From contig CAZEAY010000003.1 in assembly GCA_964510655.1 (NCBI GenBank), positions 18,924-82,923 on the forward strand: a DNA stretch of 64,000 nucleotides, read 5' to 3'. Positions 1 to 64,000 of the stretch are shown here, one piece after another; positions within the stretch are counted from its first letter, which is position 1; each line of letters opens with the position of its first letter. Below the pieces are notes generated by a model, which saw nothing but the letters and a program-made list of their open reading frames with translations, did no database searches and had not been told where the DNA came from. Position numbers and translations under genes: made by a program. This DNA comes from an uncultured Candidatus Saccharibacteria bacterium. GTDB taxonomy: Bacteria; Patescibacteriota; Minisyncoccia; Phycocordibacterales; XYD1-FULL-46-19.

Positions 1-332
1 TACCTCCACTAAAAATACTCTTAGGTCTTATCCTGACCCTAACGATTCTTATTTACGGACTCTATGAAGTCCATAATCTAATTTTTGGACCAACTTTAGT
101 CGTGAGCTCACCAACAGACGGACAAACTCTAAAAGATCCCTTAGTGGAAATTAAGGGCTCAACAAAACGAATTGCTAAGATTTTTATTAACGGCCGACAA
201 GTTTTTACCCGCAACGATGGCACATTTGATGAACCATTGCTCCTGGGGTATGGCTATAATATAATTGAAATTAAAGTGCAGGATCAATTTGGACGACAAA
301 TTACCAAAACACTCCATTTAGTGCTTAATTAA
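1..332 (+). CDS. hypothetical membrane-anchored protein, 5'-truncated at window edge
   Basis: Frame is open from nt 3 to the stop at 330-332. The N-terminal part is hydrophobic ([16 protein letters not shown]). No family recognised. Confidence 0.35.
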
Positions 333-349
333 CAGTTAGAATATATTTT

Positions 350-1372
350 ATGTTAAAGAAACCCAAAAAGGAAAAGGAGGAAAAAGCCACAGGTAGTGGC
401 ATAGAAGATACTATCAAAGCTCTCCAGAGCCGTTTTGGGGATGAGGCAATAATGAAATTGGGAGATAAACCTAAGGTTGGAGTAAACGCCATTCCAACCA
501 GCTCTCTTGGTTTAGACATGGCCTTAGGAGTAGGTGGACTCCCCCGCGGACGAATAATTGAAATTTATGGACCAGAATCGTCCGGCAAAACAACTTTAGC
601 CTTACATGTTATTGCTGAGGCTCAGAAAAAAGGCGGGATCTGTGCTTTTATTGACGCTGAACATGCCTTGGATCCTGAATATTCCAAGAGACTGGGAGTA
701 AAAGTAGATGAATTATTAATTTCCCAGCCAGACTACGGAGAACAGGCTTTGGAAATTTCTGAAAGTTTGGTTCGTTCAGGCAAGGTAGATGTTGTAGTCA
801 TCGACTCGGTAGCTGCCCTTACTCCAAAAGATGAAATTGAGGGCGACGTTGGCGACTATCACGTTGGCAAACAAGCTCGCCTAATGTCTCAAGCCTTAAG
901 AAAAATGACTGGAATTGTTGATAAATCCAAAACTCTGGTAATCTTTATTAACCAACTTCGGATGCAAATTGGGGTAATGTTTGGTAATCCCGAGACCACC
1001 CCAGGAGGAAAAGCTCTTAAGTTTTACGCCTCGGTCCGATTAGACGTTCGCCGTATCGCCCAGATTAAAAAAGGCGAAGAAGTGGTTGGAGGACGGGTTC
1101 GGGTAAAGATCGCTAAAAATAAAGTAGCAGCCCCTTTTAAAACAGCTGAGTTTGATATTCTTTATAACGAAGGTATCTCCCCTGAAGGTGAAATAGTGGC
1201 TCTGGGTGAGAAATACAATATTATCCAAAAATCTGGTTCAAGCTATGCCTACGGTGATACAAAACTGGGACGTGGCTATGATGCCACCAGGACTTATCTA
1301 AAAGAAAACCCTAAGGTTCAAGCGGAGATCGTTAAGCAAGTCAAAGCCAAAATGGCCGAAGAGCAAGTCTAA
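350..1372 (+). CDS. recA: recombinase RecA
   Basis: 340 aa with Walker [13 protein letters not shown] and the RecA core blocks ([40 protein letters not shown]). No SD upstream. Confidence 0.95.
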
Positions 1373-1388
1373 ATTTTTAACAAAAAAA

Positions 1389-1413
1389 GGGCCGACGTCT
1401 GGCGTCAGGCCCC
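1389..1413. terminator. bidirectional rho-independent terminator between recA and the GC-rich small gene
   Basis: GGGCCGACG..CGTCAGGCCC stem, preceded by AAAAAAA on plus, which is a T7 run on the minus strand. Confidence 0.6.
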
Positions 1414-1430
1414 AAATTCACCGTGATGGT

Positions 1431-1661
1431 TTATTGAAAGTGGCAATTGCCACGAAGAGCTACCATGGGGCCACCACCCAAGATGGGCACCCCATCAGGC
1501 TGATGATTCAGCCTTTCGAGACTCTCCTCTCCCCGAGTGTCAAGACATTGAGGCAAAGAGAGTTCGATCTGGCGGGATAAAGACGGCGTACCATAGCCGT
1601 CTGTCATGCGGGACCCAATAGCTCTTACCACTGGAGTCCTTTTGAAAGCGTCCGGCTGCAT
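1431..1661 (-). CDS. GC-rich small protein P1 (76 aa), hypothetical; paralog of 16394..16579
   Basis: ATG at 1659-1661 is preceded by GGAGG (1670-1674) with an 8-nt spacer. The ORF runs to just before the terminator hairpin. This ~320-nt stretch is visibly GC-rich against AT-rich flanks. Its protein tail (LSLPQ...PDGVPILGGGPMVAL) resembles the tail of the 16394..16579 product. Confidence 0.5.
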   Translation of the reverse strand: MQPDAFKRTPVVRAIGSRMTDGYGTPSLSRQIELSLPQCLDTRGEESLERLNHQPDGVPILGGGPMVALRGNCHFQ

Positions 1662-1858
1662 AACAACATCCTCCATCTCCAACGTGAATATGAGAGTTTG
1701 AGGATAACTCTCATAAGACAATACCACACAATAAAATTGTACACAAATAAAAAACTTGAAATTCCAGTCCGATTGGGTTAGACTTGTGGGGTCCTTTAGA
1801 AATAATAAAAATGGAGTTTGTATCGACACGATACAAATCACCGCGATTTAAATATATC

Positions 1859-2425
1859 ATGCTTGAATACAACGAGATAAAACCAAGAAAATGTATCATT
1901 ATGGAGGGTCAACCCTATGAAGTAGTAACCTCTCATGTCTTTCGCAAACAACAGCGTAAACCCGTTAATGCTACTAAGTTAAAAAATTTGATCACTGGCA
2001 AAGTGATGGAATATTCTTTCCACCAAAGTGAGAAAGCGGAAGAAGCAGAATTAGACAGTCGAAAAATAAAATATTTATATGAAAATCGTGGCGAACTATG
2101 GTTTTCAGAAGAAAAAGACCCTAGCAAACGGTTCAAAATGACCCACGAAGAAGTCGGCGAAGATATTAAATTCGTCAAACAAAACAGTTTAGTGGAATTG
2201 GTCTCATTCCGAGATAAAATTATGGGTATCCGCGTCCCCATTAAGGTTGAGCTAAAGGTAACAGAGGCCGCCGCCGCCGTAAAAGGAAACACTATTCAAG
2301 GTGGGACAAAACAAGTAACCTTGGAAACTGGAACCACCCTGAATGTTCCGATGTTTGTTAATGAAGGAGATGTTATTTCGGTCAACACCGAAACCGGAGA
2401 ATACGTAGAGCGGGTAAATAAATAG
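1859..2425 (+). CDS. efp: translation elongation factor P
   Basis: MLEYNEIKPRKCIIMEGQPYEVV...LITGKV... aligns to the EF-P N-terminus (..DGEPYEVV..) and has the three-domain length. I chose the internal ATG at 1859 by alignment to EF-P. Confidence 0.85.
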   Translation: MLEYNEIKPRKCIIMEGQPYEVVTSHVFRKQQRKPVNATKLKNLITGKVMEYSFHQSEKAEEAELDSRKIKYLYENRGELWFSEEKDPSKRFKMTHEEVGEDIKFVKQNSLVELVSFRDKIMGIRVPIKVELKVTEAAAAVKGNTIQGGTKQVTLETGTTLNVPMFVNEGDVISVNTETGEYVERVNK

Positions 2426-2443
2426 AAAATTTATTAATAAAAT

Positions 2444-2468
2444 ACCGGGTCATCCCGGTTTTTTATTT
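2444..2468 (+). terminator. efp terminator
   Basis: ACCGGG-tcat-CCCGGT hairpin followed by TTTTTTATTTT. Confidence 0.55.
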
Positions 2469-2666
2469 TCTAAAAAATAAAAAAAGACTAACAATTAGAA
2501 AAATGACTCCAACTAATATTATTGGCTGCAATTGAGAAAAACTGGAGACATTGCTAGAGTCAAGGTGAAAATTTCTTAAAACATAGACACTCAAAAAAAG
2601 AAGCATCGATAACAAGAAAAAAACGATGGAGATAATCTTAATAAGCATGGGATTATTATATACCAA
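2463..2666 (-). CDS. possible small membrane protein (67 aa); doubtful
   Basis: Hydrophobic ORF with a TTG start directly abutting the rpsR terminator. No SD. It could be an artefact of AT-rich sequence. Confidence 0.2.
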   Translation of the reverse strand: MVYNNPMLIKIISIVFFLLSMLLFLSVYVLRNFHLDSSNVSSFSQLQPIILVGVIFLIVSLFLFFRK

Positions 2667-2669
2667 AAG

Positions 2670-2698
2670 AAAAACCGCAACTAGTTGCGGTTTTTCAT
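2670..2698. terminator. bidirectional terminator downstream of rpsR
   Basis: AACCGCAACTAGTTGCGGTT palindrome flanked by A-run and T-run. Confidence 0.55.
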
Positions 2699-2699
2699 T

Positions 2700-2912
2700 C
2701 TAGCTAATGATGAAAGGCATCAGGGCCATAAAGCGAGAACGCTTGATGGCAGTAGCCAGCTTACGTTGGTGCTTAGCACACACAGAACTTCGGCGATGAT
2801 TGACGATGCGGCCGTGAGAGTCGATGAATTGTTTTAAGACATCTACTTCCTTGTAGTCAATTTCCTTAATTCCATTGGTACAGAAATGGCATTGTTTTTT
2901 TGGTGAATTCAT
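2700..2912 (-). CDS. rpsR: 30S ribosomal protein S18
   Basis: CHFCTNGIKEIDYKEV...AKHQRKLATAIKRSRFMALMP matches the S18 signature. Confidence 0.9.
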   Translation of the reverse strand: MNSPKKQCHFCTNGIKEIDYKEVDVLKQFIDSHGRIVNHRRSSVCAKHQRKLATAIKRSRFMALMPFIIS

Positions 2913-3005
2913 ATAATAAACTTAGTGGTTAAATAATTATTTCGTTAAAAAACCATTGGCTCTTTTGTCTTGTAAAAGATTTAACGAAACTTTCCAGATG
3001 ATAAT

Positions 3006-3473
3006 CTAAAAAGGAATATCGTCTGGATTAATATCCTCTTCTGGGTACTGGATAGTATCCAGAGGTGGAGCCGGTTGCTCATCACGTTCCGAGGCCTTAG
3101 CGTTGCCCGCTGGAGTAAATGGGGTATTACCTCCCCCCTCACCATCGCGCTTAGGACCGAACTGGACAGTATCAGCGACAACCTCAGTCCGATACTTCTT
3201 TTGGCCATCGGCTGTATCCCAACTGCGGGTCTGCATCCGACCTTCAACGAAGGCGCTGGACCCCTTTTTCAAATACTGGGCAACATTGCGGGCCATTGGA
3301 CCGAAGACAACAATATTGTGATATTGAGTATCTTCCTGCCTTTGACCATCTTTGTTTTTCCAGATATTAGTCGTCGCAAGACTAAAGCTAGTAACAGGCA
3401 CCCCCGACGGTAAGGATTTAAGCTCAGGATCCCGAGTGAGGTTCCCATAGATGAATGCCTTGTTTAAGTACAT
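3006..3473 (-). CDS. ssb: single-stranded DNA-binding protein
   Basis: OB-fold N-terminus (IYGNLTRDPEL), Gly-rich linker and acidic C-terminal DDIPF tail. Confidence 0.9.
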   Translation of the reverse strand: MYLNKAFIYGNLTRDPELKSLPSGVPVTSFSLATTNIWKNKDGQRQEDTQYHNIVVFGPMARNVAQYLKKGSSAFVEGRMQTRSWDTADGQKKYRTEVVADTVQFGPKRDGEGGGNTPFTPAGNAKASERDEQPAPPLDTIQYPEEDINPDDIPF

Positions 3474-3515
3474 ATATTTAGTTCTTAAAAACCTAGTTAC
3501 TAATTTATCCTCCTA

Positions 3516-4010
3516 CTAGCCTTGAGTTTCGAGAAGACCTTCAATCTCTTTATCGATTTCCTCGTTAGTCATCTCCTCCCCTTTTTCTACCACCTCCTCT
3601 TTCGACACCTCAGAATTAGCTCGCTTAGAAACTACTCCGCGAGGAATAATTACTCGCTCTGAATTCTTAGGAATCGCAACAATCAAAAACCTAACGACAT
3701 TGTTGTCTTTTTCTAAAACCTCCTTAATGGTCCGGATTTTCTCCGGGGAGATTTGAAATTTGACGGCACCGAAGTAAGCTTCTCTTACGGTGCTTTTTTT
3801 ATTACTAATAAATTTTGAAACAGGATAAGCCAAAGATCGCATTTTAGGGGCGGTTTTGACAATTATCAAACCACCTAAATCGTCGATCAAGGTCTTATAC
3901 ATAGCCTCTACCGTCTCTTCAACCTTTTCAGCTTGAAGAAATGGGGTCAGAAGGTAACCTATCTCGTAGGTCTTGGCTTCCTTCACTTCAGTTTCTGTTA
4001 CATTTTCCAC
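3516..4010 (-). CDS. rpsF: 30S ribosomal protein S6 with acidic C-terminal extension
   Basis: S6-like N-terminus (YEIGYLL..) in the conserved rpsF-ssb-rpsR order. GTG start. Confidence 0.8.
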   Translation of the reverse strand: MENVTETEVKEAKTYEIGYLLTPFLQAEKVEETVEAMYKTLIDDLGGLIIVKTAPKMRSLAYPVSKFISNKKSTVREAYFGAVKFQISPEKIRTIKEVLEKDNNVVRFLIVAIPKNSERVIIPRGVVSKRANSEVSKEEVVEKGEEMTNEEIDKEIEGLLETQG

Positions 4011-4026
4011 GTGGTTATCTTAACAG

Positions 4027-4061
4027 GACTAACGCCAAAAGTCAAAACCATAAATTTTGAC
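4027..4061. promoter_or_regulatory. 14-bp perfect stem-loop between tatD stop and rpsF start
   Basis: GCCAAAAGTCAAAA-ccataaa-TTTTGACTTTTGGC. It could be a tatD terminator and/or an rpsF leader structure. Confidence 0.4.
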
Positions 4062-4091
4062 TTTTGGCAATTGCTAATTGGAGACCAAAAA

Positions 4092-4904
4092 TTAGACAGA
4101 AAACAGCCTTCGGGCATTTTTAATGATTATTTCCCCTATCTCTAACTCAGGAACATTTCGGAGTTCAGCCATCTTTTTAACCACTAGAGAAACATACAGG
4201 GGTTCACAACGCTTACCTCGATAAGGGACGGGGGCGACATAAGGAGCATCGGTTTCGGCTAAAAGACGGTTTAGGGGCATCTTTTGGATAACCTCATCGT
4301 AATCACGAGCAAAAGTAATAACTCCAGTAAATGAAAGATAAAAACCAAGTTCCAGACATTTTTGAGCGATAATCCAATCGCCAGCAAAAAAATGAAAATC
4401 TCCTCGAAGTTTGTCGCCCCACTCTTTTTTATATTCACCCAAAATTAAAGTAGCATCTTCATAAGCGTCCTGACTTCCCTTGCTTGGACGACAGTGGATC
4501 ATCAATGGTTTATTAAGGGCGAGGGCCAGATCAATATGTTTACGGAAAATTATTTTTTGTTGCTCTCTGACATCCTCCGAAATTTCTTCATCTCCATGAG
4601 AATAGTATTCCAATCCACATTCACCAATCGCTATCACCTTAAGATCTTCTGCCAAAGAACACATTTCTTCCCAATCAGTATCAGAAACAGACCCTGAATC
4701 AGTGGGATGGCATCCGACCGTCGCCCACGCACCAACCTCTCTTTGTTGGGCAATTTTGACAGCCACCCTAGACGTAACCAAATCAACTCCAACATTAGTT
4801 AGCCAGCATCCACCAGTCAACGTTCGAGATAAAACTTCTTCTTTATCTAAATCAAACTCTGGGACATTTAAATGACAATGAATATCAAAAAATTTTGGCT
4901 CCAT
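4092..4904 (-). CDS. tatD: TatD-family metal-dependent DNase/hydrolase
   Basis: FDIHCHL, IGECGLEY, HCR, LETDAPY motifs of the TatD/YcfH family. Confidence 0.85.
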   Translation of the reverse strand: MEPKFFDIHCHLNVPEFDLDKEEVLSRTLTGGCWLTNVGVDLVTSRVAVKIAQQREVGAWATVGCHPTDSGSVSDTDWEEMCSLAEDLKVIAIGECGLEYYSHGDEEISEDVREQQKIIFRKHIDLALALNKPLMIHCRPSKGSQDAYEDATLILGEYKKEWGDKLRGDFHFFAGDWIIAQKCLELGFYLSFTGVITFARDYDEVIQKMPLNRLLAETDAPYVAPVPYRGKRCEPLYVSLVVKKMAELRNVPELEIGEIIIKNARRLFSV

Positions 4905-4908
4905 GACT

Positions 4909-6363
4909 TTAGTCTTTGCGCATAAAAAGAGGAGCTGACAACTCTTTCATTTTAATTGCCTCCTGAATCTTTTTAGCCGTAACTGGCATAATGGGTTCCA
5001 AAGCCACAGCAATTCTCCAAAGAGACCCCACTAAATAAGCAACATGTATGCGTGCCTCTTCGGGTTTGTCTTTGTAAAGTTTAAACGGTTGAGTATTTTG
5101 GATGTATAAATCAGCTTCCCCGATTTGTTTCCAAATAAAATCAGCGGCTTTACTTATTTCATAATTATTTAAATTTTCACAATATTCTTGATAAAAATCA
5201 TCAGCCAGCCACTCACGAGACGATTTTAACTCACTGGTAGGTTCTGCAACTTCATAACTCTGATACATTTTTATAATCCGACTAGTCAAATTCCCTAACC
5301 CATTTGCCAGATTAGCATTATAAGATTCCTTAAATTTATCCTCAGTAAAATCACCGTCTTCAAAAGGAGTGATTTCGCGAGCCAAATAATAGCGCAAAGC
5401 TTCCGCCCCATAGTCCTTGACGACCGCGAGCGGATCCACAACATTACCAAGGCTTTTAGACATCTTCTGCCCACCAGAAGTAATAAAACCATGGATAATA
5501 ATTTGTTTAGAGGGTTCTAAGCCAGCTGACAATAACATGGCCTGCCACATCGCTGACTGCTGCCTCAGATTATCTTTACCAGCAAACTGAATTCCCGGCC
5601 ACCACTTACTAAAATTAGACTCATTTTCTGGCCAACCAAGAGCCGAGATATAATTTACCAAAGCATCAAACCAGACGTACATCACCTGCTCACTATCGCC
5701 AGGAACCTCTATCCCCCAAGGCATCTTACTCTTCAAACGAGAAATGCTAAAATCTTGTAGACCGCCAGCTACGAAATTTTTAATTTCATTCAGACGACCA
5801 GCCGGTAAAACAAAAGCTGGGGTTTCATACAAATTCAAAAGGGCTTGTTGGTATTTAGAGAAACGAAAAAAATAATTTTCTTCATCAATCATTTCAATCT
5901 CCATATTAGGATGAAGTGGACATCTGCCATCAGCTAATTCTGAATCGGTTTTTTCGAGTTCACAACCAGCACAATATTTTACCTTATAAGCCTTTTTGTA
6001 GATATCGCCAGACGCTAAACAGCGTGCCCAAAATTCCTGGGCCGCCTTTTTATGATGCTCATCGGTTGTCCGAATAAAATTAAAATTCGGATTGTCGACA
6101 TCAACAGCCAAAACACCAGCCAGCTCTTTGAATTTAGCCGAGTACTCATCAACATAAGTTTGAACTTCTATCCCCCGGCTTTCGGCAATACGTAAAATCT
6201 TAACCCCATGTTCATCAGTACCGGTGTTAAAAAAAACTTCTTGTCCCAAGAGTCTTCGATATCGAGCGATAATATCGGCCTGAATGATCTCTAAAGCAAA
6301 ACCGATATGAGGATCGGCATTTACGTAAGGTAACGTCGTCGTGAAGTAAAATTGATCAGCCAT
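4909..6363 (-). CDS. metG: methionyl-tRNA synthetase
   Basis: PYVNADPHIGFA (HIGH) and KMSKSLGN motifs. Start taken at MADQF (ATG 6361-6363), just after the stop of the upstream gene. Confidence 0.9.
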   Translation of the reverse strand: MADQFYFTTTLPYVNADPHIGFALEIIQADIIARYRRLLGQEVFFNTGTDEHGVKILRIAESRGIEVQTYVDEYSAKFKELAGVLAVDVDNPNFNFIRTTDEHHKKAAQEFWARCLASGDIYKKAYKVKYCAGCELEKTDSELADGRCPLHPNMEIEMIDEENYFFRFSKYQQALLNLYETPAFVLPAGRLNEIKNFVAGGLQDFSISRLKSKMPWGIEVPGDSEQVMYVWFDALVNYISALGWPENESNFSKWWPGIQFAGKDNLRQQSAMWQAMLLSAGLEPSKQIIIHGFITSGGQKMSKSLGNVVDPLAVVKDYGAEALRYYLAREITPFEDGDFTEDKFKESYNANLANGLGNLTSRIIKMYQSYEVAEPTSELKSSREWLADDFYQEYCENLNNYEISKAADFIWKQIGEADLYIQNTQPFKLYKDKPEEARIHVAYLVGSLWRIAVALEPIMPVTAKKIQEAIKMKELSAPLFMRKD

Positions 6364-6364
6364 A

Positions 6365-7423
6365 TTATTTACTTTTAGCGCGAATAGAAATTTTATGTTT
6401 CTCCATATCATCAGCCAATTCCATAATAACCGTCGCTAGTGGCACCGCCACCACCATTCCCAAAAAACCATAAAGTTCGGCCCCGGCCAAAAAAGACAGG
6501 ATAACAATCAATGGCGGAACTCCAATTACTTTTTTGGATACAAGTGGATAAATAACATGACTCTCCAGCTGTTGGATAACAATATAAAAAGCTAGGACAA
6601 TTAGACCCAGACCAGTACTTGTCGAAAAACCCAACAATACTCCCGGTACAGCAAAAAGGATTGGACCGAAGAATGGAATAATTTCAAAGACAGCTGACAT
6701 CAAACCTAAAGTGAGCGCAAATTTGACTCCTAGAATAGATAGGCCAAGCCAAACAGTCAGACCAACCAGTACCCCCAAAAGAACCTGCCCCTGAAACCAC
6801 AGACCAATTTTATTCTCAGTTCGATTCCATAAATTTAATAAATAGTCTTCATATTTCAAAGGGGTAACAATTCTTAAGAAATTCTCAATACCCTTCTCTT
6901 GGACAGCTAAATAGAAAGAAATGACTAAAATTAAAACGAAACTAAAAACGCCTCCAAAAATCACACTAGCGGTACTAAAAAGACTATCCGATAGTTGTAA
7001 AATAAATTTCTGGGCTTGAACAATGAGATCGCTAAGGGAAAAACTAGTCGCTAATCCGCCAGTAATAGAGGACAGTGGGTCAACCGTAGTACTAACCTGA
7101 GTAATGGCATTTAAACGCGCCGGCAAACCATTGGCTAGATCAGTAAGGTCGTTAAAAAGCGGGGGGAGAAGAAAAGAGAAACCAACAAAGATAACAGCAA
7201 AAAAACCAACATACAAAAGGAGAACAGCCCAAATTCGAGAGATCCGATATTTAGCCAAGAATTTCACCCCCTGTCCAACCGCCGTAGCAATAATTACTGC
7301 CACTAAAACAATCAGGATTAAACTTTGAAGTTTGTAGGCGGCCACCAAAACCAAGCCAATAATAATGGCTTTAATAATTGTGCCGGTGGTAATATTTACC
7401 GCTAAAGTCTTAGTGTTATCCAT
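6365..7423 (-). CDS. AI-2E family transporter (PerM/UPF0118)
   Basis: Eight-TM topology with the conserved LNL..R and VLLG... blocks typical of AI-2E/YhhT. Confidence 0.75.
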   Translation of the reverse strand: MDNTKTLAVNITTGTIIKAIIIGLVLVAAYKLQSLILIVLVAVIIATAVGQGVKFLAKYRISRIWAVLLLYVGFFAVIFVGFSFLLPPLFNDLTDLANGLPARLNAITQVSTTVDPLSSITGGLATSFSLSDLIVQAQKFILQLSDSLFSTASVIFGGVFSFVLILVISFYLAVQEKGIENFLRIVTPLKYEDYLLNLWNRTENKIGLWFQGQVLLGVLVGLTVWLGLSILGVKFALTLGLMSAVFEIIPFFGPILFAVPGVLLGFSTSTGLGLIVLAFYIVIQQLESHVIYPLVSKKVIGVPPLIVILSFLAGAELYGFLGMVVAVPLATVIMELADDMEKHKISIRAKSK

Positions 7424-7455
7424 AAAATAGATTAATTTTCCTTATCTAAATACTA

Positions 7456-8721
7456 CTACAGAGTCAAAATATCCACAAACTCTTGTTGATTATCATGAGG
7501 ACCTAAAATAACCAAGTTTATCCCTTTGGTCACAAATATTTTTTGCGCTAAAGTCTTAACATCTTGAGCTGTCACGGCTTTTATTTTTTTGCCAAGATCT
7601 TCAGGAGATAAGATTGTCTCTCCCCTAATTTCTTGAATACCATAAAAGGCAGCTAAATCTGATGGAGTTTCTAGGTTTAAATAAGTTGTCCCAATAAGAC
7701 TGTCTTTAACTCTAGCCAGCTCTTTTTCTGGAACCAATTCCCGCGTTAGTAAAATTATCTCATTAAGAATTGCCTTAAGGACTTCTTTCAATCTCAAACT
7801 TTGAACACCTCCAGAAATACTTAAATAACCATAGTCAGCAAAACTGGTTTGATAGGCGTTAATTGAGTAGGCCGCCCCCATCTCTTCTCGAACCTTTTGA
7901 AACAGACGAGAACTCATTGTTCCACCCAAAATTCCAGCTAATACTTCCGCGGTATAGTAATCGGGGTGACAAGAGCCAAAAGTTTTAAATCCTAAGACAA
8001 TGTTCGTCTGGGCTCCAAGTCGTTTTTTCAAAGAAAGCCTTGGGCCATTAGAAAGATTTTCTGTTTTTTCTACAGAAATGACCTCACCTTTTGCCACTGA
8101 GGAAAAATATTTTTCAATAATGTTCGGCAAATAATCTTGATCAAAATTACCCGCCACAACCACTAAAGTATTTTTTGCGTGATGGAACCTTTTTTGATAG
8201 TCTAAAAAAGCAGAACGATTTATTTTTTTTAAAGTAGACTCTGTTCCTAGAGTATTCCAACCATAAGGAGTATCTCCATACAGAAGCTCCACAAATAAGT
8301 CTTGGGCAACTCGACTAGGGTTATCAGCCGAACGATTTATTTCTTCTTCAATAACTCCACGCTCCTTTTCTATTTCGGACTCACTAAAAGAGGGGTTCAA
8401 ATACATGTCCGCCAAGATATCAAGAGCAGGCTCCAATTTGTCTGGCAAACAACTAACGTAATAGCCAGTATATTCCCGCCCAGTAAAAGCATTGTACTCC
8501 GCCCCCAAAGCATCCAACTCTGCCGACAAATCAATGGCCCGAGGACGTTTTGTCGTCCCCTTAAAACACATGTGCTCCATAAAATGAGAGATGCCATTAA
8601 GCTCTTTTGTTTCGTAATTTGAGCCAACCCCCACCAAGACTAACAAATTTACCGATAAACTATCGGGTCGAGGAACCATTATGAGCCGTAGATCATTATC
8701 TAAAGTAATTTTTTTGTACAT
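7456..8721 (-). CDS. M16 family zinc peptidase (insulinase-like)
   Basis: Inverted zinc motif HFMEHMCFKGT (HxxEH) near the N-terminus. Confidence 0.8.
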   Translation of the reverse strand: MYKKITLDNDLRLIMVPRPDSLSVNLLVLVGVGSNYETKELNGISHFMEHMCFKGTTKRPRAIDLSAELDALGAEYNAFTGREYTGYYVSCLPDKLEPALDILADMYLNPSFSESEIEKERGVIEEEINRSADNPSRVAQDLFVELLYGDTPYGWNTLGTESTLKKINRSAFLDYQKRFHHAKNTLVVVAGNFDQDYLPNIIEKYFSSVAKGEVISVEKTENLSNGPRLSLKKRLGAQTNIVLGFKTFGSCHPDYYTAEVLAGILGGTMSSRLFQKVREEMGAAYSINAYQTSFADYGYLSISGGVQSLRLKEVLKAILNEIILLTRELVPEKELARVKDSLIGTTYLNLETPSDLAAFYGIQEIRGETILSPEDLGKKIKAVTAQDVKTLAQKIFVTKGINLVILGPHDNQQEFVDILTL

Positions 8722-8751
8722 CAGTCAAAAACTAAAAAACGGAAATAAATT

Positions 8752-10056
8752 TTATTTACTTTTTAGCTCAGTCTCTAGTTCAGTTATTTTTACTCTTTTT
8801 TGTTCACCAGTATCTCGGTCGCGCAAAGTAACAGTGTCGTCAGCTAAACTGTCAAAATCAATTGTCACACAATAAGGAGTACCAATTTCATCCTGTCGAC
8901 GATAACGTTTACCAATGTTTCCATTATCATCAAAAGTTACCTGAGGAATTATTTTTTTTATTTGATCATAAACCTCTCGAGCTTTGATCACCAATTCTGG
9001 TTTATTTTTTAACAGTGGAAAGACGGCAACCTTAACAGGAGCAACATCATAGTTAAACTTCAAATAGGAACGCACTTCCCCGTTCATCTCATCTTCGGTA
9101 TAAGCACTAGTGAGAAGAGCTAAGACTAATCGGTCAACACCAAATGATGGTTCAATCACATGGGGAATAAATTTTTCCTTAGTTTCTTCATCCAAATAGA
9201 ACAATTCCGTTCCACTAAATTTAGAATGTTGACTTAAGTCATAGTTTGTCCTGTATGCCATTCCTAAAAGTTCTTTTTTCCCAAAAGGAAATTCAAATTC
9301 GAAATCAATAGTTTTCTTGGAATAATGGGCCAATTCGTCTTCCGGAACATGAAGTTCGCTAACATTTTCTCGAGAAAAGCCCATAGACTCCAAAAATTTC
9401 CAAACAGCTAGTCGCCAGTCTTCAAAATATTTTTCCCATTCTTCCCCACGAATAAAATATTCAATTTCCATTTGTTCAAACTCCCGAGTTCGGAAAATAA
9501 AATCGCGTGGAGTAATTTCATTACGAAAAGCTTTACCGATTTGCCCCACCCCGAAAGGCAACTTGGGATGAAACGAATCCATGATATTTTTAAAGTTAGC
9601 AAAAATTCCCTGAGCCGTTTCAGGTCGCAAATAAGCAACTGAAGATGAGTCCTCCATCGCTCCTAACTCTGTCTTTAGCATCATATTAAACTGTCGCTCC
9701 TGTCCCATTTTACCGCCACATTCTGGACATTTAAGACGATCTTCCAGCTGATCGGAACGGAAGCGTCTTTTGCACTTTTCACATTCAGACAGTGGGTCAA
9801 CAAAAGTATCAACGTGACCAGACGCCTTCCAAACATTTGGATTCATGATAATCGCCGCATCCAAACCATACATATCATCCCGCCCATCCACAAACATCTT
9901 CCACCAAAGACTTTTTATATTATTCTTTAGAGAAACACCTAGTGGGCCGTAGTCCCAAGTTCCAGCCAGTCCCCCATACAGTTCAGAACCTTGATAAATA
10001 AAGCCTCGCCGTTTAGCCAGGGAAGTAATCTTTTCCATTAAATCTTTCTGTTCCAT
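8752..10056 (-). CDS. glyQS: glycyl-tRNA synthetase (class II, alpha2 type)
   Basis: RGFIYQGSELYGGLAGTWDYGPLG N-terminus, class-II motifs and a C-terminal anticodon-binding domain. Start at MEQKDL (ATG 10054-10056). Confidence 0.9.
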   Translation of the reverse strand: MEQKDLMEKITSLAKRRGFIYQGSELYGGLAGTWDYGPLGVSLKNNIKSLWWKMFVDGRDDMYGLDAAIIMNPNVWKASGHVDTFVDPLSECEKCKRRFRSDQLEDRLKCPECGGKMGQERQFNMMLKTELGAMEDSSSVAYLRPETAQGIFANFKNIMDSFHPKLPFGVGQIGKAFRNEITPRDFIFRTREFEQMEIEYFIRGEEWEKYFEDWRLAVWKFLESMGFSRENVSELHVPEDELAHYSKKTIDFEFEFPFGKKELLGMAYRTNYDLSQHSKFSGTELFYLDEETKEKFIPHVIEPSFGVDRLVLALLTSAYTEDEMNGEVRSYLKFNYDVAPVKVAVFPLLKNKPELVIKAREVYDQIKKIIPQVTFDDNGNIGKRYRRQDEIGTPYCVTIDFDSLADDTVTLRDRDTGEQKRVKITELETELKSK

Positions 10057-10133
10057 CTTGATAGGACTATGTGCATAATAATACCAACCACTATACCTCA
10101 AAAAGCGGTTTATTGTCTACAAACAAATTAACC

Positions 10134-12056
10134 CTAATTAACAATCAAATCATCACGATCCCCTCGTTCACGGTCACTTAAACCGGTGGTCATCGAATTA
10201 TCTTCAACAACCAAACTGGAACCGCTAAAAGTATCAACGCCGCGGAAAACCACATTTCTTGTCAACTTAGCCATCGCACCAACTTGATTTATTGAGGGAG
10301 TAAATGATACCTGGAAATTAACCGTCCGAGGATCAGTAGCCACACCCGTTCCAGCCTTGAGATAACCTAAGTCCCACACAACCTTACGCTGTTGCTTATC
10401 ATAACTAATGTTCTCATCGGGAGGAGAAGTCACTCCAACCCACTCTACCCCTAATGGTAAAGTTGTCTCGACAATTCCATTATTGACATCGTTTGATGAA
10501 TTTAGAAGAGACCACTTTAGAGTGTAGGTGGTTTTATTATCTACTTTTGGAGGCAGAGGCCCAGTATTGGACAACGGACCATCGCGGTAAAAAGTTTGAG
10601 TATTTATCTTAACAACAGAATCTATCTTTATAACACGAGACAAATCAGTCTGAACTTTTTCATTAGAAAATCCCTCCGACACTCGGAAACCGGTAATAGT
10701 AATGTCAGTATAAATTCTTGGCCCTCTCAAATTTTTAGCTTCTCCTAAAAGTGGTAACGAAGAAAAACTAAAACCCAGACGACCTGTCGCTCCCGGTTCG
10801 ACAAAAGCTAACTCAGTTTTAGTATGCTTATCCCAGGTAATAGTATTATCAACTGATGAATAATACCCACCTTGAACTCGAACACTCCTTTTGTCGAGAG
10901 CCTCTCCCGTTAGGTGAACAATTACCTGGACATCTCTGAGTTTAATTGGTAAATTATTTACCCATTCAAGATTATACTGGCCATCTTTTTCATTTTTTAA
11001 AGTTAGCGACGCTGATCCTGTCGAAAGATTACCTTCGACAAAAGTAATGCCCAGAAAAGGTTTTTTAATCGTTAAGGTCTTAAAAAAATCGTTGTACAAA
11101 AGAGCAATATTTTTTTCTTGATCAGGATCCTTTATGCCTGCTCGAACCTGAAAAGATTTTAGTTCTTCTGTCTGACCCTCAATCACACCAGTAATATTAA
11201 TAACCCTCTCCACCCCAGGAAGTAAATCACCTAACAACCACTTGCGGGAATCGTAAGTAGGAGGAACATTAGAATTTTTAAACTGAAAACCGGGTGGATA
11301 AATCACTTCAACTAAAACATTATTCAGGGGTTTATCAGAATTAGAAGTAACTTTCAAATTAAGGTTTAATTCTTGATTAGAATTTATCTCTGAGGGAATA
11401 ACCACACTAAGATCAACCGGCGAAGCATTTATTTTAAGACGATAAATAGCCTCTTTTTCAAATAAAGTATTAGAATCTGTCAGATGATAACCTAAATTAA
11501 GCTTTACCTCTAATTCGTCGTTTTCTTTCCCAAAAACAATCGCTCGAGCAACCACATTAACGGTTTCACCAGATTTTATTACTCCAATTTTTTGATTAGT
11601 ATAAGTAAATTGCTTAGCCGTATTATCGGGATCACGCGAACCGTCGGGCCACACCACAGACAACTCGGCTTGATCAATTGCCACCGGATTTTTATTAGTT
11701 AAGGCAATTTGTAAATCAAGTTCATCCCCCGCCTTAAGAGAAACAGGGCCCTTAACCGCGATCTCAATGTTTTTATCCGATACTACATTTTTCCCTTGAG
11801 AAAAAACGTACCAAGCCGCCCCTAGGGCTAGTAAAAAAAACACAAAAGAAATACCAAGAATCTTAAGCCAAATATTACCAGCTCTTTTAGTCCCAGAGAC
11901 ATTAGGTTGAGTGGTCCAAGTTTTATTGACGGACTTATAATAAGGATTTAAATTACTCCGCCTAACCTGAAAATTGCCTCCATCACGTTCGTATAGTTTC
12001 TTTTTTAATTCTTCAATCCCCCGATTGTTAGGTGTCGGATTATTAGTTGATTCCAT
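10134..12056 (-). CDS. large N-terminally membrane-anchored extracellular protein, hypothetical
   Basis: 640 aa with a single TM (ILGISFVFFLLALGAAWYVF) followed by ~540 aa rich in beta-strand (T/S/N/V) residues. No family recognised. Confidence 0.5.
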   Translation of the reverse strand: MESTNNPTPNNRGIEELKKKLYERDGGNFQVRRSNLNPYYKSVNKTWTTQPNVSGTKRAGNIWLKILGISFVFFLLALGAAWYVFSQGKNVVSDKNIEIAVKGPVSLKAGDELDLQIALTNKNPVAIDQAELSVVWPDGSRDPDNTAKQFTYTNQKIGVIKSGETVNVVARAIVFGKENDELEVKLNLGYHLTDSNTLFEKEAIYRLKINASPVDLSVVIPSEINSNQELNLNLKVTSNSDKPLNNVLVEVIYPPGFQFKNSNVPPTYDSRKWLLGDLLPGVERVINITGVIEGQTEELKSFQVRAGIKDPDQEKNIALLYNDFFKTLTIKKPFLGITFVEGNLSTGSASLTLKNEKDGQYNLEWVNNLPIKLRDVQVIVHLTGEALDKRSVRVQGGYYSSVDNTITWDKHTKTELAFVEPGATGRLGFSFSSLPLLGEAKNLRGPRIYTDITITGFRVSEGFSNEKVQTDLSRVIKIDSVVKINTQTFYRDGPLSNTGPLPPKVDNKTTYTLKWSLLNSSNDVNNGIVETTLPLGVEWVGVTSPPDENISYDKQQRKVVWDLGYLKAGTGVATDPRTVNFQVSFTPSINQVGAMAKLTRNVVFRGVDTFSGSSLVVEDNSMTTGLSDRERGDRDDLIVN

Positions 12057-12109
12057 TAGCCATAATTATACCACAGCTAAAAAAAGAGGAAATAAATAAT
12101 TAAAACCTA

Positions 12110-12709
12110 CTAAATATGACTAATCTCTATCGCTTCATTGATCACTGTTATTAAGAAACTTTGGTTAATATTAGCTTCCGAGAGTAGTCCCAAATTCCAA
12201 TCAGAAAAAGAGAGAAATGGAGTTAGTTTGGGGTTCTCTTTGATATAGCCTAGAAAGGCAAGCAACCTTAAGACGGTCACCTGTTCCCAGCCAGATAAAT
12301 ATTTCTGGTCACCCGGTGGTAAGATTAGCCCAGACAAAAAGTTTAAGGACTTTTTTAAATCTTCAAATAATACCTTTTGAGCAATTTCACCCTGAATAAA
12401 TCGACGTAAAAGAGAAAAAATCTTTGCCGCAAATTTAAGTTTAGAAGAGTTTTGATACACACTTTCAAATTCTCCTGTCTTCTCAGCTCCAATTAGACGC
12501 CAAGTTTCTTTTCCGCGAACCAAGACTACTCGTACGTGACTGTAATTACTTAAGTTGAAACGCAATTTTGATTTAAGTAAACGCACCCCTTGAGCCGTGG
12601 CAGTAACCAATCCAAGATCGGGCGTTAATAGAGAATAAACCTTATTAGCTTCACCAAAAACCCGTTCGTCTAAAACGAACGCTTCAGTTTGATAAAGATG
12701 ATAAGCCAT
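12110..12709 (-). CDS. recO: DNA repair protein RecO (probable)
   Basis: N-terminal pattern YQTEAFVLDERVFGEANKVYSLLT..GLVTATAQGVRLLKS resembles the RecO OB-fold region. Start at MAYHLY (ATG 12707-12709). Confidence 0.55.
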   Translation of the reverse strand: MAYHLYQTEAFVLDERVFGEANKVYSLLTPDLGLVTATAQGVRLLKSKLRFNLSNYSHVRVVLVRGKETWRLIGAEKTGEFESVYQNSSKLKFAAKIFSLLRRFIQGEIAQKVLFEDLKKSLNFLSGLILPPGDQKYLSGWEQVTVLRLLAFLGYIKENPKLTPFLSFSDWNLGLLSEANINQSFLITVINEAIEISHI

Positions 12710-12716
12710 AAAACAA

Positions 12717-15700
12717 TTACAAATTATGAATTGAGATCCCAAAGAAAAGATCCCCGATCTTGGTCTCGCCCACACCGGTTTCTAATTCAATTTCAGCCGT
12801 ACCAGTCCCCCGTTTGATTTCCTCAATAAATTTCTTAACCAAGGTTTGTCCTGTTTCGTCGGTTATTATCTTTAAATTAATGATATCTCCCGGATTTAAA
12901 CCTGTTTTTTTACGCAGTTCCTGAATATTACGCATCAATTCGCGCATATCGCCTTCTTCTTTTAATTCTTGAGTAATACTCGTATCTAACCTAACTCCCG
13001 GAAGATCAGGGTCGGCATTTTTTTCAAAAATAACATTTTTAACATTGACTTCGTCTTTAATCAGCTCTTTCAAATGATTCCAATAATTTGGTTCATTCCC
13101 GTCATGTTTTATAATCAAGGCTGACAGTGGTTGTCGAACTTTTATACCATCCACATCTCTCGCCATAAGTCCCATTGAGGCAAATGATCGGGCAAAGCTC
13201 ATTCCAACAATAATATCTTGATCAAATTTCTCGGTGATTGGCCAGCTTTCCAAGTGTACGCTTTCCTTAACTCCCTCAGTTTTACGATAGATATCCTCGG
13301 CAATAAACGGAGTAAATGGCGCCATCATCTTAGCCAAACTATTTAAAATAGTTTTCATTGTAAAAATCGCCCAATTTTTGTCATCAATATCACCTGATTT
13401 AAAACGATCACGTGATCGACGTAAGTACCAATTAGATAAGTCATCGATAAATTCATCAATCGGACGTACAGCACGATCAATTTCATATTTATCCATTGCC
13501 TCCGTTACTTTAGTTACAAGCTCGCCGAATCTGGCATTAATCCAAATATCTAAAACGTTTTCAGATTGACCTTGAACGTCGGCTAATGTTTTTGGGGCAT
13601 ACATCTCATAAAAAGAGTACACATTATTGAGACGCATAATAATTTTACGATAAATTTCTCCTACCCCTTTTTCGGAAAAATTCAAATCCTCTGCTCTCAT
13701 AACTGGAGAGGCCAATAAATAAAAACGTAAGGCATCGGCTCCAAATTTTTCCACCACACTCATTGGATCAGGGTAATTTTTGAGACTCTTAGACATCTTC
13801 TGGCCATCCTCAGCCAAAACCAGTCCATTGACGACTACATTCTTATAACTAGTTTTACCGAACAGAGCGGTGGACAAAACCAACATAGAATAAAACCAAC
13901 CCCGAGTTTGATCGAGACCCTCGGCAATAAAATCGGCTGGAAACCCATTCCCATCACTAGGATCAAAATCTTTCAAATCACTAAAGGGATAATGAGCCTG
14001 ACCATAAGGCATGGAGCCAGATTCAAACCAACAATCAAAAACATCGGGTACTCTAGTCATTTCCCCACCACAACCACAAGCAAACTTTATTTGATCAATA
14101 TACGGACGATGTAGATCAAGATCATAGAGAGTATTGTGTGGTAAAAAAGAAAAATCTAATGACTGAATTTCTGCATTCTTGAAACGTGACCCCCAATGAG
14201 ACATTTTTTCAATCTCTCGACTATTATTACCCGCAGCAGCTGTCATCATAAAAAACAAAGGCAAGCTGTGGCTAACAATCAAAATGTTTTTACCAGTATA
14301 TTTTTCATTCAACTCATACAAGACTTCCCCCATTCGTTTCTTAACCTCTAAACAAGATTCTCCGTTGGTTTGAGATTTAAACAATTTTTCATGTTTAGAG
14401 TTAAAATGCTTATCATACTCTACCCAATTTCCCTCATCAGCATCACCAACATTATATTCTCCCAGGCGGGCATCAAAAATAATTTTATCTTGAGACAAAC
14501 CAATTGTTTGAGCGACGAGCTCAGCCGTTTCTTTGGTTCGAACAAAAGGCGAAGAAATGATTACTTCAATGTTAGATCCCTTTAGACTTTCGGCAGAAGA
14601 AATAACCTGTTCTTTGCCCTCAGTCGTAAGATGATAGTTTTTGCCTAACTTACAATCAATTGTATCGGTCAAATTATTCTCAGACTGACCGTGACGCATT
14701 AAGAAGTAACGATTATTTTTTGTCTGCAAATTATCCTTCAATTCTTGAATGCTCCCAACCACCTTAATTTGTTTACAATCTTCACAGCGCCAAACTGGAA
14801 TTGGAGCGCCCCAAAAACGAGTCCGAGAAATCGCCCAATCACGAGCTCCTTCTAGCCATTTACCAAAACGACCCTCTTTAATATGTTCTGGGACCCAAGA
14901 AATAGTTTTATTGTTCGCCACCAAATCATCACGAAATTTAGTCACCTCAACAAACCACGAAGAAGCGGCGTAATTTAACAATGGAGTACCACAACGCCAA
15001 CAGTGCGGGTAAGAATGAGAAATTTTTTCTTTCGCAAATAAAATTCCTTTAGCCGCCAGGTATTTAATAATTTTTACATCCATCGCTTGGTTTTCCACCG
15101 TAGATGGTCCATCATCTTCTAATCCCGGAGCACTTTTAGGTTTTACTAATTCCCCCACCCAATCGATAACTTCCGGTTTAAACCGGCCATCCATTCCGAC
15201 ATGCTGAATAAATGGTAGTTTTTCTTTTTGACCCAACTTCATATCATCTTCTCCAAAAGCGGGAGCAATGTGTACTACCCCCGTACCATCTTCAGTCGTC
15301 ACAAAATCAGCACCATAAATTTTCCAACCATTTTCCCGATTTTTTATTGTCTCATCAGTAAGGTAATAATCAAAAGCAGGTTGATATTTTTTACCCACTA
15401 AAGTACTACCCTTAAAAGTATCCTCAATAGTATAATCAGAGGCATTACTAAAATTTTTCTCCAAAAGATCTTTAGCGAGAATATAAGAAAGATGATCGTC
15501 GCTATTATTCATTCCAATTTTGACGTAATCAATCTCAGGGTTAACAGCCAAAGCCACATTACCCGGCAAAGTCCAAGGAGTAGTTGTCCAAGCTAAAATC
15601 GAAGTTCCCGGCTCATCAACTAGACCAAACTTAACCACCACCGAGAGATCGGTGATATCTTTATACCCCTGATTCACTTCAAAATTAGATAGAGTAGTCT

Positions 15701-16256
15701 CACAGCGCGGACAAATCTGCATTGATTTATAGCCTTCATAAATCAGACCTTTGTTGTGGAGGTTTTTAAAGATATTCATTACCGACTCGGAATAAGAAGC
15801 ATCCATCGTCCGATAATCGTTTTCCATATCAATGAAACGACCCAATCGTGGCACAATTTGTTTCCAGTCCTCTACATACTCTTGGACCATCTCACGAGCC
15901 TTTTCGTTAAACTTTTCAATACCGTAATCTTCAATATCTTTTTTGGATTTCAAACCGAGTTCTTTTTCCACTAGGTTTTCGGCTGGCAAACCATGACAAT
16001 CCCAGCCCCAACGTCGGCGGACAAAATTACCCTTCATCGTCCAATAGCGAGGAATCACATCTTTCATTGTTCCCCCAACAATATGTCCATAGTGAGGAGT
16101 GCCAGTCGCAAAAGGTGGTCCATCATAAAAGACGTATTCTTTTGCCCCTTTAGTCGTCTCCAGAGTTTTTTCAAAAATTTTATTATCTTGCCAAAACTTT
16201 AAAATTTCTTCCTCTTTCCGAGAGACATCACTTTTATTATTTTTCTCCTCTGTCAT
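12717..16256 (-). CDS. ileS: isoleucyl-tRNA synthetase (type 2) with an inserted histidine-phosphatase domain
   Basis: PHYGH (HIGH), the editing-domain block TTPWTLPGN and KMSKS are present. An extra ~190 aa block (aa ~515-705) carries the RHG..R..E..H histidine-phosphatase signature. Confidence 0.95.
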   Translation of the reverse strand: MTEEKNNKSDVSRKEEEILKFWQDNKIFEKTLETTKGAKEYVFYDGPPFATGTPHYGHIVGGTMKDVIPRYWTMKGNFVRRRWGWDCHGLPAENLVEKELGLKSKKDIEDYGIEKFNEKAREMVQEYVEDWKQIVPRLGRFIDMENDYRTMDASYSESVMNIFKNLHNKGLIYEGYKSMQICPRCETTLSNFEVNQGYKDITDLSVVVKFGLVDEPGTSILAWTTTPWTLPGNVALAVNPEIDYVKIGMNNSDDHLSYILAKDLLEKNFSNASDYTIEDTFKGSTLVGKKYQPAFDYYLTDETIKNRENGWKIYGADFVTTEDGTGVVHIAPAFGEDDMKLGQKEKLPFIQHVGMDGRFKPEVIDWVGELVKPKSAPGLEDDGPSTVENQAMDVKIIKYLAAKGILFAKEKISHSYPHCWRCGTPLLNYAASSWFVEVTKFRDDLVANNKTISWVPEHIKEGRFGKWLEGARDWAISRTRFWGAPIPVWRCEDCKQIKVVGSIQELKDNLQTKNNRYFLMRHGQSENNLTDTIDCKLGKNYHLTTEGKEQVISSAESLKGSNIEVIISSPFVRTKETAELVAQTIGLSQDKIIFDARLGEYNVGDADEGNWVEYDKHFNSKHEKLFKSQTNGESCLEVKKRMGEVLYELNEKYTGKNILIVSHSLPLFFMMTAAAGNNSREIEKMSHWGSRFKNAEIQSLDFSFLPHNTLYDLDLHRPYIDQIKFACGCGGEMTRVPDVFDCWFESGSMPYGQAHYPFSDLKDFDPSDGNGFPADFIAEGLDQTRGWFYSMLVLSTALFGKTSYKNVVVNGLVLAEDGQKMSKSLKNYPDPMSVVEKFGADALRFYLLASPVMRAEDLNFSEKGVGEIYRKIIMRLNNVYSFYEMYAPKTLADVQGQSENVLDIWINARFGELVTKVTEAMDKYEIDRAVRPIDEFIDDLSNWYLRRSRDRFKSGDIDDKNWAIFTMKTILNSLAKMMAPFTPFIAEDIYRKTEGVKESVHLESWPITEKFDQDIIVGMSFARSFASMGLMARDVDGIKVRQPLSALIIKHDGNEPNYWNHLKELIKDEVNVKNVIFEKNADPDLPGVRLDTSITQELKEEGDMRELMRNIQELRKKTGLNPGDIINLKIITDETGQTLVKKFIEEIKRGTGTAEIELETGVGETKIGDLFFGISIHNL

Positions 16257-16309
16257 TTAAGTACTTTATCGTAAATTAGGTCTTTCCGCAATAAAAATGA
16301 TTATTTTCA

Positions 16310-16338
16310 TTGACAGATAAAATAAAAGAGGCTAAAGT
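16310..16338 (+). promoter_or_regulatory. sigma70-like promoter for the GC-rich small gene P2
   Basis: TTGACA (16310-16315), 17-nt spacer, TAAAGT (16333-16338). Confidence 0.4.
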
Positions 16339-16393
16339 TATAAAGGATTAATTACATCCAAACTATTGTAGGTAGTAGCAGGAGGCTCTTTCC

Positions 16394-16579
16394 ATGTTGC
16401 GCAACGCTCAAGCAGGACAGAAGAAGGCGGCGATAAAACCACTCGAATTCAAACCACGCAGACCAGACCCCTTTGGTTGGGGTGATCCGAGACCAGCCAT
16501 CAAATTGGGGCTCCCCAATGAAGACGGCATCCCCGTAAATTCTGGCCGGCAAATGCAGGCCATTGAAATCGATTACTAA
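16394..16579 (+). CDS. GC-rich small protein P2 (61 aa), hypothetical; paralog of 1431..1661
   Basis: AGGAGG (16380-16385) + 8 nt + ATG. The ORF stops 20 nt before a GC-rich hairpin and T-run. Composition is foreign to the surrounding sequence. Shares the I-[EK]-L-x-L-P and DG[IV]P[IV]..G..M.A[LI] motifs with P1. Confidence 0.5.
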   Translation: MLRNAQAGQKKAAIKPLEFKPRRPDPFGWGDPRPAIKLGLPNEDGIPVNSGRQMQAIEIDY

Positions 16580-16599
16580 AACAACAACGCAACACAAAA

Positions 16600-16639
16600 G
16601 CCCCGTGATCCTGTAAGGATCCCGGGGCCTTACTTTTTT
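16600..16639. terminator. bidirectional terminator (P2 and argS)
   Basis: GCCCCGTGATCC-tgta-GGATCCCGGGGC hairpin followed by CTTACTTTTTT on plus. A U-rich tract also follows on the minus strand. Confidence 0.6.
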
Positions 16640-16641
16640 AG

Positions 16642-18330
16642 CTACATCTTTGACAGCGGTTTAAGACCCAACAATACTAGTCCATTTCTTAAAACTTGAC
16701 CAACAGCCCGAGTTAATCCAACTCGATAAGGAGAGCTAGCCTCCAGACTTACAACTTGATGTTCAATATAATAAAAACTGAAAGCACTCGCTAACTCATA
16801 TAAATAAGTAGCAATATGATGGGGAGCATATTCCAAACAGGCATATTCCACGACCTCGGGGAAACGATAAAGAAGTTTTTCGACTGTAGTCATTTCATCT
16901 TCTGGTCGAGACAAATTGGATTTTATCCCCTCTTTTTCCGCTTTAGCTAAAATAGATTGAGTGCGTGCAAAAGCATACTGTAGATATGGACCAGAGTTAC
17001 CAGATAAATTTAATGTCTCATCCCAATCAAAAACAATATTAGCCCGACTATCACGTTTTAAATCGTTATATTTAAGTGCCCCAATACCAATATCGGAAGC
17101 TGTTTCAAGATTAAACTTTCCAGCTCGCGTCACCGCTTCAGCAATAACATCTTCCAACCAAATGACATTACCTTTGCGGGTACTCATTTTCCCATCGAGA
17201 AAGCGATATAAACCATGTGAGACATGAACTCGTTGTCCATCTTTAAACCAACCGAGCATTTTCTCAGTCTCATAAAGTTGCCTCATGTAAGTTTCTTGTT
17301 CAGAACCAACCTCATTAACAATAATCAAATTGTCACCATATTTTTCTTTCCGCTCAAGATCGGCCCCCAGATCACGAGTAGCATAAATCGAAGTTCCGTC
17401 ACCCTTACGAACAATCATTGGTGGCAATTTTTTTTCATCAGCAAAAAAGACCACTTCTGCCCCCTCACTCTCCTTCATCAAACCCTTATCAGTTAATTCC
17501 TGATAAACTCGAGAAACTTTGGGAATATAGGTACTCTCCCCTAAAGTGGTGTCAAAAGTTATTCCCAGCTGTTGATAAATTTTATTGAATTCAAACAATG
17601 ATAAATTGACGCAGCTTTGCCAAAGTTCTTTAGCGGAAGAATCACCTTTCTCTAATTTTAAAAACTCTGCCCGTGCCTCTTCTTCAAGTTCTGGATTCTT
17701 TTCCGCCTCGTCATGGAATTTCACATACAAAGAAACAAGTTCTTTCACTGGGTTCTCGCTTTTTCCAATCTGATTGATGTCCCCCCACTTTTTAATGGCC
17801 ACCATTTGTTTACCAAACTGTGTCCCCCAATCCCCGAGATGGTTATCGCGAATAACCTCAAACCCTGAAAAAGATAAAATATTGGCCACCGCATCACCAA
17901 TAATCGTTGATCTTAAGTGTCCAATTGAAAAAGGTTTAGCAATATTAGGAGAAGAATATTCGACTAATACTTTTTGATCTTTTTTATCTCCGCGACCAAA
18001 GTTATCACCCTGATCAAGAATAAAACCAATTTGTTTAACAAAAAACTCTCTACTTAAATAAAAATTTAAAAAACCTGGTCCAGCCACTTCCACCCGATCA
18101 ATTTTTTCATTTTTCAATTTCAAAAGCTCCTCTTTCATCTTTAGAGCAAGGTCCTTAGCTGACAAACCATTAGCTGGTCCAAACTTTAGCGCAAAGTTAC
18201 TGGAATAATCCCCAAAATTTAAATCAGTAGGATGTTCTAAAGAAATATTTTCCACCAAAAAACTAAGGTTTAAAGCCTTAGCCGCCTGTCCAAGCAGACT
18301 CCGTAATTCGTTCCTAATATCATTAGCCAT
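16642..18330 (-). CDS. argS: arginyl-tRNA synthetase
   Basis: N-terminal Arg_tRNA_synt_N-like region, class-I catalytic core and C-terminal DALR-type anticodon-binding region. Confidence 0.9.
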   Translation of the reverse strand: MANDIRNELRSLLGQAAKALNLSFLVENISLEHPTDLNFGDYSSNFALKFGPANGLSAKDLALKMKEELLKLKNEKIDRVEVAGPGFLNFYLSREFFVKQIGFILDQGDNFGRGDKKDQKVLVEYSSPNIAKPFSIGHLRSTIIGDAVANILSFSGFEVIRDNHLGDWGTQFGKQMVAIKKWGDINQIGKSENPVKELVSLYVKFHDEAEKNPELEEEARAEFLKLEKGDSSAKELWQSCVNLSLFEFNKIYQQLGITFDTTLGESTYIPKVSRVYQELTDKGLMKESEGAEVVFFADEKKLPPMIVRKGDGTSIYATRDLGADLERKEKYGDNLIIVNEVGSEQETYMRQLYETEKMLGWFKDGQRVHVSHGLYRFLDGKMSTRKGNVIWLEDVIAEAVTRAGKFNLETASDIGIGALKYNDLKRDSRANIVFDWDETLNLSGNSGPYLQYAFARTQSILAKAEKEGIKSNLSRPEDEMTTVEKLLYRFPEVVEYACLEYAPHHIATYLYELASAFSFYYIEHQVVSLEASSPYRVGLTRAVGQVLRNGLVLLGLKPLSKM

Positions 18331-18373
18331 TATGGTTATCTTACCACATTTAAGAGAAAATTCACCTGGAAAA

Positions 18374-19360
18374 TTACTTAGTTAAAAAATCTAAAATAGA
18401 GTCTACGGCAGTCTTATTAGTAACAAGCTCAACTCCATGACTATCCCCCGGAACAATCATCAATGCCGATAGCGGCTCCCCAACCATCTCCTGTATTTTT
18501 TTACTCGATTGATAACTATAATCATCATCTTTGGCGGTCAAAAGAAGAAGAAAGGGAGCGGAAGCAAAACGATAAATTTCTTCTCCATCCTGTTTTTGGT
18601 AATATTCAGACTTAATATTGTTGGCTGACAATTCAGTTCCAATGCCCTTAAAATTTAAACCTGGACTAAGAGCAACAACCTTGTCTGGTTTGCCTGAGGG
18701 ATCAATTTTTAGAGGATTAAAATTTGAGGAGCCAGTGGGATTATTTGGGTTATAACCTTTTAGACTGGCCGGATCAGCAGGTTCGGTATGCATGGCTAAA
18801 TCAATAATAGCCAAATTGGCTCCAGTACTAGCCCCAACAATAGACTGCTTGGTTTTACCTTTCTCGGTTAAAAACTTTCTCGCCGCGACCACATCAAAGG
18901 TCATAGCAGGAAAATAATCTTGGTCAGAAAACTCTTTATAATCATAGATTTTTGTTTGACCAGTCGTAATTTCTATCCCAGTTGTACTTTCACCATGACC
19001 ACGTAGATCAACAGCTAAAACCGCAAAACCTCGAGACTGGAGAATTTTAGGAAGTTCACCCCAGGCATCCTTATTCATCCCATTTTGGTGAATCAATAAT
19101 ACCGCCTCGGAACCAGAAGAACCATAATAATCACCAAAAATTTTGACTCCGTCTGTAGTAGAGAAAGAAACCTTTTGTTTTTCTACTAAAAAGTCATTAG
19201 TCTTTTTTCCAATATCCATATTTTTCTGATTAATCGCTTGATTAAAAGAAACTTTTTCGGAAACGTTTTTATTAAAACGAGAAATTGGGTTAAATTTAAA
19301 AAATGACAATAAAACCAAAACAATCACTCCTAAAAATAGCAGAAAAAATATTTTTTTCAT
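18374..19360 (-). CDS. membrane-anchored alpha/beta-hydrolase
   Basis: N-terminal TM, nucleophile elbow GASTGAN, and HGxE/D...H pattern. Start at MKKIFF (ATG 19358-19360). Confidence 0.55.
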   Translation of the reverse strand: MKKIFFLLFLGVIVLVLLSFFKFNPISRFNKNVSEKVSFNQAINQKNMDIGKKTNDFLVEKQKVSFSTTDGVKIFGDYYGSSGSEAVLLIHQNGMNKDAWGELPKILQSRGFAVLAVDLRGHGESTTGIEITTGQTKIYDYKEFSDQDYFPAMTFDVVAARKFLTEKGKTKQSIVGASTGANLAIIDLAMHTEPADPASLKGYNPNNPTGSSNFNPLKIDPSGKPDKVVALSPGLNFKGIGTELSANNIKSEYYQKQDGEEIYRFASAPFLLLLTAKDDDYSYQSSKKIQEMVGEPLSALMIVPGDSHGVELVTNKTAVDSILDFLTK

Positions 19361-19390
19361 TGTAAACATCATACCACAATTCGGTGACAA

Positions 19391-19813
19391 CTAATGTCCA
19401 CTACTTCCAAAACCGCGCTCCCCCCGATGAGTTTCTTCCAATGATTCGCTCTCCTCAATGTCTACCGATAAAAATGGCTGGATTACTATTTGAGCAATTT
19501 TGTCTCCCTTTTTTATTTCTTGGTCTTCCCTGTCTAAGTTAACCAAACAAACCATTATTTCCCCCCGATAGCCAGAGTCCACTACTCCCCCCATAGACTT
19601 AAGCCCTCGTTTAAAAGCAATTCCACTCTTATCCCAAACCAAACCCACACAACCCTCGGGGATAGCCATTTTGATCCCTGTCGGAATAGACACTCGTTCG
19701 CCCGGTCTAAGGACAAAATCACCATAAGAATAGAGATCCAAACCAGCATCACCCTGATAGGCATTTACTGGAAGCTTAGCGTCGGGATGAATTTTTTGAA
19801 TTTTAATTTTCAT
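19391..19813 (-). CDS. dut: dUTP diphosphatase
   Basis: GDAGLDLY, RSGIAFK-like and VVDSGYRGEI dUTPase motifs. Confidence 0.9.
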   Translation of the reverse strand: MKIKIQKIHPDAKLPVNAYQGDAGLDLYSYGDFVLRPGERVSIPTGIKMAIPEGCVGLVWDKSGIAFKRGLKSMGGVVDSGYRGEIMVCLVNLDREDQEIKKGDKIAQIVIQPFLSVDIEESESLEETHRGERGFGSSGH

Positions 19814-20066
19814 TTTCTACCGAATGCAATCCTTTCTGAATAAATTCTACTGCCGCGGCAATGTTTCCCTTGCCAATCAGCGAACGACAGGTACTATCTA
19901 AACTCAGTAAACGTAAATCGGCTGAGTTTTCATCATACCAGGAATCAAAATCCTGAGACAAAGAACTAGTTATTTTTTCTTTTTCGAAAGTTTGTTTTAA
20001 AACCTCCTGATAATTGCGGCTCCACTCTACCAAGGCGGGGTCAACTGATTCTGGTCCTGTTTCCAT
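19803..20066 (-). CDS. hypothetical protein (87 aa)
   Basis: ORF with native composition, 11-nt overlap with the dut start, inside the nucleotide-metabolism operon. Confidence 0.35.
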   Translation of the reverse strand: METGPESVDPALVEWSRNYQEVLKQTFEKEKITSSLSQDFDSWYDENSADLRLLSLDSTCRSLIGKGNIAAAVEFIQKGLHSVENEN

Positions 20067-20121
20067 ATTGTTTTAAGATATTAAATTAATACTAATATTT
20101 TTATTGCCATCCAAAAAATAT

Positions 20122-20403
20122 CTAGACGTCTTCGTGGATTTCTGAATTAGAATTTTTATTTAATTGTTTAAAAATAAGCTCTGCTGATTCTTGATATTGA
20201 CCGTTTAAGGCCAGTTCCCTAATTTCAGAATTGTCTTCTTCAAAAATTATTTTTCTAACCTGTTCGCTATATTCGTCTATCCACTTTAGTTTTTCATTTT
20301 GTGAAGCATCTTTTCCAATCATCTTATTCATAAGTTCCACTTCTAAAGCCAGGCGGTGTTTAAGGTCAATTGATTGATTTACTTCAGGTGATTCAATAGG
20401 CAT
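20122..20403 (-). CDS. hypothetical protein (93 aa)
   Basis: ORF with native composition, ending 2 nt after the glyA stop. No family recognised. Confidence 0.35.
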   Translation of the reverse strand: MPIESPEVNQSIDLKHRLALEVELMNKMIGKDASQNEKLKWIDEYSEQVRKIIFEEDNSEIRELALNGQYQESAELIFKQLNKNSNSEIHEDV

Positions 20404-20404
20404 G

Positions 20405-21577
20405 TTATTTTCTTAATACTCCATCTATCAATTGAGCTAATTTTATCATATCTTTTTCCTTTTTCCCTCGAGTGGTTTCCCCGGCCGTGCCAATACGCAA
20501 ACCAGATGGGTCAAACGGACTACGAGTATCAAAAGGAATAGTGTTCATATTTACAATAATTCCCGCTTTCTCTAACTTACCACTCGCTTCCTTACCACTG
20601 ATCCCCTTCCCCTCCATCCAAGTATCCATTAGAAACAAATGAGAATCTGTTCCTCCAGAAATTATTCTCCAGCCAATTTTTTTTAGTTCAGCCGCTAAGG
20701 TTTTTGTATTAACGATAATTTGTTTGGCGTATTTTTTAAACTCTGGCTTAGTGGCTTCATTTAGAGCGACGGCCACTGCCGCAATTTGATTCATATGGGG
20801 TCCACCCTGCAACCCCGGGAAAATTGCTTTATCAATCTTCTTACCCAATTCCCGTTGATCTATTTTTGAAAAAATTAGAGCCGACCGTGGTCCACGAAGT
20901 GTTTTATGAGTGGTAGTGGTCACAATATCGGCATAAGGAAAGGGCGATGGATAAACACCCCCAGCAATTAGCCCAGCCAGATGAGACATATCTACCATCA
21001 GATACGCCCCTACTGCATCAGCAATCGCCCGAAACTTTTTCCAATCAATCTTTCGGGGATAAGCGGTAAAACCCGCCACAATTATATTTGGTTTTTCCTT
21101 TTTTGCTTGAGTCATTAGAGCGTCATAGTCTAACATTTCGGTTTTTTTATCTACCTCATATAAAACAGATTCCCAAAATTTGCCAGTCGCCGAAACTTTT
21201 TGACCATGAGTCAGATGCCCGCCATGAGGCAAACTCATGCCCATAATTTTCCCACCCAACGGGACCAAGCCCAGATAAACGGCCAAATTGGCTGGTGATC
21301 CAGACAAGGCTTGAACATTCACCTGCCATTTAGCAGGAGATAATTTAAAAGCCTTAAGAGCGCGCTTCTGGCACAATAATTCAACTTTGTCAGTCACTTC
21401 ATTACCGCCATAATAGCGCTTGGCTGGGTACCCTTCAGAATATTTATTGACGAGTTTCGTTCCCAGGGCTTTTAAAACGTCATCGGAAACATAGTTTTCT
21501 GAAGCAATAAGATTTATCACCTTTTTTTGTCGAGCATCCTCAAGTTTAATCAATTTTTCAATTTCTTTGTCTTTCAT
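20405..21577 (-). CDS. glyA: serine hydroxymethyltransferase
   Basis: PLP-lysine block VTTTTHKTLRGPR and the SHMT N-terminal region. Confidence 0.95.
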   Translation of the reverse strand: MKDKEIEKLIKLEDARQKKVINLIASENYVSDDVLKALGTKLVNKYSEGYPAKRYYGGNEVTDKVELLCQKRALKAFKLSPAKWQVNVQALSGSPANLAVYLGLVPLGGKIMGMSLPHGGHLTHGQKVSATGKFWESVLYEVDKKTEMLDYDALMTQAKKEKPNIIVAGFTAYPRKIDWKKFRAIADAVGAYLMVDMSHLAGLIAGGVYPSPFPYADIVTTTTHKTLRGPRSALIFSKIDQRELGKKIDKAIFPGLQGGPHMNQIAAVAVALNEATKPEFKKYAKQIIVNTKTLAAELKKIGWRIISGGTDSHLFLMDTWMEGKGISGKEASGKLEKAGIIVNMNTIPFDTRSPFDPSGLRIGTAGETTRGKKEKDMIKLAQLIDGVLRK

Positions 21578-21581
21578 GTTT

Positions 21582-22271
21582 TTACCTAATTACCTTTTTA
21601 ATTACCTGGTAGACCAACTCATGAATTTTTTCTTTCGGTAAAATATTGCCAGACAAAGAACAATCGATTTTCTTCCAACGATTCCCTTTTTGCACAATCT
21701 CAATAGCGTTGGCCCGAGATTTTTCCAAATGGAGACGATCATTTTCCGCCTGATCTTTTTTTCCTTTTAAATATTTTTTCTTTTTAGCTTGATCTTTTAA
21801 TATTAATAGCTTCTGAGTAATTTCAATGGGGACGTCTAAAAACACAATCAAATTTGGCCTAGGAATATCAAACACTCCATATTCCATTTTATCCAACCAC
21901 CGTAAAAACTCTTTTCTCTTAATAAGATTAGAGATCTTACTCCCCTGATGAATTTGATTAGAACTTACGTAACGATCAGCCAGAACGATATAGCCTTCCG
22001 TAAGCCACTTTTTTATTTCTTTAGACGATTCAAAGCGATCAGCGGCATATAAAACAGAAGCGATATGTGGATCCAGGGCGATAAAATCACCATAATCCCC
22101 CACTAAACACTCTCCGATTAATTTCCCAAAAAAGTTTTTATCATAACGGGGAAAATCGATCTTTTTGACTTTATACCCATCTTTTTTTAAACGCTTCTCA
22201 AGTAATGACGTTTGAGTTGCCTTTCCAGAACCATCAGTACCATCTATTACAATAAATTTTCCCTTAATCAT
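21582..22271 (-). CDS. tmk: thymidylate kinase
   Basis: FIVIDGTDGSGKATQ P-loop and LADRY motif. Confidence 0.85.
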   Translation of the reverse strand: MIKGKFIVIDGTDGSGKATQTSLLEKRLKKDGYKVKKIDFPRYDKNFFGKLIGECLVGDYGDFIALDPHIASVLYAADRFESSKEIKKWLTEGYIVLADRYVSSNQIHQGSKISNLIKRKEFLRWLDKMEYGVFDIPRPNLIVFLDVPIEITQKLLILKDQAKKKKYLKGKKDQAENDRLHLEKSRANAIEIVQKGNRWKKIDCSLSGNILPKEKIHELVYQVIKKVIR

Positions 22272-22277
22272 GTTTAT

Positions 22278-23570
22278 TTATTTCTTCTCTAAAAGAGTTT
22301 GCATACCTCTTCGGACGTCCCAGTCATCTAGAGAACGATCAACATGAACAACTATATCAGGTAATAATTTTTTTAGTTTGTCGGCCATCTTATGCGCAAT
22401 TTTCCGTAGTGTCGGATGAACCATTTTACCAGACCGAAGTTCTATCACATAAACAGCGGCAGGTAGACCATAAGAAACTTTGCAGGTAACATTAAAGCCC
22501 ATCGCAATATAATATTGCAATTCTTCTTTTGTTGCCTTAAGCTTTTTTATCGCCGAAATTTGTTCTCTAATAAGTTTCTCGGCCTCCCCCCTCACCTTAG
22601 CAGGCAACTGTTCCAAATACCATTCATTAAAGCCATATTTGGTGGTAAGTAATGGCATCCGACAAACTCCATTTCGGTGTCTTTGAACATCACGAAAAGA
22701 ACCGAAATCAAGCAAAAACTCAAAAGAAACATTACCTAATTCCGACAAAAAATGCGGCAAACCAATTTTTTGTGGACGTTTTTTAATAACAGTCAGATAT
22801 TTTTTTAATTCTTCTTTTTTAATATTAGTCTTACCAAAAAAATCTCCGGCATAGTTTTTATCCAAAAAGTAATTATATTTTTCCAATAAAAATTTCCGAT
22901 AATTTTCCTGTTCGGGAACAGAAACATGACTAAAGCTTTGTGGATATTTTGTCCTGAGTTCAGCTAAAATTTTCTCTGCCTCCATCCTAATTTCTTTTAA
23001 TGGATGATGTTTTAATAAGACCAATTTATCATGAGCCTGTCTGAGGTTAGTATGCCAACTGTGTTGAGTGGTAATACCAGCCGGGAGAAACCCGCGCAAA
23101 GAATCAAATACTCGTGCCTTGATTGCTCGCCCATACATCCCCTCATCTTCATCAGGTTTCTTGGGGTATTTAGCCATCAAATGTTCCTCCATGGCCGATT
23201 GACTACCGATATAAAACTTCATCCATTTATCCAAAATCCCTTTAGATTCTTTTGTTTTGACCGGATCAATCACGGGCTGTTTAGAATAATCTATATAACG
23301 AGAGCTCGTCTCCTGACCAGAAAAAAGCGGCCAATCTTCAACCGCTTTAGCCGCCAGCATCGAGACACCCTCTAAAAAAATGGTGGTACTTCCACAGTCG
23401 GCAATACTCGCATGACCATAACCAACATAAAATTTTTCCATAAATTTACCGGACCCCGAAGCTCGAACCTTTTGAGCGTGTTCCTCGACACTGGCTCCAC
23501 TACGTGAATACAAGGCTTGCATCATAGCGGTATCTTGAGGACTAAATTCGTCGTAAATAAATACTTTCAT
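22278..23570 (-). CDS. thyX: FAD-dependent thymidylate synthase ThyX, tandem two-domain form
   Basis: The second half has the RHR motif (VQRHRNG). Both halves end with the ThyX C-terminal pattern (R.FLP...T..W.TN.R....L..L...P.KEI..EA..I...L...P and ELRSGKMVHPTLRKIAHKMADKLKKLLP). Confidence 0.7.
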   Translation of the reverse strand: MKVFIYDEFSPQDTAMMQALYSRSGASVEEHAQKVRASGSGKFMEKFYVGYGHASIADCGSTTIFLEGVSMLAAKAVEDWPLFSGQETSSRYIDYSKQPVIDPVKTKESKGILDKWMKFYIGSQSAMEEHLMAKYPKKPDEDEGMYGRAIKARVFDSLRGFLPAGITTQHSWHTNLRQAHDKLVLLKHHPLKEIRMEAEKILAELRTKYPQSFSHVSVPEQENYRKFLLEKYNYFLDKNYAGDFFGKTNIKKEELKKYLTVIKKRPQKIGLPHFLSELGNVSFEFLLDFGSFRDVQRHRNGVCRMPLLTTKYGFNEWYLEQLPAKVRGEAEKLIREQISAIKKLKATKEELQYYIAMGFNVTCKVSYGLPAAVYVIELRSGKMVHPTLRKIAHKMADKLKKLLPDIVVHVDRSLDDWDVRRGMQTLLEKK

Positions 23571-23576
23571 AGAAAA

Positions 23577-24134
23577 CTATTTAGCTAATAAGGAATTAAC
23601 AACTTTATCAACTTGAGAATAAAGAGAATCCAAACCAAAACTATTGTCTATTGTCAAATTGGTTTCTTTCATAACAATCGGAACTTCTCGATCGGCTTCA
23701 GCTTCATGATCAGCTAAAAACTGTTCATAACTCTTATCTTCATCTCCCTCATTTTCCCGACGAGAAACAAGGCGTTCGTAGCGGATTTTTGGGAGAGCAT
23801 CAATTGCGACCAAATAAAAATTTGACATGTCCTTTAAATATTTAATGTCCGCCAAACGTCGAACCCCATCAATGACAACAATCTCGGCTTCCAAATTTTT
23901 TGCATCCCCAACAATTACTCGAGCCAATAAATCTTCCCCAAAAGTCTGACGCAAGACAGTAGAAACCTTTTGCAGGTTTTCTCGATTAATAGGAGTCTCA
24001 ATTCTGGTCAAAACATCGCGCAAAATGGTTGAAAAACGACAATCTTTAGCCTGATATTGGTCTTCAATATATTTCTTCACTGTCCCCTTTCCACTAGCGA
24101 TTGGTCCTACGAGACCAAGAATAATTTTGGCCAT
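23577..24134 (-). CDS. P-loop nucleoside/nucleotide kinase, possibly (d)NMP kinase
   Basis: GLVGPIASGKGT Walker A, ~185 aa, sitting between thyX and dCMP deaminase. Confidence 0.5.
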   Translation of the reverse strand: MAKIILGLVGPIASGKGTVKKYIEDQYQAKDCRFSTILRDVLTRIETPINRENLQKVSTVLRQTFGEDLLARVIVGDAKNLEAEIVVIDGVRRLADIKYLKDMSNFYLVAIDALPKIRYERLVSRRENEGDEDKSYEQFLADHEAEADREVPIVMKETNLTIDNSFGLDSLYSQVDKVVNSLLAK

Positions 24135-24136
24135 TG

Positions 24137-24625
24137 TTATTTTTCTCGAACAAAAGAAGCTGATAAATACTGCCTCATTTTAACTCCCGCTAGTTTTAAT
24201 AGTCGCCGTCCAGACCGAAAGGCTGGCAAGTCAGCATACTTATCACTTTCATAAATCACTTCTTTAATCCCCGTCTGAATAATTGTTTTAGCACACTCAT
24301 TACATGGGAAAAGAGTGCAGTATAGCTTATCACCCTTTGTCTCTCGATTAGAATTATAAATGGCATTTTCTTCCGCATGACAAACATAAGCATACTTTGT
24401 TTTGTCAAAGTCACCCTCTCTTTCCCAAGGAAGTTCATCAGCATTGATTCCTCGCGGCCAACCATTGTAACCCAAACCAACTACCACATTATCAGGAGTA
24501 GCCACCACCGCTCCATTTTGAGTCGAGGGATCCTTAGAGCGCAGAGCGATGACGTGAGCCATCCGCATAAAACATTCATCCCAAGAAATAACATCTGATC
24601 GGGGTTTTATTCTTGTATTTTTCAT
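24137..24625 (-). CDS. dCMP deaminase (ComEB-like)
   Basis: Zinc-binding HAEENAI and PCNECAK motifs. Confidence 0.85.
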   Translation of the reverse strand: MKNTRIKPRSDVISWDECFMRMAHVIALRSKDPSTQNGAVVATPDNVVVGLGYNGWPRGINADELPWEREGDFDKTKYAYVCHAEENAIYNSNRETKGDKLYCTLFPCNECAKTIIQTGIKEVIYESDKYADLPAFRSGRRLLKLAGVKMRQYLSASFVREK

Positions 24626-24715
24626 ATAATTAGTAAAATTATATCTTAACTACCATTAAACAAAAAGTAGCGACAAAAACGATCTTTCGTGTCAAAATTT
24701 AGATTTTTTACACAA

Positions 24716-24745
24716 AAAAACCGCCTTCTTGGCGGTTTTTTGTTG
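24716..24745. terminator. bidirectional terminator downstream of rplK
   Basis: AACCGCCTTCTTGGCGGTT hairpin with T-runs on both strands. Confidence 0.6.
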
Positions 24746-24756
24746 TCTTAGGTTTC

Positions 24757-25179
24757 TTATTTCACCTCTACCCCCATCGATCGAGCAGTGCCTTCAACGG
24801 TCTTCATCGCGGCCTCAACCGAAGCTGCATTTAAATCAGGCATTTTGCGCTCGGCAATTTCTTTCACTTGAGCCTTAGTAATTTTACCAACCTTAGAGGT
24901 TAAGTTTTTACCGGAACCCTTCTCAATTCCCACCGCCTTCATAATCAAGTTAGCCACTGGTGGAGTCTTTAGAATAAAATCAAAGGTGCGATCGGCATAA
25001 ACAGAAATTTCGACAGGAATAATATCCCCCATCATCGAGGCGGTAGCGGCATTGAATTTCTGAACGAAATCACCAATGTTCACTCCAGCCTGACCCAAAG
25101 CAGGACCAATAGGAGGAGCTGGATTAGCCTTACCTCCGGGAATTTGTAATTTAATTTTCTTTTCTACTTTTTTTGCCAT
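24757..25179 (-). CDS. rplK: 50S ribosomal protein L11
   Basis: [26 protein letters not shown] signature. Confidence 0.95.
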
Positions 25180-25238
25180 ATTGTTTATTTATTGAATTGC
25201 GGTCCTTAAGAAGCTTCGTCCCGCCCTGATATCCTACC

Positions 25239-25784
25239 TTAGATCTTCTTTACCTGCAAGAAATCTAGCTCTACCGGTGTCTCGCGACCAAACATTGAAA
25301 CCAATACTTTAACCTTGCCTCGCTCATCATCAATTTCATTAACCTTACCCTCAAAATCCTTAAATGGTCCATCGACGATAGTAACAGATTCTCCGGAAGC
25401 CAAATCAATCTTGTGCTTAACGGTATCCTCACCCATTCGTTTGAATAATTCGCGAATTTCCGATTCATCGAGAGGAACTGGGATTACTCCCGCCCCAATA
25501 AATCCCGTTACACGTGGTGTGTTACGGACAACATACCAAGAATCATCGGTAACAATCATATCAACCAACACATAACCGGGATAAATTTTTTCTTCAGTCA
25601 TTACCCGTTTACCGGCTTTAATTTTTACCTTCTTCTCAATCGGAACGATTACATTAAAAATCTTATCCTCCATTCCTAAGGACTCAATACGCTGTTTTAG
25701 GTTTCTAGCTACTGCATTTTCATAGCCCGAATAAGTATGAATTGCATACCAATTTCGGCCCTGATCTAGTTCTTGTCTTGCCAT
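25239..25784 (-). CDS. nusG: transcription termination/antitermination factor NusG
   Basis: WYAIHTYSGYEN NGN domain and a C-terminal KOW (GESVTIVDGPFKDFEGKV). Confidence 0.9.
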   Translation of the reverse strand: MARQELDQGRNWYAIHTYSGYENAVARNLKQRIESLGMEDKIFNVIVPIEKKVKIKAGKRVMTEEKIYPGYVLVDMIVTDDSWYVVRNTPRVTGFIGAGVIPVPLDESEIRELFKRMGEDTVKHKIDLASGESVTIVDGPFKDFEGKVNEIDDERGKVKVLVSMFGRETPVELDFLQVKKI

Positions 25785-25803
25785 AATGTTTTATAACGAG
25801 GAA

Positions 25804-25983
25804 TTAAATGACAAACATTTTTAATAGTGAAGTGAAGATAAAGTCAAAAAAGCCCAACATCACACCCACAAAGACAGCCAGACAAACAACGACAATAGTG
25901 AAATTTATCGTCTGCTGCTTACTTGGCCAAGTAACATGTTTCAACTCTCCTTTAGTGTCTTTAATGTATGTTTCCAAACTCAT
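25804..25983 (-). CDS. secE: preprotein translocase subunit SecE
   Basis: ELKHVTWPSKQQT followed by a single TM, in the conserved secE-nusG-rplK order. ATG at 25981-25983 chosen because the upstream GTG lies inside a hairpin. Confidence 0.7.
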   Translation of the reverse strand: MSLETYIKDTKGELKHVTWPSKQQTINFTIVVVCLAVFVGVMLGFFDFIFTSLLKMFVI

Positions 25984-26098
25984 ATGATTAGTTTTAATTT
26001 TATCTCCTCTAAAAAAAGCCCCGAGGGGCACTTGTTATAATCATAGGCTAAAAGACCTATTTTGTCAATGTGAAAATTATGAATTTATTTAAACCCTT
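25984..26098 (-). promoter_or_regulatory. secE upstream region: sigma70-like promoter followed by a GC hairpin and U-run
   Basis: On the minus strand: TTGACA, 17-nt spacer, TATGAT, then GCCCCTCGGGGC TTTTTTT, about 35 nt before the secE ATG. Confidence 0.35.
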
Positions 26099-27250
26099 TT
26101 ATTTAATAACCTCGGCGATCTTAGACACGATATTTTTATCAAAAGGGTTAGGGAGAACATGTTCAGGACTAAGTTCTTCGACACAGGCCGCCAAACTCTC
26201 GGCCGCCCGCAAAAACATCTCATCAGTAAACTGCTTAATATGATTATCCAGCGCTCCTCGAAAAATGCCGGGAAAAGCTAAGACATTGTTTATTTGGTTA
26301 GGAAAATCTGACCGCCCCGTCGCCACTACAAAGGCCCCGGCCTTTTTTGCTAAGTCAGGCATAATTTCCGGAATAGGGTTAGCTAAAGCAAAAACAATCG
26401 GTCGCTCATTCATCGACCGAACCATATCTTCATCCACCAAATTACCTTTAGAGACTCCGATAAAAATATCTTTCCCCACCATCGCCTCTCTTAGAGTACC
26501 GGCTTCGGCTTGATAATCACCAACTTTCGATTCTAAATATGAAATTAATTTCAATTTTTCCTCATTCAAATCTCCCCTACTTTTACTAATGACTCCACCA
26601 CTATCACACAAGGTAAAAAACTTAAAACCATAGTCTGCCAAAATTTTTACAATCGCTGTCCCGGCAGCTCCCGCCCCATTTATGACAATTTTTGCTTCTT
26701 CTTTCTTTAAACCCCGCAACTTCAGTGAATTGATCAGACCGGCTAAAACAACAGTGGCCGTACCATGTTGATCATCATGCATGACAGGAATATTTAGTTC
26801 AGCCCGCAAACGGTCTTCTATTTCAAAGCAACGAGGCGCCGCAAAATCCTCCAAATTAATTCCTCCAAAAACTGGGGCAATATTTTTTATTGTCTGGATA
26901 ATCTCTTCATTGTTTTGAGTATCTAAACAAAGCGGAAAAGCATCAAGATCAGCAAACTCTTTAAAAAGAATCGCTTTACCCTCCATCACTGGAATCGCCC
27001 CCAAAGGACCAAGATTTCCTAAGCCTAAAACCGCTGAGCCATCAGAAATCACGGCAACCGTATTACTCTTCAAAGTCAGATTATAGGCCTCCTTAGGCTC
27101 GCGAGCGACTAGCTCGCTAGCCGCTCCAACCCCTGGTGTATAAGCCAGAGATAAATCATGCCGGTCTTTAACCAATACTTTGCTTTTTATTTCTAATTTT
27201 CCACGCCTCTCTCGATGTAAATCAATTGATTCTTGTTTAATGTCAGACAT
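26099..27250 (-). CDS. NAD(P)-dependent malic enzyme (short form)
   Basis: Malic-enzyme blocks GNLGPLGAIPVMEGK, FGGINLEDFAAPRCF and NGAGAAGTA. Confidence 0.85.
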   Translation of the reverse strand: MSDIKQESIDLHRERRGKLEIKSKVLVKDRHDLSLAYTPGVGAASELVAREPKEAYNLTLKSNTVAVISDGSAVLGLGNLGPLGAIPVMEGKAILFKEFADLDAFPLCLDTQNNEEIIQTIKNIAPVFGGINLEDFAAPRCFEIEDRLRAELNIPVMHDDQHGTATVVLAGLINSLKLRGLKKEEAKIVINGAGAAGTAIVKILADYGFKFFTLCDSGGVISKSRGDLNEEKLKLISYLESKVGDYQAEAGTLREAMVGKDIFIGVSKGNLVDEDMVRSMNERPIVFALANPIPEIMPDLAKKAGAFVVATGRSDFPNQINNVLAFPGIFRGALDNHIKQFTDEMFLRAAESLAACVEELSPEHVLPNPFDKNIVSKIAEVIK

Positions 27251-27418
27251 AAAAGCTATTTTATCACAAAACTCCTAAGAAACATTGAATAAAGACCATC
27301 AATAACCCGCTCTTTTTGGTGTGGATATCTTCAATGCTTTTAATTAGTGATGATAATATAATTAAATAGGACTGGAGGTTTTACCCTCCACTCCGATCTT
27401 TGACAAGGAGAGAGGACA

Positions 27419-27808
27419 ATGAAAAAGACCAAGGCCGTGGTTGTTGGTGTTTCGGCCCTAAATAAACACCTCCAAGCCCTGCAGGACTCGAGAAACCACG
27501 ATTACGAAAAAAATCGTCAGCGTGGTGAAGTTATCATCCGAGCCGCCACGGGCAATCCCCTCGTCTGGCGAGAACTCAAGGTGAACCAAGAGGCTCTCAC
27601 ACGACTAATCAGGGAGACCGCCAAAAGACGAGTCATCGGACTTTTGAGCTATTTGGAAACGAACAATAACATTCCAGCTGAATACCGCCAAGCGGACAGC
27701 CGTGAGATTTTACATATTATGGAAATGGAGAAACTAACCTATGGTGATGTCGGAAAAACCGAAGCAAGTTTCCTGGCTGTGGTTCGACACAAGATCCACC
27801 ACCAATAA
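27419..27808 (+). CDS. GC-richer hypothetical protein (129 aa) with strong SD
   Basis: AAGGAGAGAGGA just upstream of the ATG, and an ORF visibly more GC-rich than its neighbours. Followed by a 7-bp stem hairpin and T-run (27826-27870). Confidence 0.45.
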   Translation: MKKTKAVVVGVSALNKHLQALQDSRNHDYEKNRQRGEVIIRAATGNPLVWRELKVNQEALTRLIRETAKRRVIGLLSYLETNNNIPAEYRQADSREILHIMEMEKLTYGDVGKTEASFLAVVRHKIHHQ

Positions 27809-27939
27809 CAACCAAACTCCTCTCACCAAATTGCTGGCCCTAATATCCAAAAAGGCCAGCATTTTTTATTTTTATAATTTTATAACTAAGCCTCAATATT
27901 TAGCCACATAAAAACCGGCATTTGCCGGTTTTTATTTTC

Positions 27940-28014
27940 TGGGTGTCCAGAGAGAATCGAACTCTCGTTATCGCTTCCACAAAGCGATGTCCTAACCGCT
28001 GGACGATGGACACC
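27940..28014 (-). tRNA. tRNA-His (anticodon GTG)
   Basis: Cloverleaf with anticodon loop CTTGTGGA and an extra 5' G(-1) opposite the discriminator C. T-loop TTCGATT. Confidence 0.85.
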
Positions 28015-28020
28015 ATATTT

Positions 28021-28527
28021 TTAAACAGAACCAACTGTAACCCGAAACCTCTCACTTTCCACCTTATCATGATGAACAAGATGATGACAATTATGGCACA
28101 GCCAAGCTAAATTATCAATTTTGTTATTTTTGTGATCCTTATCGATATGGTGGACCGCCAAGACCCTTTTATCTTTAAGACCACAAAGTTTGCAGACGGC
28201 AGGTATTTTATTCCTCAGTAATATACTCTTATATACATAGCCACCATTCTTCCAATTACCATGTTTTTCTCCAACAAATTCGGTATTTCTCCACTTTGTT
28301 TGACAACTCTTACTACAAAAAAATTTTCCACTTTTCGACCGTCCAAGCTGTTTAACTGTCTTATATGATATCTTGCCACAAACAAAACAGGGTTTTTCTT
28401 GTCCTGTCCGACTAGAAATATGCTGACATTTAGCTGAACAATACTTCCCTTTTCCGATTTTTACCCAATAAGGCTTGGTGTGAAATTCTTTAGAACAAAC
28501 ACTGCATAAAACACTGAGCATAAACAA
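28021..28527 (-). CDS. HNH endonuclease with zinc-ribbon repeats
   Basis: HHIDKDHKNNKIDNLAWLCHNCHHLVH HNH motif plus several CxxC pairs. Starts 7 nt from tRNA-His. Confidence 0.7.
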   Translation of the reverse strand: MFMLSVLCSVCSKEFHTKPYWVKIGKGKYCSAKCQHISSRTGQEKPCFVCGKISYKTVKQLGRSKSGKFFCSKSCQTKWRNTEFVGEKHGNWKNGGYVYKSILLRNKIPAVCKLCGLKDKRVLAVHHIDKDHKNNKIDNLAWLCHNCHHLVHHDKVESERFRVTVGSV

Positions 28528-28556
28528 ATCATACCAAAAATCAACTCAAGGTAAAA

Positions 28557-28592
28557 CCCAGCGACTGTGGATATATATCCACAGTCGCTGGG
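28557..28592. repeat. 36-nt perfect palindrome containing inverted DnaA-box-like half-sites
   Basis: CCCAGCGACTGTGGATAT/ATATCCACAGTCGCTGGG. TGTGGATAT matches 8 of 9 positions of the reverse-complemented TTATCCACA. Confidence 0.5.
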
Positions 28593-28604
28593 TAGATGTA
28601 ATGT

Positions 28605-29162
28605 TTAATAATGGGGATTCTCTTCTTTTACTCCCTTCTTGGTATTGGCAATTCGAGCCAAGGCATACAAGACTGATGACAAACGATTAAGATAAGACAG
28701 GGCCTCAGGTGAAACTACCAAATTCTCAGTCTGAGCTCTTACTACCGCCCGCTCGGTTCGTCTCGCAATTGTTCGAACGACATCAAAAAGAGAAGAGAGT
28801 TCAGTCCCACCGGGGATAATAAAACTCTTAATTGGTGGAATTTGCTTTTCAACACTATCAGTGACTAGCTCCAAAAAAGTTACCCGGGAAGCGGAAATTT
28901 TTTTATCAGCTCCCGCCAATTCAGCCTGGATAATAAAAAGATCCTGCTGAATTTCTGCCACTAAATCAGAAACAAGATTATCTTTATCGCCGACGAGAAA
29001 GGAAACTTCGTCAGTCCGACTTTTAGCTTTGCACAAACCCAAAAAAGAGTTGACTTCATCCATCGAACCAAGAGCTTCGGTCACCAAGGAGCTTTTAACA
29101 ATCCGGTTAGCACAACCAAAGGTCTTAGTTGTTCCGTCATCCCCTTTTCTCGTATAAAGCAT
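28605..29162 (-). CDS. ATP:cob(I)alamin adenosyltransferase, PduO/MMAB type
   Basis: YTRKGDDGTT N-terminus and a helical-bundle length of ~185 aa. Start at MLYTRKG (ATG 29160-29162). Confidence 0.7.
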   Translation of the reverse strand: MLYTRKGDDGTTKTFGCANRIVKSSLVTEALGSMDEVNSFLGLCKAKSRTDEVSFLVGDKDNLVSDLVAEIQQDLFIIQAELAGADKKISASRVTFLELVTDSVEKQIPPIKSFIIPGGTELSSLFDVVRTIARRTERAVVRAQTENLVVSPEALSYLNRLSSVLYALARIANTKKGVKEENPHY

Positions 29163-29224
29163 AGGGGTAATATACCATAGTCCAAAAAAAATTCCACCCA
29201 AAGTATGGATGGAGATTAGTGGGC

Positions 29225-29536
29225 TCACCGATGACGATGTTTGCCAAAGAAATCTTGTGAATAAAGATCAGGTGCAGGCACCAATCCTCGCAAGAAATCC
29301 GGCTGAGAAGTCTCGATGCGGTGGTGGGGCTGAGGAGCCACAAGAATGGCAGTCCCTTTAGGTAAAGCAGCAGCCTTGGAAGAGGCACGGAATGTTCCGA
29401 GACTGTCTGCTGGCCGGGTTCCCCAATGCCGAAAACGTACCATGTTACAGGCCTGGGCCTCAGACACCGCCTGAGCCTGACCAATAAAAACATCATTCAA
29501 GTACACCTCCCAAGTCAAAACCGGGCGCTTGGCCAT
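29225..29536 (-). CDS. GC-rich hypothetical protein (103 aa) with consensus SD and promoter
   Basis: AAGGAGG + 5 nt + ATG (29534-29536). The ORF is visibly GC-rich. No family recognised. Confidence 0.5.
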   Translation of the reverse strand: MAKRPVLTWEVYLNDVFIGQAQAVSEAQACNMVRFRHWGTRPADSLGTFRASSKAAALPKGTAILVAPQPHHRIETSQPDFLRGLVPAPDLYSQDFFGKHRHR

Positions 29537-29575
29537 GGAGACCTCCTTGGGAAAGATGACAGAATCCCTATCTGG

Positions 29576-29604
29576 ATAATAAGATTAATTCTATAGACTG
29601 TCAA
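29576..29604 (-). promoter_or_regulatory. near-consensus sigma70 promoter for the 29225..29536 gene
   Basis: Minus strand TTGACA (29599-29604), 17-nt spacer, TATTAT (29576-29581). Confidence 0.5.
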
Positions 29605-29630
29605 TATCTTATCTGTCTCTATCTATTAAA

Positions 29631-30293
29631 CTAAATCAGACTAGTTTGCCATAGCCAATACAAGACCGGTAGAATGATATAGAAAGAATAATGAATAATA
29701 TAGCTCCAGAGAAAACCATAACGATTCCTGACAATTAAGTAGGAAAAAATTTCTCCAGCAAAGAAAGAGGTAGAAATAAAAACAGCTGACAGCCAAGTGG
29801 TTGAAATATACAAAAGTGGCAAATGAAGGATCAAAACATAGAGACCAAAAAAACCAACATCTTTTCTTTGAGGCAATCCATTTTCAAAAAGATAATCAAT
29901 CGCTACGATAAAAAAAGCTTGTTGAAACATAATTTCGAAAGCTTTAGAGATTAAGAAGGTATTATTAACCTGAAGAGCCCAGTGCAAAGAGGACCGAAAC
30001 TCATTAAATTGAGTCGGAATAATAAAGTGGTCTAAAAAATAATAAATGGCTAGTCCTAAAACAAGAGAAATGGAAGCAATCCCAATTTCTTCAGAGGAAA
30101 AATGGTTGGCATGAGCCTTAATCCTTGTCCCTAAAAAAGTATAGAGAATAGCAATAATTAAGGCGAAATAACCACAAGTCAAGAGGTAGTTATTTACATA
30201 ATCAATTCCGTTTTGTTCCAACAATAAAACAAAAACAGCCCAAGAAGCAAACCAGGCTAAGGAAATAAGAGAAATATTTTTTAGCGTACGCAC
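29631..30293 (-). CDS. polytopic membrane protein, hypothetical (possibly CPBP-like)
   Basis: Six to seven predicted TM segments. The weak FxxxH and HxxxxF patterns are not diagnostic. Confidence 0.45.
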   Translation of the reverse strand: MRTLKNISLISLAWFASWAVFVLLLEQNGIDYVNNYLLTCGYFALIIAILYTFLGTRIKAHANHFSSEEIGIASISLVLGLAIYYFLDHFIIPTQFNEFRSSLHWALQVNNTFLISKAFEIMFQQAFFIVAIDYLFENGLPQRKDVGFFGLYVLILHLPLLYISTTWLSAVFISTSFFAGEIFSYLIVRNRYGFLWSYIIHYSFYIILPVLYWLWQTSLI

Positions 30294-30334
30294 AGACTAA
30301 GAATAACAAAGATTAGAAAAAATAAAAATCCGAT

Positions 30335-30517
30335 TTAAATCGGACTTTTATTTTTTGTGCGCGGGAGAAGAGTTTCACTGCTCGCTTCGCTGCGCTTTAG
30401 AAACCAACGGTTTCTAATTTTTTCCTCCACGATCTTCGTCTTGTGTTTTTTAACAAAAACATCCGCAACGCGAATTAATGCTTTTTTATAAATGAACGTT
30501 TCTCTTGTAAAAAACAT
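30335..30517 (-). CDS. possible 30S ribosomal protein S21-like ORF whose 3' end runs through a tRNA-Leu fragment
   Basis: KKALIRV...VEEKIRNRWFLKRS loosely resembles the S21 blocks ALRRFKR...EARKREFYEKPS. The last ~17 codons are encoded by the duplicated tRNA-Leu 3' segment and a terminator hairpin. No SD, as for native genes. Confidence 0.25.
   Translation of the reverse strand: MFFTRETFIYKKALIRVADVFVKKHKTKIVEEKIRNRWFLKRSEASSETLLPRTKNKSPI
30357..30377 (-). repeat. direct repeat of the tRNA-Leu 3' end (att-like scar)
   Basis: The 15-nt GTGCGCGGGAGAAGA matches 30609-30623 of tRNA-Leu exactly. It is preceded by a hairpin of the same architecture as the one next to the tRNA (AAAAATCCGATTTAAATCGGA vs AAAAATCCAGTTTTAGCTGGA). 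Confidence 0.5.
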
Positions 30518-30605
30518 TAATTCGACCGTTGCCCGACCCCTTCCCAGTTCAAGTTTTACTTTTTTCCCAAATAAAAAAATCCAGTTTTAGCTGGATTTTT
30601 TTATT

Positions 30606-30695
30606 TGGTGCGCGGGAGAAGACTTGAACTTCCATGCCTTGTTAAAGGGCGCTACCACCTCAAGGTAGTGCGTCTACCAATTTCGCCACCCGCGC
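30606..30695 (-). tRNA. tRNA-Leu (anticodon GAG), CCA encoded
   Basis: GCGCGGG acceptor stem, anticodon loop CTTGAGGT, long variable arm, T-loop TTCAAGT, 3' CCCGCGCACCA. Confidence 0.85.
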
Positions 30696-30743
30696 ATTGC
30701 AATTTCCCTATTATACGCAAAATCGTCTAGTTTACAATAAAAA

Positions 30744-30770
30744 AATCCGGACTTAACCGGATTTTTTCTT
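30744..30770. terminator. rplS terminator
   Basis: AAAAATCCGGACTTAACCGGATTTTTT. Confidence 0.55.
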
Positions 30771-30776
30771 TATTAT

Positions 30777-31268
30777 TTATTTTGCTTCTTCAGAGGTTTC
30801 CTCAATAATCTCTTCTCCCTGCATCAGTTCTGGTGAGATATCCCCAGTCTCAATCCCTTCCACCACTTGAGCGACCAATTCATCAACCTCCCTATCAGCC
30901 ACTGGTTTACCAGCAATTTTGCGCATTCGACGACGAATTTCCTTGGCGGCCTTATCACGAATATAGTAAAGCTTAGCCTTAGAAACCTTAGCCCGTCTCA
31001 ATACTTCTACTTTATCAATGTTAGGAGAATAAATTGGAAAAACCTTTTCCATACCAACCCCACTAGCTACCTTACGAACAGTAAAAGTAGCGCCGGCTTC
31101 GGTGCCGTGTTTATGAGCAATAATCAAACCTTCATAAGCCTGAAGACGAACTTTGCCTTTTTCTTGAATTTTTTGCCAAACCTTAACTGTATTACCCGGA
31201 CGAAGATCAAGCTTTTTACGCTTTTCCATGTCGACAGGAGAAATTTTTATTGATGTCTTAGTTGCCAT
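30777..31268 (-). CDS. rplS: 50S ribosomal protein L19 with acidic C-terminal extension
   Basis: PGNTVKVWQKIQEKGKVRLQAYEGLIIA..HGTEAGATFTVRK matches the L19 core. Confidence 0.9.
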   Translation of the reverse strand: MATKTSIKISPVDMEKRKKLDLRPGNTVKVWQKIQEKGKVRLQAYEGLIIAHKHGTEAGATFTVRKVASGVGMEKVFPIYSPNIDKVEVLRRAKVSKAKLYYIRDKAAKEIRRRMRKIAGKPVADREVDELVAQVVEGIETGDISPELMQGEEIIEETSEEAK

Positions 31269-31280
31269 AATGGGAAAAGC

Positions 31281-32012
31281 TTAGCATAAGTTTTCAATAC
31301 TTTCAAGGGCAGACCGAAAATCAGCCGGCAAAGGAGACTCTATTTTAAATAGCTTATCCTGGTAGAAAAACTCAATACTGTGAGCATGGAGAGCTTGACG
31401 AGAAAGGCCCGGCAAACAAGGCAAATTAGGGGCATACAAAGCATCACAAACAATAGGATGGCTAATGGCTTTAAAATGGACACGAATTTGATGCGTCCGG
31501 CCAGTTTTTGGATAAGCTTCTATATAAGTAACATTTTTAAACTTTTTTAAAATTTTATAATCTGTTACAGCTTCTCGCAATTTCCCGGGGGATTTCAGTC
31601 GAGCCACCCTCACTCGAGGATCTTTTTTACTTCGACCAATCGGTAGGTCAATAGTCGCCTCTGTCCCCTCTTCTTGCTTAAATTCGCCACTAACTAAAAG
31701 GCGGTATGTTTTTTTAATTGTATGATTTTGAAACTGCTCTTTTAAAGACAAATAAGTTGTCTGATTTTTTGCTATCAATAAAACCCCACTCGTATCTTTG
31801 TCTAATCGGTGAACTATCCCTGGTTTAAGAATTTTTTCTCCATTTAAACCAAGTATTGGTTCTCCAACGTCGGATAAAGCTAGGTATTTTTCTATCAACC
31901 AACTAGCAATAGTCTCTTCCTCCTTTCTCCCGTCTCCGTGAACAGAAATACCTGCCGGCTTATCTAAAACCAGCAAGTTTTTATCTTCATACAAAATCGG
32001 TATGTCAATCAT
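31281..32012 (-). CDS. RluA-family pseudouridine synthase
   Basis: HRLDKDTSGVLLIAKN catalytic-Asp motif. Confidence 0.85.
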   Translation of the reverse strand: MIDIPILYEDKNLLVLDKPAGISVHGDGRKEEETIASWLIEKYLALSDVGEPILGLNGEKILKPGIVHRLDKDTSGVLLIAKNQTTYLSLKEQFQNHTIKKTYRLLVSGEFKQEEGTEATIDLPIGRSKKDPRVRVARLKSPGKLREAVTDYKILKKFKNVTYIEAYPKTGRTHQIRVHFKAISHPIVCDALYAPNLPCLPGLSRQALHAHSIEFFYQDKLFKIESPLPADFRSALESIENLC

Positions 32013-32048
32013 AAAACCATCTTAACTTAAAATTAGCAAAAAACAATT

Positions 32049-32077
32049 TTTGCAAAGACTCTGGCTTTGTGTTATAA
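32049..32077 (+). promoter_or_regulatory. promoter for the tRNA-Val/tRNA-Arg cluster
   Basis: TTGCAA, 17-nt spacer, TATAAA, 10 nt before the tRNA-Val 5' end. Confidence 0.4.
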
Positions 32078-32087
32078 ATGAAGAACT

Positions 32088-32160
32088 TGCGCGGTTAGCT
32101 CAGTTGGTAGAGCAACCCGTTTACACCGGGAAGGTCGGGGGTTCAAGTCCCTCACCGCGC
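32088..32160 (+). tRNA. tRNA-Val (anticodon TAC)
   Basis: GCGCGGT acceptor, D-loop AGTTGGTA, anticodon loop TTTACAC, T-loop TTCAAGT. Confidence 0.85.
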
Positions 32161-32285
32161 ACAGCGAGCAAAGCGAGATGGCCGGGAAAAAGGCAATTTT
32201 TTGCCTTTTGAGAGGGACTTGAAAAGGTTGAGCTTATCGCACGGAGCAAAGCGAGTACGATACGAAACCTGTACCGAATCTGTAA

Positions 32286-32306
32286 GATTCAAGTCCCACA
32301 CCACCA
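32286..32306 (+). repeat. degenerate direct repeat of the tRNA-Val 3' end
   Basis: GATTCAAGTCCCACACCACCA vs tRNA-Val GGTTCAAGTCCCTCACCGCGCA. Two copies of GAGCAAAGCGAG (32163-32176 and 32254-32266) and an A5GGCAAT6GCC hairpin lie between the tRNA and the repeat. Confidence 0.45.
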
Positions 32307-32315
32307 ACCCCTTCT

Positions 32316-32390
32316 GCCCTTGTAGTTCAATGGATAGAACAGCGGACTTCTAAGCCGTTAATGTTGGTTCGATTCCAACCGGGGGCACCA
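32316..32390 (+). tRNA. tRNA-Arg (anticodon TCT), CCA encoded
   Basis: Anticodon loop CTTCTAA, T-loop TTCGATT, acceptor GCCCTTG/CGGGGGC with two G-U pairs. Confidence 0.8.
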
Positions 32391-32403
32391 ATATTATATT
32401 TTC

Positions 32404-32733
32404 TTAAAGACCGGGATCGGAAACAGCTGGTTTAATATTAGATAGGGTTTCCAACTCAAACTCCCTTTTAGAACGATCTATTAAAATAGATTTCATTTTA
32501 GTCTCATCTAATGTCTCTATGGCCGAAGTAGAGCTTGCAACAATGGAAACCTCCCGCCTGGAAAGCTCCATTTTTAAAAAAAATAAAACACTAAACACAA
32601 CCGCCAACCCGACAAAAAATATCACCACCAAAACAGACCAGATATAGGCTGGCTTAATAGACAGTTTTTCTGTATCGTAATCACGTAGAGCGCTTAGCGA
32701 CCGCAAACATTTTTTAAATTGAATAAAGTGCAT
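32404..32733 (-). CDS. hypothetical single-TM protein at the distal end of the pilMNO operon
   Basis: 109 aa with one TM (IWSVLVVIFFVGLAVVFSVLFFL). Confidence 0.35.
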   Translation of the reverse strand: MHFIQFKKCLRSLSALRDYDTEKLSIKPAYIWSVLVVIFFVGLAVVFSVLFFLKMELSRREVSIVASSTSAIETLDETKMKSILIDRSKREFELETLSNIKPAVSDPGL

Positions 32734-32754
32734 AAGTTCTAATAGTTAGTCTAT

Positions 32755-33282
32755 TTATTCTGTAGTGGGAATACCTACTACCAGACTCCCCGACCAAGCG
32801 CCAGCCGCCTTCAATTCAACACCACGAGACAGTGAAATTTTTTCAAAAGAGACCCAGTAATCACTATTTTCCAAAAGTTTAATAAAATAATAAATATTAC
32901 CATAACTACCCTTAACACTAATATCAAGCATCACCCGTTCCCCGTCCGTAGCATTATTTAAAGTATAATTAATTCCACTCTTGCTCGCTAACTTTTCTAA
33001 AGCATCAAGAGCTAAGACTTTTTCCTCAGAAGAGATAAAATATTTGTTTAAAATTTCCACCGACTCAGCTGACCGATCTGCCGCCACTTTATTAAGAGAT
33101 ACTTTACTTTTTTTAGCGGTCAACTCTTCTAGTTTGCCGAGAATCTGAGCATTTTGGTCAGACAGACTGATTAGTTGGCCTAAACACCAAAACAAAAATA
33201 TCACCAAAATAATATCGGCTAAAATAATCAAAGCAGCAGTATAATATTTTGTCTTAAGGTGTAACATTTTTTTGTAAATCAA
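32755..33282 (-). CDS. pilO: type IV pilus assembly protein PilO-like
   Basis: Single N-terminal TM, a coiled-coil-prone segment and a periplasmic domain. Its position after pilM and pilN supports the call. Confidence 0.5.
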   Translation of the reverse strand: MIYKKMLHLKTKYYTAALIILADIILVIFLFWCLGQLISLSDQNAQILGKLEELTAKKSKVSLNKVAADRSAESVEILNKYFISSEEKVLALDALEKLASKSGINYTLNNATDGERVMLDISVKGSYGNIYYFIKLLENSDYWVSFEKISLSRGVELKAAGAWSGSLVVGIPTTE

Positions 33283-33817
33283 CCAAAGTAATCACAATAG
33301 AAAAATCACTCTCCCCACCCTTAATCAGATTAGCGAAGGGAGAATCAACAGACGCAAATAACGGGTCTTTTTTAAGATTGTTAATGAAATTAAGTAAATC
33401 ATTCCTTTGTCTAGACATCCCAGATAAAGTTAATTTCCAGTCACTGGACTCAACTTTTCCAATATCAATATTTTTTAATTTTATACCGACAGGCTTTGCC
33501 ACCATTATCCGATCAAAAATTTCAGAGGGAATATGAAGTGAGGAACGTTCCATCGTGAGTGTTTTAATCATCTTATTAGCCTTAACCATTTGGGATGAAT
33601 AATAATCAAACTCTTTTATCTCACCCCCCAGATTTTCAATCTTTAGAGCCTCAGTTAATGAATTATTATTAATATTTAACGCCACATAAAAAGAAACCAA
33701 ACCAACTGCCAAAAAAAACAACAACAGGCCGATAGCTATCCCCAAACTAATAATGACCCGAGAACGATATTCGGTGGAGATTATTTTTTTATCTGTTGGC
33801 AAAAGTAAGTTAATCAT
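33254..33817 (-). CDS. pilN: type IV pilus assembly protein PilN-like
   Basis: Short cytoplasmic N-terminus (INLLP), a single TM, and a position directly after pilM. Confidence 0.55.
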   Translation of the reverse strand: MINLLLPTDKKIISTEYRSRVIISLGIAIGLLLFFLAVGLVSFYVALNINNNSLTEALKIENLGGEIKEFDYYSSQMVKANKMIKTLTMERSSLHIPSEIFDRIMVAKPVGIKLKNIDIGKVESSDWKLTLSGMSRQRNDLLNFINNLKKDPLFASVDSPFANLIKGGESDFSIVITLVDLQKNVTP

Positions 33818-34917
33818 AAATGAATAGCTTCCTGGGTAATTCCTCTTAGAGCCAAACCAATCGCCGTCACATAGCGCAAAGAATTATTAAAATCCAAAGG
33901 TGGAATTTCCTGACTAATATCCATAAAGGAAGACCAGGGATTACCGATTTCTACTGGGGCATAAAAGTTTACGGAAAGATATTCTGTCATGCCAGGAAGA
34001 GTCGCTTGGCCACCGTAAAATAATATCTTGCTTATCCCAACACCAACCTCATGACTTTCTCTCATGTTTTGCCAATAAATATAGAGTCGACCCATTTCAT
34101 CCTTAAGGGCGGAAATAGCAGGAATAAGAGCGTCAAATACCGTTTTATTATTAGGGGAATATAATAAACCCTTTTTTATTTTCAATTGCTCAGCTTCTTC
34201 ATAACTTACATTCAAAGATTTTTCGATAGCCCGAGTCAAACTATCACCACTAACACTCTTAATGGTTGAAGCGAACAAAACGGCCCCCTGGCTAACAATA
34301 GAAAAACCGGTCCGAGTTTTCCCGATATCTACCACCATGTAAGTCCCCCCATCATTTGAGGAAACAAGCGCCCTGGAAGCTGATTGAACTTCAACCTCCA
34401 AACCAGCCACCTGAAAACCAGCCATTTGTAAAACGGAGGTGTAATCAGCCGCTAAGTTTTTGGGAGAAATAAAGACACCTAAAATATAATTTTCTTGGGG
34501 GGTTTTTGGTTCGTGATATATTTCATAATCAAAAATTACCTGGTCGACAGGAAGAGGAATATACTCCTCCAATAAAAGTTCAATGCTTCCATGCAACTCA
34601 CTTTTCTTTACCCATGGGACACTCATTCTAACCACAAAAGTCTCTTCTTCTGGCAATGAAGCATAAACATAAGTAAAATTATTATCTTTTCTTATTTTAC
34701 TCAGCGTATCAATAAGAGCTTCTTTATTTACAATTTTACCAGACACAATTATGCCGGCCGCCAGACTCACATCACCACACTTAGACAGACGATAGCCCTT
34801 TACCGAAGGAGACAACTCGGCAAATTTAATTGAAGTATCAGAAATATCAATTCCCACAGTAGATAACTCTAGGTATTTAGGGATAGGAAATAGTTTAAAA
34901 AAACGAGATAGGTGCAT
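33814..34917 (-). CDS. pilM: type IV pilus assembly ATPase-fold protein PilM
   Basis: Actin-like fold blocks (VGIDISDTSIKFAEL, GGTYMVVDIGKTRTGFSIV, ILFYGGQATLPG). Confidence 0.75.
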   Translation of the reverse strand: MHLSRFFKLFPIPKYLELSTVGIDISDTSIKFAELSPSVKGYRLSKCGDVSLAAGIIVSGKIVNKEALIDTLSKIRKDNNFTYVYASLPEEETFVVRMSVPWVKKSELHGSIELLLEEYIPLPVDQVIFDYEIYHEPKTPQENYILGVFISPKNLAADYTSVLQMAGFQVAGLEVEVQSASRALVSSNDGGTYMVVDIGKTRTGFSIVSQGAVLFASTIKSVSGDSLTRAIEKSLNVSYEEAEQLKIKKGLLYSPNNKTVFDALIPAISALKDEMGRLYIYWQNMRESHEVGVGISKILFYGGQATLPGMTEYLSVNFYAPVEIGNPWSSFMDISQEIPPLDFNNSLRYVTAIGLALRGITQEAIHL

Positions 34918-34967
34918 ATCTCATTTATTATACCGTGAAGATCTTTTTAAATGAATAGGAAAAGTGT

Positions 34968-35348
34968 CTATCGGCGAGAAGCTAAATAGCTTTCTAAAAT
35001 AATTGCCGCCGCCCGAGCATCAAGATTATCATCGTCACCAACGATTCTGGCCGCCTCACGACTAGAATAAGTTTCTATTTGAAAATTTACCGGTAGTCCT
35101 GTTTCTTTTTTTAAACTTTGACCAAAAATCTGAGAGGATTCCAAAATAGGATTTGGTTGACCTTTAAAATCTCGCGACTCTCCAATAACTATTTCGGCCA
35201 CTCCCTCCTTAAGACAAATATTCTTAACTAAAGAAACGACATCTTTTCCATTAGAAACCACCGAGTATGGATAAACAAAATTACCCACCTCATCTGAGAG
35301 GGCTAGACCAATATTTTTATGTCCATAATCTATTCCCAGATAACGCAT
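34968..35348 (-). CDS. ruvX: Holliday-junction resolvase-like RNase YqgF/RuvX
   Basis: MRYLGIDYGHKNIGLALSDE N-terminus. The ATG at 35346-35348 directly abuts the tRNA-Ser 3' end. Confidence 0.8.
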   Translation of the reverse strand: MRYLGIDYGHKNIGLALSDEVGNFVYPYSVVSNGKDVVSLVKNICLKEGVAEIVIGESRDFKGQPNPILESSQIFGQSLKKETGLPVNFQIETYSSREAARIVGDDDNLDARAAAIILESYLASRR

Positions 35349-35439
35349 TGGCGGAGGGGGCGAGATTCGAACTCGCGATACCCTTTCGGATATGACGGTT
35401 TTCAAGACCGTTCCTTTAAACCACTCAGGCACCCCTCCT
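35349..35439 (-). tRNA. tRNA-Ser (anticodon TGA), CCA encoded
   Basis: GGAGGGG acceptor, anticodon loop CTTGAAA, long variable arm, T-loop TTCGAAT. Confidence 0.85.
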
Positions 35440-35519
35440 CACCAATACATCCTAACAAATCAAGAGTCAAAATCAAACATCTTATTATTCTCATTTTTAA
35501 CTTATAATTAATTATCTAT

Positions 35520-36062
35520 TTGTCCCCTTTTGCTACACTTGAGGCGATGTTACAATATTTACTAATGGAAGAAGACTTAACACAAGAAGACCAACCAATA
35601 AAAAAAGAAGTGGGTGAAGAAATTTATTGGGAATATTACGAATATGAATTTCAAGAAAAAACAGCCGATTGGTTTTGGATTTTTGGGACAATTGCATTAT
35701 TACTAATAATTATTGCCCTGATCCTAAAAAACTTTCTTTTGGCCTTAATTATTTTACTAAGTGCCTTTATTTTAGGCACTTATGCCAAACGACCACCAAG
35801 TCTTATTACTTATGGACTCGGCCGACACGGAATAAAACACGGATCAGACACTTTCCGTTATGAGACAATAAAATCTTTTTGGATAAACAAACAAAGCAAT
35901 CACTTAATAATAGAATCGACCCGAATGATCAAACCCCATATTTCTATCCCCCTAGGAGAAACTGACCCCGAACTTATTCGCAAAAAACTACTACCCATTA
36001 TTAAAGAACAAGAATACCGCGGTTCAATTTCGGATTTTATCAGTGATTTTTTTGGATTTTAA
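35520..36062 (+). CDS. hypothetical two-TM membrane protein
   Basis: Acidic N-terminus followed by two TM segments. Native composition. Confidence 0.4.
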   Translation: MSPFATLEAMLQYLLMEEDLTQEDQPIKKEVGEEIYWEYYEYEFQEKTADWFWIFGTIALLLIIIALILKNFLLALIILLSAFILGTYAKRPPSLITYGLGRHGIKHGSDTFRYETIKSFWINKQSNHLIIESTRMIKPHISIPLGETDPELIRKKLLPIIKEQEYRGSISDFISDFFGF

Positions 36063-36069
36063 AAAAAGA

Positions 36070-36086
36070 AAACTCGACAGGAATCT
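36070..36086 (-). repeat. direct repeat of the tRNA-Arg 3' end (att-like scar)
   Basis: CTCGACAGGAATC is identical to 36253-36265 inside the tRNA-Arg T-arm/acceptor. A further inverted copy of TTCGATTCCTGT lies at ~36164-36175. A 15-bp perfect hairpin TTAACAAAAGCCACT/AGTGGCTTTTGTTAA sits between the repeat and the tRNA. Confidence 0.5.
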
Positions 36087-36248
36087 TCCATTACATGGAC
36101 GATACAGCTTTCCCATTTGTTCAGATGGGTACATCCTCACAAATAAGGGAGAAGCTCTTCGATTCCTGTACGCAAGGTGCGCAGACACCTTGCTCGAGGT
36201 CACAAAATTAACAAAAGCCACTTTAAACAGTGGCTTTTGTTAATTTTG

Positions 36249-36320
36249 TGACCTCGACAGGAATCGAACCTGTATCGTGGGATCCGCAATCCCATATTCT
36301 ATCCGTTGAACTACGAGGCC
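36249..36320 (-). tRNA. tRNA-Arg (anticodon read as GCG)
   Basis: Acceptor GGCCTCG/CGAGGTC, D-loop AACGGATA, anticodon stem TGGGA/TCCCA with loop TTGCGGA, T-loop TTCGATT. The anticodon assignment depends on my stem choice. Confidence 0.65.
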
Positions 36321-36462
36321 CTAAAACATTTTTTAAAAAAATGTTCGGGCGAACCTCTTTTGCCAAAAAGAGGTTTTAGCCTCTTTATAGACAAAGATAT
36401 CTTAACATAAAATGCCTAAAAATAAAGGGTAAAGAAAAACCCGCTTCTAGCGGGTTTTTCTT

Positions 36463-36726
36463 TTAGCTAACTTTTTTAATTTGAGCCGTCAGTCGAGATT
36501 TTTTTCGAGCCGCCGTGTTTTTCTTAATCACCCCCTTCTTAACTGCCTTGTCAATTGCTTGATAGGCCTTAGATAAAGCTGATTTAGCCTCACTGGCTTT
36601 TTTGTCAACCAGAAGTTTTTTAACCTCCTTAACGGTTGATTTCATGGCCTCTTTGCGTTTCAAATTGAAAACTTGTTTTCTCTTTGAACCGCGTAGAGCT
36701 TTTTTGGCTGATGTGGTAATAGGCAT
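36463..36726 (-). CDS. rpsT: 30S ribosomal protein S20
   Basis: MPITTSAKKALRGSKRKQVFNLKRK... basic helical protein matching S20. Confidence 0.9.
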   Translation of the reverse strand: MPITTSAKKALRGSKRKQVFNLKRKEAMKSTVKEVKKLLVDKKASEAKSALSKAYQAIDKAVKKGVIKKNTAARKKSRLTAQIKKVS

Positions 36727-36810
36727 AGAACCAAATATAACAGGGTTTATTTATAAAATCAAGGGTTGTAAAAACTAGTCGACATTAGGACCTTTTGCTA
36801 TGATGAGAAG

Positions 36811-37386
36811 ATGATTGGACAACTTATTGGTAATATTACCTATAGCGGAGATAAGTTTATAATATTAAATGTTGGCGGAGTAGGATACAAAATATTTACA
36901 ACAGCCGAATCTAAGCTCTTTCTAAGTAAAAACCAAGAGGGTTCTACCCTATGGACACATTTGGTAGTCAAAGAAGACGCCTTGGATTTGTATGGATTTA
37001 CCACCCAAATTGAATTAGACTTCTTTGAGCTCCTGATTACCGTTTCTGGGATAGGTCCTAAAAGCGCCTTAGGAATTCTGTCTTTGGCGGGAATCGAGAC
37101 TCTCCGCAAATCAATCTCATCAAACAATACCGAATATTTGATTAAAATAGCTGGCATCGGCAAGAAAAGTGCCGAAAAAATTGTCCTGGAGCTAAAAGAT
37201 AAAATTGGCAAACTTGGTGAGACACTACCAGGCCAAGATCTCGACAAGGAAGCTGATGTCTTAAACGCTCTCCAGGCATTGGGCTACTCAACCAAAGAAG
37301 CTCACGAGGCGCTCAAAAAGATACCAAGTGAAATAACTGACGTTAGTGAAAAAATCAAACAAGCCCTTAAACAATTAGGAAAATAA
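36811..37386 (+). CDS. ruvA: Holliday junction helicase subunit RuvA
   Basis: MIGQLIGNI..GVGYKI OB-fold domain I, LITVSGIGPKSAL HhH, and a C-terminal domain III. Confidence 0.9.
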   Translation: MIGQLIGNITYSGDKFIILNVGGVGYKIFTTAESKLFLSKNQEGSTLWTHLVVKEDALDLYGFTTQIELDFFELLITVSGIGPKSALGILSLAGIETLRKSISSNNTEYLIKIAGIGKKSAEKIVLELKDKIGKLGETLPGQDLDKEADVLNALQALGYSTKEAHEALKKIPSEITDVSEKIKQALKQLGK

Positions 37387-37390
37387 TTTT

Positions 37391-38668
37391 ATGGTTAAAT
37401 TAATAAAAAAAATTATTCCCGCCCGAATTTATGAAAAACTCTTACCTATTTACCATTTAACGGTAGCCTTCCTAAGTGCCTTCTGGTATCGTTTTCCATC
37501 ACACGACATAAAAGTGATTGCCATAACTGGAACAAAAGGTAAAACTACCACCACCGAACTAGTTAGTGCTCTACTTGAAGCTGGTGGACATAAAACCGCT
37601 CTTATCTCCACCCTCCGATTTAAAATTGGAGACGGGACAAAACGCAACCTATTAAAAATGACCACTCCGGGCAGAGGAATGATTCAAAAAATCCTGCGTG
37701 AAGCAGTGGATACTGGCTGTGATTATGCTGTTCTAGAATTAAGTTCCGAGGGAGCAAAACAATATCGCAATGCTTTTATCTCACTTGATGCGCTAATATT
37801 TACCAACCTATCCCCTGAGCATATAGAATCTCATGGCTCCTACGACAACTATGTGCGAGCCAAACTATCAATCGCTCGAGCCTTAGCTAAATCTCCTAAA
37901 GATGAAAAGATTTTAATCGTAAATGGTGACGATCCAGAATCTAAAAAATTCTTAGCTTTCAATATTGAAAATAAAATTATTTTTTCCCTTAAAGAGGCTG
38001 AGCCTTACCACCTATCAGAAAACGGTTTATCTATCACTTGGAAGGGTCAAAAAATAGAAACAAAGATGGTTGGACTATTTAATATTTACAATATTTTGGC
38101 TGCGGCTACCTACGCCAGCTCTCAAGGGGTAGGAATAGATAAAATCAAAGAAGGTCTAGAGAAATTTGGCGGAGTGCTTGGGCGAATGCAAAAAGTGTAT
38201 TCCCCTACTTATAGAGATAAGCAAACTTTTGATGTGGTTGTGGATTACGCTCACACTGCCGAATCCCTGAAGGCCGCTTACGGAGTTTATGCGGGAAAGA
38301 AAAGAATGATTTGTGTTTTAGGAAGTACTGGTGGTGGCCGAGATAAATGGAAAAGACCCGCCATGGGTAAAGTAGCCAATGACTACTGTGACAAAATTAT
38401 TTTAACCAATGATGACCCCTACGAAGAAGATCCCGATCAAATCGTTTGCGAAATGGCTCGGGGGATAGAAAAAAATTATGATATTATCATTGATCGTCGG
38501 GAGGCCATCAAGGAAGCGATATCTCGAGCCCAACCTGGCGACGTCGTAATGTTGACCGGTAAAGGTACTGATCCTTATTTAATGGAAGCTGGCGGCAAAA
38601 AAACTCCCTGGAGTGATGCTGGGGTAGCCGAAGAAGAATTAGACCTTTTATTCTCCCAACAAAAATAG
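37391..38668 (+). CDS. Mur-ligase family protein (MurT/MurE-like, short N-terminus)
   Basis: ITGTKGKTTTT P-loop and C-terminal DYAHTAESL block. Only ~40 aa precede the P-loop. Confidence 0.6.
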   Translation: MVKLIKKIIPARIYEKLLPIYHLTVAFLSAFWYRFPSHDIKVIAITGTKGKTTTTELVSALLEAGGHKTALISTLRFKIGDGTKRNLLKMTTPGRGMIQKILREAVDTGCDYAVLELSSEGAKQYRNAFISLDALIFTNLSPEHIESHGSYDNYVRAKLSIARALAKSPKDEKILIVNGDDPESKKFLAFNIENKIIFSLKEAEPYHLSENGLSITWKGQKIETKMVGLFNIYNILAAATYASSQGVGIDKIKEGLEKFGGVLGRMQKVYSPTYRDKQTFDVVVDYAHTAESLKAAYGVYAGKKRMICVLGSTGGGRDKWKRPAMGKVANDYCDKIILTNDDPYEEDPDQIVCEMARGIEKNYDIIIDRREAIKEAISRAQPGDVVMLTGKGTDPYLMEAGGKKTPWSDAGVAEEELDLLFSQQK

Positions 38669-38724
38669 CTCTAAATTACCAACAAAAAAATTCGCCAGTG
38701 GCGAATTTTTAGCCTCCTATAATT

Positions 38725-39591
38725 ATGCCAGAATTACCTGAAGTAGAGACCCTTCGTCGAGAATTAAACCTCGCCATAAAAAATAAAAAAATCAAAAAAG
38801 CTCAAGTCTTATGGCCTAAAACGATCGCTCCCTTAAGCGTCAAAGTTTTTGAGAAAGAAGTGGTCAATAAAAAAGTCGAGGAAGTGGGCCGTGAAGCCAA
38901 AATTTTAATTATCAACTTTACTGACACTACTGCTCTCGCCTTTCACTTAAAAATGACCGGACAACTTATCTTCCAACCAACCAAAGGCAGAGCGGTTATC
39001 GGTGGACATCCAGCTCCAAAGGACGAAAGCAATTTACCAAATAATCACACTCGATTAGTCCTAACTTTTTCTGATAACTCTATTCTTTATTTCAACGACT
39101 TGAGAAAATTCGGCTGGGCAAGACTCGTCGACGATTCCCAGTTAAAAAGTTTAACAAAACATCTTGGTGTTGAGCCCCTAACAAAACTTTTTACTGATCA
39201 GTTTCTCATCGATCTTTTTAAAAAATACCCCAACAAAACGGTGAAACAAATTCTAATGGATCAAACTTTGATTGCCGGCATTGGTAACATCTACGCCGAT
39301 GAGAGCGCCTTTTTAACTAAAATTTTACCTGACCGCAGAGTATCTACCCTCAAAGGAGTCCAAATTAAAAAACTTCAACAGGCGATTGTTGGAGTTTTAA
39401 AACTATCAATAAAAAAGAAGGGCACATCTTCCAAAAACTATCGCCGTTCTGACGGCAGTCTCGGAGGCTTTGTTCCTCATCTCTATGTCTATGGTCGAGC
39501 CGGCCAACCCTGCAAAATATGTCAGGCTTCAATCAAAAAGACTCGCCATAATGGTCGAGGAACGGCTTTTTGTCCAAAATGCCAAAAATAA
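38725..39591 (+). CDS. mutM: formamidopyrimidine-DNA glycosylase
   Basis: MPELPEVE N-terminus (catalytic Pro2/Glu3), H2TH region and a C-terminal zinc finger CKIC...CPKC. Confidence 0.9.
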   Translation: MPELPEVETLRRELNLAIKNKKIKKAQVLWPKTIAPLSVKVFEKEVVNKKVEEVGREAKILIINFTDTTALAFHLKMTGQLIFQPTKGRAVIGGHPAPKDESNLPNNHTRLVLTFSDNSILYFNDLRKFGWARLVDDSQLKSLTKHLGVEPLTKLFTDQFLIDLFKKYPNKTVKQILMDQTLIAGIGNIYADESAFLTKILPDRRVSTLKGVQIKKLQQAIVGVLKLSIKKKGTSSKNYRRSDGSLGGFVPHLYVYGRAGQPCKICQASIKKTRHNGRGTAFCPKCQK

Positions 39592-39593
39592 AT

Positions 39594-40067
39594 CTAAACA
39601 TTTAAAATCCTGAACAAAGCGACTCCAGTGGCCACTGAAACATTGAGAGATTCTTTCTCTCCCCTCATTGGTATCTCAGCAATCAAATCACATTTATTTA
39701 AAACAGCCTTTTTCATCCCCCTAACTTCTTCACCTAAAATAATTGCACAAGGAAATTTTGGTTTTATTTTTTTATAATCAACTGAATTTTCTGACTGCTC
39801 TAGAGCAATAATCTGTACTCCGTCTTTTTTTAATCTATTTAGCACAGAAGATATACTTTTAACTTTTTCCCAGGAAACCACCTTCTCCGCCCCCAAAGCT
39901 GTTTTAGTGATCCCCTTATCCACCCGATGAAAATCGTCGACTGGCGCCGGAGTATAACCAGTTAAGTATATTTTACTTACTCCACAAGCATCAGCAGTAC
40001 GAAAAATTGCCCCCACGTTGTAGGTGCTACGGATATTATCAAGGACAAGATAAACCTCTTTGGTCAT
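39594..40067 (-). CDS. SpoU/TrmH-family RNA 2'-O-methyltransferase
   Basis: YNVGAIFRTADACGV, IALEQSENS and LNVSVATGVALF SPOUT motifs. Start at MTKEVY. Confidence 0.75.
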   Translation of the reverse strand: MTKEVYLVLDNIRSTYNVGAIFRTADACGVSKIYLTGYTPAPVDDFHRVDKGITKTALGAEKVVSWEKVKSISSVLNRLKKDGVQIIALEQSENSVDYKKIKPKFPCAIILGEEVRGMKKAVLNKCDLIAEIPMRGEKESLNVSVATGVALFRILNV

Positions 40068-40180
40068 GGGGCAAATATAGCAAAATATGGTTTTGTCCAC
40101 AAATTAGACATTCCCCCCAAAGTTCCTATATACTTAAGCTGTAAGTCGCCATTTATCAATTATTTTAATAAAGAAATAAT

Positions 40181-40369
40181 ATGTCTATGGAGAATTTTGG
40201 ATCGATGGAAAAAACATCCGATCAAATGCTAGAAGAAATTTTAGCCCACTATGAGGGTGACAGTGATATGTCGGCCAACTTTAAGAAGGAGTGGGACGGG
40301 TACTCCCCAGAACAACAGAGGTCTCTCCATGAACAATTTATGAGGGATCACGGAAAAGAAGTTGTGTAG
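40181..40369 (+). CDS. hypothetical small acidic protein (62 aa)
   Basis: Native composition, no SD, no family recognised. Confidence 0.3.
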   Translation: MSMENFGSMEKTSDQMLEEILAHYEGDSDMSANFKKEWDGYSPEQQRSLHEQFMRDHGKEVV

Positions 40370-40405
40370 ATATAATGCCCCTTGTGTGGGTATTTTTTAT
40401 TTATG

Positions 40406-40477
40406 TGCCCTCGACAGGAATCGAACCTGTATCTCCAGCTTCGGAGGCCGGTGTTCTATCCATTAGACTACGAGGAC
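40406..40477 (-). tRNA. tRNA-Arg (anticodon CCG)
   Basis: Acceptor GTCCTCG/CGAGGGC, anticodon loop CTCCGAA, T-arm ACAGGTTCGATTCCTGT identical to the other Arg tRNA. Confidence 0.8.
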
Positions 40478-40579
40478 TTGGGATAGTAACTGCATAATAA
40501 CAGGTTGAAGTGTTTTTTCAATTAAAAAGATAGACAAAGCAAGGTTTTTTTTGTATGATTTCCTTGTCTTATAAGTGTC

Positions 40580-40652
40580 GCCCTGTTAGCTCAGCTGGTA
40601 GAGCAGCTCCCTTTTAAGGAGACGGTCGGGGGTTCGATTCCCTCACAGGGCA
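40580..40652 (+). tRNA. tRNA-Lys (anticodon TTT)
   Basis: GCCCTGT acceptor, D-loop AGCTGGTA, anticodon loop CTTTTAA, T-loop TTCGATT. Confidence 0.85.
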
Positions 40653-40660
40653 CAAAAAAA

Positions 40661-40700
40661 AGAATGGCTCACCTACTCTACTGTTTCCAGTTGTTGGTGA
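40661..40700 (-). terminator. terminator of the GC-rich gene 40713..41096
   Basis: 8-bp stem GGCTCACC/GGTGAGCC with a 22-nt loop, followed on the minus strand by TTCTTTTTTTTT. Confidence 0.45.
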
Positions 40701-40712
40701 GCCCAATTGATT

Positions 40713-41096
40713 TCAGAAAATCAAGATGGGTGGTTCGTGGCGATTTCTGAATTTTCTTAAACGCGCCAATCTTTCCCACCTCTTTTTTTCTCGAAACTTC
40801 TCCTTTGATGTGCGTGGAAATCTGTCTTCCATCACCATAAGTTGTGGCCAAACGGCCCGAGTGGAATAAAGGCGAAACTTTGCCATATTCCACTGACGAC
40901 GGTTAACAATAAAGCACAGGGTAAGAGCAGAGAGCTTTTCTGCTTCAGATTCATCTGGATTGAGACTTCCTCTGATCGGTGGCTTCGGCCTGCCCGCATA
41001 ATAACAGCAACAGGGACAGATTTTTTTGTCGTCAGAGGTTATCTTCTTAAGTTCCCTAAGGACTTCAAAAAAAGAGTCCTTTCTTAACTCTTCCAT
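40713..41096 (-). CDS. GC-richer hypothetical Cys-cluster protein (127 aa) with strong SD
   Basis: AAGGAGG + 5 nt + ATG (41094-41096). Contains CPCCC and a basic C-terminus. Lies immediately downstream of tRNA-Lys. Confidence 0.45.
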   Translation of the reverse strand: MEELRKDSFFEVLRELKKITSDDKKICPCCCYYAGRPKPPIRGSLNPDESEAEKLSALTLCFIVNRRQWNMAKFRLYSTRAVWPQLMVMEDRFPRTSKEKFREKKRWERLARLRKFRNRHEPPILIF

Positions 41097-41174
41097 ACTA
41101 GCCTCCTTAGATTAGTCTCTCCCAAAGATAACGCTAAAAAGTCAGAATAGCAAGAGTGCTAACTATTTTTATAT

Positions 41175-41888
41175 TTAAATAGTAAATATCACCTTCTCCA
41201 ACTCCGTTTCCATCTCGCCTTCACTGCGACGGACAGAATGAAACAAATCTACGAGTTGAGTGGAAAGATTTTCTAGCTCTTCAGTTTGATAATTTCGAGC
41301 ATAACGTTCAATTTTAGATTTCACAAAACCCTTAAGTTCAGACTTGTTTGCCTCAGTTGTTTTTTTAAAAAACAACATATGCTTAACCATCCATTGGAAT
41401 TTCCAAAAAATTTCTTCACCCTCAATACCTGCCCGCAAGGCTTCTTGACACAAGACCCATAATCTTTTTCGATTCCTCTCCCCTAAAGCATCCGTGACAG
41501 CAAAAATATTAAACCTCTTTTCTTCCCCGATTTTTTTATCAAAACTTAAATCTTTTTCCGTATGTTTTTTAACTTGAGTTAAGATCTTTGATTCCAAAGA
41601 ATCTTCTAGAATGATAAAAATGTTAGCCGAATCTTTGATCTCTTTTAGATTATCTAACATAAATTCCTGCGATTTTTTATCTCCAATCAGATGATCACAG
41701 CCCACAATATATTTGTGAGCAAATAAATCTTGGGAGACAATTAACTCTCGCATTTTTTCTTCCGAAAAATTTTCACTATCAATTTTCCAAGCCAAAGAAT
41801 CAAGTTTGCGAGCCAACAAAGACTCAATCAGGGCGTCGTATTTATGCCGAGTCTTAATACTGTCGGAGCCTTGAATGAGATAGATCAT
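41175..41888 (-). CDS. DNA polymerase III delta subunit (HolA)-like
   Basis: MIYLIQGSD... N-terminus and overall pattern resemble the HolA N-terminal and middle domains. 4-nt overlap with the xth stop. Confidence 0.45.
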   Translation of the reverse strand: MIYLIQGSDSIKTRHKYDALIESLLARKLDSLAWKIDSENFSEEKMRELIVSQDLFAHKYIVGCDHLIGDKKSQEFMLDNLKEIKDSANIFIILEDSLESKILTQVKKHTEKDLSFDKKIGEEKRFNIFAVTDALGERNRKRLWVLCQEALRAGIEGEEIFWKFQWMVKHMLFFKKTTEANKSELKGFVKSKIERYARNYQTEELENLSTQLVDLFHSVRRSEGEMETELEKVIFTI

Positions 41889-42652
41889 ATTTTTAAAGTA
41901 ATTCCCACCGGACAATGATCGGAACCAAACACCTCTCCTAAAATAAAAGCTTTTTTTATGTTTTTCTTAAGAGCCTCACTGGCCAAAAAATAATCAATCC
42001 GCCAACCGATATTTTTATCCCGAGCAAAAAAACGATAGCTCCACCAAGAATATTCTATTTTATCTTTATTGATAAAGCGGTAAGTATCAATCAAACCAGA
42101 AGACAAGAAGGTGGTCATATCCCCCCTCTCCTCGTCGGTAAAGCCCGAGTGTCCACGATTATCTCTAGGACGAGCAATATCAATCTCTTCGTGAGCCACA
42201 TTAAAATCACCACAAGCGATAACCGGCTTTTTCTTTTCTAATTTTTTTACATAGGCCAAAAAAACCTTATTGAATTTTTGTTTAAAATCAATCCGAGATA
42301 AGTCATCTTTAGCGTTCGGGAAATAAATATTAAGAAAATAAAAACTTTCAAACTCCATGGTTTGCGTCCGTCCTTCGGAATCAAATTCTGCCACCCCAAT
42401 TCCCTCCCGGTAAGACAGGGGTTCAATTTTGGTTAAGATAGCCGTACCACTATAACCCGGTTTTTGTGCTGGATACCAGTATTCATTGTAGCCAGTCCAG
42501 TCAAAAGTTTCTTTGGCACGGGCCTCATTAGAAATTTTAATTTCTTGCAAGCCAATAATGTCGGGGCGTTCTGTCAGCAAGAAGTTGTCAAAACCATTTT
42601 TAACAGCGGCCCTAATACCATTCACATTCCACGAGATAAGTTTTATTTCCAT
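41885..42652 (-). CDS. xth: exodeoxyribonuclease III
   Basis: ISWNVNGIRA, GLQEIK and C-terminal SDHCPV EEP-nuclease motifs. Confidence 0.9.
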   Translation of the reverse strand: MEIKLISWNVNGIRAAVKNGFDNFLLTERPDIIGLQEIKISNEARAKETFDWTGYNEYWYPAQKPGYSGTAILTKIEPLSYREGIGVAEFDSEGRTQTMEFESFYFLNIYFPNAKDDLSRIDFKQKFNKVFLAYVKKLEKKKPVIACGDFNVAHEEIDIARPRDNRGHSGFTDEERGDMTTFLSSGLIDTYRFINKDKIEYSWWSYRFFARDKNIGWRIDYFLASEALKKNIKKAFILGEVFGSDHCPVGITLKI

Positions 42653-42659
42653 AGAGTTA

Positions 42660-43259
42660 TTATACTTGGTCGAGAGCCCCCTTAAAATCGTTGACTAAAA
42701 CCGGGAACATGTGGGAATTATATACTGCCACCGCCGGATGGTACAAGATCACTAATTTTATTGGACCATAAGAACTTTTTACTGAAAATACCCGGCCATG
42801 CAACTTACTAATCGGGTCACTTTTCTCCTTAACTCCATATTTATTCATTAGATAGGCCATAGAATAACGACCTAAGGTTACCAGGATTTTAGGTTTAATC
42901 GCCCCAATTTGTCTATCCAGAAAGGTGCTGTAAAGAGCAATTTCTTCCGGAGTAGGATCACGATTTTCGGGCGGACGATCTTTAACCAGATTAGTTATAT
43001 AAACATCTTCTCTCCTTAGTCCCGCCGATAAAAGTAGGCGATCAAGAACTTTTCCCGCTGTTCCACAAAAAGGTCGAGCGGTTTTTGCCTCTGTTTTTCC
43101 TGGAGCTTCACCAACAAACATAATTTGAGCCGAATGATTTCCTTCGCCAATCACCGGGAAATAATTATTATCTTGCCGATACTGATAAAGTGGCGAGTTC
43201 TTCAAGCTTAAAATTTCATCTTTTATTTTTCTTAGCTCTTCAGTTTGTTCCAATGACAT
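42660..43259 (-). CDS. uracil-DNA glycosylase, family 4
   Basis: GEGNHSAQIMFVGEAPG and HP..AV family-4 UDG motifs. Confidence 0.85.
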   Translation of the reverse strand: MSLEQTEELRKIKDEILSLKNSPLYQYRQDNNYFPVIGEGNHSAQIMFVGEAPGKTEAKTARPFCGTAGKVLDRLLLSAGLRREDVYITNLVKDRPPENRDPTPEEIALYSTFLDRQIGAIKPKILVTLGRYSMAYLMNKYGVKEKSDPISKLHGRVFSVKSSYGPIKLVILYHPAVAVYNSHMFPVLVNDFKGALDQV

Positions 43260-43300
43260 AATTACCGTATTTAAAACTAAGATGGAAAATTGTTGCGGTG

Positions 43301-43774
43301 CTAGTGACCAGAGTTCTCCGACTCTTCGTCCTTACTATAGTTTTTCAAAACCTTTTCCTCTAGTGTCCAAAAAACAGTAAAGATTAGCAAAGCCAAAAGA
43401 CCGGCAATAAGAGCTTCAACATAAAGACCGAAACCAGCCGACATACCCAACCCCGCAGCTACCCACAAGCCAGCAGCGGTGGTCAAACCCTGAATCTTAG
43501 ACTGTTGAAAAATAACCATACCCGCCCCCAAAAAACCCACTCCAACAACAATTTGTGAGGCCATCATGATTGGGTTAAAACCAGAAAAAGAGGCAAAAGC
43601 TGGAATCATTTCCAAAGAAATAAGAACAAACAAGGCAGAACCCAAACTCACTAAGGAGTAAGTCTTAAGACCGGCGTTCCGACCGACAATCGTCCTCTCT
43701 ATCCCCAAGACCCCACCCAAGATAACAGCAACAAATAATCTAAGAGCAATTTCAATAGTTGTAGATAAATCCAT
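43301..43774 (-). CDS. MgtC/SapB family membrane protein
   Basis: Four TM N-terminal MgtC domain (ALRLFVAVILGGVLGIER). Confidence 0.75.
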   Translation of the reverse strand: MDLSTTIEIALRLFVAVILGGVLGIERTIVGRNAGLKTYSLVSLGSALFVLISLEMIPAFASFSGFNPIMMASQIVVGVGFLGAGMVIFQQSKIQGLTTAAGLWVAAGLGMSAGFGLYVEALIAGLLALLIFTVFWTLEEKVLKNYSKDEESENSGH

Positions 43775-43980
43775 CCCGTTAGAAATAGGAAACCTGGCCT
43801 ATTTGGCAAGATAGCCTATAAAATTAATTTATAATATTTATTGTCAACCTCTTTTAATTATACCAATGTTTCCGTTTCATTTCTAACGGGATCCATAAAA
43901 TTTAAATTTTATCAAAAAAAACAAACCCAGGGCATAACCTGAGTTTGTTTCGTCTCGAGACTAAATAAAAATTTTAAAGT

Positions 43981-44163
43981 CTATTGAGCAACAGTTGTGG
44001 TTCCGGCATCGGTAGAGGTTGATACTGGAGCAACATCAGTAACCACGTCGGTAGTAGTAGCTACATCGGAAGTATCTACAGGAGTAGCATTGTTTCCTTT
44101 GTACCAAACGATTCCGCCAATGATCAAAATGATAACAACAGCGGCAATAACGTAATTCTTCAT
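43981..44163 (-). CDS. small N-terminally anchored Thr/Val-rich protein (60 aa)
   Basis: One TM followed by a low-complexity T/V/D-rich tail. Confidence 0.3.
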   Translation of the reverse strand: MKNYVIAAVVIILIIGGIVWYKGNNATPVDTSDVATTTDVVTDVAPVSTSTDAGTTTVAQ

Positions 44164-44459
44164 AGTAATTTAGGTGAATTTGCTAATTTTTTAGAAATCG
44201 ACCTTTTAAATTCCAATTAATGGTACCCCCATCTTATCGTCAAAGCTCTAAAAAAGCAAGTCCAGGCACCAATTTTAAGCTTTTTGAGCACTGACAAATG
44301 CCCATAGACAGTGACCTTAGCCAAATAATACCCCTAATAACATAAAGTTTTACAAGATTAAGGCCCTTGAAAATAGGGATAAAACTAACAAAAATCGCAA
44401 TCTATATGTGCAAAACCTGTGGATAACATGGTCTATTTTATGTCGGGATTAAAAAAGTC

Positions 44460-46847
44460 TTATTTATCAAGCTCTCCCCAGCGATCTCCCGCTCCCCAAT
44501 TAACAGTTAGAGGAACCTTCATTTGACTGACTTTCTCCATGGCCTTCTTAATAACTGGCGAGACCTCCTCTACCACCCCCTTCTCTATCTCAAAAATAAG
44601 CTCATCATGAATCTGCAACAGGAGGTGAACTCGGTCCAGCATCTTTATTTTTTTAAGTTCGTCATTAACTTTAATAATAGCCAACTTCACAAAATCGGCT
44701 CCACTACCCTGGATAGGAGCATTCATCGCCATTCGTTCGGCACTAGCCCTGATAAAAGGTAGCCGAGATTTTAACTCCGGGAAATATCGACGGCGGCCAA
44801 ACAATGTTTCCGTATAACCAATCTTATACGCTCCGGAAATTACATTGTCAAAATATTCGCGAATTTTCGGAAAAGTAGCAAAATAATTATCATAAAATTT
44901 TTGAGCTTCTTCTCGGGTCGTATTAAGGTTCATCTTAAGAGCATTCACCCCCATCCCATAAACAATCCCAAAATTTAAAACTTTGGCTTGTCTTCGCATG
45001 TCTTTAGTCACCTCACTATCGGAAACATTAAAAACTCGAGCGGCCACGGCCGTATGAATATCTTTTTCTTCTTTAAAAATTTTAATCAAATCTTCATCAC
45101 CAGACATTTCAGCCAAAATACGCATTTCCATTTGCGAGTAATCAAAAGAAACTAACCTATGCCCTTTGTCGGCAATAAAAGCTTTACGAATTCTTTCTCC
45201 ACTTCCCTCGCGTACCGGGATATTCTGCAGATTAGGATTAGAACTAGACATTCGGCCAGTGGTTGTTCCGGCTTGATTTAAGCTGGTATGCAGGCGATCT
45301 TCCTCATCAGTCATCTTGGGGATATTATCAATATAAGTTGAGAGGAGTTTTTGATATTCGCGATATTCCAAGATTGGCGGAATAATAGGGTGTTCATCTT
45401 TCATTTTTAATAATTCCGACTCTTTGGTGCTACGAGCTCCACCGGCCGTTTTCTTTAAACCCTTAACGGAAATTTTTAGCTCATCAAAAAGTATTTCACC
45501 AAGCTGTTTAGGTGAATTGATATTAAATTCTCGACCAGCTTCGGTGTAAATCTTTTTTTCTAGTTTAGAAAGAAGTAAGTGATACTCCTTCGATAAATCA
45601 GCCAAATATTTTCGATCAATCAAGATCCCCCGTTTCTCAGCCTTATCAATAATCGGAATAAGAGGAAGTTCGATGTCGGTATAAATCTTTTCTAAGCCAA
45701 GATCTTTTAGTTGTTTTAAAATAAGTTTTTCGGCCAAAGATAAATCTTTAGTATCGGCGTAATCCAAAATGTCATCGATTGTCGGCGTTGTTTTAGAAGA
45801 ATCAATCAGCCACAAAGCAATGCCTACTCTTTTTACTTGTAAGGGGTCATACTGGGGAACCAAAGGGGTGGGTTCAATTTGATCATCAGCGGAATCCGCA
45901 AAATTAGGTAACAGGTTACGCGCCCGAGGAATCAAACTCCGAAACTCAAAAAGACTAAAAGTTTTTTCGACCTTCTTAAGGTCACAATTTTCAGTCCAAT
46001 GACTACCTGGCAAATCAAAAGTAATCGGCACATCTCGCCTAATCGTAGCCAACATTTTAGAAAATAAAGCCTCATCCTCATTATTTTTTAAAATCTCAAT
46101 CATCCGTTCTTTAATTCCTGCTTTTTTAAAAACGGCTTCATCTTTCTTTAGTTGATTGTAAATTTTTTCAATTGTCCCAAAATTAATAATTAAATCGGTG
46201 GCGGTTTTTTCTCCCACCCCTGGAACCCCAATAATATTATCTGAGGGATCTCCCCGTAAGCCCTTGTAATCTGGTAAAAATTCCGGCCCAAAACCAAAAC
46301 GACTCTCGACTTCAGATTCATTGTACAAAATAGTATCACTAATCCCCTTTTTAAGAGTATAAACCTGGACCCGCTTACCATCGATAAGTTGCATCGTATC
46401 CATATCCCCAGAAGCAATGATAATTTCCACCCCAGGAATTTTTTTTGCCTGTTCAGCAATGGTGCCAATTATGTCGTCAGCCTCAAAACCAGCCTTGTCA
46501 TAAATGGGAATATTGAAAGCGGAAAAAATTTCTCGTGACTTATCCATTTGCGCAATCAAGGCTTCATCAGTTTTTTTTCTTTGACCTTTGTAAGCATCGT
46601 AGGCCTCTTTCCTAAAAGTGGCCTCCGCCCGATCATAACAGGCGGCCATATAATCTGGATTCAGCTCGGCAATAATTTTCATCAACATGGTGGCCAAACC
46701 ATACAAACCACCAGTCGGTTGACCAGTCGAAGAAGTAAAATCTGGCAAAGCATGATAAGCCCTGTGCAAAATAGCGTGAGCATCAAATAAAACTAATTTT
46801 TTATTTTTCACTTTTCCATCTTTTGCTTTAATTGTTTTGGTGACCAT
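44460..46847 (-). CDS. polA: DNA polymerase I
   Basis: N-terminal 5'-3' exonuclease (LVLFDAHAILHRAYHA) and polymerase motifs A/B/C (DYSQMEMRILA, RRQAKVLNFGIVYG, LQIHDELIFE). Confidence 0.95.
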   Translation of the reverse strand: MVTKTIKAKDGKVKNKKLVLFDAHAILHRAYHALPDFTSSTGQPTGGLYGLATMLMKIIAELNPDYMAACYDRAEATFRKEAYDAYKGQRKKTDEALIAQMDKSREIFSAFNIPIYDKAGFEADDIIGTIAEQAKKIPGVEIIIASGDMDTMQLIDGKRVQVYTLKKGISDTILYNESEVESRFGFGPEFLPDYKGLRGDPSDNIIGVPGVGEKTATDLIINFGTIEKIYNQLKKDEAVFKKAGIKERMIEILKNNEDEALFSKMLATIRRDVPITFDLPGSHWTENCDLKKVEKTFSLFEFRSLIPRARNLLPNFADSADDQIEPTPLVPQYDPLQVKRVGIALWLIDSSKTTPTIDDILDYADTKDLSLAEKLILKQLKDLGLEKIYTDIELPLIPIIDKAEKRGILIDRKYLADLSKEYHLLLSKLEKKIYTEAGREFNINSPKQLGEILFDELKISVKGLKKTAGGARSTKESELLKMKDEHPIIPPILEYREYQKLLSTYIDNIPKMTDEEDRLHTSLNQAGTTTGRMSSSNPNLQNIPVREGSGERIRKAFIADKGHRLVSFDYSQMEMRILAEMSGDEDLIKIFKEEKDIHTAVAARVFNVSDSEVTKDMRRQAKVLNFGIVYGMGVNALKMNLNTTREEAQKFYDNYFATFPKIREYFDNVISGAYKIGYTETLFGRRRYFPELKSRLPFIRASAERMAMNAPIQGSGADFVKLAIIKVNDELKKIKMLDRVHLLLQIHDELIFEIEKGVVEEVSPVIKKAMEKVSQMKVPLTVNWGAGDRWGELDK

Positions 46848-46849
46848 GA

Positions 46850-47299
46850 TTATTTTCTTACCTCTATTCTTCTCTGACCCTCATCGACAAATTCAAAATC
46901 AATTATTTTGGTATTGGTTGGTAATATTTCACCTATCCTCTCAGGCCACTCAACAACAATTAAATTTTCCGAATTACCAACAATTTCTTCCCAACCCAAT
47001 CTAAGCATTTCTTCAGTGGAATTTAAGCGATAACAATCGATATGCACTAATTTTTTAAACTTCTGATTGGGGTCGCAAGAATATATTTTTTCGATAACAA
47101 AAGTTGGACTGGTAATCTGTTCTTTAATTCCCAATTCCTGAGCTAAAAATTGGGTAAAGGTGGTTTTACCAGAACCTAAATCCCCCTTCAAAGCCAATAC
47201 TGTAGCAAAGTCAATGTTGGGCGACAAATCCTCTAAAATTTTTTTAGCGAGGAGTGAGACTTCAGACAGATTGTAGACATTTTTAGCAGAACTTTGCAT
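46850..47299 (-). CDS. tsaE: tRNA t6A biosynthesis ATPase TsaE
   Basis: GDLGSGKTTFTQ P-loop, ~150 aa. Confidence 0.85.
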   Translation of the reverse strand: MQSSAKNVYNLSEVSLLAKKILEDLSPNIDFATVLALKGDLGSGKTTFTQFLAQELGIKEQITSPTFVIEKIYSCDPNQKFKKLVHIDCYRLNSTEEMLRLGWEEIVGNSENLIVVEWPERIGEILPTNTKIIDFEFVDEGQRRIEVRK

Positions 47300-47349
47300 T
47301 TATATTCAATCTTAGCACAAAAGAAGGTTGGTAAAATAGATATAAAAAA

Positions 47350-47392
47350 ATACCCCGAAGCCGTAAACGACTTCGGGGTAAAACATCAATAG
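47350..47392 (-). terminator. terminator of the GC-rich lipoprotein gene
   Basis: CCCCGAAG..CTTCGGGG 8-bp stem followed on the minus strand by TATTTTTTTA. Confidence 0.55.
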
Positions 47393-47405
47393 TCAACTTT
47401 CTCAA

Positions 47406-47834
47406 CTAGAACCAGCTGCTATGCCGACGCTTGGACAGGAGGCGGGTCCAACTTTTAGCCTCCCGAGAGATGCTCTGGGCAGTCCTGAGGGCATCGCGCC
47501 CCTCCGACTGAGTCTGGCGACGCAAGGCAATCTCACGGCGAACCTCGCCGTCAAGCTCATGCTGAGTCTGGCGGCGATTCTCCCGATCATCGCGCGACCA
47601 CTCTCTGTCTGCGCGATCCATTTCGATGGCCTGACGATGTGCGTCACGGGACTGTTCCCGATAGCCAGCATACACAGCGGCCGCCTGACCCCGACGCGGA
47701 GTGGTGTTGACTGCCCAGTCAGCACCATTATCGGAAGGGACATAAACTCGGCGGGCGGTAGTCTGGGGGGCTGTAACGCACCCCGTAACCATCAACAAGA
47801 CAAAGAGAAGCAGGCAAACGACAAAATTCTTCAT
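47406..47834 (-). CDS. GC-rich lipoprotein with Arg/Asp/Glu-rich repeats (142 aa)
   Basis: Signal peptide plus lipobox LMVTG|C. The body is rich in RxQ/RDD/RExRR repeats. Very GC-rich relative to its flanks. GAGG ~9 nt before the ATG. Confidence 0.55.
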   Translation of the reverse strand: MKNFVVCLLLFVLLMVTGCVTAPQTTARRVYVPSDNGADWAVNTTPRRGQAAAVYAGYREQSRDAHRQAIEMDRADREWSRDDRENRRQTQHELDGEVRREIALRRQTQSEGRDALRTAQSISREAKSWTRLLSKRRHSSWF

Positions 47835-48153
47835 GGTAAGGTACCTCGGTAGTAAATTTTAGGGGTGATTGGATTAACCAGCCCTATTTGTATTCTTCTT
47901 CTATTATAGCACTATTCATACAAAAAGTCAAGTATCAAGACATTTCCCTAAAATAAACCTTAAAATAAGGATATTTTACTAGTGGGCTAAACCTAGACCA
48001 CTTAGAGAAGGGAGTGCTTACAAAATTATCTCGAAGCAACATTTGCAGTCTTAAATCAGCGGTTTTCCGCTTTAGTGGATGCTTTATTCCAAAGTGTAAG
48101 ATTGAGGGTAATTTTGATTTATTCGTGGTTATTGGTATTATAATATAAAGCAT

Positions 48154-48420
48154 ATGGGAAACATAAAACTAGACAAAAACTATAATTTTATCGAGGATAA
48201 AAGTGTGTATAATGATGATTTTGTCGAGGCAGTTGATTTAATATCAAAAGCACAATCAGATAAGGTTATAACTGAGACCGAAGCAAACCTGCTCTTTAAG
48301 CTTGTCTTGAAAAAGGAATTTAAAAAAGAAACAAAAAAGATTGCACCCCCTACAACACAGACTCCAGAAGTTCATTCATTCTTTATGAATATGAAATCTA
48401 AGCAAATTAAACATGCTTAA
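48154..48420 (+). CDS. hypothetical protein (88 aa)
   Basis: AT-rich ORF; no homology recognised. Confidence 0.3.
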   Translation: MGNIKLDKNYNFIEDKSVYNDDFVEAVDLISKAQSDKVITETEANLLFKLVLKKEFKKETKKIAPPTTQTPEVHSFFMNMKSKQIKHA

Positions 48421-48778
48421 TGAAGAAACAAAAGAGGTGATGGCAACTAAACATCACCCTAAAGAGGAAAATACTCAAGAGATGAGTATTTTGATGCAAA
48501 AAGTGCTTGGGTCAGATAATGGTCCTGATTTTACCAAAGAACAGGTTGACGAAATACTTTCTCAAAAGAGAGAAATTACTGGATATATCCATGACGATAA
48601 AAAAATGGATTCTTGGGATAACAAATTTTATCTAGTAATAGTTCTTGTTTTTGTGCTTCTTTTTTCTTGTTTAGTTTTATGGAAAAAGCCCGAACTATTT
48701 AACGAAGTATTAAGTTTCTTAACGGGGGCATTTGGCGGAGGATTGGGTGGCTATGGCTTAGCATCAAAAAAGAAATAA
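48413..48778 (+). CDS. hypothetical single-TM protein (121 aa)
   Basis: C-terminal TM (LVIVLVFVLLFSCLVLW) followed by a Gly-rich tail. The terminator hairpin CCGCCTTCGGGCGG T6 lies at 48787-48810. Confidence 0.35.
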   Translation: MLNEETKEVMATKHHPKEENTQEMSILMQKVLGSDNGPDFTKEQVDEILSQKREITGYIHDDKKMDSWDNKFYLVIVLVFVLLFSCLVLWKKPELFNEVLSFLTGAFGGGLGGYGLASKKK

Positions 48779-48963
48779 ATGAAATTCCGCCTTCGGGCGG
48801 TTTTTTATTTACCCTCAATTATATCGTTAGGAGAGATATTTAGATATCCACTTCCCTCTTCTTTGTTTCCATGCAAGTAATGTGTTTAGGATATTAAATA
48901 ATTCTAATTTTCTCCCCTTTTTAATTTCTACTTTCCAATTTTTAATTATATAATTGATAGCGT

Positions 48964-50658
48964 ATGCTCACCTTCGACGAAGATAAACAAAATAAACGAG
49001 TCGATGAACTTCATCTTAAAGAAGCGGAAGGGTTGGCGCAAATGTTGTCACAAAAATACCGGCTACCCTACATTGATTTAACTAAATCTTCTATCAATAC
49101 CGATGCTTTGCGCTTGGTCCCCGAAGACGAAGCACGTTCGGCTGGCATTGCCCCCTTTAAACTACTGGGACGAAATGTTGATATTGCTATTATTACTCCC
49201 AACAACCCAATGATTGCTGATATTGTACGCACTCTTCAAGAAAATAAAGGTATCACCGCCCATCTTTATCTCGCCTCTCAAAGTAGTCTCGATCACGCCT
49301 GGGAACGCTACAAAGAAGCAGGAAAAAGTACTCAAACCGACGCGGGAGTCATTCAGATTTCCGACGAAGCCATTGCTAAATACCTATCAGAATTTAAAAC
49401 AATTGAAGATGTAAAAACAACTCTAGATAAAGAGATTGAAGAAAGTTTACAAATTGGTGGTATTTCAAACTTACTAGAAGTAATTCTTTCTGGCGCTCTT
49501 TCCACCAATGCCTCCGACATCCACATCGAACCAGAAGAGACAACCATCCGTCTTCGTTATCGCTTAGATGGCGTGCTTCACGACGTCGCTGATATTGATA
49601 GTCGTCTCTTCCGTCAAATTGCGGCTCGATTGAAATTAGTTTCCGGAATGAAACTAAATATTCAACAAGCAGCCCAAGATGGACGTTTCGCCATTAAAGT
49701 AGAAGGAACAGAAATAGAAATTCGTGCCTCTATTATCCCTGGTTCCTATGGCGAATCAGTAGTTATGCGTGTTCTTAATCCAAAAAGTATCAATGTGACT
49801 TTTGATAATCTTGGAGTAGATGAACAGCTTTATAAAATATTTGCCAAGGAAATTTCCCGACCAAACGGGATGATTCTTCTCACTGGTCCTACTGGATCTG
49901 GTAAAACAACCACCCTTTATTCTTTTCTTCGTAAAGTAAATTCCACCGAGTCAAAGATTATTACTATTGAAGATCCGATTGAATATCACTTGGAGGGAAT
50001 AAACCAGACTCAAGTAAATCGAACCAAGGGCTACACTTTCCTGTCCGGCTTGCGCGCTTCCCTGCGTCAGGACCCTGACATTATCATGGTGGGAGAAATC
50101 CGTGACTCTGAAACAGCTAAAATTGCCGTAAATGCGTCTTTGACTGGGCACTTGGTCTTTTCCACTCTTCACACCAACAACGCGGCTGGAGCAATTCCAC
50201 GCCTAATTGACCTGGGGGTGAATGCAAAAATCTTGACCTCGGCTCTAACCTTACCAATCGCCCAACGTCTAGTTCGTCGCTTATGCCCTGTCTGTAAAAA
50301 AGAAGATGTTCCAACTCCTGAAGAAAAAAGTTTAATTGACAACGTGGTTACCACTATTAAGAAAAAGAAACCGGAATTGGTTCTACCACAAACAGAAAAG
50401 GTTTGGCGACCAGTCGGCTGTGAGAAATGTAATAAAACTGGTTACAAAGGCCGGGTGGGTGTCTACGAAGCAATCGTTATGGATGACGCGGTCGCTAAGG
50501 TAACAATTGAAAATCCGAGTGAAAAAGAAATCAAAATTGCTGCCATTCCTCAAGGAATTTTGGATATGCGCCAAGATGGTATTCTGAAAATTTTGACAGG
50601 AATAACAGATATGTCAGAACTAGGTCGTGTGGTTGATTTAACAGAAGAGTTTATATAA
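48964..50658 (+). CDS. pilB: type IV pilus assembly ATPase PilB (GspE family), native copy
   Basis: GspII_E N-terminal domain, Walker A LTGPTGSGKTTT, Asp and His boxes, tetracysteine CPVC...CEKC. AT-rich, no SD. Confidence 0.9.
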   Translation: MLTFDEDKQNKRVDELHLKEAEGLAQMLSQKYRLPYIDLTKSSINTDALRLVPEDEARSAGIAPFKLLGRNVDIAIITPNNPMIADIVRTLQENKGITAHLYLASQSSLDHAWERYKEAGKSTQTDAGVIQISDEAIAKYLSEFKTIEDVKTTLDKEIEESLQIGGISNLLEVILSGALSTNASDIHIEPEETTIRLRYRLDGVLHDVADIDSRLFRQIAARLKLVSGMKLNIQQAAQDGRFAIKVEGTEIEIRASIIPGSYGESVVMRVLNPKSINVTFDNLGVDEQLYKIFAKEISRPNGMILLTGPTGSGKTTTLYSFLRKVNSTESKIITIEDPIEYHLEGINQTQVNRTKGYTFLSGLRASLRQDPDIIMVGEIRDSETAKIAVNASLTGHLVFSTLHTNNAAGAIPRLIDLGVNAKILTSALTLPIAQRLVRRLCPVCKKEDVPTPEEKSLIDNVVTTIKKKKPELVLPQTEKVWRPVGCEKCNKTGYKGRVGVYEAIVMDDAVAKVTIENPSEKEIKIAAIPQGILDMRQDGILKILTGITDMSELGRVVDLTEEFI

Positions 50659-50781
50659 AGTGAAATAAGAAATAAGTATCGAAAAAATAAGAATAGATTC
50701 CCTTGCTCATTAAAAATTGAATTACCCTTTTCCCAGCCACACCCTCCTTAATTCTCTCATTCAGAAAATTTTTAACCCAAA

Positions 50782-50893
50782 AAGCTCGTTGGCTACTTAA
50801 TTTAGGAAATATCGCGCAGACCGACTGGTCGAGCGTAAGAATTTTCTAGCAAGAAAATATCTGTGTTTCCTAAATTAAGTAGCCAACGAGCTT
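50782..50893. repeat. 28-bp perfect inverted repeat flanking a 56-nt spacer (MITE-like or structured element)
   Basis: AAGCTCGTTGGCTACTTAATTTAGGAAA (50782-50809) and its exact reverse complement (50866-50893). Confidence 0.5.
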
Positions 50894-50936
50894 CGCGAAC
50901 AAAAAAGTTTTTTGAACCGGAGAAATTAAGACCACA

Positions 50937-51080
50937 AACCTCTAAGCAATCCCTCAGGTCCTGCAACTTGAGTTAGAAATTCCCTCTAGGATAGTCCCAG
51001 TAGCGACTCGCAAGCGAGCCAACCAGGGCGTCCTGTTAAAAAAATCCGTAAAGCGTAAACGCTTTAATTGCTTAGAGGTT
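50937..51080. repeat. 14-bp inverted repeat enclosing a 116-nt GC-rich segment
   Basis: AACCTCTAAGCAAT (50937-50950) and ATTGCTTAGAGGTT (51067-51080). The interior is GC-rich with several short hairpins. Confidence 0.4.
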
Positions 51081-51202
51081 TATGTTCTTAATGAATGTTA
51101 AATTCACCTAAAACTTTTTCTGGAAACAAAAAAGTTTGCTTATTTGTTTCCCCAGAAGAAGCTTTTAGCAAACTAAGAGTATCTTAGCATAAAAAGGTTT
51201 CT

Positions 51203-52240
51203 ATGTCAAGTCTAGACCCTATCACCAACAATGACGAGCCAAACAATGGCTTAGATGAACGTTTTTTGGACAAATCACTCCGTCCGACTGTTTGGGATGA
51301 ATATATTGGGCAAGAGAGCATTAAGGATAATCTAAAGATTTTAATTGGAGCAGCCGCTGGGCGCAAACACCCACCAGAACATCTTCTTTTTTATGGTCCA
51401 CCAGGATTAGGCAAGACTACTCTCGCTCATTTGATTGCCAAACAAATGAATGCTCAACTAAAAGTCACCTCTGGACCGGCCGTAGAAAAAGTTGGTGACC
51501 TAGCTTCAATCCTAACCAATCTTTCTGAAGGTGATATTTTATTTATCGATGAAATTCATCGCTTAAACAAAATGATTGAAGAGGTTTTGTATCCCGCCAT
51601 GGAATCTGGGGTTTTAAATATTATTATCGGCAAAGGCCCGGGCGCGCGCGTAATCCAATTAGATTTACCACCATTTACCTTAATCGCCGCCACCACTCGC
51701 GTAGCTCTCCTCTCTTCTCCACTGCGCTCACGATTTTCCGGCGGAACTCATCGTCTAGAATTTTATACCGAAGCCGAGATTAAAAAAATTATTCTGCGTT
51801 CAGCAAAAATATTACAAATTGAAATTAGCGATGAAGCCGCTCTAGAGATTGCTCGTCGTGCTCGTTTTACTCCCCGGATTGCGAATCAACTCCTTAAACG
51901 TTGTCGCGACTACGCTCAACTTAAAAACAGTTCGATTGATTTAAAAATTGTTAAAGAGGCTCTTAATATGCTCGGTATTGATGAGATTGGTCTAACCACC
52001 CAAGATCGAAAAATTCTGGATATAATTATTTCCAAATTTAACGGTGGGCCAGTGGGTTTGGGAACAGTCGCTACCGCCATGAGCGAAGAAGATGCCACCA
52101 TTGAAGAAGTAAATGAACCCTACTTGATCCAACTAGGTTTAATGGAACGAACTCCCCGCGGTCGAGTCGCCACCAAAAAAGCTTATGAACATTTAGGGTA
52201 TGATTTCCCTAAAAACAAACAGGAAAGTTTGAGTATTTAA
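51203..52240 (+). CDS. ruvB: Holliday junction helicase RuvB
   Basis: LLFYGPPGLGKTTLA Walker A, DEIHRL Walker B, sensor and winged-helix C-terminus. Confidence 0.95.
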   Translation: MSSLDPITNNDEPNNGLDERFLDKSLRPTVWDEYIGQESIKDNLKILIGAAAGRKHPPEHLLFYGPPGLGKTTLAHLIAKQMNAQLKVTSGPAVEKVGDLASILTNLSEGDILFIDEIHRLNKMIEEVLYPAMESGVLNIIIGKGPGARVIQLDLPPFTLIAATTRVALLSSPLRSRFSGGTHRLEFYTEAEIKKIILRSAKILQIEISDEAALEIARRARFTPRIANQLLKRCRDYAQLKNSSIDLKIVKEALNMLGIDEIGLTTQDRKILDIIISKFNGGPVGLGTVATAMSEEDATIEEVNEPYLIQLGLMERTPRGRVATKKAYEHLGYDFPKNKQESLSI

Positions 52241-52284
52241 AAAAAAGAAACCCCTGGGCACATTTCTATGCACCAGGGGTTATT

Positions 52285-53916
52285 TCAAGCAATCGTCGCC
52301 CTCAAGACTTCATCCAATGAAGTTGTCCCGGCAAAAGCCTTAAGACAACCGCTCTGTCTCAGGGTTTTCATCCCCTGTTCGCAAGCGAGCTGTTTGATCG
52401 CATCTGTCGAATGACCGGCATGGATGAAAGTTTTGATTTTCTCATCGCAAACCAGGATTTCATGAATCGGGGTCACCCCCTGATATCCGTCATAACACGA
52501 CTGACAGCCCACTGGACCGCGAACTTGTTGCAAATAGTCGCCATCCTCCAAACCGAGATGTTTTACCATTTCAGTATTTGGCCGGCTAACTCTGGAACAA
52601 GCTTCGCAGAGTTTGCGAACTAATCGTTGGGCGATGATAACCTGAAGAGCATCGGCAATCATAAATCTGGGAATTCCCAAATCAACCAGACGAGAAACCG
52701 CCGACGGAGCATCGTTGGTATGCAGAGTTGAAAGGACTAGATGCCCAGTGAGAGCAGCCTGCAAAGCAACTCCAGCGGTTTCTGTATCTCGCATCTCTCC
52801 AATCATAATCACATCAGGGTTCTGCCTCAAGCAGGCCCGTAAGGAATTGGAGAAATTAAGCCCAGTTCTTTCGTTCGTCTGAGTCTGATTGATTCCCTTA
52901 ATTCGATACTCGATGGGATCCTCGATGGTGATGATCTTTTTATCACGCGTGTTCAGCTCATTAAGCAAGGCACACAACAGGGTTGTCTTGCCAGAACCCG
53001 TCGGTCCCGTCGCCAAGATCGCCCCATTAGGCTTTTGAATAAGGAGCCTTAACATTTCCACATCAGAGTCGCTCAATCCCATTTCACCCAATGTCTTTTG
53101 GGCATTCTTGGGATCAAGCAACCGAAGCGTCACCATCTCACCATATTGCGTCAAAAGAGTAGCGATCCGAATATCATAACTCTGATTACGGTATTCTACT
53201 CGAATGCTCCCATCTTGTGGATGACGACATTCTTCGATTTTCATTCCAGCCCGGCTCTTAAGGAAAGAGACCATACCGAGGAGCCAGCCCGATTTACAAG
53301 GAGGCTCAATGTCGCGCAGACACCCATCAATTCGATATCGAACCACCACACCGTCTTCCCATGGTTCGATACTGATATCTGAGGCACGCTCGCGAATTGC
53401 TCCACAAAGAATGGCCCCTACCAAGTGCTCATTCCCAACCACCTTCGGCAGAACACCTCCCTCTGGTAGGATAAGTTCTCCGGGACGCTCCCCAACAGGT
53501 GGAGGATTCTCGTTTGCTTTTACAATGACCTCCATCTGATTTCCCGCTTTGGAGTAAAACCTCTCAAGACAAATGAGAATATCTTTCTCCAAAGCGAGTA
53601 TCGGTTCGATTCCAACATCGCCAATCTCATAAGGAAGTCGATCTGTAAGCTCAAGGTTGCCCGGATCATTGGTGGCGACAGCCAAACGATTTGATTCGGA
53701 ATTGAACCTAATCGCCACGATACAATACTTCCGAGCAATCTCTTCAGGAATCATTTTGACCACAATCGGATCAAGCGATTCTGGTCTCAATTCCATTGGT
53801 TTGGGCAACAAGGATTGTTCAAAGGATGAAGAGATTGAGCCTGGATGAGCCGCATCTCCTATACGTTCCACATTCCTTGCCAATTGACCATCACCTCCAT
53901 TACCCGGTCGAGACAT
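52285..53916 (-). CDS. GspE/PilB-family secretion ATPase, GC-rich foreign-looking copy
   Basis: N-terminal GspII_E_N-like domain, ATGPTGSGKTT Walker A, and His and Asp boxes. Visibly ~50% GC. GAGGAGGG sits 7 nt before the ATG at 53914-53916. Confidence 0.85.
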   Translation of the reverse strand: MSRPGNGGDGQLARNVERIGDAAHPGSISSSFEQSLLPKPMELRPESLDPIVVKMIPEEIARKYCIVAIRFNSESNRLAVATNDPGNLELTDRLPYEIGDVGIEPILALEKDILICLERFYSKAGNQMEVIVKANENPPPVGERPGELILPEGGVLPKVVGNEHLVGAILCGAIRERASDISIEPWEDGVVVRYRIDGCLRDIEPPCKSGWLLGMVSFLKSRAGMKIEECRHPQDGSIRVEYRNQSYDIRIATLLTQYGEMVTLRLLDPKNAQKTLGEMGLSDSDVEMLRLLIQKPNGAILATGPTGSGKTTLLCALLNELNTRDKKIITIEDPIEYRIKGINQTQTNERTGLNFSNSLRACLRQNPDVIMIGEMRDTETAGVALQAALTGHLVLSTLHTNDAPSAVSRLVDLGIPRFMIADALQVIIAQRLVRKLCEACSRVSRPNTEMVKHLGLEDGDYLQQVRGPVGCQSCYDGYQGVTPIHEILVCDEKIKTFIHAGHSTDAIKQLACEQGMKTLRQSGCLKAFAGTTSLDEVLRATIA

Positions 53917-53976
53917 TTACCTGCCCTCCTCACGAATTTAGGATTTTTATCCAAAAGTTATGGGTTTAATTTACTC

Positions 53977-54008
53977 TGTCAAATATCTATATTCATGACT
54001 AGTTTTTA
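53977..54008 (-). promoter_or_regulatory. possible promoter of the GC-rich GspE-like gene
   Basis: Minus strand TTGACA (53977-53982), 16-nt spacer, TAACTT. Confidence 0.3.
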
Positions 54009-54051
54009 AACTAATCTACTGCCTTGATACTGTCATTTGAAAGAAGATAAG

Positions 54052-54576
54052 TCAAACTATTTTTAAAGCAAAAATTATTCTTTCACAAATCTCAGCAGGA
54101 GTTAAGTGTGTGGAATCAATAACTAAATCAAAAGCAGTATCGGGCGCCAATTCGTTTATTCCGTAAAATTCTTGGTAACGCAGTTCACCATCGTGTTCAC
54201 GTCTGAGAGTTTTGGCTTCCGCTTCTGAAAAAGAAAGATTGTCTCGTGTTGCGACTCTAGTTATTCTCACTTGATCAGAGCAAATTATTTTCACTTTAAA
54301 AGAATCGGGAACAAAGTACCAACCAAGACGACTCTCTAAAACAAAATTATCATTTTCCTTCCCAAGTTTTTCTGTCGCCTGGTCTATCGCCTTATCATAT
54401 TCAGAATCGGCATTGCATAGCAATTCAAATTCATACAAAGAAAGGCCCAATTCAGAGGCCTTTTGTCTAAAAATATTTCCTGTTGAGACAAACTGGTAGC
54501 CCAGTTGTTCTGCCAGCAACCTGCCTAAAGTAGTTGTGCCCGTCCCCGCTAACCCAAAAATAGTTACTTTTGCCAT
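54052..54576 (-). CDS. cytidylate-kinase-like P-loop kinase
   Basis: GLAGTGTTTLGRLLAEQLGYQFVSTGNIFRQ matches the Cmk-type N-terminal pattern. 174 aa. Confidence 0.55.
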   Translation of the reverse strand: MAKVTIFGLAGTGTTTLGRLLAEQLGYQFVSTGNIFRQKASELGLSLYEFELLCNADSEYDKAIDQATEKLGKENDNFVLESRLGWYFVPDSFKVKIICSDQVRITRVATRDNLSFSEAEAKTLRREHDGELRYQEFYGINELAPDTAFDLVIDSTHLTPAEICERIIFALKIV

Positions 54577-54682
54577 AATTAATCATAGCAGATTTTTGTT
54601 TCCTGACAATTTTTGACTTTCCCTAGTCTAATTCATATACTGGGGATAATCTTTATCCGCCAAAGTTTTTGCCAATGGCATT

Positions 54683-54952
54683 ATGCAATACGTCTATGTA
54701 ATATACAGCAAAAGTGCTGGAGAGCTTTATACAGACTGTACAAATGATCTAAAGAAAAGACTTGCATTGAATAATGCCAGAAAAGTAAAATCAATAATGG
54801 GGAAAGTTCCATTCGAGCTCGTGTTTTATGAAGCATTTTCTAATAAACATGATGGGTTCGAACGAGAGCAATATTTAAAAACTGGATGGGGAAGAAATTA
54901 TATTAAAAAAGTCGCTCGAAATTATTTTATTGGCAAAAATTTAGGAGGATAA
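54683..54952 (+). CDS. GIY-YIG nuclease-domain protein (YhbQ/UPF0213-like)
   Basis: YVYVIYS...GELYTDCTNDLKKRL...H block of GIY-YIG. Confidence 0.7.
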   Translation: MQYVYVIYSKSAGELYTDCTNDLKKRLALNNARKVKSIMGKVPFELVFYEAFSNKHDGFEREQYLKTGWGRNYIKKVARNYFIGKNLGG

Positions 54953-55489
54953 ATGTCAGGACATAATAAATGGTCACAAATTAAAGTACAAAAAGGAAAG
55001 ACCGATGCTCAAAAAAGCAAAGTTTTTACTATGTATGCCAAAATCATTACGATGGAAGCTAAAAAAGCCAAGGGCGATAAAAATGCTCCAGGACTAAAAG
55101 CGGCTATCGAGCGAGCTAAATCATTTAACGTTCCCAATGATAATATCGACCGTGCGATTAAAAAAGGTGTTGGTTCAGAAAGTAACTCACTAGAGGAGGT
55201 TATTTATGAAGGCTATGGACCAGGTGGAGTAGCTTTCCTCCTGGAAGGAATCACTGACAACAAAAACCGCACGACTCAAGAAATAAAACACATTCTTTCG
55301 CGTAATGGCGGGAATTTAGGTCTCCAGGGTTCGGTGATGTGGGCGTTTCAAAAAACGGCTGACGGCTATGAAGCAATTTCTCCGATGGATATTTCCGAAA
55401 CAGACAAAGAAGCCGTTGAAAGACTTTATGTAGAACTTGAAGACTACGAAGACATCAAAAGCATTTTTACCAATGCTAATTTAGACTAA
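54953..55489 (+). CDS. YebC/PmpR-family DNA-binding regulator (short form)
   Basis: MSGHNKWSQIKVQKGKTDAQKSKVF N-terminus, in the conserved position upstream of ruvC. Confidence 0.8.
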   Translation: MSGHNKWSQIKVQKGKTDAQKSKVFTMYAKIITMEAKKAKGDKNAPGLKAAIERAKSFNVPNDNIDRAIKKGVGSESNSLEEVIYEGYGPGGVAFLLEGITDNKNRTTQEIKHILSRNGGNLGLQGSVMWAFQKTADGYEAISPMDISETDKEAVERLYVELEDYEDIKSIFTNANLD

Positions 55490-55504
55490 TTCTAAAATCA
55501 CACT

Positions 55505-55990
55505 ATGCGAGTTTTAGGTATTGATCCAGGTTACGACCGAATGGGAGTAGCGATAATCGAAAAACAAAACGGTCAAGAAGTAGTCCTCTTCTCTGGCTGT
55601 TTATCAACCAATCCCAAAGATGATTTTTGTGATCGTCTCCTCTCTTTAGGGTTGGATCTGGAAAAAATAATTAAAGACTGGAAACCAGACGCCTTATCAA
55701 CGGAAAAATTATTTATCACAACAAATCAAAAAACGGCGACAAATGTTGCCGAAGTAAGGGGTATGGTTGGTTATATTGCCCGAAAAGCTGGATTAACGGT
55801 CACCGAATACACACCCCTGCAGATAAAAATGGCCGTTAGCGGTTATGGCAAAGCGACTAAAGCTCAAGTAACCGATATGGTCAAAAAATTAGTAAAGTTA
55901 GATAAAAAAAATCGCCTTGATGATGAATATGACGCGATGGGTATTGCCCTCACCCACCTAGCTTGTGCTAAATATAACTCAATAAAATAA
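55505..55990 (+). CDS. ruvC: Holliday junction resolvase RuvC
   Basis: MRVLGIDPGYDRMGVAII catalytic N-terminus and D...E...DA..HL pattern. Confidence 0.9.
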   Translation: MRVLGIDPGYDRMGVAIIEKQNGQEVVLFSGCLSTNPKDDFCDRLLSLGLDLEKIIKDWKPDALSTEKLFITTNQKTATNVAEVRGMVGYIARKAGLTVTEYTPLQIKMAVSGYGKATKAQVTDMVKKLVKLDKKNRLDDEYDAMGIALTHLACAKYNSIK

Positions 55991-56145
55991 GGTGTTTTTG
56001 CCACTATCCCCAATTTGAACTAAATTAGCTTGCAAAAAAATACTGATATGTTACAAATGTTAAATTGCCACAGAAAGCAGGGTTTAATCTCTCAATTCTG
56101 AGCTAAAATTAGTAGTGTATTATTAGCTTTAAATAAAATAATATA

Positions 56146-56280
56146 TGGAAGAAGATGAGATCAAGGGAGGAAGTATCCTTGACGATGACGAGGGTCCAAA
56201 AGAAGACGACCTTGATGAGCTTGATGGCGACGAACTAGATGTCGATCCAGAGCTTTTGGACGGAGAAATAGAAGAGTAAT
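56146..56280 (+). CDS. extremely acidic 44-aa peptide
   Basis: MEEDEIKGGSILDDDEGPKEDDLDELDGDELDVDPELLDGEIEE. Ends 7 nt before a strong terminator. A TTGCAA...TACAAA promoter-like pair lies ~100 nt upstream. Confidence 0.35.
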
Positions 56281-56287
56281 TAATAAA

Positions 56288-56320
56288 AAAAACACCCCAC
56301 TTTGGTGGGGTGTTTTTTTA
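56288..56320. terminator. bidirectional terminator (acidic peptide gene and tyrS)
   Basis: CACCCCAC-tttg-GTGGGGTG followed by TTTTTTTATTT. Confidence 0.6.
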
Positions 56321-56323
56321 TTT

Positions 56324-57517
56324 CTACATAACAATCTTTAAAAATCTCTTTTTACCAACCTTAAGGACTCCACCTTCTTCAAGAATAAAATTCGGATCAG
56401 ATATTTTTTCCTCGTCCATAAAACCAATCGCCCCCTCATCAACAAGACGTCTAAAATCAGTCTTAGACTTCACAATCCCCTGTTCTAACAAAACATCAAC
56501 CAATTTAGAGCCAGCTAAGACTTTAACCTCTTCCACCTCATCAGGAATTTCTTTTTTTTGAAAAGCGGTGACAAAATATTCTTCAGCCTTCTCGGCCGCT
56601 TCCGCACCATGATACATTCGCACAATCTCTTTAGCTAACTGCATTTTAGCGTCACGAGGATTTATTTTCCCAGAAGAAATGCTGTCTTCAATGTCTTTTA
56701 TTTTTTCCATCGAAACATCCGTGCAGAGCAAATAATACTTAGAAATCAATTCATCTCGCATAGACATAATTTTACCTAACATATCATTTGGGGTGTCATT
56801 TAAAGCAATTACATTGCCCCAACTAGAAGACATCTTCCGGCCGTCAGTTCCCTCCAACATTTGAAAAGTCATAATATCTTGCTCTGGTTGACCATAACAT
56901 TTTTGGATAACTCTCCCCGCTTTCATATTAAAGAGTTGGTCAAAACCACCAATCTCGATATCAGCCTTCACCTCCACCGAATCATAACCCTGTAGCAGTG
57001 GGTACAAAAATTCTCGTACTGAAATTTCTTCGCCTTTTTCATAACGGTCCTTAAAATTTCGACGAGTAAGCATCTGTTGGACCGTAAAACTTTCGGCCAG
57101 TTGAGAAATTTCAGCAAAACCTAACTTTTCTAACCATTGGGCATTATGGACAAATTCAACTTTAGACAAATCAACAATCTTACCCAACTGCTCCTTGTAA
57201 CCAGCCATATTTTTTTCAACATCGGCTTTAGTCAACATTGGACGTTTAGCGAGTTTATCAGAAGGGTCACCGATTAAAGCAGTAAAATCACCAATTAGAA
57301 GCACAATCTGATGTCCTAAGTCTTGAAGGGCCTTCAATTTACGTAAAGGTACCGCCCGACCCAAATGGACATTTGGACTTGTAGGATCAACACCAAACTT
57401 AATCCGCAACTGTTGGCCAGATAAAAGTTTAGACTTTAGGGATTGTGCCACAATCACATCCTCCACCCCCCGAGTCATAATTTCTTCAATTTTTTTAGGG
57501 TCAGTATCTATTTTCAT
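56324..57517 (-). CDS. tyrS: tyrosyl-tRNA synthetase
   Basis: Class-I core with VHLGR (HIGH-like) and KMSSS (KMSKS), plus a C-terminal S4 domain. Start at MKIDTD (ATG 57515-57517). Confidence 0.9.
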   Translation of the reverse strand: MKIDTDPKKIEEIMTRGVEDVIVAQSLKSKLLSGQQLRIKFGVDPTSPNVHLGRAVPLRKLKALQDLGHQIVLLIGDFTALIGDPSDKLAKRPMLTKADVEKNMAGYKEQLGKIVDLSKVEFVHNAQWLEKLGFAEISQLAESFTVQQMLTRRNFKDRYEKGEEISVREFLYPLLQGYDSVEVKADIEIGGFDQLFNMKAGRVIQKCYGQPEQDIMTFQMLEGTDGRKMSSSWGNVIALNDTPNDMLGKIMSMRDELISKYYLLCTDVSMEKIKDIEDSISSGKINPRDAKMQLAKEIVRMYHGAEAAEKAEEYFVTAFQKKEIPDEVEEVKVLAGSKLVDVLLEQGIVKSKTDFRRLVDEGAIGFMDEEKISDPNFILEEGGVLKVGKKRFLKIVM

Positions 57518-57615
57518 ATTAATCATAAGTATAGGGCAAACCAAAGAGAAATCAAAATTATAAACAACGACAATAAACTCCACAGCAGGACACAAAATAG
57601 CATTTTACACCAGCT

Positions 57616-60111
57616 GTGCTAAGATTATTTTATATGATTAAAAACAAAAATTACCACCCAATCATCAAGGGTATTTTTATTATTTTAATTGGTTTTTTCA
57701 TCTTTTCTGGCTTTTCTGTTGTTTGGGCAATCTCTTTACCAATTCCTGATTTCAACAACTACTTTATTGACCTTAGTAAGGCTGAGCCAACCAAAATTTA
57801 TGACCGAACTGGCAAAGTAATGCTCTACAATATGAGTGGTTTGGTTCGTCGCACCCAGGTATCCCTGCCTCAAATTTCAAAATATATTAAGGCGGGTACA
57901 GTGGCAATTGAGGACGATACTTTCTACACCCATAAAGGGGTTAAACCAACCTCTATTGCTCGCGCTTTATGGGTAGATATTACTTCCGGTTCCAAAAAGC
58001 AAGGCGCTTCTACCATTACCCAACAGGTAGTCAAAAACACTCTTTTAACCAACGAAAAAACTATCACCCGTAAGATAAAAGAAATTGTTTTAGCGGTAAA
58101 AATGGAGCAAGAGATGACCAAGGACCAGATTTTGGAACTTTATCTAAACCAGATCCCCTATGGTGGAAATATGTATGGGGTAGAAGAAGCATCAAACACT
58201 TTTTTCAAAAAACATGCGAGTGAATTAACCTTAGCCGAATCGGCTTATTTAGCAGCTATTCCTCAGGCCCCAACCACCTATTCCCCCTACGGACAACATC
58301 GCGATCTCTTAGACGCTCGCAAAAATCTAGTATTAGACCGTATGGCCTCCCTTGGCTATGTCAGTAAAGAAGAGGCTGCCCGAGCAAAAAAAGACAAGGT
58401 AGTGTTTGCTCCAGTAGAATTTCACGGTATAAATGCTCCTCATTTTGTCTTCTTTGTTAAAGAATATTTAGAAGAAAAATATGGTGGAGCCACTCAAGTA
58501 GAAAAAATGGGCTTAAAAGTTACCACCACTCTTGATTATCCAACCGAACTAAAAGCTGAGGAAATTGTTAAAAAATACGGCACAGAAAATGAGAAAAACT
58601 TTAATGCTAAAAATGCTGCCTTAGTTGCCATTGACCCAAAAACTGGACAAATTTTAGCCATGGTTGGTTCCCGTGATTATTTTGACATGAAAAATGAGGG
58701 GAATTTCAATGTTGCCCTCGCTCATCGTCAACCAGGTTCCTCCTTCAAACCTTTTGTCTATGCTGCCGCCTTCAATCAAGGATACACCCCAAACACGGTA
58801 TTATTTGACCTGCCAACAGAATTTAACCCAAGTTGTCCACCTACTGACTCTACAAATAAAGCTAAGGAGTGTTATATGCCGGTTAACTATGATGCCAAGT
58901 ACCTTGGACCAATGTCTCTTCGTAATGCTCTAGCTCAATCCCGCAACATTCCTGCCGTTAAACTCCTTTATTTAGTGGGAGTAGATAATGCCCTAACAAT
59001 GGCCAAAAATATGGGTATCACTAGTTTAAAAGATAAAAACACCTACGGATTAACACTTGTTTTAGGAGGTGGAGAAGTTTCTCTTCTAGAAATGACTAGT
59101 GCTTATGGGGTTTTTGCGAATGATGGTGTTAGAGTTCCTTACACTGGAATTTTAAAAGTAGAAGATGCTAAAGGAAATGTTTTAGAGGAATACAAACAAA
59201 CCGGTGAAAGAATTTTACCAGAAAATACCGCTCGTGAAATTTCTAGTATTCTTTCTGACAACGTCGCTCGTACCCCCGCCTATGGTGCCAACTCACCACT
59301 CTACATTCCAGGACGTGATATGGCCGCCAAAACAGGTACAACCAACGATTTCCGTGACACCTGGATTCTTGGTTATACTCCAAACTTAGTCGTTGGTGCT
59401 TGGGCTGGAAACAACGACAATAGCCCAATAGCGAAAAAAGTGGCTGGTATGGTTGTGGCTCCAATGTGGGGAGCCTTCATGCGAGAAACTTTAGCTAATC
59501 TACCAAATGAAAAATTTATTCCACCCGATCCTATTGATCCAAATTTAAAACCAGTTCTACGTGGTATTTGGCAAGGAGGAATTACTAATCAAATTGGTGG
59601 ACTAGAACAAATTACCACAAACGTTCATTCTATTCTTCATTGGGTGAATAAAAACGATCCTTTGGGACCAGTTCCAAGTAACCCAGCCAATGATGGGCAG
59701 TATAAAAACTGGGAATATCCAATTAGAATTTGGGCGGCCAGCAATGGTTATACTGATTCTTCAGTTATTTCTCAACCAATTTCAAACACTGGGACAAGAA
59801 CATCAAATAGTCAGCCTATTGTCTCAATAATTAACCCCCTCCCCCAAGCCTCTTACAAGCCAACAGACAATATTAATGTTCAGTTAAATATTCGCAGTGG
59901 TGATTCACCAATCAAAAAAACTGAATTCTATGTTAATAGAACTCTAATAAACTCATCAAATAATAGTCAAACAAAATTTGATTTTGGTTTAGCTGAACTA
60001 GAAAATGTTAAAGAGACAAACGAATTAACGGTGATTGTTTATGACCAAAAAGGAAACAAGGCAGAGAATACAGTAAACTTCACCGTCGCCACCTCAACTA
60101 ATACCAACTAG
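57616..60111 (+). CDS. penicillin-binding protein 1A (transglycosylase/transpeptidase) with C-terminal extension
   Basis: GT51 motif EDDTFYTHKG, transpeptidase SSFKP...SRN...KTGT motifs, and an N-terminal TM. Confidence 0.9.
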   Translation: MLRLFYMIKNKNYHPIIKGIFIILIGFFIFSGFSVVWAISLPIPDFNNYFIDLSKAEPTKIYDRTGKVMLYNMSGLVRRTQVSLPQISKYIKAGTVAIEDDTFYTHKGVKPTSIARALWVDITSGSKKQGASTITQQVVKNTLLTNEKTITRKIKEIVLAVKMEQEMTKDQILELYLNQIPYGGNMYGVEEASNTFFKKHASELTLAESAYLAAIPQAPTTYSPYGQHRDLLDARKNLVLDRMASLGYVSKEEAARAKKDKVVFAPVEFHGINAPHFVFFVKEYLEEKYGGATQVEKMGLKVTTTLDYPTELKAEEIVKKYGTENEKNFNAKNAALVAIDPKTGQILAMVGSRDYFDMKNEGNFNVALAHRQPGSSFKPFVYAAAFNQGYTPNTVLFDLPTEFNPSCPPTDSTNKAKECYMPVNYDAKYLGPMSLRNALAQSRNIPAVKLLYLVGVDNALTMAKNMGITSLKDKNTYGLTLVLGGGEVSLLEMTSAYGVFANDGVRVPYTGILKVEDAKGNVLEEYKQTGERILPENTAREISSILSDNVARTPAYGANSPLYIPGRDMAAKTGTTNDFRDTWILGYTPNLVVGAWAGNNDNSPIAKKVAGMVVAPMWGAFMRETLANLPNEKFIPPDPIDPNLKPVLRGIWQGGITNQIGGLEQITTNVHSILHWVNKNDPLGPVPSNPANDGQYKNWEYPIRIWAASNGYTDSSVISQPISNTGTRTSNSQPIVSIINPLPQASYKPTDNINVQLNIRSGDSPIKKTEFYVNRTLINSSNNSQTKFDFGLAELENVKETNELTVIVYDQKGNKAENTVNFTVATSTNTN

Positions 60112-60151
60112 CCACATGATAAAAAACAACGACTGAATAAGTCGTTGTTTT

Positions 60152-60409
60152 TTATCTTATATCTTGTGGGGCATTCTGTTTTAAAATCTCTTTTAAATCA
60201 CGAAGTATATCCTTTTTATGAATAAAAACTTCTGATTTTAATTTAGTAGAAGTTTTTAAAAAAATAATATTATTACTTAAAGAAATATCTTTTTTTTCTA
60301 AGTTTATCTTAAAACACTTAGAAATAACTTCAATTACTGCTTCTTTTTTTAAGGAGTCAGTAGGAACAAGATTTTTATACTTAGAAAGTAGTTCCTTAAG
60401 GATAATCAT
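60152..60409 (-). CDS. small protein downstream of dnaN (DUF721/DciA-like?)
   Basis: 85 aa, 1-nt overlap with dnaN. The family assignment rests on position only. Confidence 0.3.
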   Translation of the reverse strand: MIILKELLSKYKNLVPTDSLKKEAVIEVISKCFKINLEKKDISLSNNIIFLKTSTKLKSEVFIHKKDILRDLKEILKQNAPQDIR

Positions 60410-61512
60410 TACCGATTGATTGGCATAATAATATATTGAAAGGTAGTATCTCCAATACCAACAATTAAAAGTGGTCGATTTTTTTCATTAAATTTCATCG
60501 CCACAGTATCGGAAGAAATTGACTGAAAACAATCTAGAATATACCGGGCATTAAAACTCATCTCAATATCCTCACCCTCTAATACCGCTTGTAAAGAAAT
60601 AGTATTTTCACCCACATCTTGGTTTTTAGAATTTAATTCAAAAATTTTACTTTGAGGTGAAATTTTAACATTTATTTGGTTAAATTTATCAGAAAAAATA
60701 TTAGACAATTTTAAAGCATTCATTAATTCATCCCGAGAAATAGTAACTTCTGTCTTAAATTTTTTCGGCATTATTTGTCCGTAATCTGGGAAATTACCAT
60801 CAATCACCCTTGAGGTAAAGTGAATATTGTCTGTATAAAAAGAAATTTGGTTTTTATTAGCCTCAATCTTAACTTCTTGATCAAGATTATCAAAAACCTT
60901 AATTATTTCAGCGACATTTTTAAAAGGAATAATTACCGACTGAAAATCTTTATTCTTTTCTCTAATAACCACCCTTTTTTCCGCTAAACGAAAAGAATCC
61001 GTTGCCACAAAAACTAATTCCTTATCATCTTGATAAATATAAACACTTGATATTTCTGGTTTTATATCAGACAAAGAAGCAGAATATAAAACTGACCGCA
61101 AACCAGTAACAATATCTTTTCCATTAAAAGAAAAAGAATTTCCATCTTCCACCCTTGGAATCACTGGAAAATCTTCTGCTGAATAACTTTTTATTAAAGT
61201 CGAGCTAGAACCAGTAGAAATATGAATATTTTCTTTAATTAATTCTAATTTTACTTTATCTTCTTTATTAAGATTACCTAAAAAACCACTTAAAATATTC
61301 GCACTAACAGCCACACTACCATTTTCCGTAATTTTAGCTGGTAACTCTATTTCTAAACCAACATCGAGATTTGTGGCTTTGATTACTAAAGCATTATCTT
61401 TTGCCTCTAAAAGAATTGAACTTAGAATTGGTAAAGATAGATTTTTTCCAGATACCCGCTCAGCGATACCAACAACTTCTTTTAGCTTATCTTTGATCAA
61501 TTCTAATTTCAT
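60409..61512 (-). CDS. dnaN: DNA polymerase III beta sliding clamp
   Basis: Three-domain ~367 aa protein with MKLELIKDKLKEVVGIAERV... typical of DnaN, adjacent to dnaA. Confidence 0.9.
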   Translation of the reverse strand: MKLELIKDKLKEVVGIAERVSGKNLSLPILSSILLEAKDNALVIKATNLDVGLEIELPAKITENGSVAVSANILSGFLGNLNKEDKVKLELIKENIHISTGSSSTLIKSYSAEDFPVIPRVEDGNSFSFNGKDIVTGLRSVLYSASLSDIKPEISSVYIYQDDKELVFVATDSFRLAEKRVVIREKNKDFQSVIIPFKNVAEIIKVFDNLDQEVKIEANKNQISFYTDNIHFTSRVIDGNFPDYGQIMPKKFKTEVTISRDELMNALKLSNIFSDKFNQINVKISPQSKIFELNSKNQDVGENTISLQAVLEGEDIEMSFNARYILDCFQSISSDTVAMKFNEKNRPLLIVGIGDTTFQYIIMPINR

Positions 61513-61765
61513 AGTATTAAATTTATTTTTTTTAAAAGAAGAAAAGTTATTGTTATAGTTGTTGTTGATAAGTGTACAAGTTAAATTTATCCTTATTTTA
61601 CAACTTTTATTGGGATAAATTTTATTTAATAAACTGGGGATAAGATGGGATAAATGAGTATTTTTTAATTTTTAATTTTAAGAGAGTGTTAATTTATCCT
61701 AAATTAATTAACTCCTTATCCTTAGTTTTTTAACAGATCTATCCACAAGTTATCCAGAACTAATT
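61513..61765. promoter_or_regulatory. DnaA-box cluster between dnaA and dnaN (oriC candidate)
   Basis: TATCCACAAGTTATCCAGA (61739-61760), GGGATAAGATGGGATAAATG, TTATCCTTA and TTATCCTAA in an AT-rich spacer. Confidence 0.5.
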
Positions 61766-63127
61766 TTAATTATTGTAAAGCAAGACTCTAATTTGATCTA
61801 TTTCCTGGCTAAGTAAGTCGTCACTCTTTATATCCCCTTTTATTTTTTCATAAGCGTGGATAACAGTGGTATGGTCTCTTCCTCCCATTTTTTGTCCGAT
61901 ATAAGGATAAGAAGTATTAAAATCTTCCCGTAAAATATACATAATAATTTGCCTTGGTTTAACAACTTCTTTTCTTCGGCTTTTTTCAAATAACATTTTT
62001 TCTTCAATGTTATAGAAATTGGATATTACACTTATCACTTCTTTAGTAGAGACGGTCTTTTGAGGCTTTATACTGTTCTTAATCAAGAGTTTAACCTCGG
62101 GGACTGTTAAGTTCTTGTTTTTGGCCTGTGATTGGCATATAACCGAATTTAAAGCCCCTTCTAGCTCACGAATACTGTCTTGAACAACAGAAGCTAGATA
62201 TTCTATTACTTCATCGGAGATTTGGAGGTTATTGTTTTTTACCTTAGAACGTAAAATAGCCAAACGAGACTCATAATCTGGTCTAGCCACATCAACAATC
62301 ATCCCCCCCTCAAAACGGGAGCGTAATCTTTCCTCTAGATTTTGGATATATTTTGGTGGTTTATCGGATGAAAAGATAATTTGCTTATTGTTTTCATAAA
62401 AACTATTGAATAAGTGGAAAAGTTCCTCTTGGGTTTTATCTTTGTTTGAGAAAAATTGAACATCATCCATAATAATCACATCATATTTTCGATATTTTTC
62501 CTTAAATTGCCCAACCTTATTGTTTATTACGGAATTTATGTAATCTGTAGAGAAAGTTTCAGAGGTTAAGTAGAAAATTTTCTTATTTTCATTTTGACGC
62601 TTGATATGATTGCCAATTGATTGAATTAAGTGGGTTTTACCCAAACCCGTCCCCCCATAGATGTATAGAGGGTTGTAGTTCATTCCTGGGTTCTTAACAA
62701 CCGCTTGAGCAGCGGCATAAGCAACTTCATTGAAAGGGCCAACAATAAATGATTCAAAGGTATATTTAGGATTTAAATTACTGTCCCTATTTACATATAG
62801 TTCGTTGAGGCCTAATTGATCGGTGGTGGCCATCTTAAGACTTTGTTCTTCAGCTGCTTTAGTTTTGTTTCTGTCTTCTATTTTAGAGATGGTGTACTCC
62901 AAAGCTCTTACCTCAGGAGAAGCATCTCTTAAAGCCTTAAGAATAAATTTATGATATTTGTTTAGTAACCAGTCACGAACAAAGGTGTTTGGGACACTAA
63001 GGTAGACCACCCCTTGATCTTGTTTTGAAATGAAAGTGTTTTTAAACCAGGTTCCGAAACTTGCCTTGGAAATTGTTAACTCTATCTCGGCCAGAGCCAT
63101 GTCCCAAAGTTTTTTGTTTTCTAACAT
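61766..63127 (-). CDS. dnaA: chromosomal replication initiator DnaA
   Basis: AAA+ GGTGLGKTHL, sensor motifs and the C-terminal DNA-binding domain (DHTTVIHAYEKI). Confidence 0.95.
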   Translation of the reverse strand: MLENKKLWDMALAEIELTISKASFGTWFKNTFISKQDQGVVYLSVPNTFVRDWLLNKYHKFILKALRDASPEVRALEYTISKIEDRNKTKAAEEQSLKMATTDQLGLNELYVNRDSNLNPKYTFESFIVGPFNEVAYAAAQAVVKNPGMNYNPLYIYGGTGLGKTHLIQSIGNHIKRQNENKKIFYLTSETFSTDYINSVINNKVGQFKEKYRKYDVIIMDDVQFFSNKDKTQEELFHLFNSFYENNKQIIFSSDKPPKYIQNLEERLRSRFEGGMIVDVARPDYESRLAILRSKVKNNNLQISDEVIEYLASVVQDSIRELEGALNSVICQSQAKNKNLTVPEVKLLIKNSIKPQKTVSTKEVISVISNFYNIEEKMLFEKSRRKEVVKPRQIIMYILREDFNTSYPYIGQKMGGRDHTTVIHAYEKIKGDIKSDDLLSQEIDQIRVLLYNN

Positions 63128-63433
63128 GGTATTTAAAAAAAATTATCTCAGAGTGATTAAAAGTTTCTTAATTATACGCTTGGGGATAAGTATATCAATA
63201 TTGCGGGAGTGGTGGATAAGTTGTGGATTACGGTGGATATCTCTCGCCTTATTATTTGTGGAAGACATATATTTCCTTGTTAGGAAATTATTCACTCTCA
63301 GCGCCTTCGCGCTTCCGAGGGCATCCACAAATAATAAGGCTCGTTCTTGCTGTAAAAATCCTTCTTAGGTTGCAGGCGGCTAATTTATTAGATTAACTAT
63401 TGATTTATTGGAAAAACCTGTTATACTATCCAC
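63128..63433. promoter_or_regulatory. DnaA-box cluster upstream of dnaA (oriC/dnaA promoter region)
   Basis: TGGGGATAAG, GGTGGATAAGTTGTGGATTACGGTGGATAT, CATCCACAAAT, CTATCCACATG. Confidence 0.5.
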
Positions 63434-63568
63434 ATGTCATTTACCTATAAACCAAAAAACAGAAAGCGTAATAAAACCCACGGTTTTTTAGTTCGTACTA
63501 AAACTTCTTCTGGTAAAAAAGTAATCGCTCGACGTCGAGCTAAAGGACGAGCCAAGTTGTCTGTCTAA
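63434..63568 (+). CDS. rpmH: 50S ribosomal protein L34
   Basis: [44 protein letters not shown], 44 aa. Confidence 0.85.
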
Positions 63569-63593
63569 GACAGGCTTAATTTTAAACACTATT

Positions 63594-63935
63594 ATGCTTC
63601 CTAAAGAAAGGCGCATTTCTCAGGCCCTTTTTACTCAAATTCTAAAGAATGGACGGAGTTTTTATACCCCCTCACTGTCTTTAAGGATTATTAGTAGAAA
63701 AGACCAGCCGAAAAGCGCTTTTTCTTTTGTCATTTCTGCTAAGGAGGTAAAAAATGCCACTGGACGGAATTTTTTAAAGCGCCGAGGTCGTCATGTAATT
63801 AGTAAAAACTCAACTAGTATAAAAGAGGGTTATTTTTGCGCCTTTTTTTTGAAAAAAGAATTATCTACTCTCCCCTTTTCTCTTTTTGAACAAGAAATTT
63901 TAACTGTATTAAAGAAGGCTAATTTGCTAAGATAA
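63594..63935 (+). CDS. rnpA: RNase P protein component
   Basis: RISQALFTQILKNGRSFYTPSLSLRI... and FLKRRGRH RNR-like block, directly after rpmH. Confidence 0.85.
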   Translation: MLPKERRISQALFTQILKNGRSFYTPSLSLRIISRKDQPKSAFSFVISAKEVKNATGRNFLKRRGRHVISKNSTSIKEGYFCAFFLKKELSTLPFSLFEQEILTVLKKANLLR

Positions 63936-64000
63936 GTTCACTAACTTTAAATTTTAACTAAAACTTTATGTTCCACACTATATTTTATATTCCTCTCTAT

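Follow-up and report, generated by a model that had tools for sequence, protein, structure and literature searches.

The window analysed here, a stretch of 64,000 nucleotides, is by its sequence part of a Paceibacteria (Parcubacteria, CPR) genome. Its PolA is 53–64% identical to those of MAGs placed by GTDB in Patescibacteria/Paceibacteria, with long conserved synteny. In the initial annotation, seven ORFs were picked out as GC-rich, led by a Shine–Dalgarno (SD) motif and closed by a hairpin terminator. The coordinates, SD motifs and spacings of all seven were reproduced on re-reading the sequence, and the seven units are set out in Table 1.

Table 1. Features of the seven SD-led units (positions in the window; SD spacing to the ATG in nt)
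Feature	Position	Strand	Description
Unit 1	1382–1746	-	ORF 1431–1661, 76 codons, coding status uncertain; GC 0.537
Promoter	1741–1746; 1718–1726	-	-35-like TTGTGT; TG-extended -10 TGGTATTGT
SD	1670–1680	-	GGAGATGGAGG; motif GGAGG, +8
Terminator	1382–1413	-	
Unit 2	16310–16639	+	ORF 16394–16579, 61 aa; GC 0.522, GC3 0.532
Promoter	16310–16338	+	TTGACA-17-TAAAGT
SD	16380–16385	+	AGGAGG, +8
Terminator	16600–16639		Hairpin; can also terminate convergent argS
Unit 3	27357–27873	+	ORF 27419–27808, 129 aa; GC 0.482, GC3 0.523
-10	27357–27362	+	TATAAT
5' hairpin	27369–27394	+	At predicted 5' end; -16.6 kcal/mol
SD	27405–27416	+	AAGGAGAGAGGA, +2
Terminator	27833–27873	+	
Unit 4	29184–29604	-	ORF 29225–29536, 103 aa; GC 0.532
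Promoter	29576–29604	-	TTGACA-17-TATTAT
SD	29542–29548	-	AAGGAGG, +5
Terminator	29184–29212	-	
Unit 5	40654–41153	-	ORF 40713–41096, 127 aa, Cys-/Arg-rich; GC3 0.445, weakest outlier
Promoter	41148–41153; 41125–41130	-	-35 TTGCTA; -10 TATCTT
SD	41102–41108	-	AAGGAGG, +5
Terminator	40654–40703	-	
Unit 6	47344–47931	-	ORF 47406–47834, lipoprotein, 142 aa; GC 0.594, GC3 0.629
Promoter	47903–47931	-	TTGACT-17-TATAAT with TG; 11/12 positions match
5'UTR hairpin	47861–47885	-	
SD	within 47843–47848	-	GAGG, +9; weakest of seven
Terminator	47344–47379	-	13-pair stem
Unit 7	52239–53982	-	ORF 52285–53916, PilB/GspE-family ATPase, 543 aa; GC 0.482
-35	53977–53982	-	TTGACA; -10 weak
SD	53924–53931	-	GAGGAGGG, +7
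Terminator	52239–52281		Common to convergent ruvB

The first point to note is that the seven ORFs are indeed outliers in both GC and GC3. The GC of the window is 0.389, and its 69 native ORFs have a mean GC of 0.383 (sd 0.041) and GC3 of 0.337, against ranges of 0.438–0.594 and 0.445–0.629 for the seven (Mann–Whitney, p = 1e-5 for GC and 1.6e-5 for GC3). The smallest rise, in unit 5 (GC 0.438), is only mild. The native ssb gene, at GC 0.491, equals some of the seven in GC-richness. An assembly artefact was ruled out, the native/island junctions being 100% identical in independent Logan assemblies from two runs.

An SD precedes all seven ORFs and at most five of the 69 native ones (Fisher p = 4e-7), the native figure being a generous count and only one of those five (yebC, at 54953) a true gene start. 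The gap to the ATG is 5–9 nt as given for the set, with +2 listed for AAGGAGAGAGGA of unit 3. Direct reading also bore out the proposed terminators, in that a G+C-rich hairpin with a T-run lies 10–40 nt past the stop codon in every unit; those of units 4 and 6 are picked up by a simple terminator scanner as well. A sigma-70-type promoter is recognisable 5' of most units and is the top-scoring one in its region for units 2, 4 and 6; the promoters of unit 3 (weak -35) and unit 7 (weak -10) are less clear.

The native genes are organised differently. The SD-independent initiation proposed for them is supported, and its pattern looks like that of leaderless mRNAs: of 65 non-SD genes in the window, 24 have a -10 box whose end lies 5–9 nt upstream of an in-frame start, and none of the seven units has one. 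Amongst relatives, of 895 non-SD ORFs, 139 have a -10 hexamer ending exactly 6 nt upstream of the start, a sharp peak, and 229 have one ending at 6–8 nt, over a background of ∼8 per position, whereas none of 49 ORFs with both SD and terminator has this signature. In this tiny-genome CPR/Paceibacteria bacterium, translation of most genes appears to proceed with no ribosome-binding site. Core genes lacking an SD make up ∼90% of the total. Those that come first in an operon have a (TG-)TANNNT -10 box ending 6–8 nt before the ATG, so that their mRNAs should be leaderless, and operon-internal ones are packed tightly behind the preceding gene.

There are two architectures in the window, and we lean, with moderate confidence, towards the reading that the seven loci are a resident, fast-evolving class of leadered, SD-led monocistronic genes for envelope and accessory proteins within a leaderless core. 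Each would be an autonomous unit with its own promoter, several of them near consensus, a predicted 5'UTR of ∼25–60 nt (three starting with or containing a stable hairpin), a canonical AGGAGG-type SD at 5–9 nt from the ATG, a coding region raised in GC and, to close it, a strong intrinsic terminator.

The tie between SD, GC, terminators and lipoboxes is lineage-wide. It was surveyed in 1602 ORFs from 78 loci of relatives (1.3 Mb), with SD motifs at 24–31 nt as a spacing control. SD-led ORFs lie 0.034 above the GC of their locus, compared with 0.000 for the rest (p = 7e-11) and +0.012 for the control; amongst ORFs at least 0.08 over locus GC, 33% are SD-led, and amongst all others 7.9% (odds ratio 5.8, p = 2e-11). 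Terminators (0.32 versus 0.15) and lipoboxes (7.3% versus 0.8%) are likewise more frequent with an SD, and a strong SD, a terminator and GC raised by 0.05 or more coincide 17 times, compared with twice in the control. The class is nevertheless small, since the crude SD-led calls number 150 against 123 in the control, i.e. ∼80% would be expected by chance. It also turns over: L003 and L004 differ in their SD-led cassettes even though their core proteins are 83–95% identical, and L084 has small SD-led ORFs that are missing from the window. The suggestion of a distinct accessory class is upheld to this extent, its envelope or secretion link only in part; the class is enriched in lipoproteins and includes a second PilB/GspE ATPase.

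Three of the seven have positional orthologues. The unit 6 product has a signal peptide ending LMVTG↓C and an Arg/Gln/Glu-rich tail, and lipoproteins occupy the same slot, from pilB to tsaE-polA, in at least 11 Paceibacteria (L003, L005, L006, L018, L027, L028, L040, L043, L053, L075 and L082). All 11 are SD-led and 0.10–0.22 above the GC of their own genome, with a terminator detected in seven. Similarity to the proteins of L003, L005 and L006 is weak but detectable, with E-values from 2e-7 to 4e-4 against a small database and 27–30% identity, ∼28% compared with 51–64% for the flanking genes. The GC of the slot lipoproteins lies a constant 0.165 above genome GC and rises with it (slope 0.93, s.e. 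0.37; n = 12, p = 0.03).

Unit 4 is followed immediately by a leaderless-type Cob_adeno_trans gene. Its homologues P0125 (46% identity) and P0126, on contigs L166 and L167 of two other lineages, are also directly upstream of Cob_adeno_trans, each led by AAGGAG(G) at 6–7 nt from the ATG and closed by a hairpin terminator; the neighbouring gene is 63% identical. The L166 orthologue is just 0.035 above its genome GC, so the GC offset is not uniform. The N-terminal 55 residues of the unit 4 protein are predicted to fold as beta-beta-alpha-beta (pLDDT ∼90), with no match in the PDB.

The unit 7 ATPase (Pfam T2SSE, 5.8e-116, plus MshEN) has a GC of 0.482 compared with 0.418 in the native pilB (48964–50658), a paralogue to which it is ∼39% identical, as measured with its orthologue. 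That orthologue, P0002, in the nearest relative L084, is 52% identical, keeps its orientation to yebC-ruvC and has an SD and a terminator, whilst YebC and RuvC are 88% and 86% identical.

Because the set recurs at equal positions in related bacteria, it is mostly a resident class rather than recent foreign DNA. Members keep their slots in distant relatives together with SD, terminator and GC offset. The class diverges far faster than the core, with members gained and lost between close relatives.

The initial annotation had instead envisaged repeated import from GC-rich, SD-using donors. We regard it as improbable that the units were each brought in recently and independently from a non-CPR donor of this kind, such as a host, whose initiation and termination signals they retained. 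Such an origin would account for the atypical GC and GC3 and for the three orphan members, and the ATPase and unit 5 are missing from their syntenic slots in relatives at 58–64% PolA identity (L003–L008 for the ATPase). Such imports do occur in the lineage, as a plainly foreign-looking gene in L018 (4314–5288, GC3 0.92) attests. Two units adjoin tRNA genes, namely unit 3 (132 nt from tRNA-His) and unit 5 (60 nt from tRNA-Lys); for unit 4, also listed as tRNA-adjacent, the association is loose. However, units 4, 6 and 7 have same-composition orthologues bearing the same signals in other Paceibacteria, which already contradicts import for these three, and no non-CPR donor was detected. The lipoprotein offset stays constant even between genomes with no more than 55–64% identity in core proteins, a span over which amelioration would be expected to wipe out any foreign signature. 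The closest homologues of the ATPase are on CPR contigs, one of them (P0004, contig L085) native and low-GC in composition, and the best non-CPR matches are ∼40% identical and of mixed phyla. The recognisable promoters are AT-rich, sigma-70-like and set in native-looking spacer, GC climbing only around the SD and ATG. Finally, a search at the units for att-like repeats, integrases and viral relatives found none, and the flanks contain no mobility genes.

Alternatively, the units could be cassettes from a gene pool common to CPR bacteria that has a higher GC of its own. They would be swapped at conserved slots through transformation and homologous recombination, with CPR phages or plasmids as possible vehicles and GC-biased gene conversion helping to hold their GC up. 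We think this unlikely, though less so than import. Consistent with it, cassette content differs between close relatives, orthologues are extremely divergent beside conserved flanks (52% versus 87%), and the ATPase GC is nearly equal in the window and L084 (0.482 and 0.494), against a difference of 0.06 in core genes. An SD-led gene with a TrmB-like neighbour is also common to L004 and L084, at 58% identity, in different genomic places. Against it, the slope of ∼0.9 (n = 12, s.e. 0.37) with which lipoprotein GC follows that of the host genome suggests residence; no recombinase, repeat or vehicle was found at the units, and no identical or near-identical cassette between lineages.

The remaining units are less readily placed. 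Units 2, 3 and 5 are orphans: an exhaustive search of 1.84 billion proteins returned only the self match for unit 2 and no homologue for unit 5, and none was found for unit 3 among 5.8 billion. No viral relatives were found for any of them, and the AlphaFold model of unit 3 is unusable (pLDDT 52). The contents of the unit 5 slot, between the homologues of 41175–41915 and 39594–40100, differ across L003, L004, L005 and L006. These three genes could have been acquired from elsewhere.

Unit 1 may be a structured RNA. More generally, some of the small ORFs could be GC-rich structured RNAs, unit 1 being the clearest case, with GGAGG incidental or part of the RNA; we hold this only tentatively. The predicted unit 1 transcript opens with a 10-bp hairpin, the region 1385–1730(-) folds with z = -4.5 (0/100 shuffles as good) and the ORF alone with z = -3.5, and its product has no match, not even itself, in the 1.84-billion-protein library, nor in Pfam, PHROG or NCBIfam. 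On the other hand, no Rfam family matches even with permissive filters, and the SD and ATG are canonically spaced with the stop 17 nt before the terminator, as in the six other units. Fold z-scores of the other units are unremarkable (-0.2 to -2.1), and two of these are demonstrably protein-coding (one by its lipobox, one as a conserved protein family).

Returning to the resident-class reading, the GC excess would be a maintained trait. Amino-acid composition accounts for 26–65% of it; about half would come from proteins rich in Arg, Ala, Pro and Gln and poor in Lys, Ile, Asn, Phe and Tyr, and the other half from synonymous GC3 enrichment. Unit GC3 (0.45–0.63, with 0.34–0.36 expected) is higher than in the window's genes for ribosomal proteins (S18 0.49, S6 0.42, L11 0.39), so codon selection tied to expression could account for it unaided only with difficulty, above all in the ATPase.

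If the SDs are functional, as we suppose, the 16S rRNA would keep its anti-SD. The 16S gene is neither in the window nor in any relative locus collected. A survey found that uL1-lacking Parcubacteria are often without a detectable anti-SD motif (PMC9297842), and in the window nusG-L11 is not followed by a uL1 gene; were the anti-SD truly absent, classical action of the SD would be impossible. Judging from sequence features, the combination of strong promoter and SD, 5' hairpin, GC-rich body and terminator would yield long-lived, efficiently translated mRNAs for envelope or interaction proteins.

The SD motifs and spacings of the seven ORFs, here called units 1–7 (see table), are as the initial annotation gave them, and its description of them as compositional outliers is borne out. 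Their GC content is 0.438–0.594, compared with 0.383 (standard deviation 0.041) for the native genes, that is, the other genes of the window (Mann–Whitney p~1e-5), and the GC at third codon positions (GC3) is 0.445–0.629, as against 0.337 for the 69 native ORFs. All seven have an SD, which on a generous count holds for at most 5 of the 69 native ORFs (Fisher p=4e-7); among these five calls the sole real start is that of yebC, whose SD, AGGAGGATAA, lies in the end of an 89-aa ORF and is the only one in the window to belong to a native gene. Each unit is followed, as claimed, by a G+C-rich hairpin with a T-run. Reading of the spacers added a feature that had gone unnoticed: an AT-rich sigma-70-type promoter is recognisable before most units, and three of these score higher than any other promoter match in their regions. 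The predicted 5′UTRs are ~25–60 nt long, with a stable hairpin in units 1, 3 and 6, which for the first two of these occupies the predicted 5′ terminus. Within the units, the raised GC spans from about the SD or ATG to the terminator. The junctions between native and unit sequence are 100% identical in two independent Logan assemblies, which rules out an assembly chimera.

Coordinates of the units and of other features in the window and in relatives' loci
Feature	Sequence	Position	Strand
Unit 1	window	1431-1661	-
Folded segment at unit 1	window	1385-1730	-
Unit 2	window	16394-16579	+
Unit 3	window	27419-27808	+
Unit 4	window	29225-29536	-
Unit 5	window	40713-41096	-
Unit 6, lipoprotein	window	47406-47834	-
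Unit 7, PilB/GspE ATPase	window	52285-53916	-
IleRS with inserted domain	window	12717-16256	-
secE-nusG-L11, then unrelated genes	window	24137-25784	
secE-nusG-L11, then unrelated genes	L167	11400-13376	
pilB-ruvB spacer, first segment	window	50778-50900	
pilB-ruvB spacer, second segment	window	50938-51085	
Cytidylate-kinase-like gene	window	54052-54576	
89-aa ORF	window	54683-54952	
44-aa acidic protein	window	56147-56279	+
dnaN and adjacent 85-aa ORF	window	60152-61512	-
ruvA and rpsT (S20)	L003	19362-20298	
ruvA and rpsT (S20)	L004	10978-11887	
Region of diversity-generating retroelement	L166	4910-7581	
324-aa SD-led ORF	L018	4314-5288	

Searches of Pfam, PHROGs and NCBIfam over the units annotated the ATPase alone, apart from one trivial match, of a signal peptide to a spanin. 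For units 2, 3 and 5 the protein searches returned no homologue beyond the source organism, and the AlphaFold model of unit 3 was too poor in quality for use. An exact-sequence look-up of the protein P0001 gave no record, and look-ups of 90% clusters gave singletons only. The product of unit 1 had no match at all in the protein collections, its self match included. This unit may be a structured RNA: the segment at unit 1 folds with z=-4.5 relative to shuffled sequences, an excess not seen for the other unit ORFs. Rfam gave no match to it, either at the gathering score or with E allowed to rise to 10.

The native genes look leaderless, judging from the sequence before their starts. A −10 box, often TG-extended, ends 5–9 nt before the in-frame start of 24 of the 65 window genes that lack an SD, and of none of the seven units. 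In a pooled set of the window and 1.3 Mb of relatives' loci, we scored TANNNT hexamers with at least five of six matches to TATAAT. Of the 895 non-SD ORFs, 139 have this hexamer with its end precisely 6 nt ahead of the start, compared with a background of ~8 per position, and 229 have it with its end 6–8 nt ahead; among the 49 pooled ORFs with both an SD and a terminator, none has such a hexamer there. The internal operon genes of the window are without an SD, and SDs occur among the relatives at a frequency of 9.4%, compared with 7.7% for a spacing control. The scarcity of SDs and the −10 signature at starts both agree with the earlier suggestion that native initiation is SD-free. A −10 signature at fixed distance is what GeneMarkS-2 calls group C (PMC6028130). 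In the literature searched, leaderless initiation is not linked to Parcubacteria or Patescibacteria, and the signature is not described for Parcubacteria/CPR.

To apportion the GC excess, each unit's protein was recoded with bulk native codon usage. The recoded units have a predicted GC of 0.41–0.50, compared with 0.39 for bulk genes, and amino-acid composition accounts for 26–65% of the excess, the unit proteins being high in Arg, Ala, Pro and Gln and low in Lys, Ile, Asn, Phe and Tyr. The rest is synonymous, with a GC3 of 0.45–0.63 where 0.34–0.36 is expected. Codon choice linked to expression is a plausible cause of the raised GC3, and the native S18 and ssb genes do reach 0.48. It is nevertheless insufficient, because S6, L11, NusG and EF-P fall short of that value, and an account by expression alone was rejected, the units lying above the ribosomal-protein genes. 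GC heterogeneity also extends beyond the SD-led class, since in two close relatives (L003 and L004) ruvA and rpsT are 0.09–0.13 above genome GC without an SD. Within the window, dnaN (GC 0.296, GC3 0.19) and the 85-aa ORF next to it (GC 0.225) deviate strongly towards AT, the opposite of what is seen in the units.

The initial annotation proposed repeated import from a GC-rich donor, for example a host. The units do have the composition of recently acquired islets (GC 0.44–0.59 against 0.383), and unit 5 and the ATPase gene are absent from their positions in more distant relatives. However, the lipoprotein gene, unit 4 and, in the relative L084, the ATPase gene have positional orthologues of the same composition, so that three of the seven are not missing from the orthologous position and the proposal is mostly unsupported; conserved orthologues of like composition are an observation that the initial annotation itself had named as refuting it. 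No donor is identifiable: the closest homologues of the ATPase are in CPR contigs, and its non-CPR matches, from mixed phyla, are only ~40% identical. No direct repeats bounding the units were found; as had been observed before, there is no integrase or transposase at the units, and their flanking genes are housekeeping genes. A phage origin was rejected, as scans of IMG/VR found no relatives and a single 37-residue low-complexity match was discarded. De novo birth from spacer DNA was rejected because the spacers have a GC of ~30%. A metagenome scan anchored on malic enzyme yielded 80 loci, none of them syntenic with the window.

The slot between pilB and tsaE–polA, where unit 6 lies, holds an SD-led lipoprotein gene in at least 11 relatives. 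In these relatives the gene is 0.10–0.22 above the GC of its own genome, and a terminator was detected for 7 of 11. The GC of the slot gene follows that of the genome (slope 0.93, n=12, p=0.03), from which it is offset by +0.165. The closest three relatives (L003, L005 and L006) show weak but real similarity to the unit 6 protein, with an identity of ~28% for the lipoprotein compared with 51–64% for the flanking proteins. The N-terminal signal peptide of unit 6 is closed by a match to the lipobox pattern [LVI][ASTVI][GAS]C, namely MKNFVVCLLLFVLLMVTG followed by C, and the alignment with these three proteins shows no variation at G18 or C19.

For unit 4, two homologues came out of an exhaustive HMMER search covering 1.84 billion representatives; both are on other Paceibacteria contigs, immediately upstream of the same Cob_adeno_trans gene. 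Each is equipped with a promoter of its own, an AAGGAG(G) 6–7 nt ahead of the ATG and a hairpin terminator, and each is followed by a neighbour gene of leaderless type. Their GC offsets are +0.035 and +0.09. A Foldseek comparison of the unit 4 model with the PDB gave nothing below E=0.98. The contig of one orthologue, L166, also carries a diversity-generating retroelement (DGR) with bAvd and a reverse transcriptase; near it, beyond a 92-aa ORF, is an SD-led 229-aa gene of GC 0.525, against 0.385, which is a possible DGR target.

The product of unit 7 matches PF00437 (T2SSE ATPase, 5.8e-116) and, N-terminally, PF05157 (MshEN, 4.7e-12), and its translation contains the Walker A motif GPTGSGKT and a CxxC...CxxC motif. 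It does not reach the NCBIfam equivalog cut-offs for PilB/GspE (TIGR02533, 455.6 bits, cut-off 630; TIGR02538, 454.3, cut-off 676); native pilB likewise stays below the NCBIfam cut-off, with 489. The nearest homologue, at 52% identity, is in L084, which is the nearest known relative, as its YebC is 88% and its RuvC 86% identical to the window's. The L084 gene occupies the same divergent position beside yebC–ruvC and has an AGGAGG and a terminator. In relatives at 58–64% PolA identity this ATPase gene is missing and ruvB abuts yebC. The remaining strong matches are CPR proteins, one of which, on a contig of 31% GC, has native composition. Besides the ATPase gene, the window has two further genes here that these relatives do not, the cytidylate-kinase-like gene and the 89-aa ORF, both of native composition. 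Despite the similarity of YebC and RuvC, the core GC is 0.39 in the window and 0.45 in L084, a difference of ~6 points, which suggests that GC has shifted rapidly across the whole genome between lineages that are close.

The association of SDs, terminators and raised GC was assessed over 1602 ORFs from 78 relatives' loci, with the motif at 24–31 nt as control. The SD-led class is small: crude SD calls number 150, compared with 123 in the control, which is barely above chance. SD-led ORFs nevertheless exceed the GC of their locus by 0.034, compared with 0.000 for the rest (p=7e-11) and 0.012 for the control. A terminator lies 3′ of 0.32 of them, twice the 0.15 of the rest, and a lipobox is present in 7.3%, ninefold the 0.8% of the rest, with no enrichment in the control. 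Conversely, the SD-led share is 33% among GC-rich ORFs compared with 7.9% (odds ratio 5.8, p=2e-11), and 17 cases combine a strong SD with a terminator and a GC that is 0.05 or more in excess, as against 2 in the control.

The class is also dynamic. SD-led small ORFs that are missing from the window lie between ruvC, yebC and the ATPase gene in L084, and whole SD-led cassettes differ between L003 and L004, whose core proteins are 83–95% identical. An SD-led gene and its TrmB-like neighbour are common to L004 and L084, at 58% identity and in different places. Elsewhere, on a Parcubacteria contig of 43% GC (L018), there is a 324-aa SD-led ORF with a GC3 of 0.92 and an N-terminal 'ESRQLM' motif, which has the appearance either of a true import from elsewhere or of a segment that was mis-binned or mis-assembled.

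The 64-kb window has a GC of 38.9%, and its gene set is typical of a reduced genome, with housekeeping genes for RecA, EF-P, S18, SSB, S6, IleRS, ArgRS, NusG, L11, PolA, TsaE, PilB, RuvB, YebC, RuvC, TyrRS, a PBP, DnaN and DnaA. PolA is 53–64% identical to that of GTDB Patescibacteria/Paceibacteria (Parcubacteria) MAGs, and the gene order of the polA region is kept across ~20 kb in dozens of GTDB Paceibacteria MAGs. In both the window and the relative L167, secE–nusG–L11 is followed by unrelated genes with no uL1, and both genomes belong to the uL1-lacking Parcubacteria group of PMC9297842, in which the anti-SD motif is reported to be often undetectable. The 3′ end of 16S rRNA was sought in all fetched loci and is absent from them. 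Rfam, at the gathering score and with permissive E-values, found eight tRNAs and nothing else in the window.

Several other features of the window were seen. IleRS (1179 aa) has a His_Phos_1 (histidine-phosphatase) domain inserted at residues 518–702, inside the span matching the class I synthetase catalytic domain. The pilB–ruvB spacer is 545 nt long, compared with ~200–350 nt in relatives, and contains an inverted repeat with a stem of ~40 bp, AAAAAGCTCGTTGGCTACTTAATTTAGGAAA ... TTTCCTAAATTAAGTAGCCAACGAGCTT, together with a second arm pair, GCTTAGAGGTTT and its reverse complement; this may represent a structured RNA or an insert of MITE type. A highly acidic protein of 44 aa, MEEDEIKGG...DELDGDELDVDPELLDGEIEE, falls outside the ORF list (at least 60 aa) and has a strong terminator; similar acidic mini-proteins lie between tyrS and ruvC in four relatives (L005, L006, L007 and L008).

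Taken together, the units are best read as members of an SD-dependent gene class that is lineage-wide and fast-evolving, set inside a CPR genome that looks leaderless. The class is a version of a known dual-start architecture and has a stable GC offset. As in group C genomes (for example Mycobacterium, Streptomyces and Deinococcus; Lomsadze et al. 2018, PMC6028130), a Pribnow box lies 6–8 nt before many first-in-operon starts, which here predicts leaderless mRNAs, and the same genome has leadered genes with an SD at 5–10 nt. However, group C models non-leaderless and internal operon genes with an RBS, whereas here internal genes have none and SDs occur in a few percent of genes, on a distinct class that is GC-rich, monocistronic, terminator-bounded and enriched in lipoproteins. 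The group C discussion in that paper covers Actinobacteria and Deinococcus-Thermus, and the word 'Candidatus' was not found in it. In Bacteroidia (PMC7797042, PMC9976891, PMC13000453), where the anti-SD is sequestered, SDs are likewise absent genome-wide while a few special genes such as rpsU keep a strong SD, a pattern which implies that those few are expressed under a regime of their own. The Bacteroidia SD gene encodes an autoregulated ribosomal protein, whereas the SD genes here are accessory or envelope genes and GC-rich; moreover, Bacteroidia core genes have A-rich leaders and not leaderless mRNAs.

With horizontally acquired islets, or 'atypical genes', the units share deviating GC and codon usage, orphan content, presence/absence variation between relatives, and intergenic and tRNA-adjacent places. 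They differ in that several are positionally conserved over deep divergence with a stable GC offset, that no mobility genes, att repeats or donor were found, and that the promoter region resembles native sequence.

Long-lived monocistronic mRNAs that owe their stability to a 5′ hairpin, a strong SD or both include those of E. coli lpp, which encodes an abundant lipoprotein, and ompA, B. subtilis aprE and B. thuringiensis cryIIIA (STAB-SD). The units' design resembles these high-output mRNAs in its strong promoter, 5′-proximal hairpin or strong SD, single ORF and strong terminator, an analogy of design and not homology. Under the scheme we propose, the core genome would use leaderless and closely packed SD-free initiation, and a minority of autonomous units would be translated in the classical way, through the SD, from monocistronic mRNAs that have a leader and are bounded by a terminator.

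That orthologues from four lineages conserve the AGGAGG at a fixed spacing implies a functional anti-SD, in tension with the reported frequent lack of a detectable motif in uL1-lacking Parcubacteria (PMC9297842). A wider reading, which we offer tentatively and regard as rather doubtful, is that Paceibacteria genomes are split between a leaderless, SD-free core and a small SD channel for envelope, pilus and possibly host-interaction genes. If so, the genes of this channel would be fast-evolving, GC-enriched and terminator-bounded, probably with stable mRNAs, and either the anti-SD would be retained specifically to serve them or the AGGAGG would be non-classical, for example an mRNA stabiliser or a different ribosomal contact.

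Gene callers and detectors of horizontal transfer class such loci as 'atypical' or 'foreign', which would be wrong for those that are part of a conserved CPR envelope set. It is a puzzle how a GC3 offset of +0.1 to +0.3 is upheld in a few genes while core proteins diverge to 55–65% identity. Purifying selection on the AGGAGG at fixed spacing in orthologues argues against loss of the anti-SD in uL1-lacking Parcubacteria, and through this class that loss becomes a testable question. Should Paceibacteria in general be divided into a leaderless core and SD-dependent accessory genes, the division would allow candidate surface and host-interaction genes to be picked out, from sequence alone, in organisms that are beyond culture.

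Follow-up and report, generated by a model that had tools for sequence, protein, structure and literature searches.

In a Patescibacteria (Parcubacteria-like) genome, two small GC-rich open reading frames, P1 and P2, each occupy an interval between housekeeping genes, and we consider it likely that they are two separate small-protein genes, unrelated to each other, in gaps of fast-changing content. On protein-level comparison with a single orthologue, P1 is protein-coding and has been under purifying selection since its split from the lineage of that relative (L164); P2 is quite probably protein-coding as well. Both are lineage-restricted bacterial ORFans that annotation missed, members of an ordinary class with a mildly unusual composition and position. 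A preliminary description of this DNA had presented them as a paralogous pair. Paralogy is not supported by the comparisons reported below, which detect no relationship of either protein to the other or to any known family.

Setting and expression signals of P1 and P2

The window analysed here (the whole stretch of 64,000 nt, with 39% GC) is dense in housekeeping genes. P1 lies on the minus strand in the order recA, P1, efp, and P2 on the plus strand in the order argS, P2, ileS; as each is opposite in strand to both of its neighbours, each is convergent with one of them and divergent from the other (Table 1). The P1 and P2 regions form islands of 0.52-0.54 GC within the 39% GC genome, and GC3 in the two frames exceeds the host-gene value by about 20 points.

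The signals around the two frames suggest that each would be transcribed as an unannotated monocistronic gene from a promoter of its own, with a strong ribosome-binding site and an intrinsic terminator, P1 giving rise to a 76-aa protein and P2, probably, to a basic protein of 61 aa. The sequence features listed in the preliminary description are indeed present: reading frames of these two lengths, GGAGG + 8 nt + ATG at both starts, the TTGACA-17-TAAAGT promoter of P2, terminators some 20 nt past the stops (17 nt from the stop codon to the GC-rich hairpin and T-run in P1, 20 nt to the hairpin in P2) and the peptide blocks IELSLPQ/IKLGLPN and PDGVPILGGGPMVAL/EDGIPVNSGRQMQAI. The nucleotide likeness claimed just after the ATG is there, in that ACGCT recurs at the same offset and AGGA one base off, but it is at chance level.

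The putative P1 promoter was read by eye and falls under the threshold of the promoter scanner. The GGAGG-spacer-start motif is weak as evidence for a gene because it is common away from gene starts: the window holds 31 instances, only about 4 of them at the starts of clear long genes. Peptides predicted from the two loci include TPVVR, AIGSR, QIELSLPQCLDTR and LGLPNEDGIPVNSGR.

Table 1 Features of the P1 and P2 loci and their neighbouring genes (positions in the window).
Feature	Position	Strand	Description
recA	350-1372	+	P1 neighbour
P1 intrinsic terminator	1382-1413	-	GGGGCC...GGCCC hairpin + T7, adjoins recA stop codon; from sequence and scanner
P1 coding sequence	1431-1661	-	76 aa + stop; hydrophilic small protein
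P1 Shine-Dalgarno GGAGG	1670-1674	-	8 nt 5' of ATG
P1 leader hairpin (5')	1689-1715	-	AUGAGAGUU-loop-AACUCUCAU, 10 bp, predicted fold
P1 putative promoter	1718-1746	-	TTGTGT (1746-1741), 17-nt spacer, TGG-TATTGT extended -10 (hexamer 1723-1718)
efp	1859-2425	+	P1 neighbour
ileS	12717-16256	-	P2 neighbour
P2 promoter	16310-16338	+	TTGACA-17-TAAAGT, 10/12 consensus positions
P2 Shine-Dalgarno GGAGG	16381-16385	+	8 nt 5' of ATG
P2 coding sequence (probable)	16394-16579	+	61 aa + stop; pI 9.7, predicted coil
P2 terminator hairpin + T-run	16600-16639	+	Just beyond stop codon of convergent argS; from fold
argS	16642-18330	-	P2 neighbour

P1 is conserved as a protein

Relatives were found through 90% clusters of SSB, S18 and GlyRS together with a GlyRS homologue search. 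Their flanking genes are only 73-79% identical to the window at the DNA level, so that neutral sites are saturated and only protein-level signal can survive. In L164, whose recA shares 79% DNA identity with that of the window, the efp-recA gap contains an 81-aa ORF on the same strand as P1 (L164:2095-2340; hereafter L164o), with AAGGAG 6 nt before its ATG and a terminator. P1 is absent from the output of gene callers, with no entry in a collection of 15 billion proteins, and L164o is uncalled too.

The two proteins align over nearly their full length with 38-45% identity. Their Smith-Waterman score of 97 (z=15.3) was equalled in 0 of 5000 shuffles and belongs to frame 0/0, the 17 other frame and strand combinations giving at most 43, and blastn found no DNA similarity longer than 8 nt. 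Differences fall in excess on third codon positions (30/31/47 by position), with pS at 0.75 (saturated) and pN at 0.42. As the similarity is confined to the protein and to one frame, and RNA structure is not conserved (see below), the peptide is the conserved object at P1. The earlier view that both loci are coding rather than RNA thus gains firm support for P1, from a frame-specific comparison with synonymous bias, and weaker support for P2, from a counterpart in L166 with p=0.006.

An AGAG(A)GUU...ACUCU hairpin starts the leaders in the recA-efp gap of the window (1689-1715, minus strand), L164 (L164:2041-2056) and L165 (L165:11045-11066). None of the three is significant singly, and the L165 ORF is unrelated to P1. 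Beyond efp, the efp/rpsR interval of the window holds an AT-rich 67-aa ORF (2463-2666, minus strand) with two strongly hydrophobic segments, possibly a small membrane protein.

Orphan status of P1 and P2

P1 had no match among 5.8 billion protein clusters, and P2 matched only itself in the same collection, in a search that was word-indexed only. An exhaustive HMMER search with P1 against 1.84 billion representatives returned only two giant repeat proteins (P0134 and P0135), which we rejected as repeat-amplified chance matches: L164o, the true orthologue, shows no similarity to the repeat (z=-0.3), and profile-profile comparison gave a probability of 5.8%. Searches of Pfam, NCBIfam, PHROGs, PADLOC and PDB with P1 and P2 gave no match, in agreement with the preliminary description, which had recognized no known small ribosomal protein or toxin family in either protein. 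The further copies that it proposed to look for are absent from the window, where neither P1 nor P2 has a second copy or repeat matching over at least 15 nt. Exact-protein look-ups of neighbour genes led only to short contigs of the same strain.

Among 174 related loci, members of the P1 and P2 families occur only in L164 and L166. The synteny up1-recA-efp-rpsR-ssb is kept in GTDB and metagenome relatives, among which no P1-like or P2-like DNA or peptide was found (GlyRS at most 66% identical in the GTDB relatives, EF-P at most 86% in the metagenome relatives); the 80 GlyRS-anchored GTDB loci showed no similarity and are too distant to inform. With P1 and P2, a Patescibacteria genome would gain two small genes absent from its annotation, of which P1 is validated by comparative evidence, and the case illustrates that ORFs of such atypical composition are passed over by gene callers.

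Variable gaps between conserved genes

Across relatives the recA-efp gap is between 5 nt and 3.6 kb long. It may be empty, or be occupied by P1 or L164o, by other small ORFs, by an ECF sigma/anti-sigma pair or by other genes. The argS-ileS gap can be as short as 3 nt (L168) and as long as 2.2 kb. Both are slots whose content turns over rapidly among related Patescibacteria (Parcubacteria-like). In three relatives the recA-efp gap has a small ORF with a Shine-Dalgarno site and a terminator (L165o, L084o and L085o), unrelated to P1; the argS-ileS gaps of L172, L173 and L174 hold differing small ORFs unrelated to P2. All slot ORFs are hydrophilic, with GC3 of 0.47-0.62. In most hosts the long genes have a GC3 some 15-20 points lower (host GC3 0.31-0.52); L084o is not above its host.

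We considered whether these ORFs are diverged members of the P1 and P2 families; pairwise and profile tests did not support this for L165o, L084o, L085o, L172o, L173o1, L173o2 or L174o. Motifs picked by eye across P1, P2, L084o and L085o (PKP-W, I-x-L-x-L-P and D-G-I-P) were not significant. Descent from a decayed slot gene, such as the ECF sigma pair, was likewise rejected, as no signal emerged when the spacers were searched by tblastn with 10,232 ORFs as queries (best E ~1e-4, before correction for about 10,000 queries). No template/variable-type repeats for P1 or P2 were found within the window.

Other contents of these gaps were observed in passing. In more distant relatives (L108, L114, L117, L120, L123, L126 and many others), the recA-efp gap carries, on the P1 strand, an ECF-type sigma factor (about 190 aa) and, after it, a membrane protein (about 110 aa) resembling an anti-sigma factor; in other relatives it carries a DEAD-like helicase of about 650 aa. 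Two short recA-efp gaps, in L087 (L087:3832-4000) and L089 (L089:3799-4000), have no small ORF and carry long inverted repeats that are nested, for example GGAGCGGAGCGA...TCGCTCCGCT with CCCCGCCCTCAC...GTGAGGGCGGGG in L087 and, in L089, repeats of about 30 nt on either side of the gap. In L174, a reverse-transcriptase gene (RVT_1; L174:22-1113) lies directly upstream of argS, beside the argS-ileS slot.

High GC3, origin and likely products

The high GC and GC3 of P1 and P2 may stem from mRNA selection or from foreign origin. Several features would suit small genes that are not native and fast-evolving but foreign cassettes of promoter, ORF and terminator, repeatedly acquired from a GC-richer donor or a mobile element and inserted at permissive gaps, an explanation compatible with their being coding: GC and GC3 lie 15-20 points above host genes at both slots and in several genomes, close relatives differ in slot contents, and the window has other GC-rich orphans with a strong Shine-Dalgarno site, such as the lipoprotein gene at 47406-47834. 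However, phage similarity is absent, at the DNA level for the P1 and P2 spacers and among PHROGs, and neither flanking repeats nor second copies accompany the genes. P1 and L164o both keep their high GC3 although synonymous sites are saturated, which points to maintenance rather than recent import. We regard foreign cassettes as possible but rather doubtful.

The lipoprotein gene (47406-47834, minus strand) coincides with a sharp island of 62-63% GC and encodes a 142-aa orphan with a lipoprotein signal peptide and lipobox (MKNFVVCLLLFVLLMVTGC...); it has a strong terminator at about 47345-47408 and gave no Pfam or PHROG match. Three further ORFs, at 29225-29536 (minus), 40713-41096 (minus) and 27419-27808 (plus), are raised in GC3 (0.45-0.53, the genome mean being 0.34) and belong to no Pfam family. 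Two of these three have a full GGAGG Shine-Dalgarno site, as P1 and P2 do, and the three may represent a compositional class of accessory or foreign genes.

It seems distinctly unlikely to us that the recA/efp and argS/ileS junctions of Parcubacteria-like genomes are dedicated fast-turnover slots for GC-rich small-protein cassettes with actively maintained GC3. Such a cassette may consist of a promoter, a 5' hairpin, a strong Shine-Dalgarno site, an ORF of 60-80 aa and a terminator. Were the idea true, it would point to mRNA selection or to specialised accessory proteins (for example, episymbiont host-interaction factors), not to random orphans. Variable slots between conserved genes with unrelated GC-rich small ORFs, if general, would bear on the way in which reduced symbiont genomes turn over their accessory genes.

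If P1 and P2 are two separate small-protein genes, as we prefer to read them, their products would be soluble, largely disordered proteins that bind a protein or nucleic-acid partner, and would be neither enzymes nor membrane toxins. We infer this from their hydrophilic composition (GRAVY -0.46 for P1 and -0.77 for P2) and from the lack of a transmembrane segment or Cys motif; composition analysis found no hydrophobic segment in either, and P2 is basic and predicted to be coil. Single-sequence AF2 models were of low confidence or coil (coil for P2) and were uninformative.

P2 is probably translated

The closest relative is L166, with a GlyRS 90% identical to that of the window. Its argS-ileS gap contains a 62-aa ORF (hereafter L166o) on the strand and in the position of P2, with a GGAGG and a terminator. 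P2 and this one counterpart align with a Smith-Waterman score of 44 (z=3.7, p=0.006) and have the core P[FY]GWG[DE] in common; the proposed frame gives the score of 44 and other frames at most 37. A z of 3.7 is not much above the z of about 2.5 for the rejected pairing of P1 with P2, and the similarity gains its weight mainly from shared position, strand and length. Gene calling has also picked up P2 on two Logan contigs, both of them matching the window at 100% identity. That P2 is quite probably coding is our estimate from the L166 similarity and the frame result, taken with canonical signals and a lack of RNA structure.

If P2 is untranslated, the locus would be a short sRNA without structure, or else a GC-rich spacer with a bidirectional argS terminator in which an ORF arose by chance. 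At 52% GC, a 61-codon ORF would arise by chance with a probability of about 5% per frame, GGAGG-start motifs are frequent away from gene starts, the support for orthology is modest (p=0.006) and several relatives have no ORF in the argS-ileS gap. We nevertheless judge this alternative unlikely, as P2 has a full set of signals at canonical spacing (a promoter matching 10/12 positions, GGAGG-8 nt-ATG, and a stop 20 nt before the terminator), and its best similarity to L166 falls in the proposed frame. The closest relative also keeps an ORF of equal length with the same signals despite saturated neutral divergence, the genes flanking P2 having about 73% nucleotide identity with those of that relative.

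In this lineage the neighbouring ileS encodes 1179-1212 aa. Between the catalytic parts of its product lies an inserted histidine-phosphatase / phosphoglycerate-mutase-like domain (PF00300, motif RHGQSENN); this insertion in ileS (12717-16256, minus strand, in the window) is kept in L165, L166 and L168-L174.

P1 and P2 are not detectably related

The proposed paralogy of P1 and P2 starts from a marginal similarity. Their best BLASTP segment spans 14 aa, with E=0.028 in a single comparison, and Smith-Waterman alignment against shuffles gave p=0.017-0.027 for a comparison that was chosen post hoc. A DNA cross-match was not found. The synonymous-biased divergence suggested as a check is absent, as differences in the P1-P2 alignment are spread flatly over codon positions (27/21/28), with pS at 0.63 and pN at 0.50.

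Adding one orthologue per side lost the signal rather than strengthening it. Between {P1, L164o} and {P2, L166o}, hhalign gave a probability of 0.1%, and cross-family pairs gave p=0.4-0.9. In calibrated profile tests, the best result was the P1-family profile against P2, at 0.5 bits and p=0.02 among 16 tests; the reciprocal tests gave p=0.31-0.37. The blocks common to P1 and P2 are kept in L164o, among them I-x-L-x-L-P (I-K-L-G-L-P-N in P2), which is absent from the L166 counterpart of P2. The near-identical expression signals, which had been offered as a mark of paralogy, are not diagnostic, as a Shine-Dalgarno site, an ATG and a terminator are usual for any monocistronic bacterial gene and the GGAGG-start motif is so frequent in the window.

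A duplication within the genome or lineage, from which P1 and P2 would descend as diverged members of one small-protein family, is therefore very unlikely. The marginal pairwise and profile values and the likeness in size, composition, GC3 and gene architecture would agree with such a duplication, but hhalign between the two-member families, the cross-family pairs and the reciprocal profile tests speak against it, synonymous bias is lacking and the LGLPN-type block is missing from the counterpart of P2. The case is a clean example of a plausible-looking paralogous pair that vanishes once one orthologue is added per side.

Strong folding of the P1 transcript is lineage-specific

P1 folds with z of -3.8 to -5.3 (transcript -5.1, ORF by itself -3.8), where coding windows of this genome (n=38) give a background of -0.24+/-0.95 with a minimum of -2.4; the folding of P2 is ordinary (z=-0.4), so that the two loci are also unlike in this respect. 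Given the strong folding of its transcript, an RNA role for P1 needed serious consideration. The P1 mRNA (1431-1712, minus strand) forms near-perfect hairpins in series, with folding far beyond that of shuffles and a structure that is not conserved. Codon-anchored RNAalifold on P1 and L164o gave z=-1.4, no better than column shuffles, and 39% of the P1 MFE pairs can form at the homologous L164o columns, which is the chance level. The strong folding of P1 is lineage-specific.

Covariance models of Rfam 15 had no match at P1 or P2 at gathering or permissive thresholds; the only matches there were terminator-like or chance, with E of 0.2-10, far under gathering scores, and ARAGORN found nothing at either locus. 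The check for a known structured RNA, which the preliminary description had named as a way to overturn its coding interpretation, thus identified no family at either locus. RNase P-like motifs seen by eye in P1 were dismissed, as their order is wrong and they are without covariance-model support. That P1 is chiefly a structured small RNA or a dual-function RNA, with its ORF secondary, is very unlikely: the transcript and the ORF fold beyond the coding minimum, the minus strand of the locus folds better than the plus strand and the L164 orthologue is also somewhat structured (z=-2.6), but no Rfam family appears even at E<=10, conservation with L164 is purely protein-level and frame-specific, and the structure is not kept in the L164 orthologue.

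Comparison with known systems

With type I toxin and small membrane-protein genes, P1 and P2 share their size, their monocistronic layout and their orientation opposite to their neighbours. Unlike type I toxins, they have no hydrophobic segment, and an antisense RNA partner is not evident.

A further comparison is with small regulatory RNAs and with dual-function sRNAs, such as SgrS/SgrT and RNAIII/hld, that contain an embedded small ORF. P1 and P2 resemble them as short stand-alone units with their own promoter and terminator, and the P1 transcript is highly structured, but P1 differs in that it conserves the peptide and not the structure or the sequence, and in having no Rfam family.

The two small genes that we propose are closest in kind to the taxonomically restricted small genes (ORFans) of bacteria, which are often missed by annotation (review, PMC12315717; survey, PMC11293555). 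As in that class, P1 and P2 are short, hydrophilic, probably disordered, rare and uncalled in their source genome; they have no homologues outside a narrow lineage, and P1 bears signs of purifying selection. Gut-microbiome orphans match the GC of their host, with de novo or phage-derived ones lower (PMC11293555), whereas P1 and P2 have GC and GC3 far above host genes. P1 and P2 also stand apart from ORFans in their position, in two specific and highly variable gaps between conserved housekeeping genes.

What the first reader, a model, noticed from the sequence alone, without database searches (positions are those of the whole stretch)
14140..14720. Complete histidine-phosphatase (PGAM-like) domain inserted in-frame inside the catalytic core of isoleucyl-tRNA synthetase
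Seen in sequence:
- The 1179-aa IleRS ORF is collinear with type-2 IleRS up to ...PIPVWRCEDCKQIKVVGSIQELKDNLQTKNN.
- It resumes at ...LDFSFLPHNTLYDLDLHRPYIDQIKFACGCGG.. and continues through KMSKS.
- About 190 residues (aa ~515-705) lie between those two blocks.
- The insert carries the branch-1 histidine-phosphatase hallmarks in the expected order: LMRHGQSENN (catalytic Arg-His-Gly), TEGKEQ, SSPFVRTKETAE (second Arg), LGEYNVGD (Glu) and LIVSHSLP (second His).
- The insert has the same AT-rich composition as the rest of ileS, so it is unlikely to be a recent acquisition.

Established knowledge:
- In characterised enzymes such as Thermus thermophilus IleRS, the segment ..SFQELKA.. to ..DPHRPYVDQ.. 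is only about 10 residues.
- It is not intein-like: no Cys/Ser start, no His-Asn end.

Inference: an aminoacyl-tRNA synthetase with an embedded, apparently catalytically competent phosphatase module is not an architecture I know to be described. Possible roles are hydrolysis of Ile-AMP, Ap4A or PPi, or an editing or regulatory function.
Basis: partly seen in the sequence, partly recalled or inferred. Interest (0 to 1): 0.85.

Follow-up and report, generated by a model that had tools for sequence, protein, structure and literature searches.

The report
Phosphatase domain nested inside isoleucyl-tRNA synthetase
The enzyme that loads isoleucine onto tRNA in this small-genome (Patescibacteria) bacterium carries a complete, apparently active phosphatase enzyme spliced into the middle of its catalytic core; the arrangement recurs in hundreds of related species and at other positions in related synthetases, but what it does is unknown.

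Summary
ORF 12717-16256 (-) is a 1179-aa type-2 IleRS (TIGR00392, 904.7 bits). Residues 515-705 (nt 14142-14714) are a full branch-1 histidine-phosphatase domain (PF00300, E = 6e-30).

- **Site:** the domain sits in the CP3 subdomain, between the two Cys pairs of its zinc knuckle.
- **Not an artefact:** all 120 best full-length database homologues carry it. A scan of GTDB species genomes found 261 genomes, and the best 80 are all Patescibacteria.
- **Under selection:** R521, H522, G523, R573, E600 and H663 are invariant in 117 sequences, although the insert is only about 42% identical on average.
- **Structure:** AlphaFold gives a confident autonomous fold. It resembles the small-molecule phosphatases PhoE, PspA, GpgP and CobC, and does not pass the models for true phosphoglycerate mutase.
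- **New here:** the same phosphatase subfamily is nested at three or more other IleRS sites and at three ValRS sites, in up to four copies. It is fused to TsaC. As a separate gene it lies next to ileS, a YbaK-like editing gene plus ilvA, and a HinT-like gene.

The substrate is unknown. I favour a hydrolase coupled to adenylate and editing chemistry, acting on PPi or AMP, at low confidence. I found no published description.

The parts
12717..16256 (-). ileS: 1179-aa type-2 isoleucyl-tRNA synthetase carrying the nested domain
   Evidence: ORF. TIGR00392 ileS scores 904.7 bits against a cut-off of 621.4. The AF2 model has pLDDT 91.1 and pTM 0.84. Foldseek best match is P. megaterium IleRS2 8c8v, TM 0.83 normalised to the target.
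14715..16256 (-). IleRS aa 1-514: first half of the Rossmann fold, CP core, CP1 editing domain, CP2, and the start of CP3
   Evidence: Pfam tRNA-synt_1 covers aa 18-516. HIGH = PHYGH at 16083-16097 and TTTPWT at 15570-15587. The editing motifs are invariant in 117 homologues.
14775..14786 (-). First Cys pair of the CP3 zinc knuckle (C491-E-D-C494)
   Evidence: Translation. Aligns to CQAC 461-464 of T. thermophilus IleRS. C491 and C494 are invariant in alignment A2. About half of the more distant insert-bearing IleRS have lost both pairs.
14142..14714 (-). Nested histidine-phosphatase (His_Phos_1, branch 1) domain, aa 515-705
   Evidence: PF00300 at aa 518-702, E = 6.3e-30. The stand-alone AF2 model has pLDDT 93.9 and pTM 0.91. 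Foldseek TM is 0.70-0.76 to GpgP, PspA, PhoE, HFP, CobC and TIGAR. Junction pLDDT is 91-96 in the full model.
14688..14696 (-). R521-H522-G523: catalytic Arg and the nucleophilic His
   Evidence: Translation. Invariant in 117/117 homologues. Aligns to the RH of PspA and PhoE.
14538..14540 (-). R573: second phosphate-binding Arg (motif SPFVRTKETAE)
   Evidence: Invariant in 117/117. Aligned to the Arg of PspA and PhoE.
14457..14459 (-). E600: candidate general acid (motif RLGEYNVGD)
   Evidence: Invariant in 117/117. It lies 27 residues after R573, the same spacing as R62-E89 in dPGM (established knowledge).
14268..14270 (-). H663: second catalytic His (motif LIVSHSLP)
   Evidence: Invariant in 117/117. 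Aligned to the SH of PspA and PhoE.
14070..14078 (-). Second Cys pair of the CP3 zinc knuckle (C727-G-C729)
   Evidence: Translation. Aligns to CAC 502-504 of T. thermophilus IleRS.
12717..14141 (-). IleRS aa 706-1179: rest of CP3, second half of the Rossmann fold with KMSKS, anticodon-binding domain, C-terminal domain
   Evidence: Second stretch of tRNA-synt_1, Anticodon_1 at aa 903-1046 and DUF5915 at aa 1087-1176. KMSKS lies at 13785-13799.

Best explanation
**What it is (shown).** This is a bifunctional protein. A working type-2 IleRS has an autonomous, rigidly attached branch-1 histidine phosphatase nested in a surface loop of its CP3 subdomain, between the two halves of the zinc knuckle. 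The fusion is old. It is inherited vertically across Paceibacteria-type Patescibacteria and is kept under purifying selection for phosphatase chemistry.

**How it most likely works (inferred).** The domain is a phospho-histidine hydrolase. H522 attacks a terminal phosphoryl group held by R521, R573 and H663. E600 protonates the leaving group, and water then releases Pi. The domain acts beside the synthetase rather than inside its active site.

The same phosphatase subfamily has repeatedly been joined to enzymes that form or proofread adenylates in tRNA metabolism. Examples are IleRS at four or more sites, ValRS at three sites, TsaC, and gene neighbourhoods with ileS, a YbaK-like deacylase plus IlvA, and HinT. 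My preferred reading is therefore that it removes a small phosphorylated by-product of activation and editing cycles, either PPi or AMP or a related nucleotide. That would keep amino-acid activation and kinetic proofreading irreversible.

The identity of the substrate is not shown.
For: **Identity and integrity**
- family assignments; the catalytic set is invariant in 117 sequences although the insert averages 42% identity.
- confident fold, the same secondary structure alone and in context, and junction pLDDT above 90; the nearest folds are small-molecule phosphomonoesterases.
- HIGH, KMSKS and the editing motifs are intact.

**Age and spread**
- at least 120 protein clusters and 261 species genomes. 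Two IleRS subclades are involved, at 40-62% core identity to the window.
- insert and core co-diverge, r = 0.85.
- the spacing is bimodal (50-68 aa or 231-273 aa) with almost nothing in between.

**Functional coupling**
- further nesting sites exist in IleRS (after the second Cys pair; between SMPY..HYPF and FPADFIAEG; in the anticodon-binding domain). ValRS has sites in CP2, in CP3 and after WFSSG..LGWP. Copy number reaches four, and nearly all copies keep RH[GA]..R..E..H.
- a TsaC (threonylcarbamoyl-AMP synthase) fusion.
- a separate phosphatase ORF whose stop overlaps (ATGA) the start of an insert-less ileS.
- an operon of a YbaK-like tRNA_edit gene, the phosphatase, and IlvA.
- a HinT-like HIT gene as neighbour.

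**Chemistry.** Phosphoanhydride and PPi cleavage are documented in the superfamily, though only in branch 2 (PMC13573052, PMC7926622).
Against: - No substrate was tested, and no branch-1 member that I know of is a dedicated pyrophosphatase.
- The nesting sites are far apart on IleRS: CP3, the second half of the Rossmann fold, and the anticodon-binding domain. Precise channelling from the synthetic site is therefore unlikely. For a freely diffusing product, tethering gives little kinetic gain.
- Other aaRS in the same window (MetRS, ArgRS, one class II enzyme) have no such domain, although they also release PPi and AMP.
- The TsaC, YbaK/IlvA, HinT and ileS-adjacent contexts are single metagenomic contigs, at 31-41% identity to the insert. 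The L088 ORF has an in-frame stop.
- The search started from an IleRS insert, so the list of fusion partners is biased towards IleRS.
- I could not test whether these genomes lack a conventional pyrophosphatase.
Confidence: 0.35

Rival explanations
1. **Housekeeping phosphatase using IleRS as a carrier.** The domain is a general metabolic phosphomonoesterase acting on sugar phosphates, phospho-amino acids or cofactor precursors. Its chemistry is unrelated to aminoacylation. Nesting in an essential, constitutively expressed gene only guarantees expression and retention in a reduced genome.
For: - The nearest structures are broad-specificity or metabolic phosphatases: PhoE, PspA, GpgP, HFP and CobC.
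- The nesting site is not fixed, so geometry relative to the synthetic site seems unimportant.
- The domain is mildly acidic, with median pI 6.1.
- Free-standing relatives exist.
- Patescibacterial IleRS also tolerates other nested domains, such as GNAT and an IS200-like Y1 domain.
Against: - Among the 150 nearest relatives, every fusion partner is IleRS, ValRS or TsaC.
- Two of five free-standing relatives examined sit in tRNA or aminoacylation contexts, with a HinT-like neighbour in a third.
- Repeated nesting and copy amplification inside the same two paralogous synthetases is hard to explain by chance carriage.
Confidence: 0.25
2. **tRNA-end repair phosphatase.** The domain removes a 3'-phosphate, 2',3'-cyclic-phosphate-derived phosphate or 3'-pyrophosphate from the acceptor end of tRNA held on the synthetase. 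Such ends arise from nuclease damage or from toxSAS/CapRel-type pyrophosphorylation. Removing the group restores a chargeable CCA end. This would be a second hydrolytic 'repair' site analogous to CP1.
For: - Tethering matters most for macromolecular substrates.
- tRNA spans the enzyme from the anticodon-binding domain to CP3, so domains at all the nesting sites would be near some part of it (PMC11685878).
- The CP2-CP3 linker forms part of the A76 pocket in yeast IleRS (PMC7955072).
- YbaK-like and TsaC partners are tRNA-directed.
Against: - The domain is not basic (median pI 6.1).
- No known branch-1 member acts on RNA ends (my knowledge).
- Only tRNAIle and tRNAVal would be served.
- TsaC and HinT act on small molecules.
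- No structural docking was possible.
Confidence: 0.15
3. **Protein phosphatase.** Like SixA, Sts-1 or PGAM5, the domain dephosphorylates IleRS itself or a partner. That could reverse inhibitory phosphorylation by HipA-like toxin kinases or regulatory kinases.
For: - The superfamily contains pHis, pTyr and pSer/Thr protein phosphatases (established knowledge).
- There is a weak N-terminal similarity to SixA (35.9 bits, below the cut-off).
- aaRS are known targets of HipA-family kinases (my knowledge).
- Acting in cis makes the position in the host protein flexible.
Against: - The fold and sequence neighbours are small-molecule phosphatases, not SixA, Sts or PGAM5.
- No kinase is linked in any of the contexts seen.
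Confidence: 0.08
4. **The cell's glycolytic phosphoglycerate mutase.** The domain is a dPGM nested in IleRS.
For: The best NCBIfam phosphatase-type hit is the short archaeal dPGM model NF038349.
Against: - The score is 85.9 bits against a cut-off of 225.
- The segment after E600 (YNVGDADEG) lacks the Arg, Tyr and Lys that bind the distal phosphate and carboxylate in mutases (my knowledge of dPGM).
- The structural neighbours are phosphatases.
Confidence: 0.04
5. **Artefact or dead remnant.** The feature is an assembly chimera, an intein-like selfish insert, or a decayed pseudo-enzyme spacer.
For: A conserved H-N dipeptide lies at the C-terminal junction. The insert evolves about 1.7 times faster than the core.
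Against: - Hundreds of independent assemblies share the junctions.
- There is no HINT or intein hit, no Cys or Ser at the start, and the +1 residue is variable.
- All catalytic residues are invariant.
- The fold is predicted with confidence.
Confidence: 0.01

Closest known systems
Type-2 (eukaryote-like or Thermus-like) IleRS, e.g. Priestia megaterium IleRS2 (8C8V), T. thermophilus IleRS (1ILE), yeast IleRS (8WND)
   Same: Same domain order: Rossmann fold, CP core, CP1 editing, CP2, CP3, anticodon-binding and C-terminal domains. HIGH, KMSKS and editing motifs are present. TM 0.83-0.90 normalised to the target, 32-34% identity. Collinear across the insertion point.
   Different: These enzymes have a loop of about 11-14 residues where this protein has a 191-residue phosphatase domain. 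None of the solved IleRS has a catalytic domain in CP3.
NCBIfam NF040702 'isoleucine--tRNA ligase, N-acetyltransferase domain-containing' (ileS_w_GNAT)
   Same: An IleRS that carries an extra nested enzyme domain. Some Patescibacteria proteins have both, e.g. P0228 with GNAT at aa 285-415 and His_Phos at aa 664-827.
   Different: A different enzyme family (GNAT) at a different site, the CP1 region. The window protein scores only 316.7 bits against a cut-off of 1999, so it is not a member.
Broad-specificity branch-1 histidine phosphatases: PhoE/YhfR (1H2E, 1EBB), PspA phosphoserine phosphatase (4IJ5), GpgP Rv2419c (4QIH), CobC, HFP (9MMH)
   Same: Same fold (TM 0.70-0.76) and the same catalytic residues. 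Similar size of about 190-210 aa.
   Different: Only 17-25% identity in the Foldseek alignments. The curated cut-offs for PspA, CobC and dPGM are not reached. Those enzymes are free-standing, whereas this one is nested in a synthetase.
CP1 editing domain of class Ia synthetases
   Same: A hydrolytic domain inserted into the connective-peptide region of the Rossmann fold of IleRS, ValRS and LeuRS. It gives the synthetase a second catalytic site.
   Different: CP1 is an ester hydrolase for misacylated tRNA and is universal in the class. The insert is a phosphoryl-transfer hydrolase, restricted to certain lineages, at other sites and of an unrelated fold. The analogy is conceptual only.
Bifunctional RNase H / acid phosphatase (Rv2228c type, NCBIfam NF005567) and PFK-2/FBPase-2
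   Same: A branch-1 histidine phosphatase covalently joined to another enzyme. NF005567 matches the insert over model positions 172-346 (77.9 bits).
   Different: Those are end-to-end fusions, not nested domains. The partner enzymes are unrelated to aminoacylation. The score is below the cut-off of 326.

Membership tests
Isoleucyl-tRNA synthetase (TIGR00392 ileS, type 2) | Whole-protein score above the curated equivalog cut-off | tested here: met
   904.7 bits against 621.4, in two stretches split by the insert.
Isoleucyl-tRNA synthetase (TIGR00392 ileS, type 2) | Class I signature motifs HIGH and KMSKS | tested here: met
   PHYGH at aa 54-58 and KMSKS at aa 820-824. H55, G57, K820 and K823 are invariant in 117 homologues.
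Isoleucyl-tRNA synthetase (TIGR00392 ileS, type 2) | CP1 editing domain with the Thr-rich and GTG.VH motifs | tested here: met
   TTTPWT at aa 224-229, and G324, G326, H329 and D338, are invariant.
Isoleucyl-tRNA synthetase (TIGR00392 ileS, type 2) | Overall fold of type-2 IleRS | tested here: met
   The AF2 model (pLDDT 91.1) matches 8c8v at TM 0.83 and 1ile at TM 0.90, normalised to the target. Type-1 IleRS matches are weaker, at 22-23% identity.
Isoleucyl-tRNA synthetase (TIGR00392 ileS, type 2) | Ile-specific aminoacylation of tRNAIle | not testable with these tools
   Needs a biochemical assay.
Histidine phosphatase superfamily, branch 1 (PF00300) | Domain score above the Pfam gathering threshold, covering nearly the whole model | tested here: met
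   104.7 bits against 21.7; model positions 2-181 of 194.
Histidine phosphatase superfamily, branch 1 (PF00300) | Catalytic core: RHG His nucleophile, two Arg, a second His, and an acidic proton donor | tested here: met
   R521, H522, R573, H663 and E600 are invariant in 117/117. N528 is kept in 114/117. The residues align to PspA and PhoE.
Histidine phosphatase superfamily, branch 1 (PF00300) | Alpha/beta fold of the superfamily | tested here: met
   The stand-alone model has pLDDT 93.9. Foldseek probability is 1.00 and TM 0.70-0.76 to many family members.
Histidine phosphatase superfamily, branch 1 (PF00300) | Phosphatase activity through a phospho-histidine intermediate | not testable with these tools
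   Needs an enzyme assay with an H522A control.
   NF038349 scores 85.9 against 225. GpmB NF002901 scores 54.2 against 261.
CobC alpha-ribazole phosphatase / PspA phosphoserine phosphatase | Score above the curated equivalog cut-offs | tested here: not met
   TIGR03162 scores 57.5 against 162.9. NF045917 scores 54.1 against 350.
Intein | Cys/Ser/Thr at position 1, a terminal His-Asn followed by Cys/Ser/Thr, and a HINT fold | tested here: not met
   The insert starts N-(R/N/K)-(Y/F). H707-N708 is conserved but residue 709 is R/H/E/T. No intein or HINT Pfam hit, and the fold is His_Phos.
IleRS with GNAT domain (NF040702) | Score above the cut-off, and a GNAT domain present | tested here: not met
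   316.7 bits against 1999. There is no GNAT hit in the window protein.

The most novel reading that the evidence does not exclude
Class Ia synthetases have repeatedly acquired a second, phosphate-directed catalytic module that takes part in aminoacylation quality control or repair. One version is a built-in PPi- or AMP-clearing activity that makes activation and kinetic proofreading irreversible in PPi-rich, reduced cells. The other is a tRNA acceptor-end phosphatase that undoes 3'-phosphorylation or pyrophosphorylation. Either would be a new kind of aaRS-embedded enzymatic function, convergently evolved in IleRS, ValRS and TsaC.
Probability: 0.3. Interest if true: 0.9.

Novelty: new variant of a known kind. 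Interest (0 to 1): 0.72.

Why it matters
Aminoacyl-tRNA synthetases are among the best-studied enzymes. Their extra domains are known to add tRNA binding, editing or signalling functions. A conserved, catalytically intact phosphatase nested inside the catalytic core would add a new type of activity to the aaRS repertoire. It is found in hundreds of uncultured species, recurs at different sites and copy numbers in IleRS and ValRS, and is linked to TsaC, YbaK-like and HinT-like genes.

It gives a concrete, clonable handle on three questions. How do ultra-small symbiotic bacteria manage PPi and nucleotide by-products, or damage to tRNA ends? How are whole enzymes inserted into essential proteins without loss of function? 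Which loops of class Ia synthetases tolerate large insertions, which is useful for engineering?

It also exposes an annotation gap. Pipelines name these proteins generically, or call fragments 'PhoE'.

Tried and rejected
- **Assembly chimera.** Rejected, because of the independent assemblies.
- **Intein.** Rejected.
- **True dPGM, CobC or PspA membership.** Rejected on the curated cut-offs.
- **Split ileS at the insert.** The short hits P0012, P0020 and P0024 on long contigs, and L058, were candidates. L058 has a run of N/X at the junction and the others look like truncated or frameshifted calls, so this was not pursued as biology.
- **Inter-domain geometry.** I tried to measure the distance between the two active sites, but model coordinates are not exposed to the scripts. 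AFDB50 was not available.
- **Conventional pyrophosphatase.** Motif scans of the 64-kb window for PPase, adk, HIT and DHH found nothing. This is uninformative for a genome of about 0.6-1 Mb. Two papers on CPR metabolism did not settle it.
- **Genome-collection scan.** The first attempt, with a 20-sequence alignment, failed for lack of a conserved stretch. It succeeded with 7 sequences.
- **'Free-standing' short hits.** P0254, P0257 and P0306 are probably fragments of IleRS. They keep the C-terminal junction sequence, and P0254 clusters with a 723-aa protein. They were not counted as free-standing.
- **RNA-binding signature.** The nested domains have median pI 6.1, so there is no support for it.
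Full report
**1. The observation**

The minus-strand ORF 12717-16256 encodes a 1179-aa protein. NCBIfam identifies it as isoleucine--tRNA ligase: TIGR00392 scores 904.7 bits against a cut-off of 621.4, in two stretches.

Pfam finds tRNA-synt_1 at aa 18-516 plus a second stretch, Anticodon_1 at aa 903-1046 and DUF5915 at aa 1087-1176. Between the two tRNA-synt_1 stretches it finds His_Phos_1 (PF00300) at aa 518-702. That hit has E = 6.3e-30 and 104.7 bits against a gathering score of 21.7, and covers model positions 2-181 of 194. All the quoted motifs are present.

With the insert removed in silico, the sequence is collinear with T. thermophilus IleRS residues 422-602. The insertion point lies in the loop ...SFQELKARATKP/LPEPFDPHRPYVDQ..., between the Cys pairs CQAC (461-464) and CAC (502-504). 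This segment is the CP3 subdomain, which is zinc-binding in the Thermus enzyme. CP3 spans residues 473-534 in Candida IleRS and 459-526 in yeast IleRS (PMC7191050; PMC7955072).

GC content is 0.363 in the insert and 0.392 in the rest of ileS.

**2. Not an artefact, and widespread**

- A full-length search returned an identical NCBI protein (P0121, on a 94-kb contig). All 120 listed hits are 53-100% identical, 1137-1352 aa long, and carry PF00133 plus PF00300. NCBI names them 'class I tRNA ligase family protein'. Fragments are variously called 'histidine phosphatase family protein' or 'PhoE'.
- One motif from the insert, [FYL][VLI]RTKETAE, was scanned over one genome per GTDB species. It found 261 genomes. 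The best 80 are all Patescibacteria: Paceibacterota, Nomura-, Campbell-, Yonath-, Taylor- and Lloydbacteria, and Parcubacteria. In nearly all of them the motif lies about 560 residues into an ORF of about 1150-1300 aa.
- The host IleRS falls into two subclades. One has GPPFATGxPHYGH and 50-62% core identity to the window. The other has GPPTANGxPGIHH and 40-47%. Both have the insert at the same site. The two zinc Cys pairs are kept in roughly half of the loci and are usually lost together.
- The spacing between WGxPxPxW and DCWFESG is bimodal. It is 50-68 aa in 79 insert-less proteins and 231-273 aa in 176 insert-bearing ones.
- Insert and core identities co-vary over 6786 pairs (r = 0.85, slope 1.7). 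The two parts have therefore diverged together, with the insert evolving faster.

**3. The insert is an intact enzyme domain**

- In 117 aligned homologues, R521, H522, G523, R573, E600, E633, R641 and H663 are invariant, and N528 is kept in 114. Mean identity to the window is 42% in the insert and 64% in the core.
- These residues are the branch-1 catalytic set: the RHG nucleophile, two Arg, the second His and the Glu proton donor. They align residue for residue with PspA (4IJ5) and PhoE (1EBB, 1H2E).
- The length between C494 and H716 varies only from 218 to 229 aa.
- AlphaFold2 on the whole protein gives pLDDT 91.1 and pTM 0.84. The insert blocks score 90-97 and both junctions 91-96, which suggests rigid packing rather than a floppy linker.
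- Modelled alone, the domain gives pLDDT 93.9 and pTM 0.91, with the same secondary-structure elements.
- The whole model matches type-2 IleRS. TM normalised to the target is 0.83 for 8C8V, 0.82-0.89 for yeast 8WND and 0.90 for 1ILE. The host fold is therefore undisturbed.
- The isolated domain matches GpgP Rv2419c, PspA, HFP, PhoE, CobC and TIGAR, with TM 0.70-0.76 and 17-25% identity.
- It does not reach the curated cut-offs for dPGM (85.9 against 225), CobC (57.5 against 162.9) or PspA (54.1 against 350). 'PGAM-like' is therefore true only at superfamily level.
- It is not an intein. P-H-N (aa 706-708) is conserved, but the following residue varies, the N-terminus has no Cys or Ser, and no HINT family is hit.

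**4. What the wider search added**

An exhaustive HMMER search with the insert gave 5333 hits at E ≤ 1e-3 and 580 at E ≤ 1e-10. I classified the 150 best hits together with the earlier hits by their flanking sequences.

IleRS nesting sites:
- **Site A**, the window's site, accounts for about 240 instances.
- **Site A'** lies after the second Cys pair (P0262).
- **Site B** lies between ...WFESGSMPYA... and ...FPADFIAEG... Examples are P0343, P0262 and the P0304 cluster, which has 6 members on contigs up to 1.06 Mb.
- **Site C** is a loop of the anticodon-binding domain, near window aa 895-899 (P0304, P0315, P0026, and P0262, where it is truncated).
- Single proteins carry two or three copies.

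P0304 carries sites B and C. Its neighbours include pyruvate:ferredoxin oxidoreductase, purA, DAHP synthase and an SLH-domain protein. That is unlike a reduced Patescibacterium, so the association is probably not confined to one phylum.

ValRS nesting (NCBIfam valS models):
- P0247 has one copy in CP2 and three tandem copies in CP3.
- P0388 has one in CP3.
- P0384 has one after WFSSG..LGWP.

Other associations:
- P0272 is a complete TsaC/Sua5 (TIGR00057, 146.8 bits) with the phosphatase fused at its C-terminus.
- Nearly all copies keep RH[G/A]..R..E..H.
- In L088, a separate phosphatase ORF ends in an ATGA overlap with the start of an insert-less ileS. That ORF has an in-frame TAA shortly after RHGQ, so it may be a pseudogene or a sequencing error.
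- P0244 lies in a 4-nt-overlap operon between a YbaK-like tRNA_edit gene and threonine ammonia-lyase IlvA.
- P0082 lies next to a HinT-like HIT gene.
- P0071 has no informative neighbours.

Within the window, ileS lies in a run of synthetase genes: MetRS, a class II aaRS, a DUF11 protein, RecO, IleRS and ArgRS. The other synthetases have no phosphatase domain. The argS-ileS-recO order recurs in L058.

**5. Interpretation**

*Shown:*
- A bifunctional architecture exists: an intact IleRS plus an intact histidine phosphatase.
- It is old and vertically inherited.
- Selection acts on the phosphatase chemistry.
- This phosphatase subfamily is recurrently and physically associated with class Ia synthetases and with other adenylate or tRNA enzymes.

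*Inferred:*
- The variety of nesting sites argues against strict geometric channelling from the synthetic site. It does not argue against a need for co-localisation or for a fixed stoichiometry with the synthetase.
- The fusion partners share ATP-dependent adenylate formation that releases PPi (IleRS, ValRS, TsaC), or breakdown and proofreading of adenylates and aminoacyl-tRNA that yields AMP (the editing aaRS, HinT, YbaK).
- A phospho-histidine enzyme binds a terminal phosphoryl group. Monoesters such as AMP, or the terminal phosphate of PPi, are therefore chemically plausible. Diester-like Ile-AMP and Ap4A are not.
- Phosphoanhydride and PPi hydrolysis are documented for branch-2 members only.

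I therefore prefer a by-product-clearing role, acting on PPi or AMP/nucleotide, that keeps activation and kinetic proofreading irreversible. My confidence in this mechanism is about 0.35.

The rivals are:
- an unrelated housekeeping phosphatase that uses IleRS as a carrier (0.25);
- a tRNA-end phosphatase (0.15);
- a protein phosphatase (0.08);
- a glycolytic mutase (0.04);
- an artefact or dead remnant (0.01).

The mildly acidic pI of the nested domains (median 6.1) gives no support to RNA binding.

*Main weaknesses:*
- No biochemistry was done.
- Some of the genomic contexts rest on single contigs.
- The search was biased by starting from an IleRS insert.
- I could not test whether these genomes lack a conventional pyrophosphatase.

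**6. Comparison with what is known, and novelty**

The host is an ordinary type-2 IleRS. The guest is an ordinary PhoE/CobC/PspA-like phosphatase. Nested catalytic domains in IleRS have a curated precedent in NCBIfam NF040702, an IleRS with a GNAT domain. Some Patescibacteria proteins carry both GNAT and His_Phos.

Six full-text searches found no paper that mentions a histidine phosphatase in IleRS or in any other aaRS. The library lacks most subscription-journal papers, so a prior mention cannot be excluded. The sequences themselves are public.

I class this as a new variant of a known kind: an aaRS with an added catalytic domain. It has an unusually strong evolutionary signal, namely recurrence at several sites, in two synthetases, and in several copies. 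Interest: 0.72.

Noticed in passing
P0228 (aa 285-415) and P0352 (aa 935-1063), homologues: Some Patescibacteria IleRS that carry the phosphatase insert also carry a nested GNAT acetyltransferase. In P0228 it is Acetyltransf_3, the RimL/RimJ type, in the CP1 region. In P0352 the GNAT lies after the phosphatase. NCBIfam has a curated model for IleRS with GNAT (NF040702).
   Followed up: partly
P0352 aa 340-461: An IS200-like Y1 transposase domain (PF01797, E = 7e-12) reads in-frame inside the editing-domain region of an IleRS that also has His_Phos and GNAT. It could be a real nested domain, a mobile element read through, or a gene-calling artefact.
   Followed up: no
P0179 (1352 aa) and L029, L043, L061 ORFs (1295-1367 aa); Several insert-bearing IleRS are 100-190 aa longer than the rest. 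In P0179 the extra residues lie before the phosphatase, within the first tRNA-synt_1 stretch, and match no Pfam family.
   Followed up: no
P0038 (416 aa, on a 58-kb contig): This is an IleRS fragment with a site-A phosphatase and no zinc cysteines. After HRPYID it continues into an unrelated segment with a serine-hydrolase-like motif (IVAHSLGC) instead of the rest of IleRS. It may be a rearranged or degenerate second copy.
   Followed up: no
window 4909-18330, minus strand: Four aminoacyl-tRNA synthetase genes are clustered within 13.5 kb: MetRS (4909-6411), a class II aaRS with an HGTP anticodon domain (8752-10101), IleRS and ArgRS (16642-18330). They are interspersed with an AI-2E transporter, an M16 peptidase, a DUF11 surface-type protein and RecO. 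The argS-ileS-recO order recurs in L058.
   Followed up: partly
window 22278-23570 (-): In this 430-aa ORF the ThyX (Thy1) domain covers only aa 16-211. The C-terminal 220 residues or so have no Pfam match.
   Followed up: no
window 27942-40652: Eight tRNA genes lie within about 13 kb on both strands. No rRNA or other Rfam family is found in the window.
   Followed up: no
window 12717-12775: The mechanically listed RecO-like ORF (12110-12775, GTG start) overlaps the 3' end of ileS by 59 nt. The RecO_N match starts at aa 27 and there is an internal Met (MAYHLYQ...). The real start is therefore probably downstream and the overlap spurious.
   Followed up: partly
L088 nt 150-235: The separate phosphatase gene upstream of an insert-less ileS has an in-frame TAA a few codons after its RHGQ motif. 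It may be a pseudogene, a sequencing error or recoding. This bears on whether this 'unfused' arrangement is functional.
   Followed up: partly
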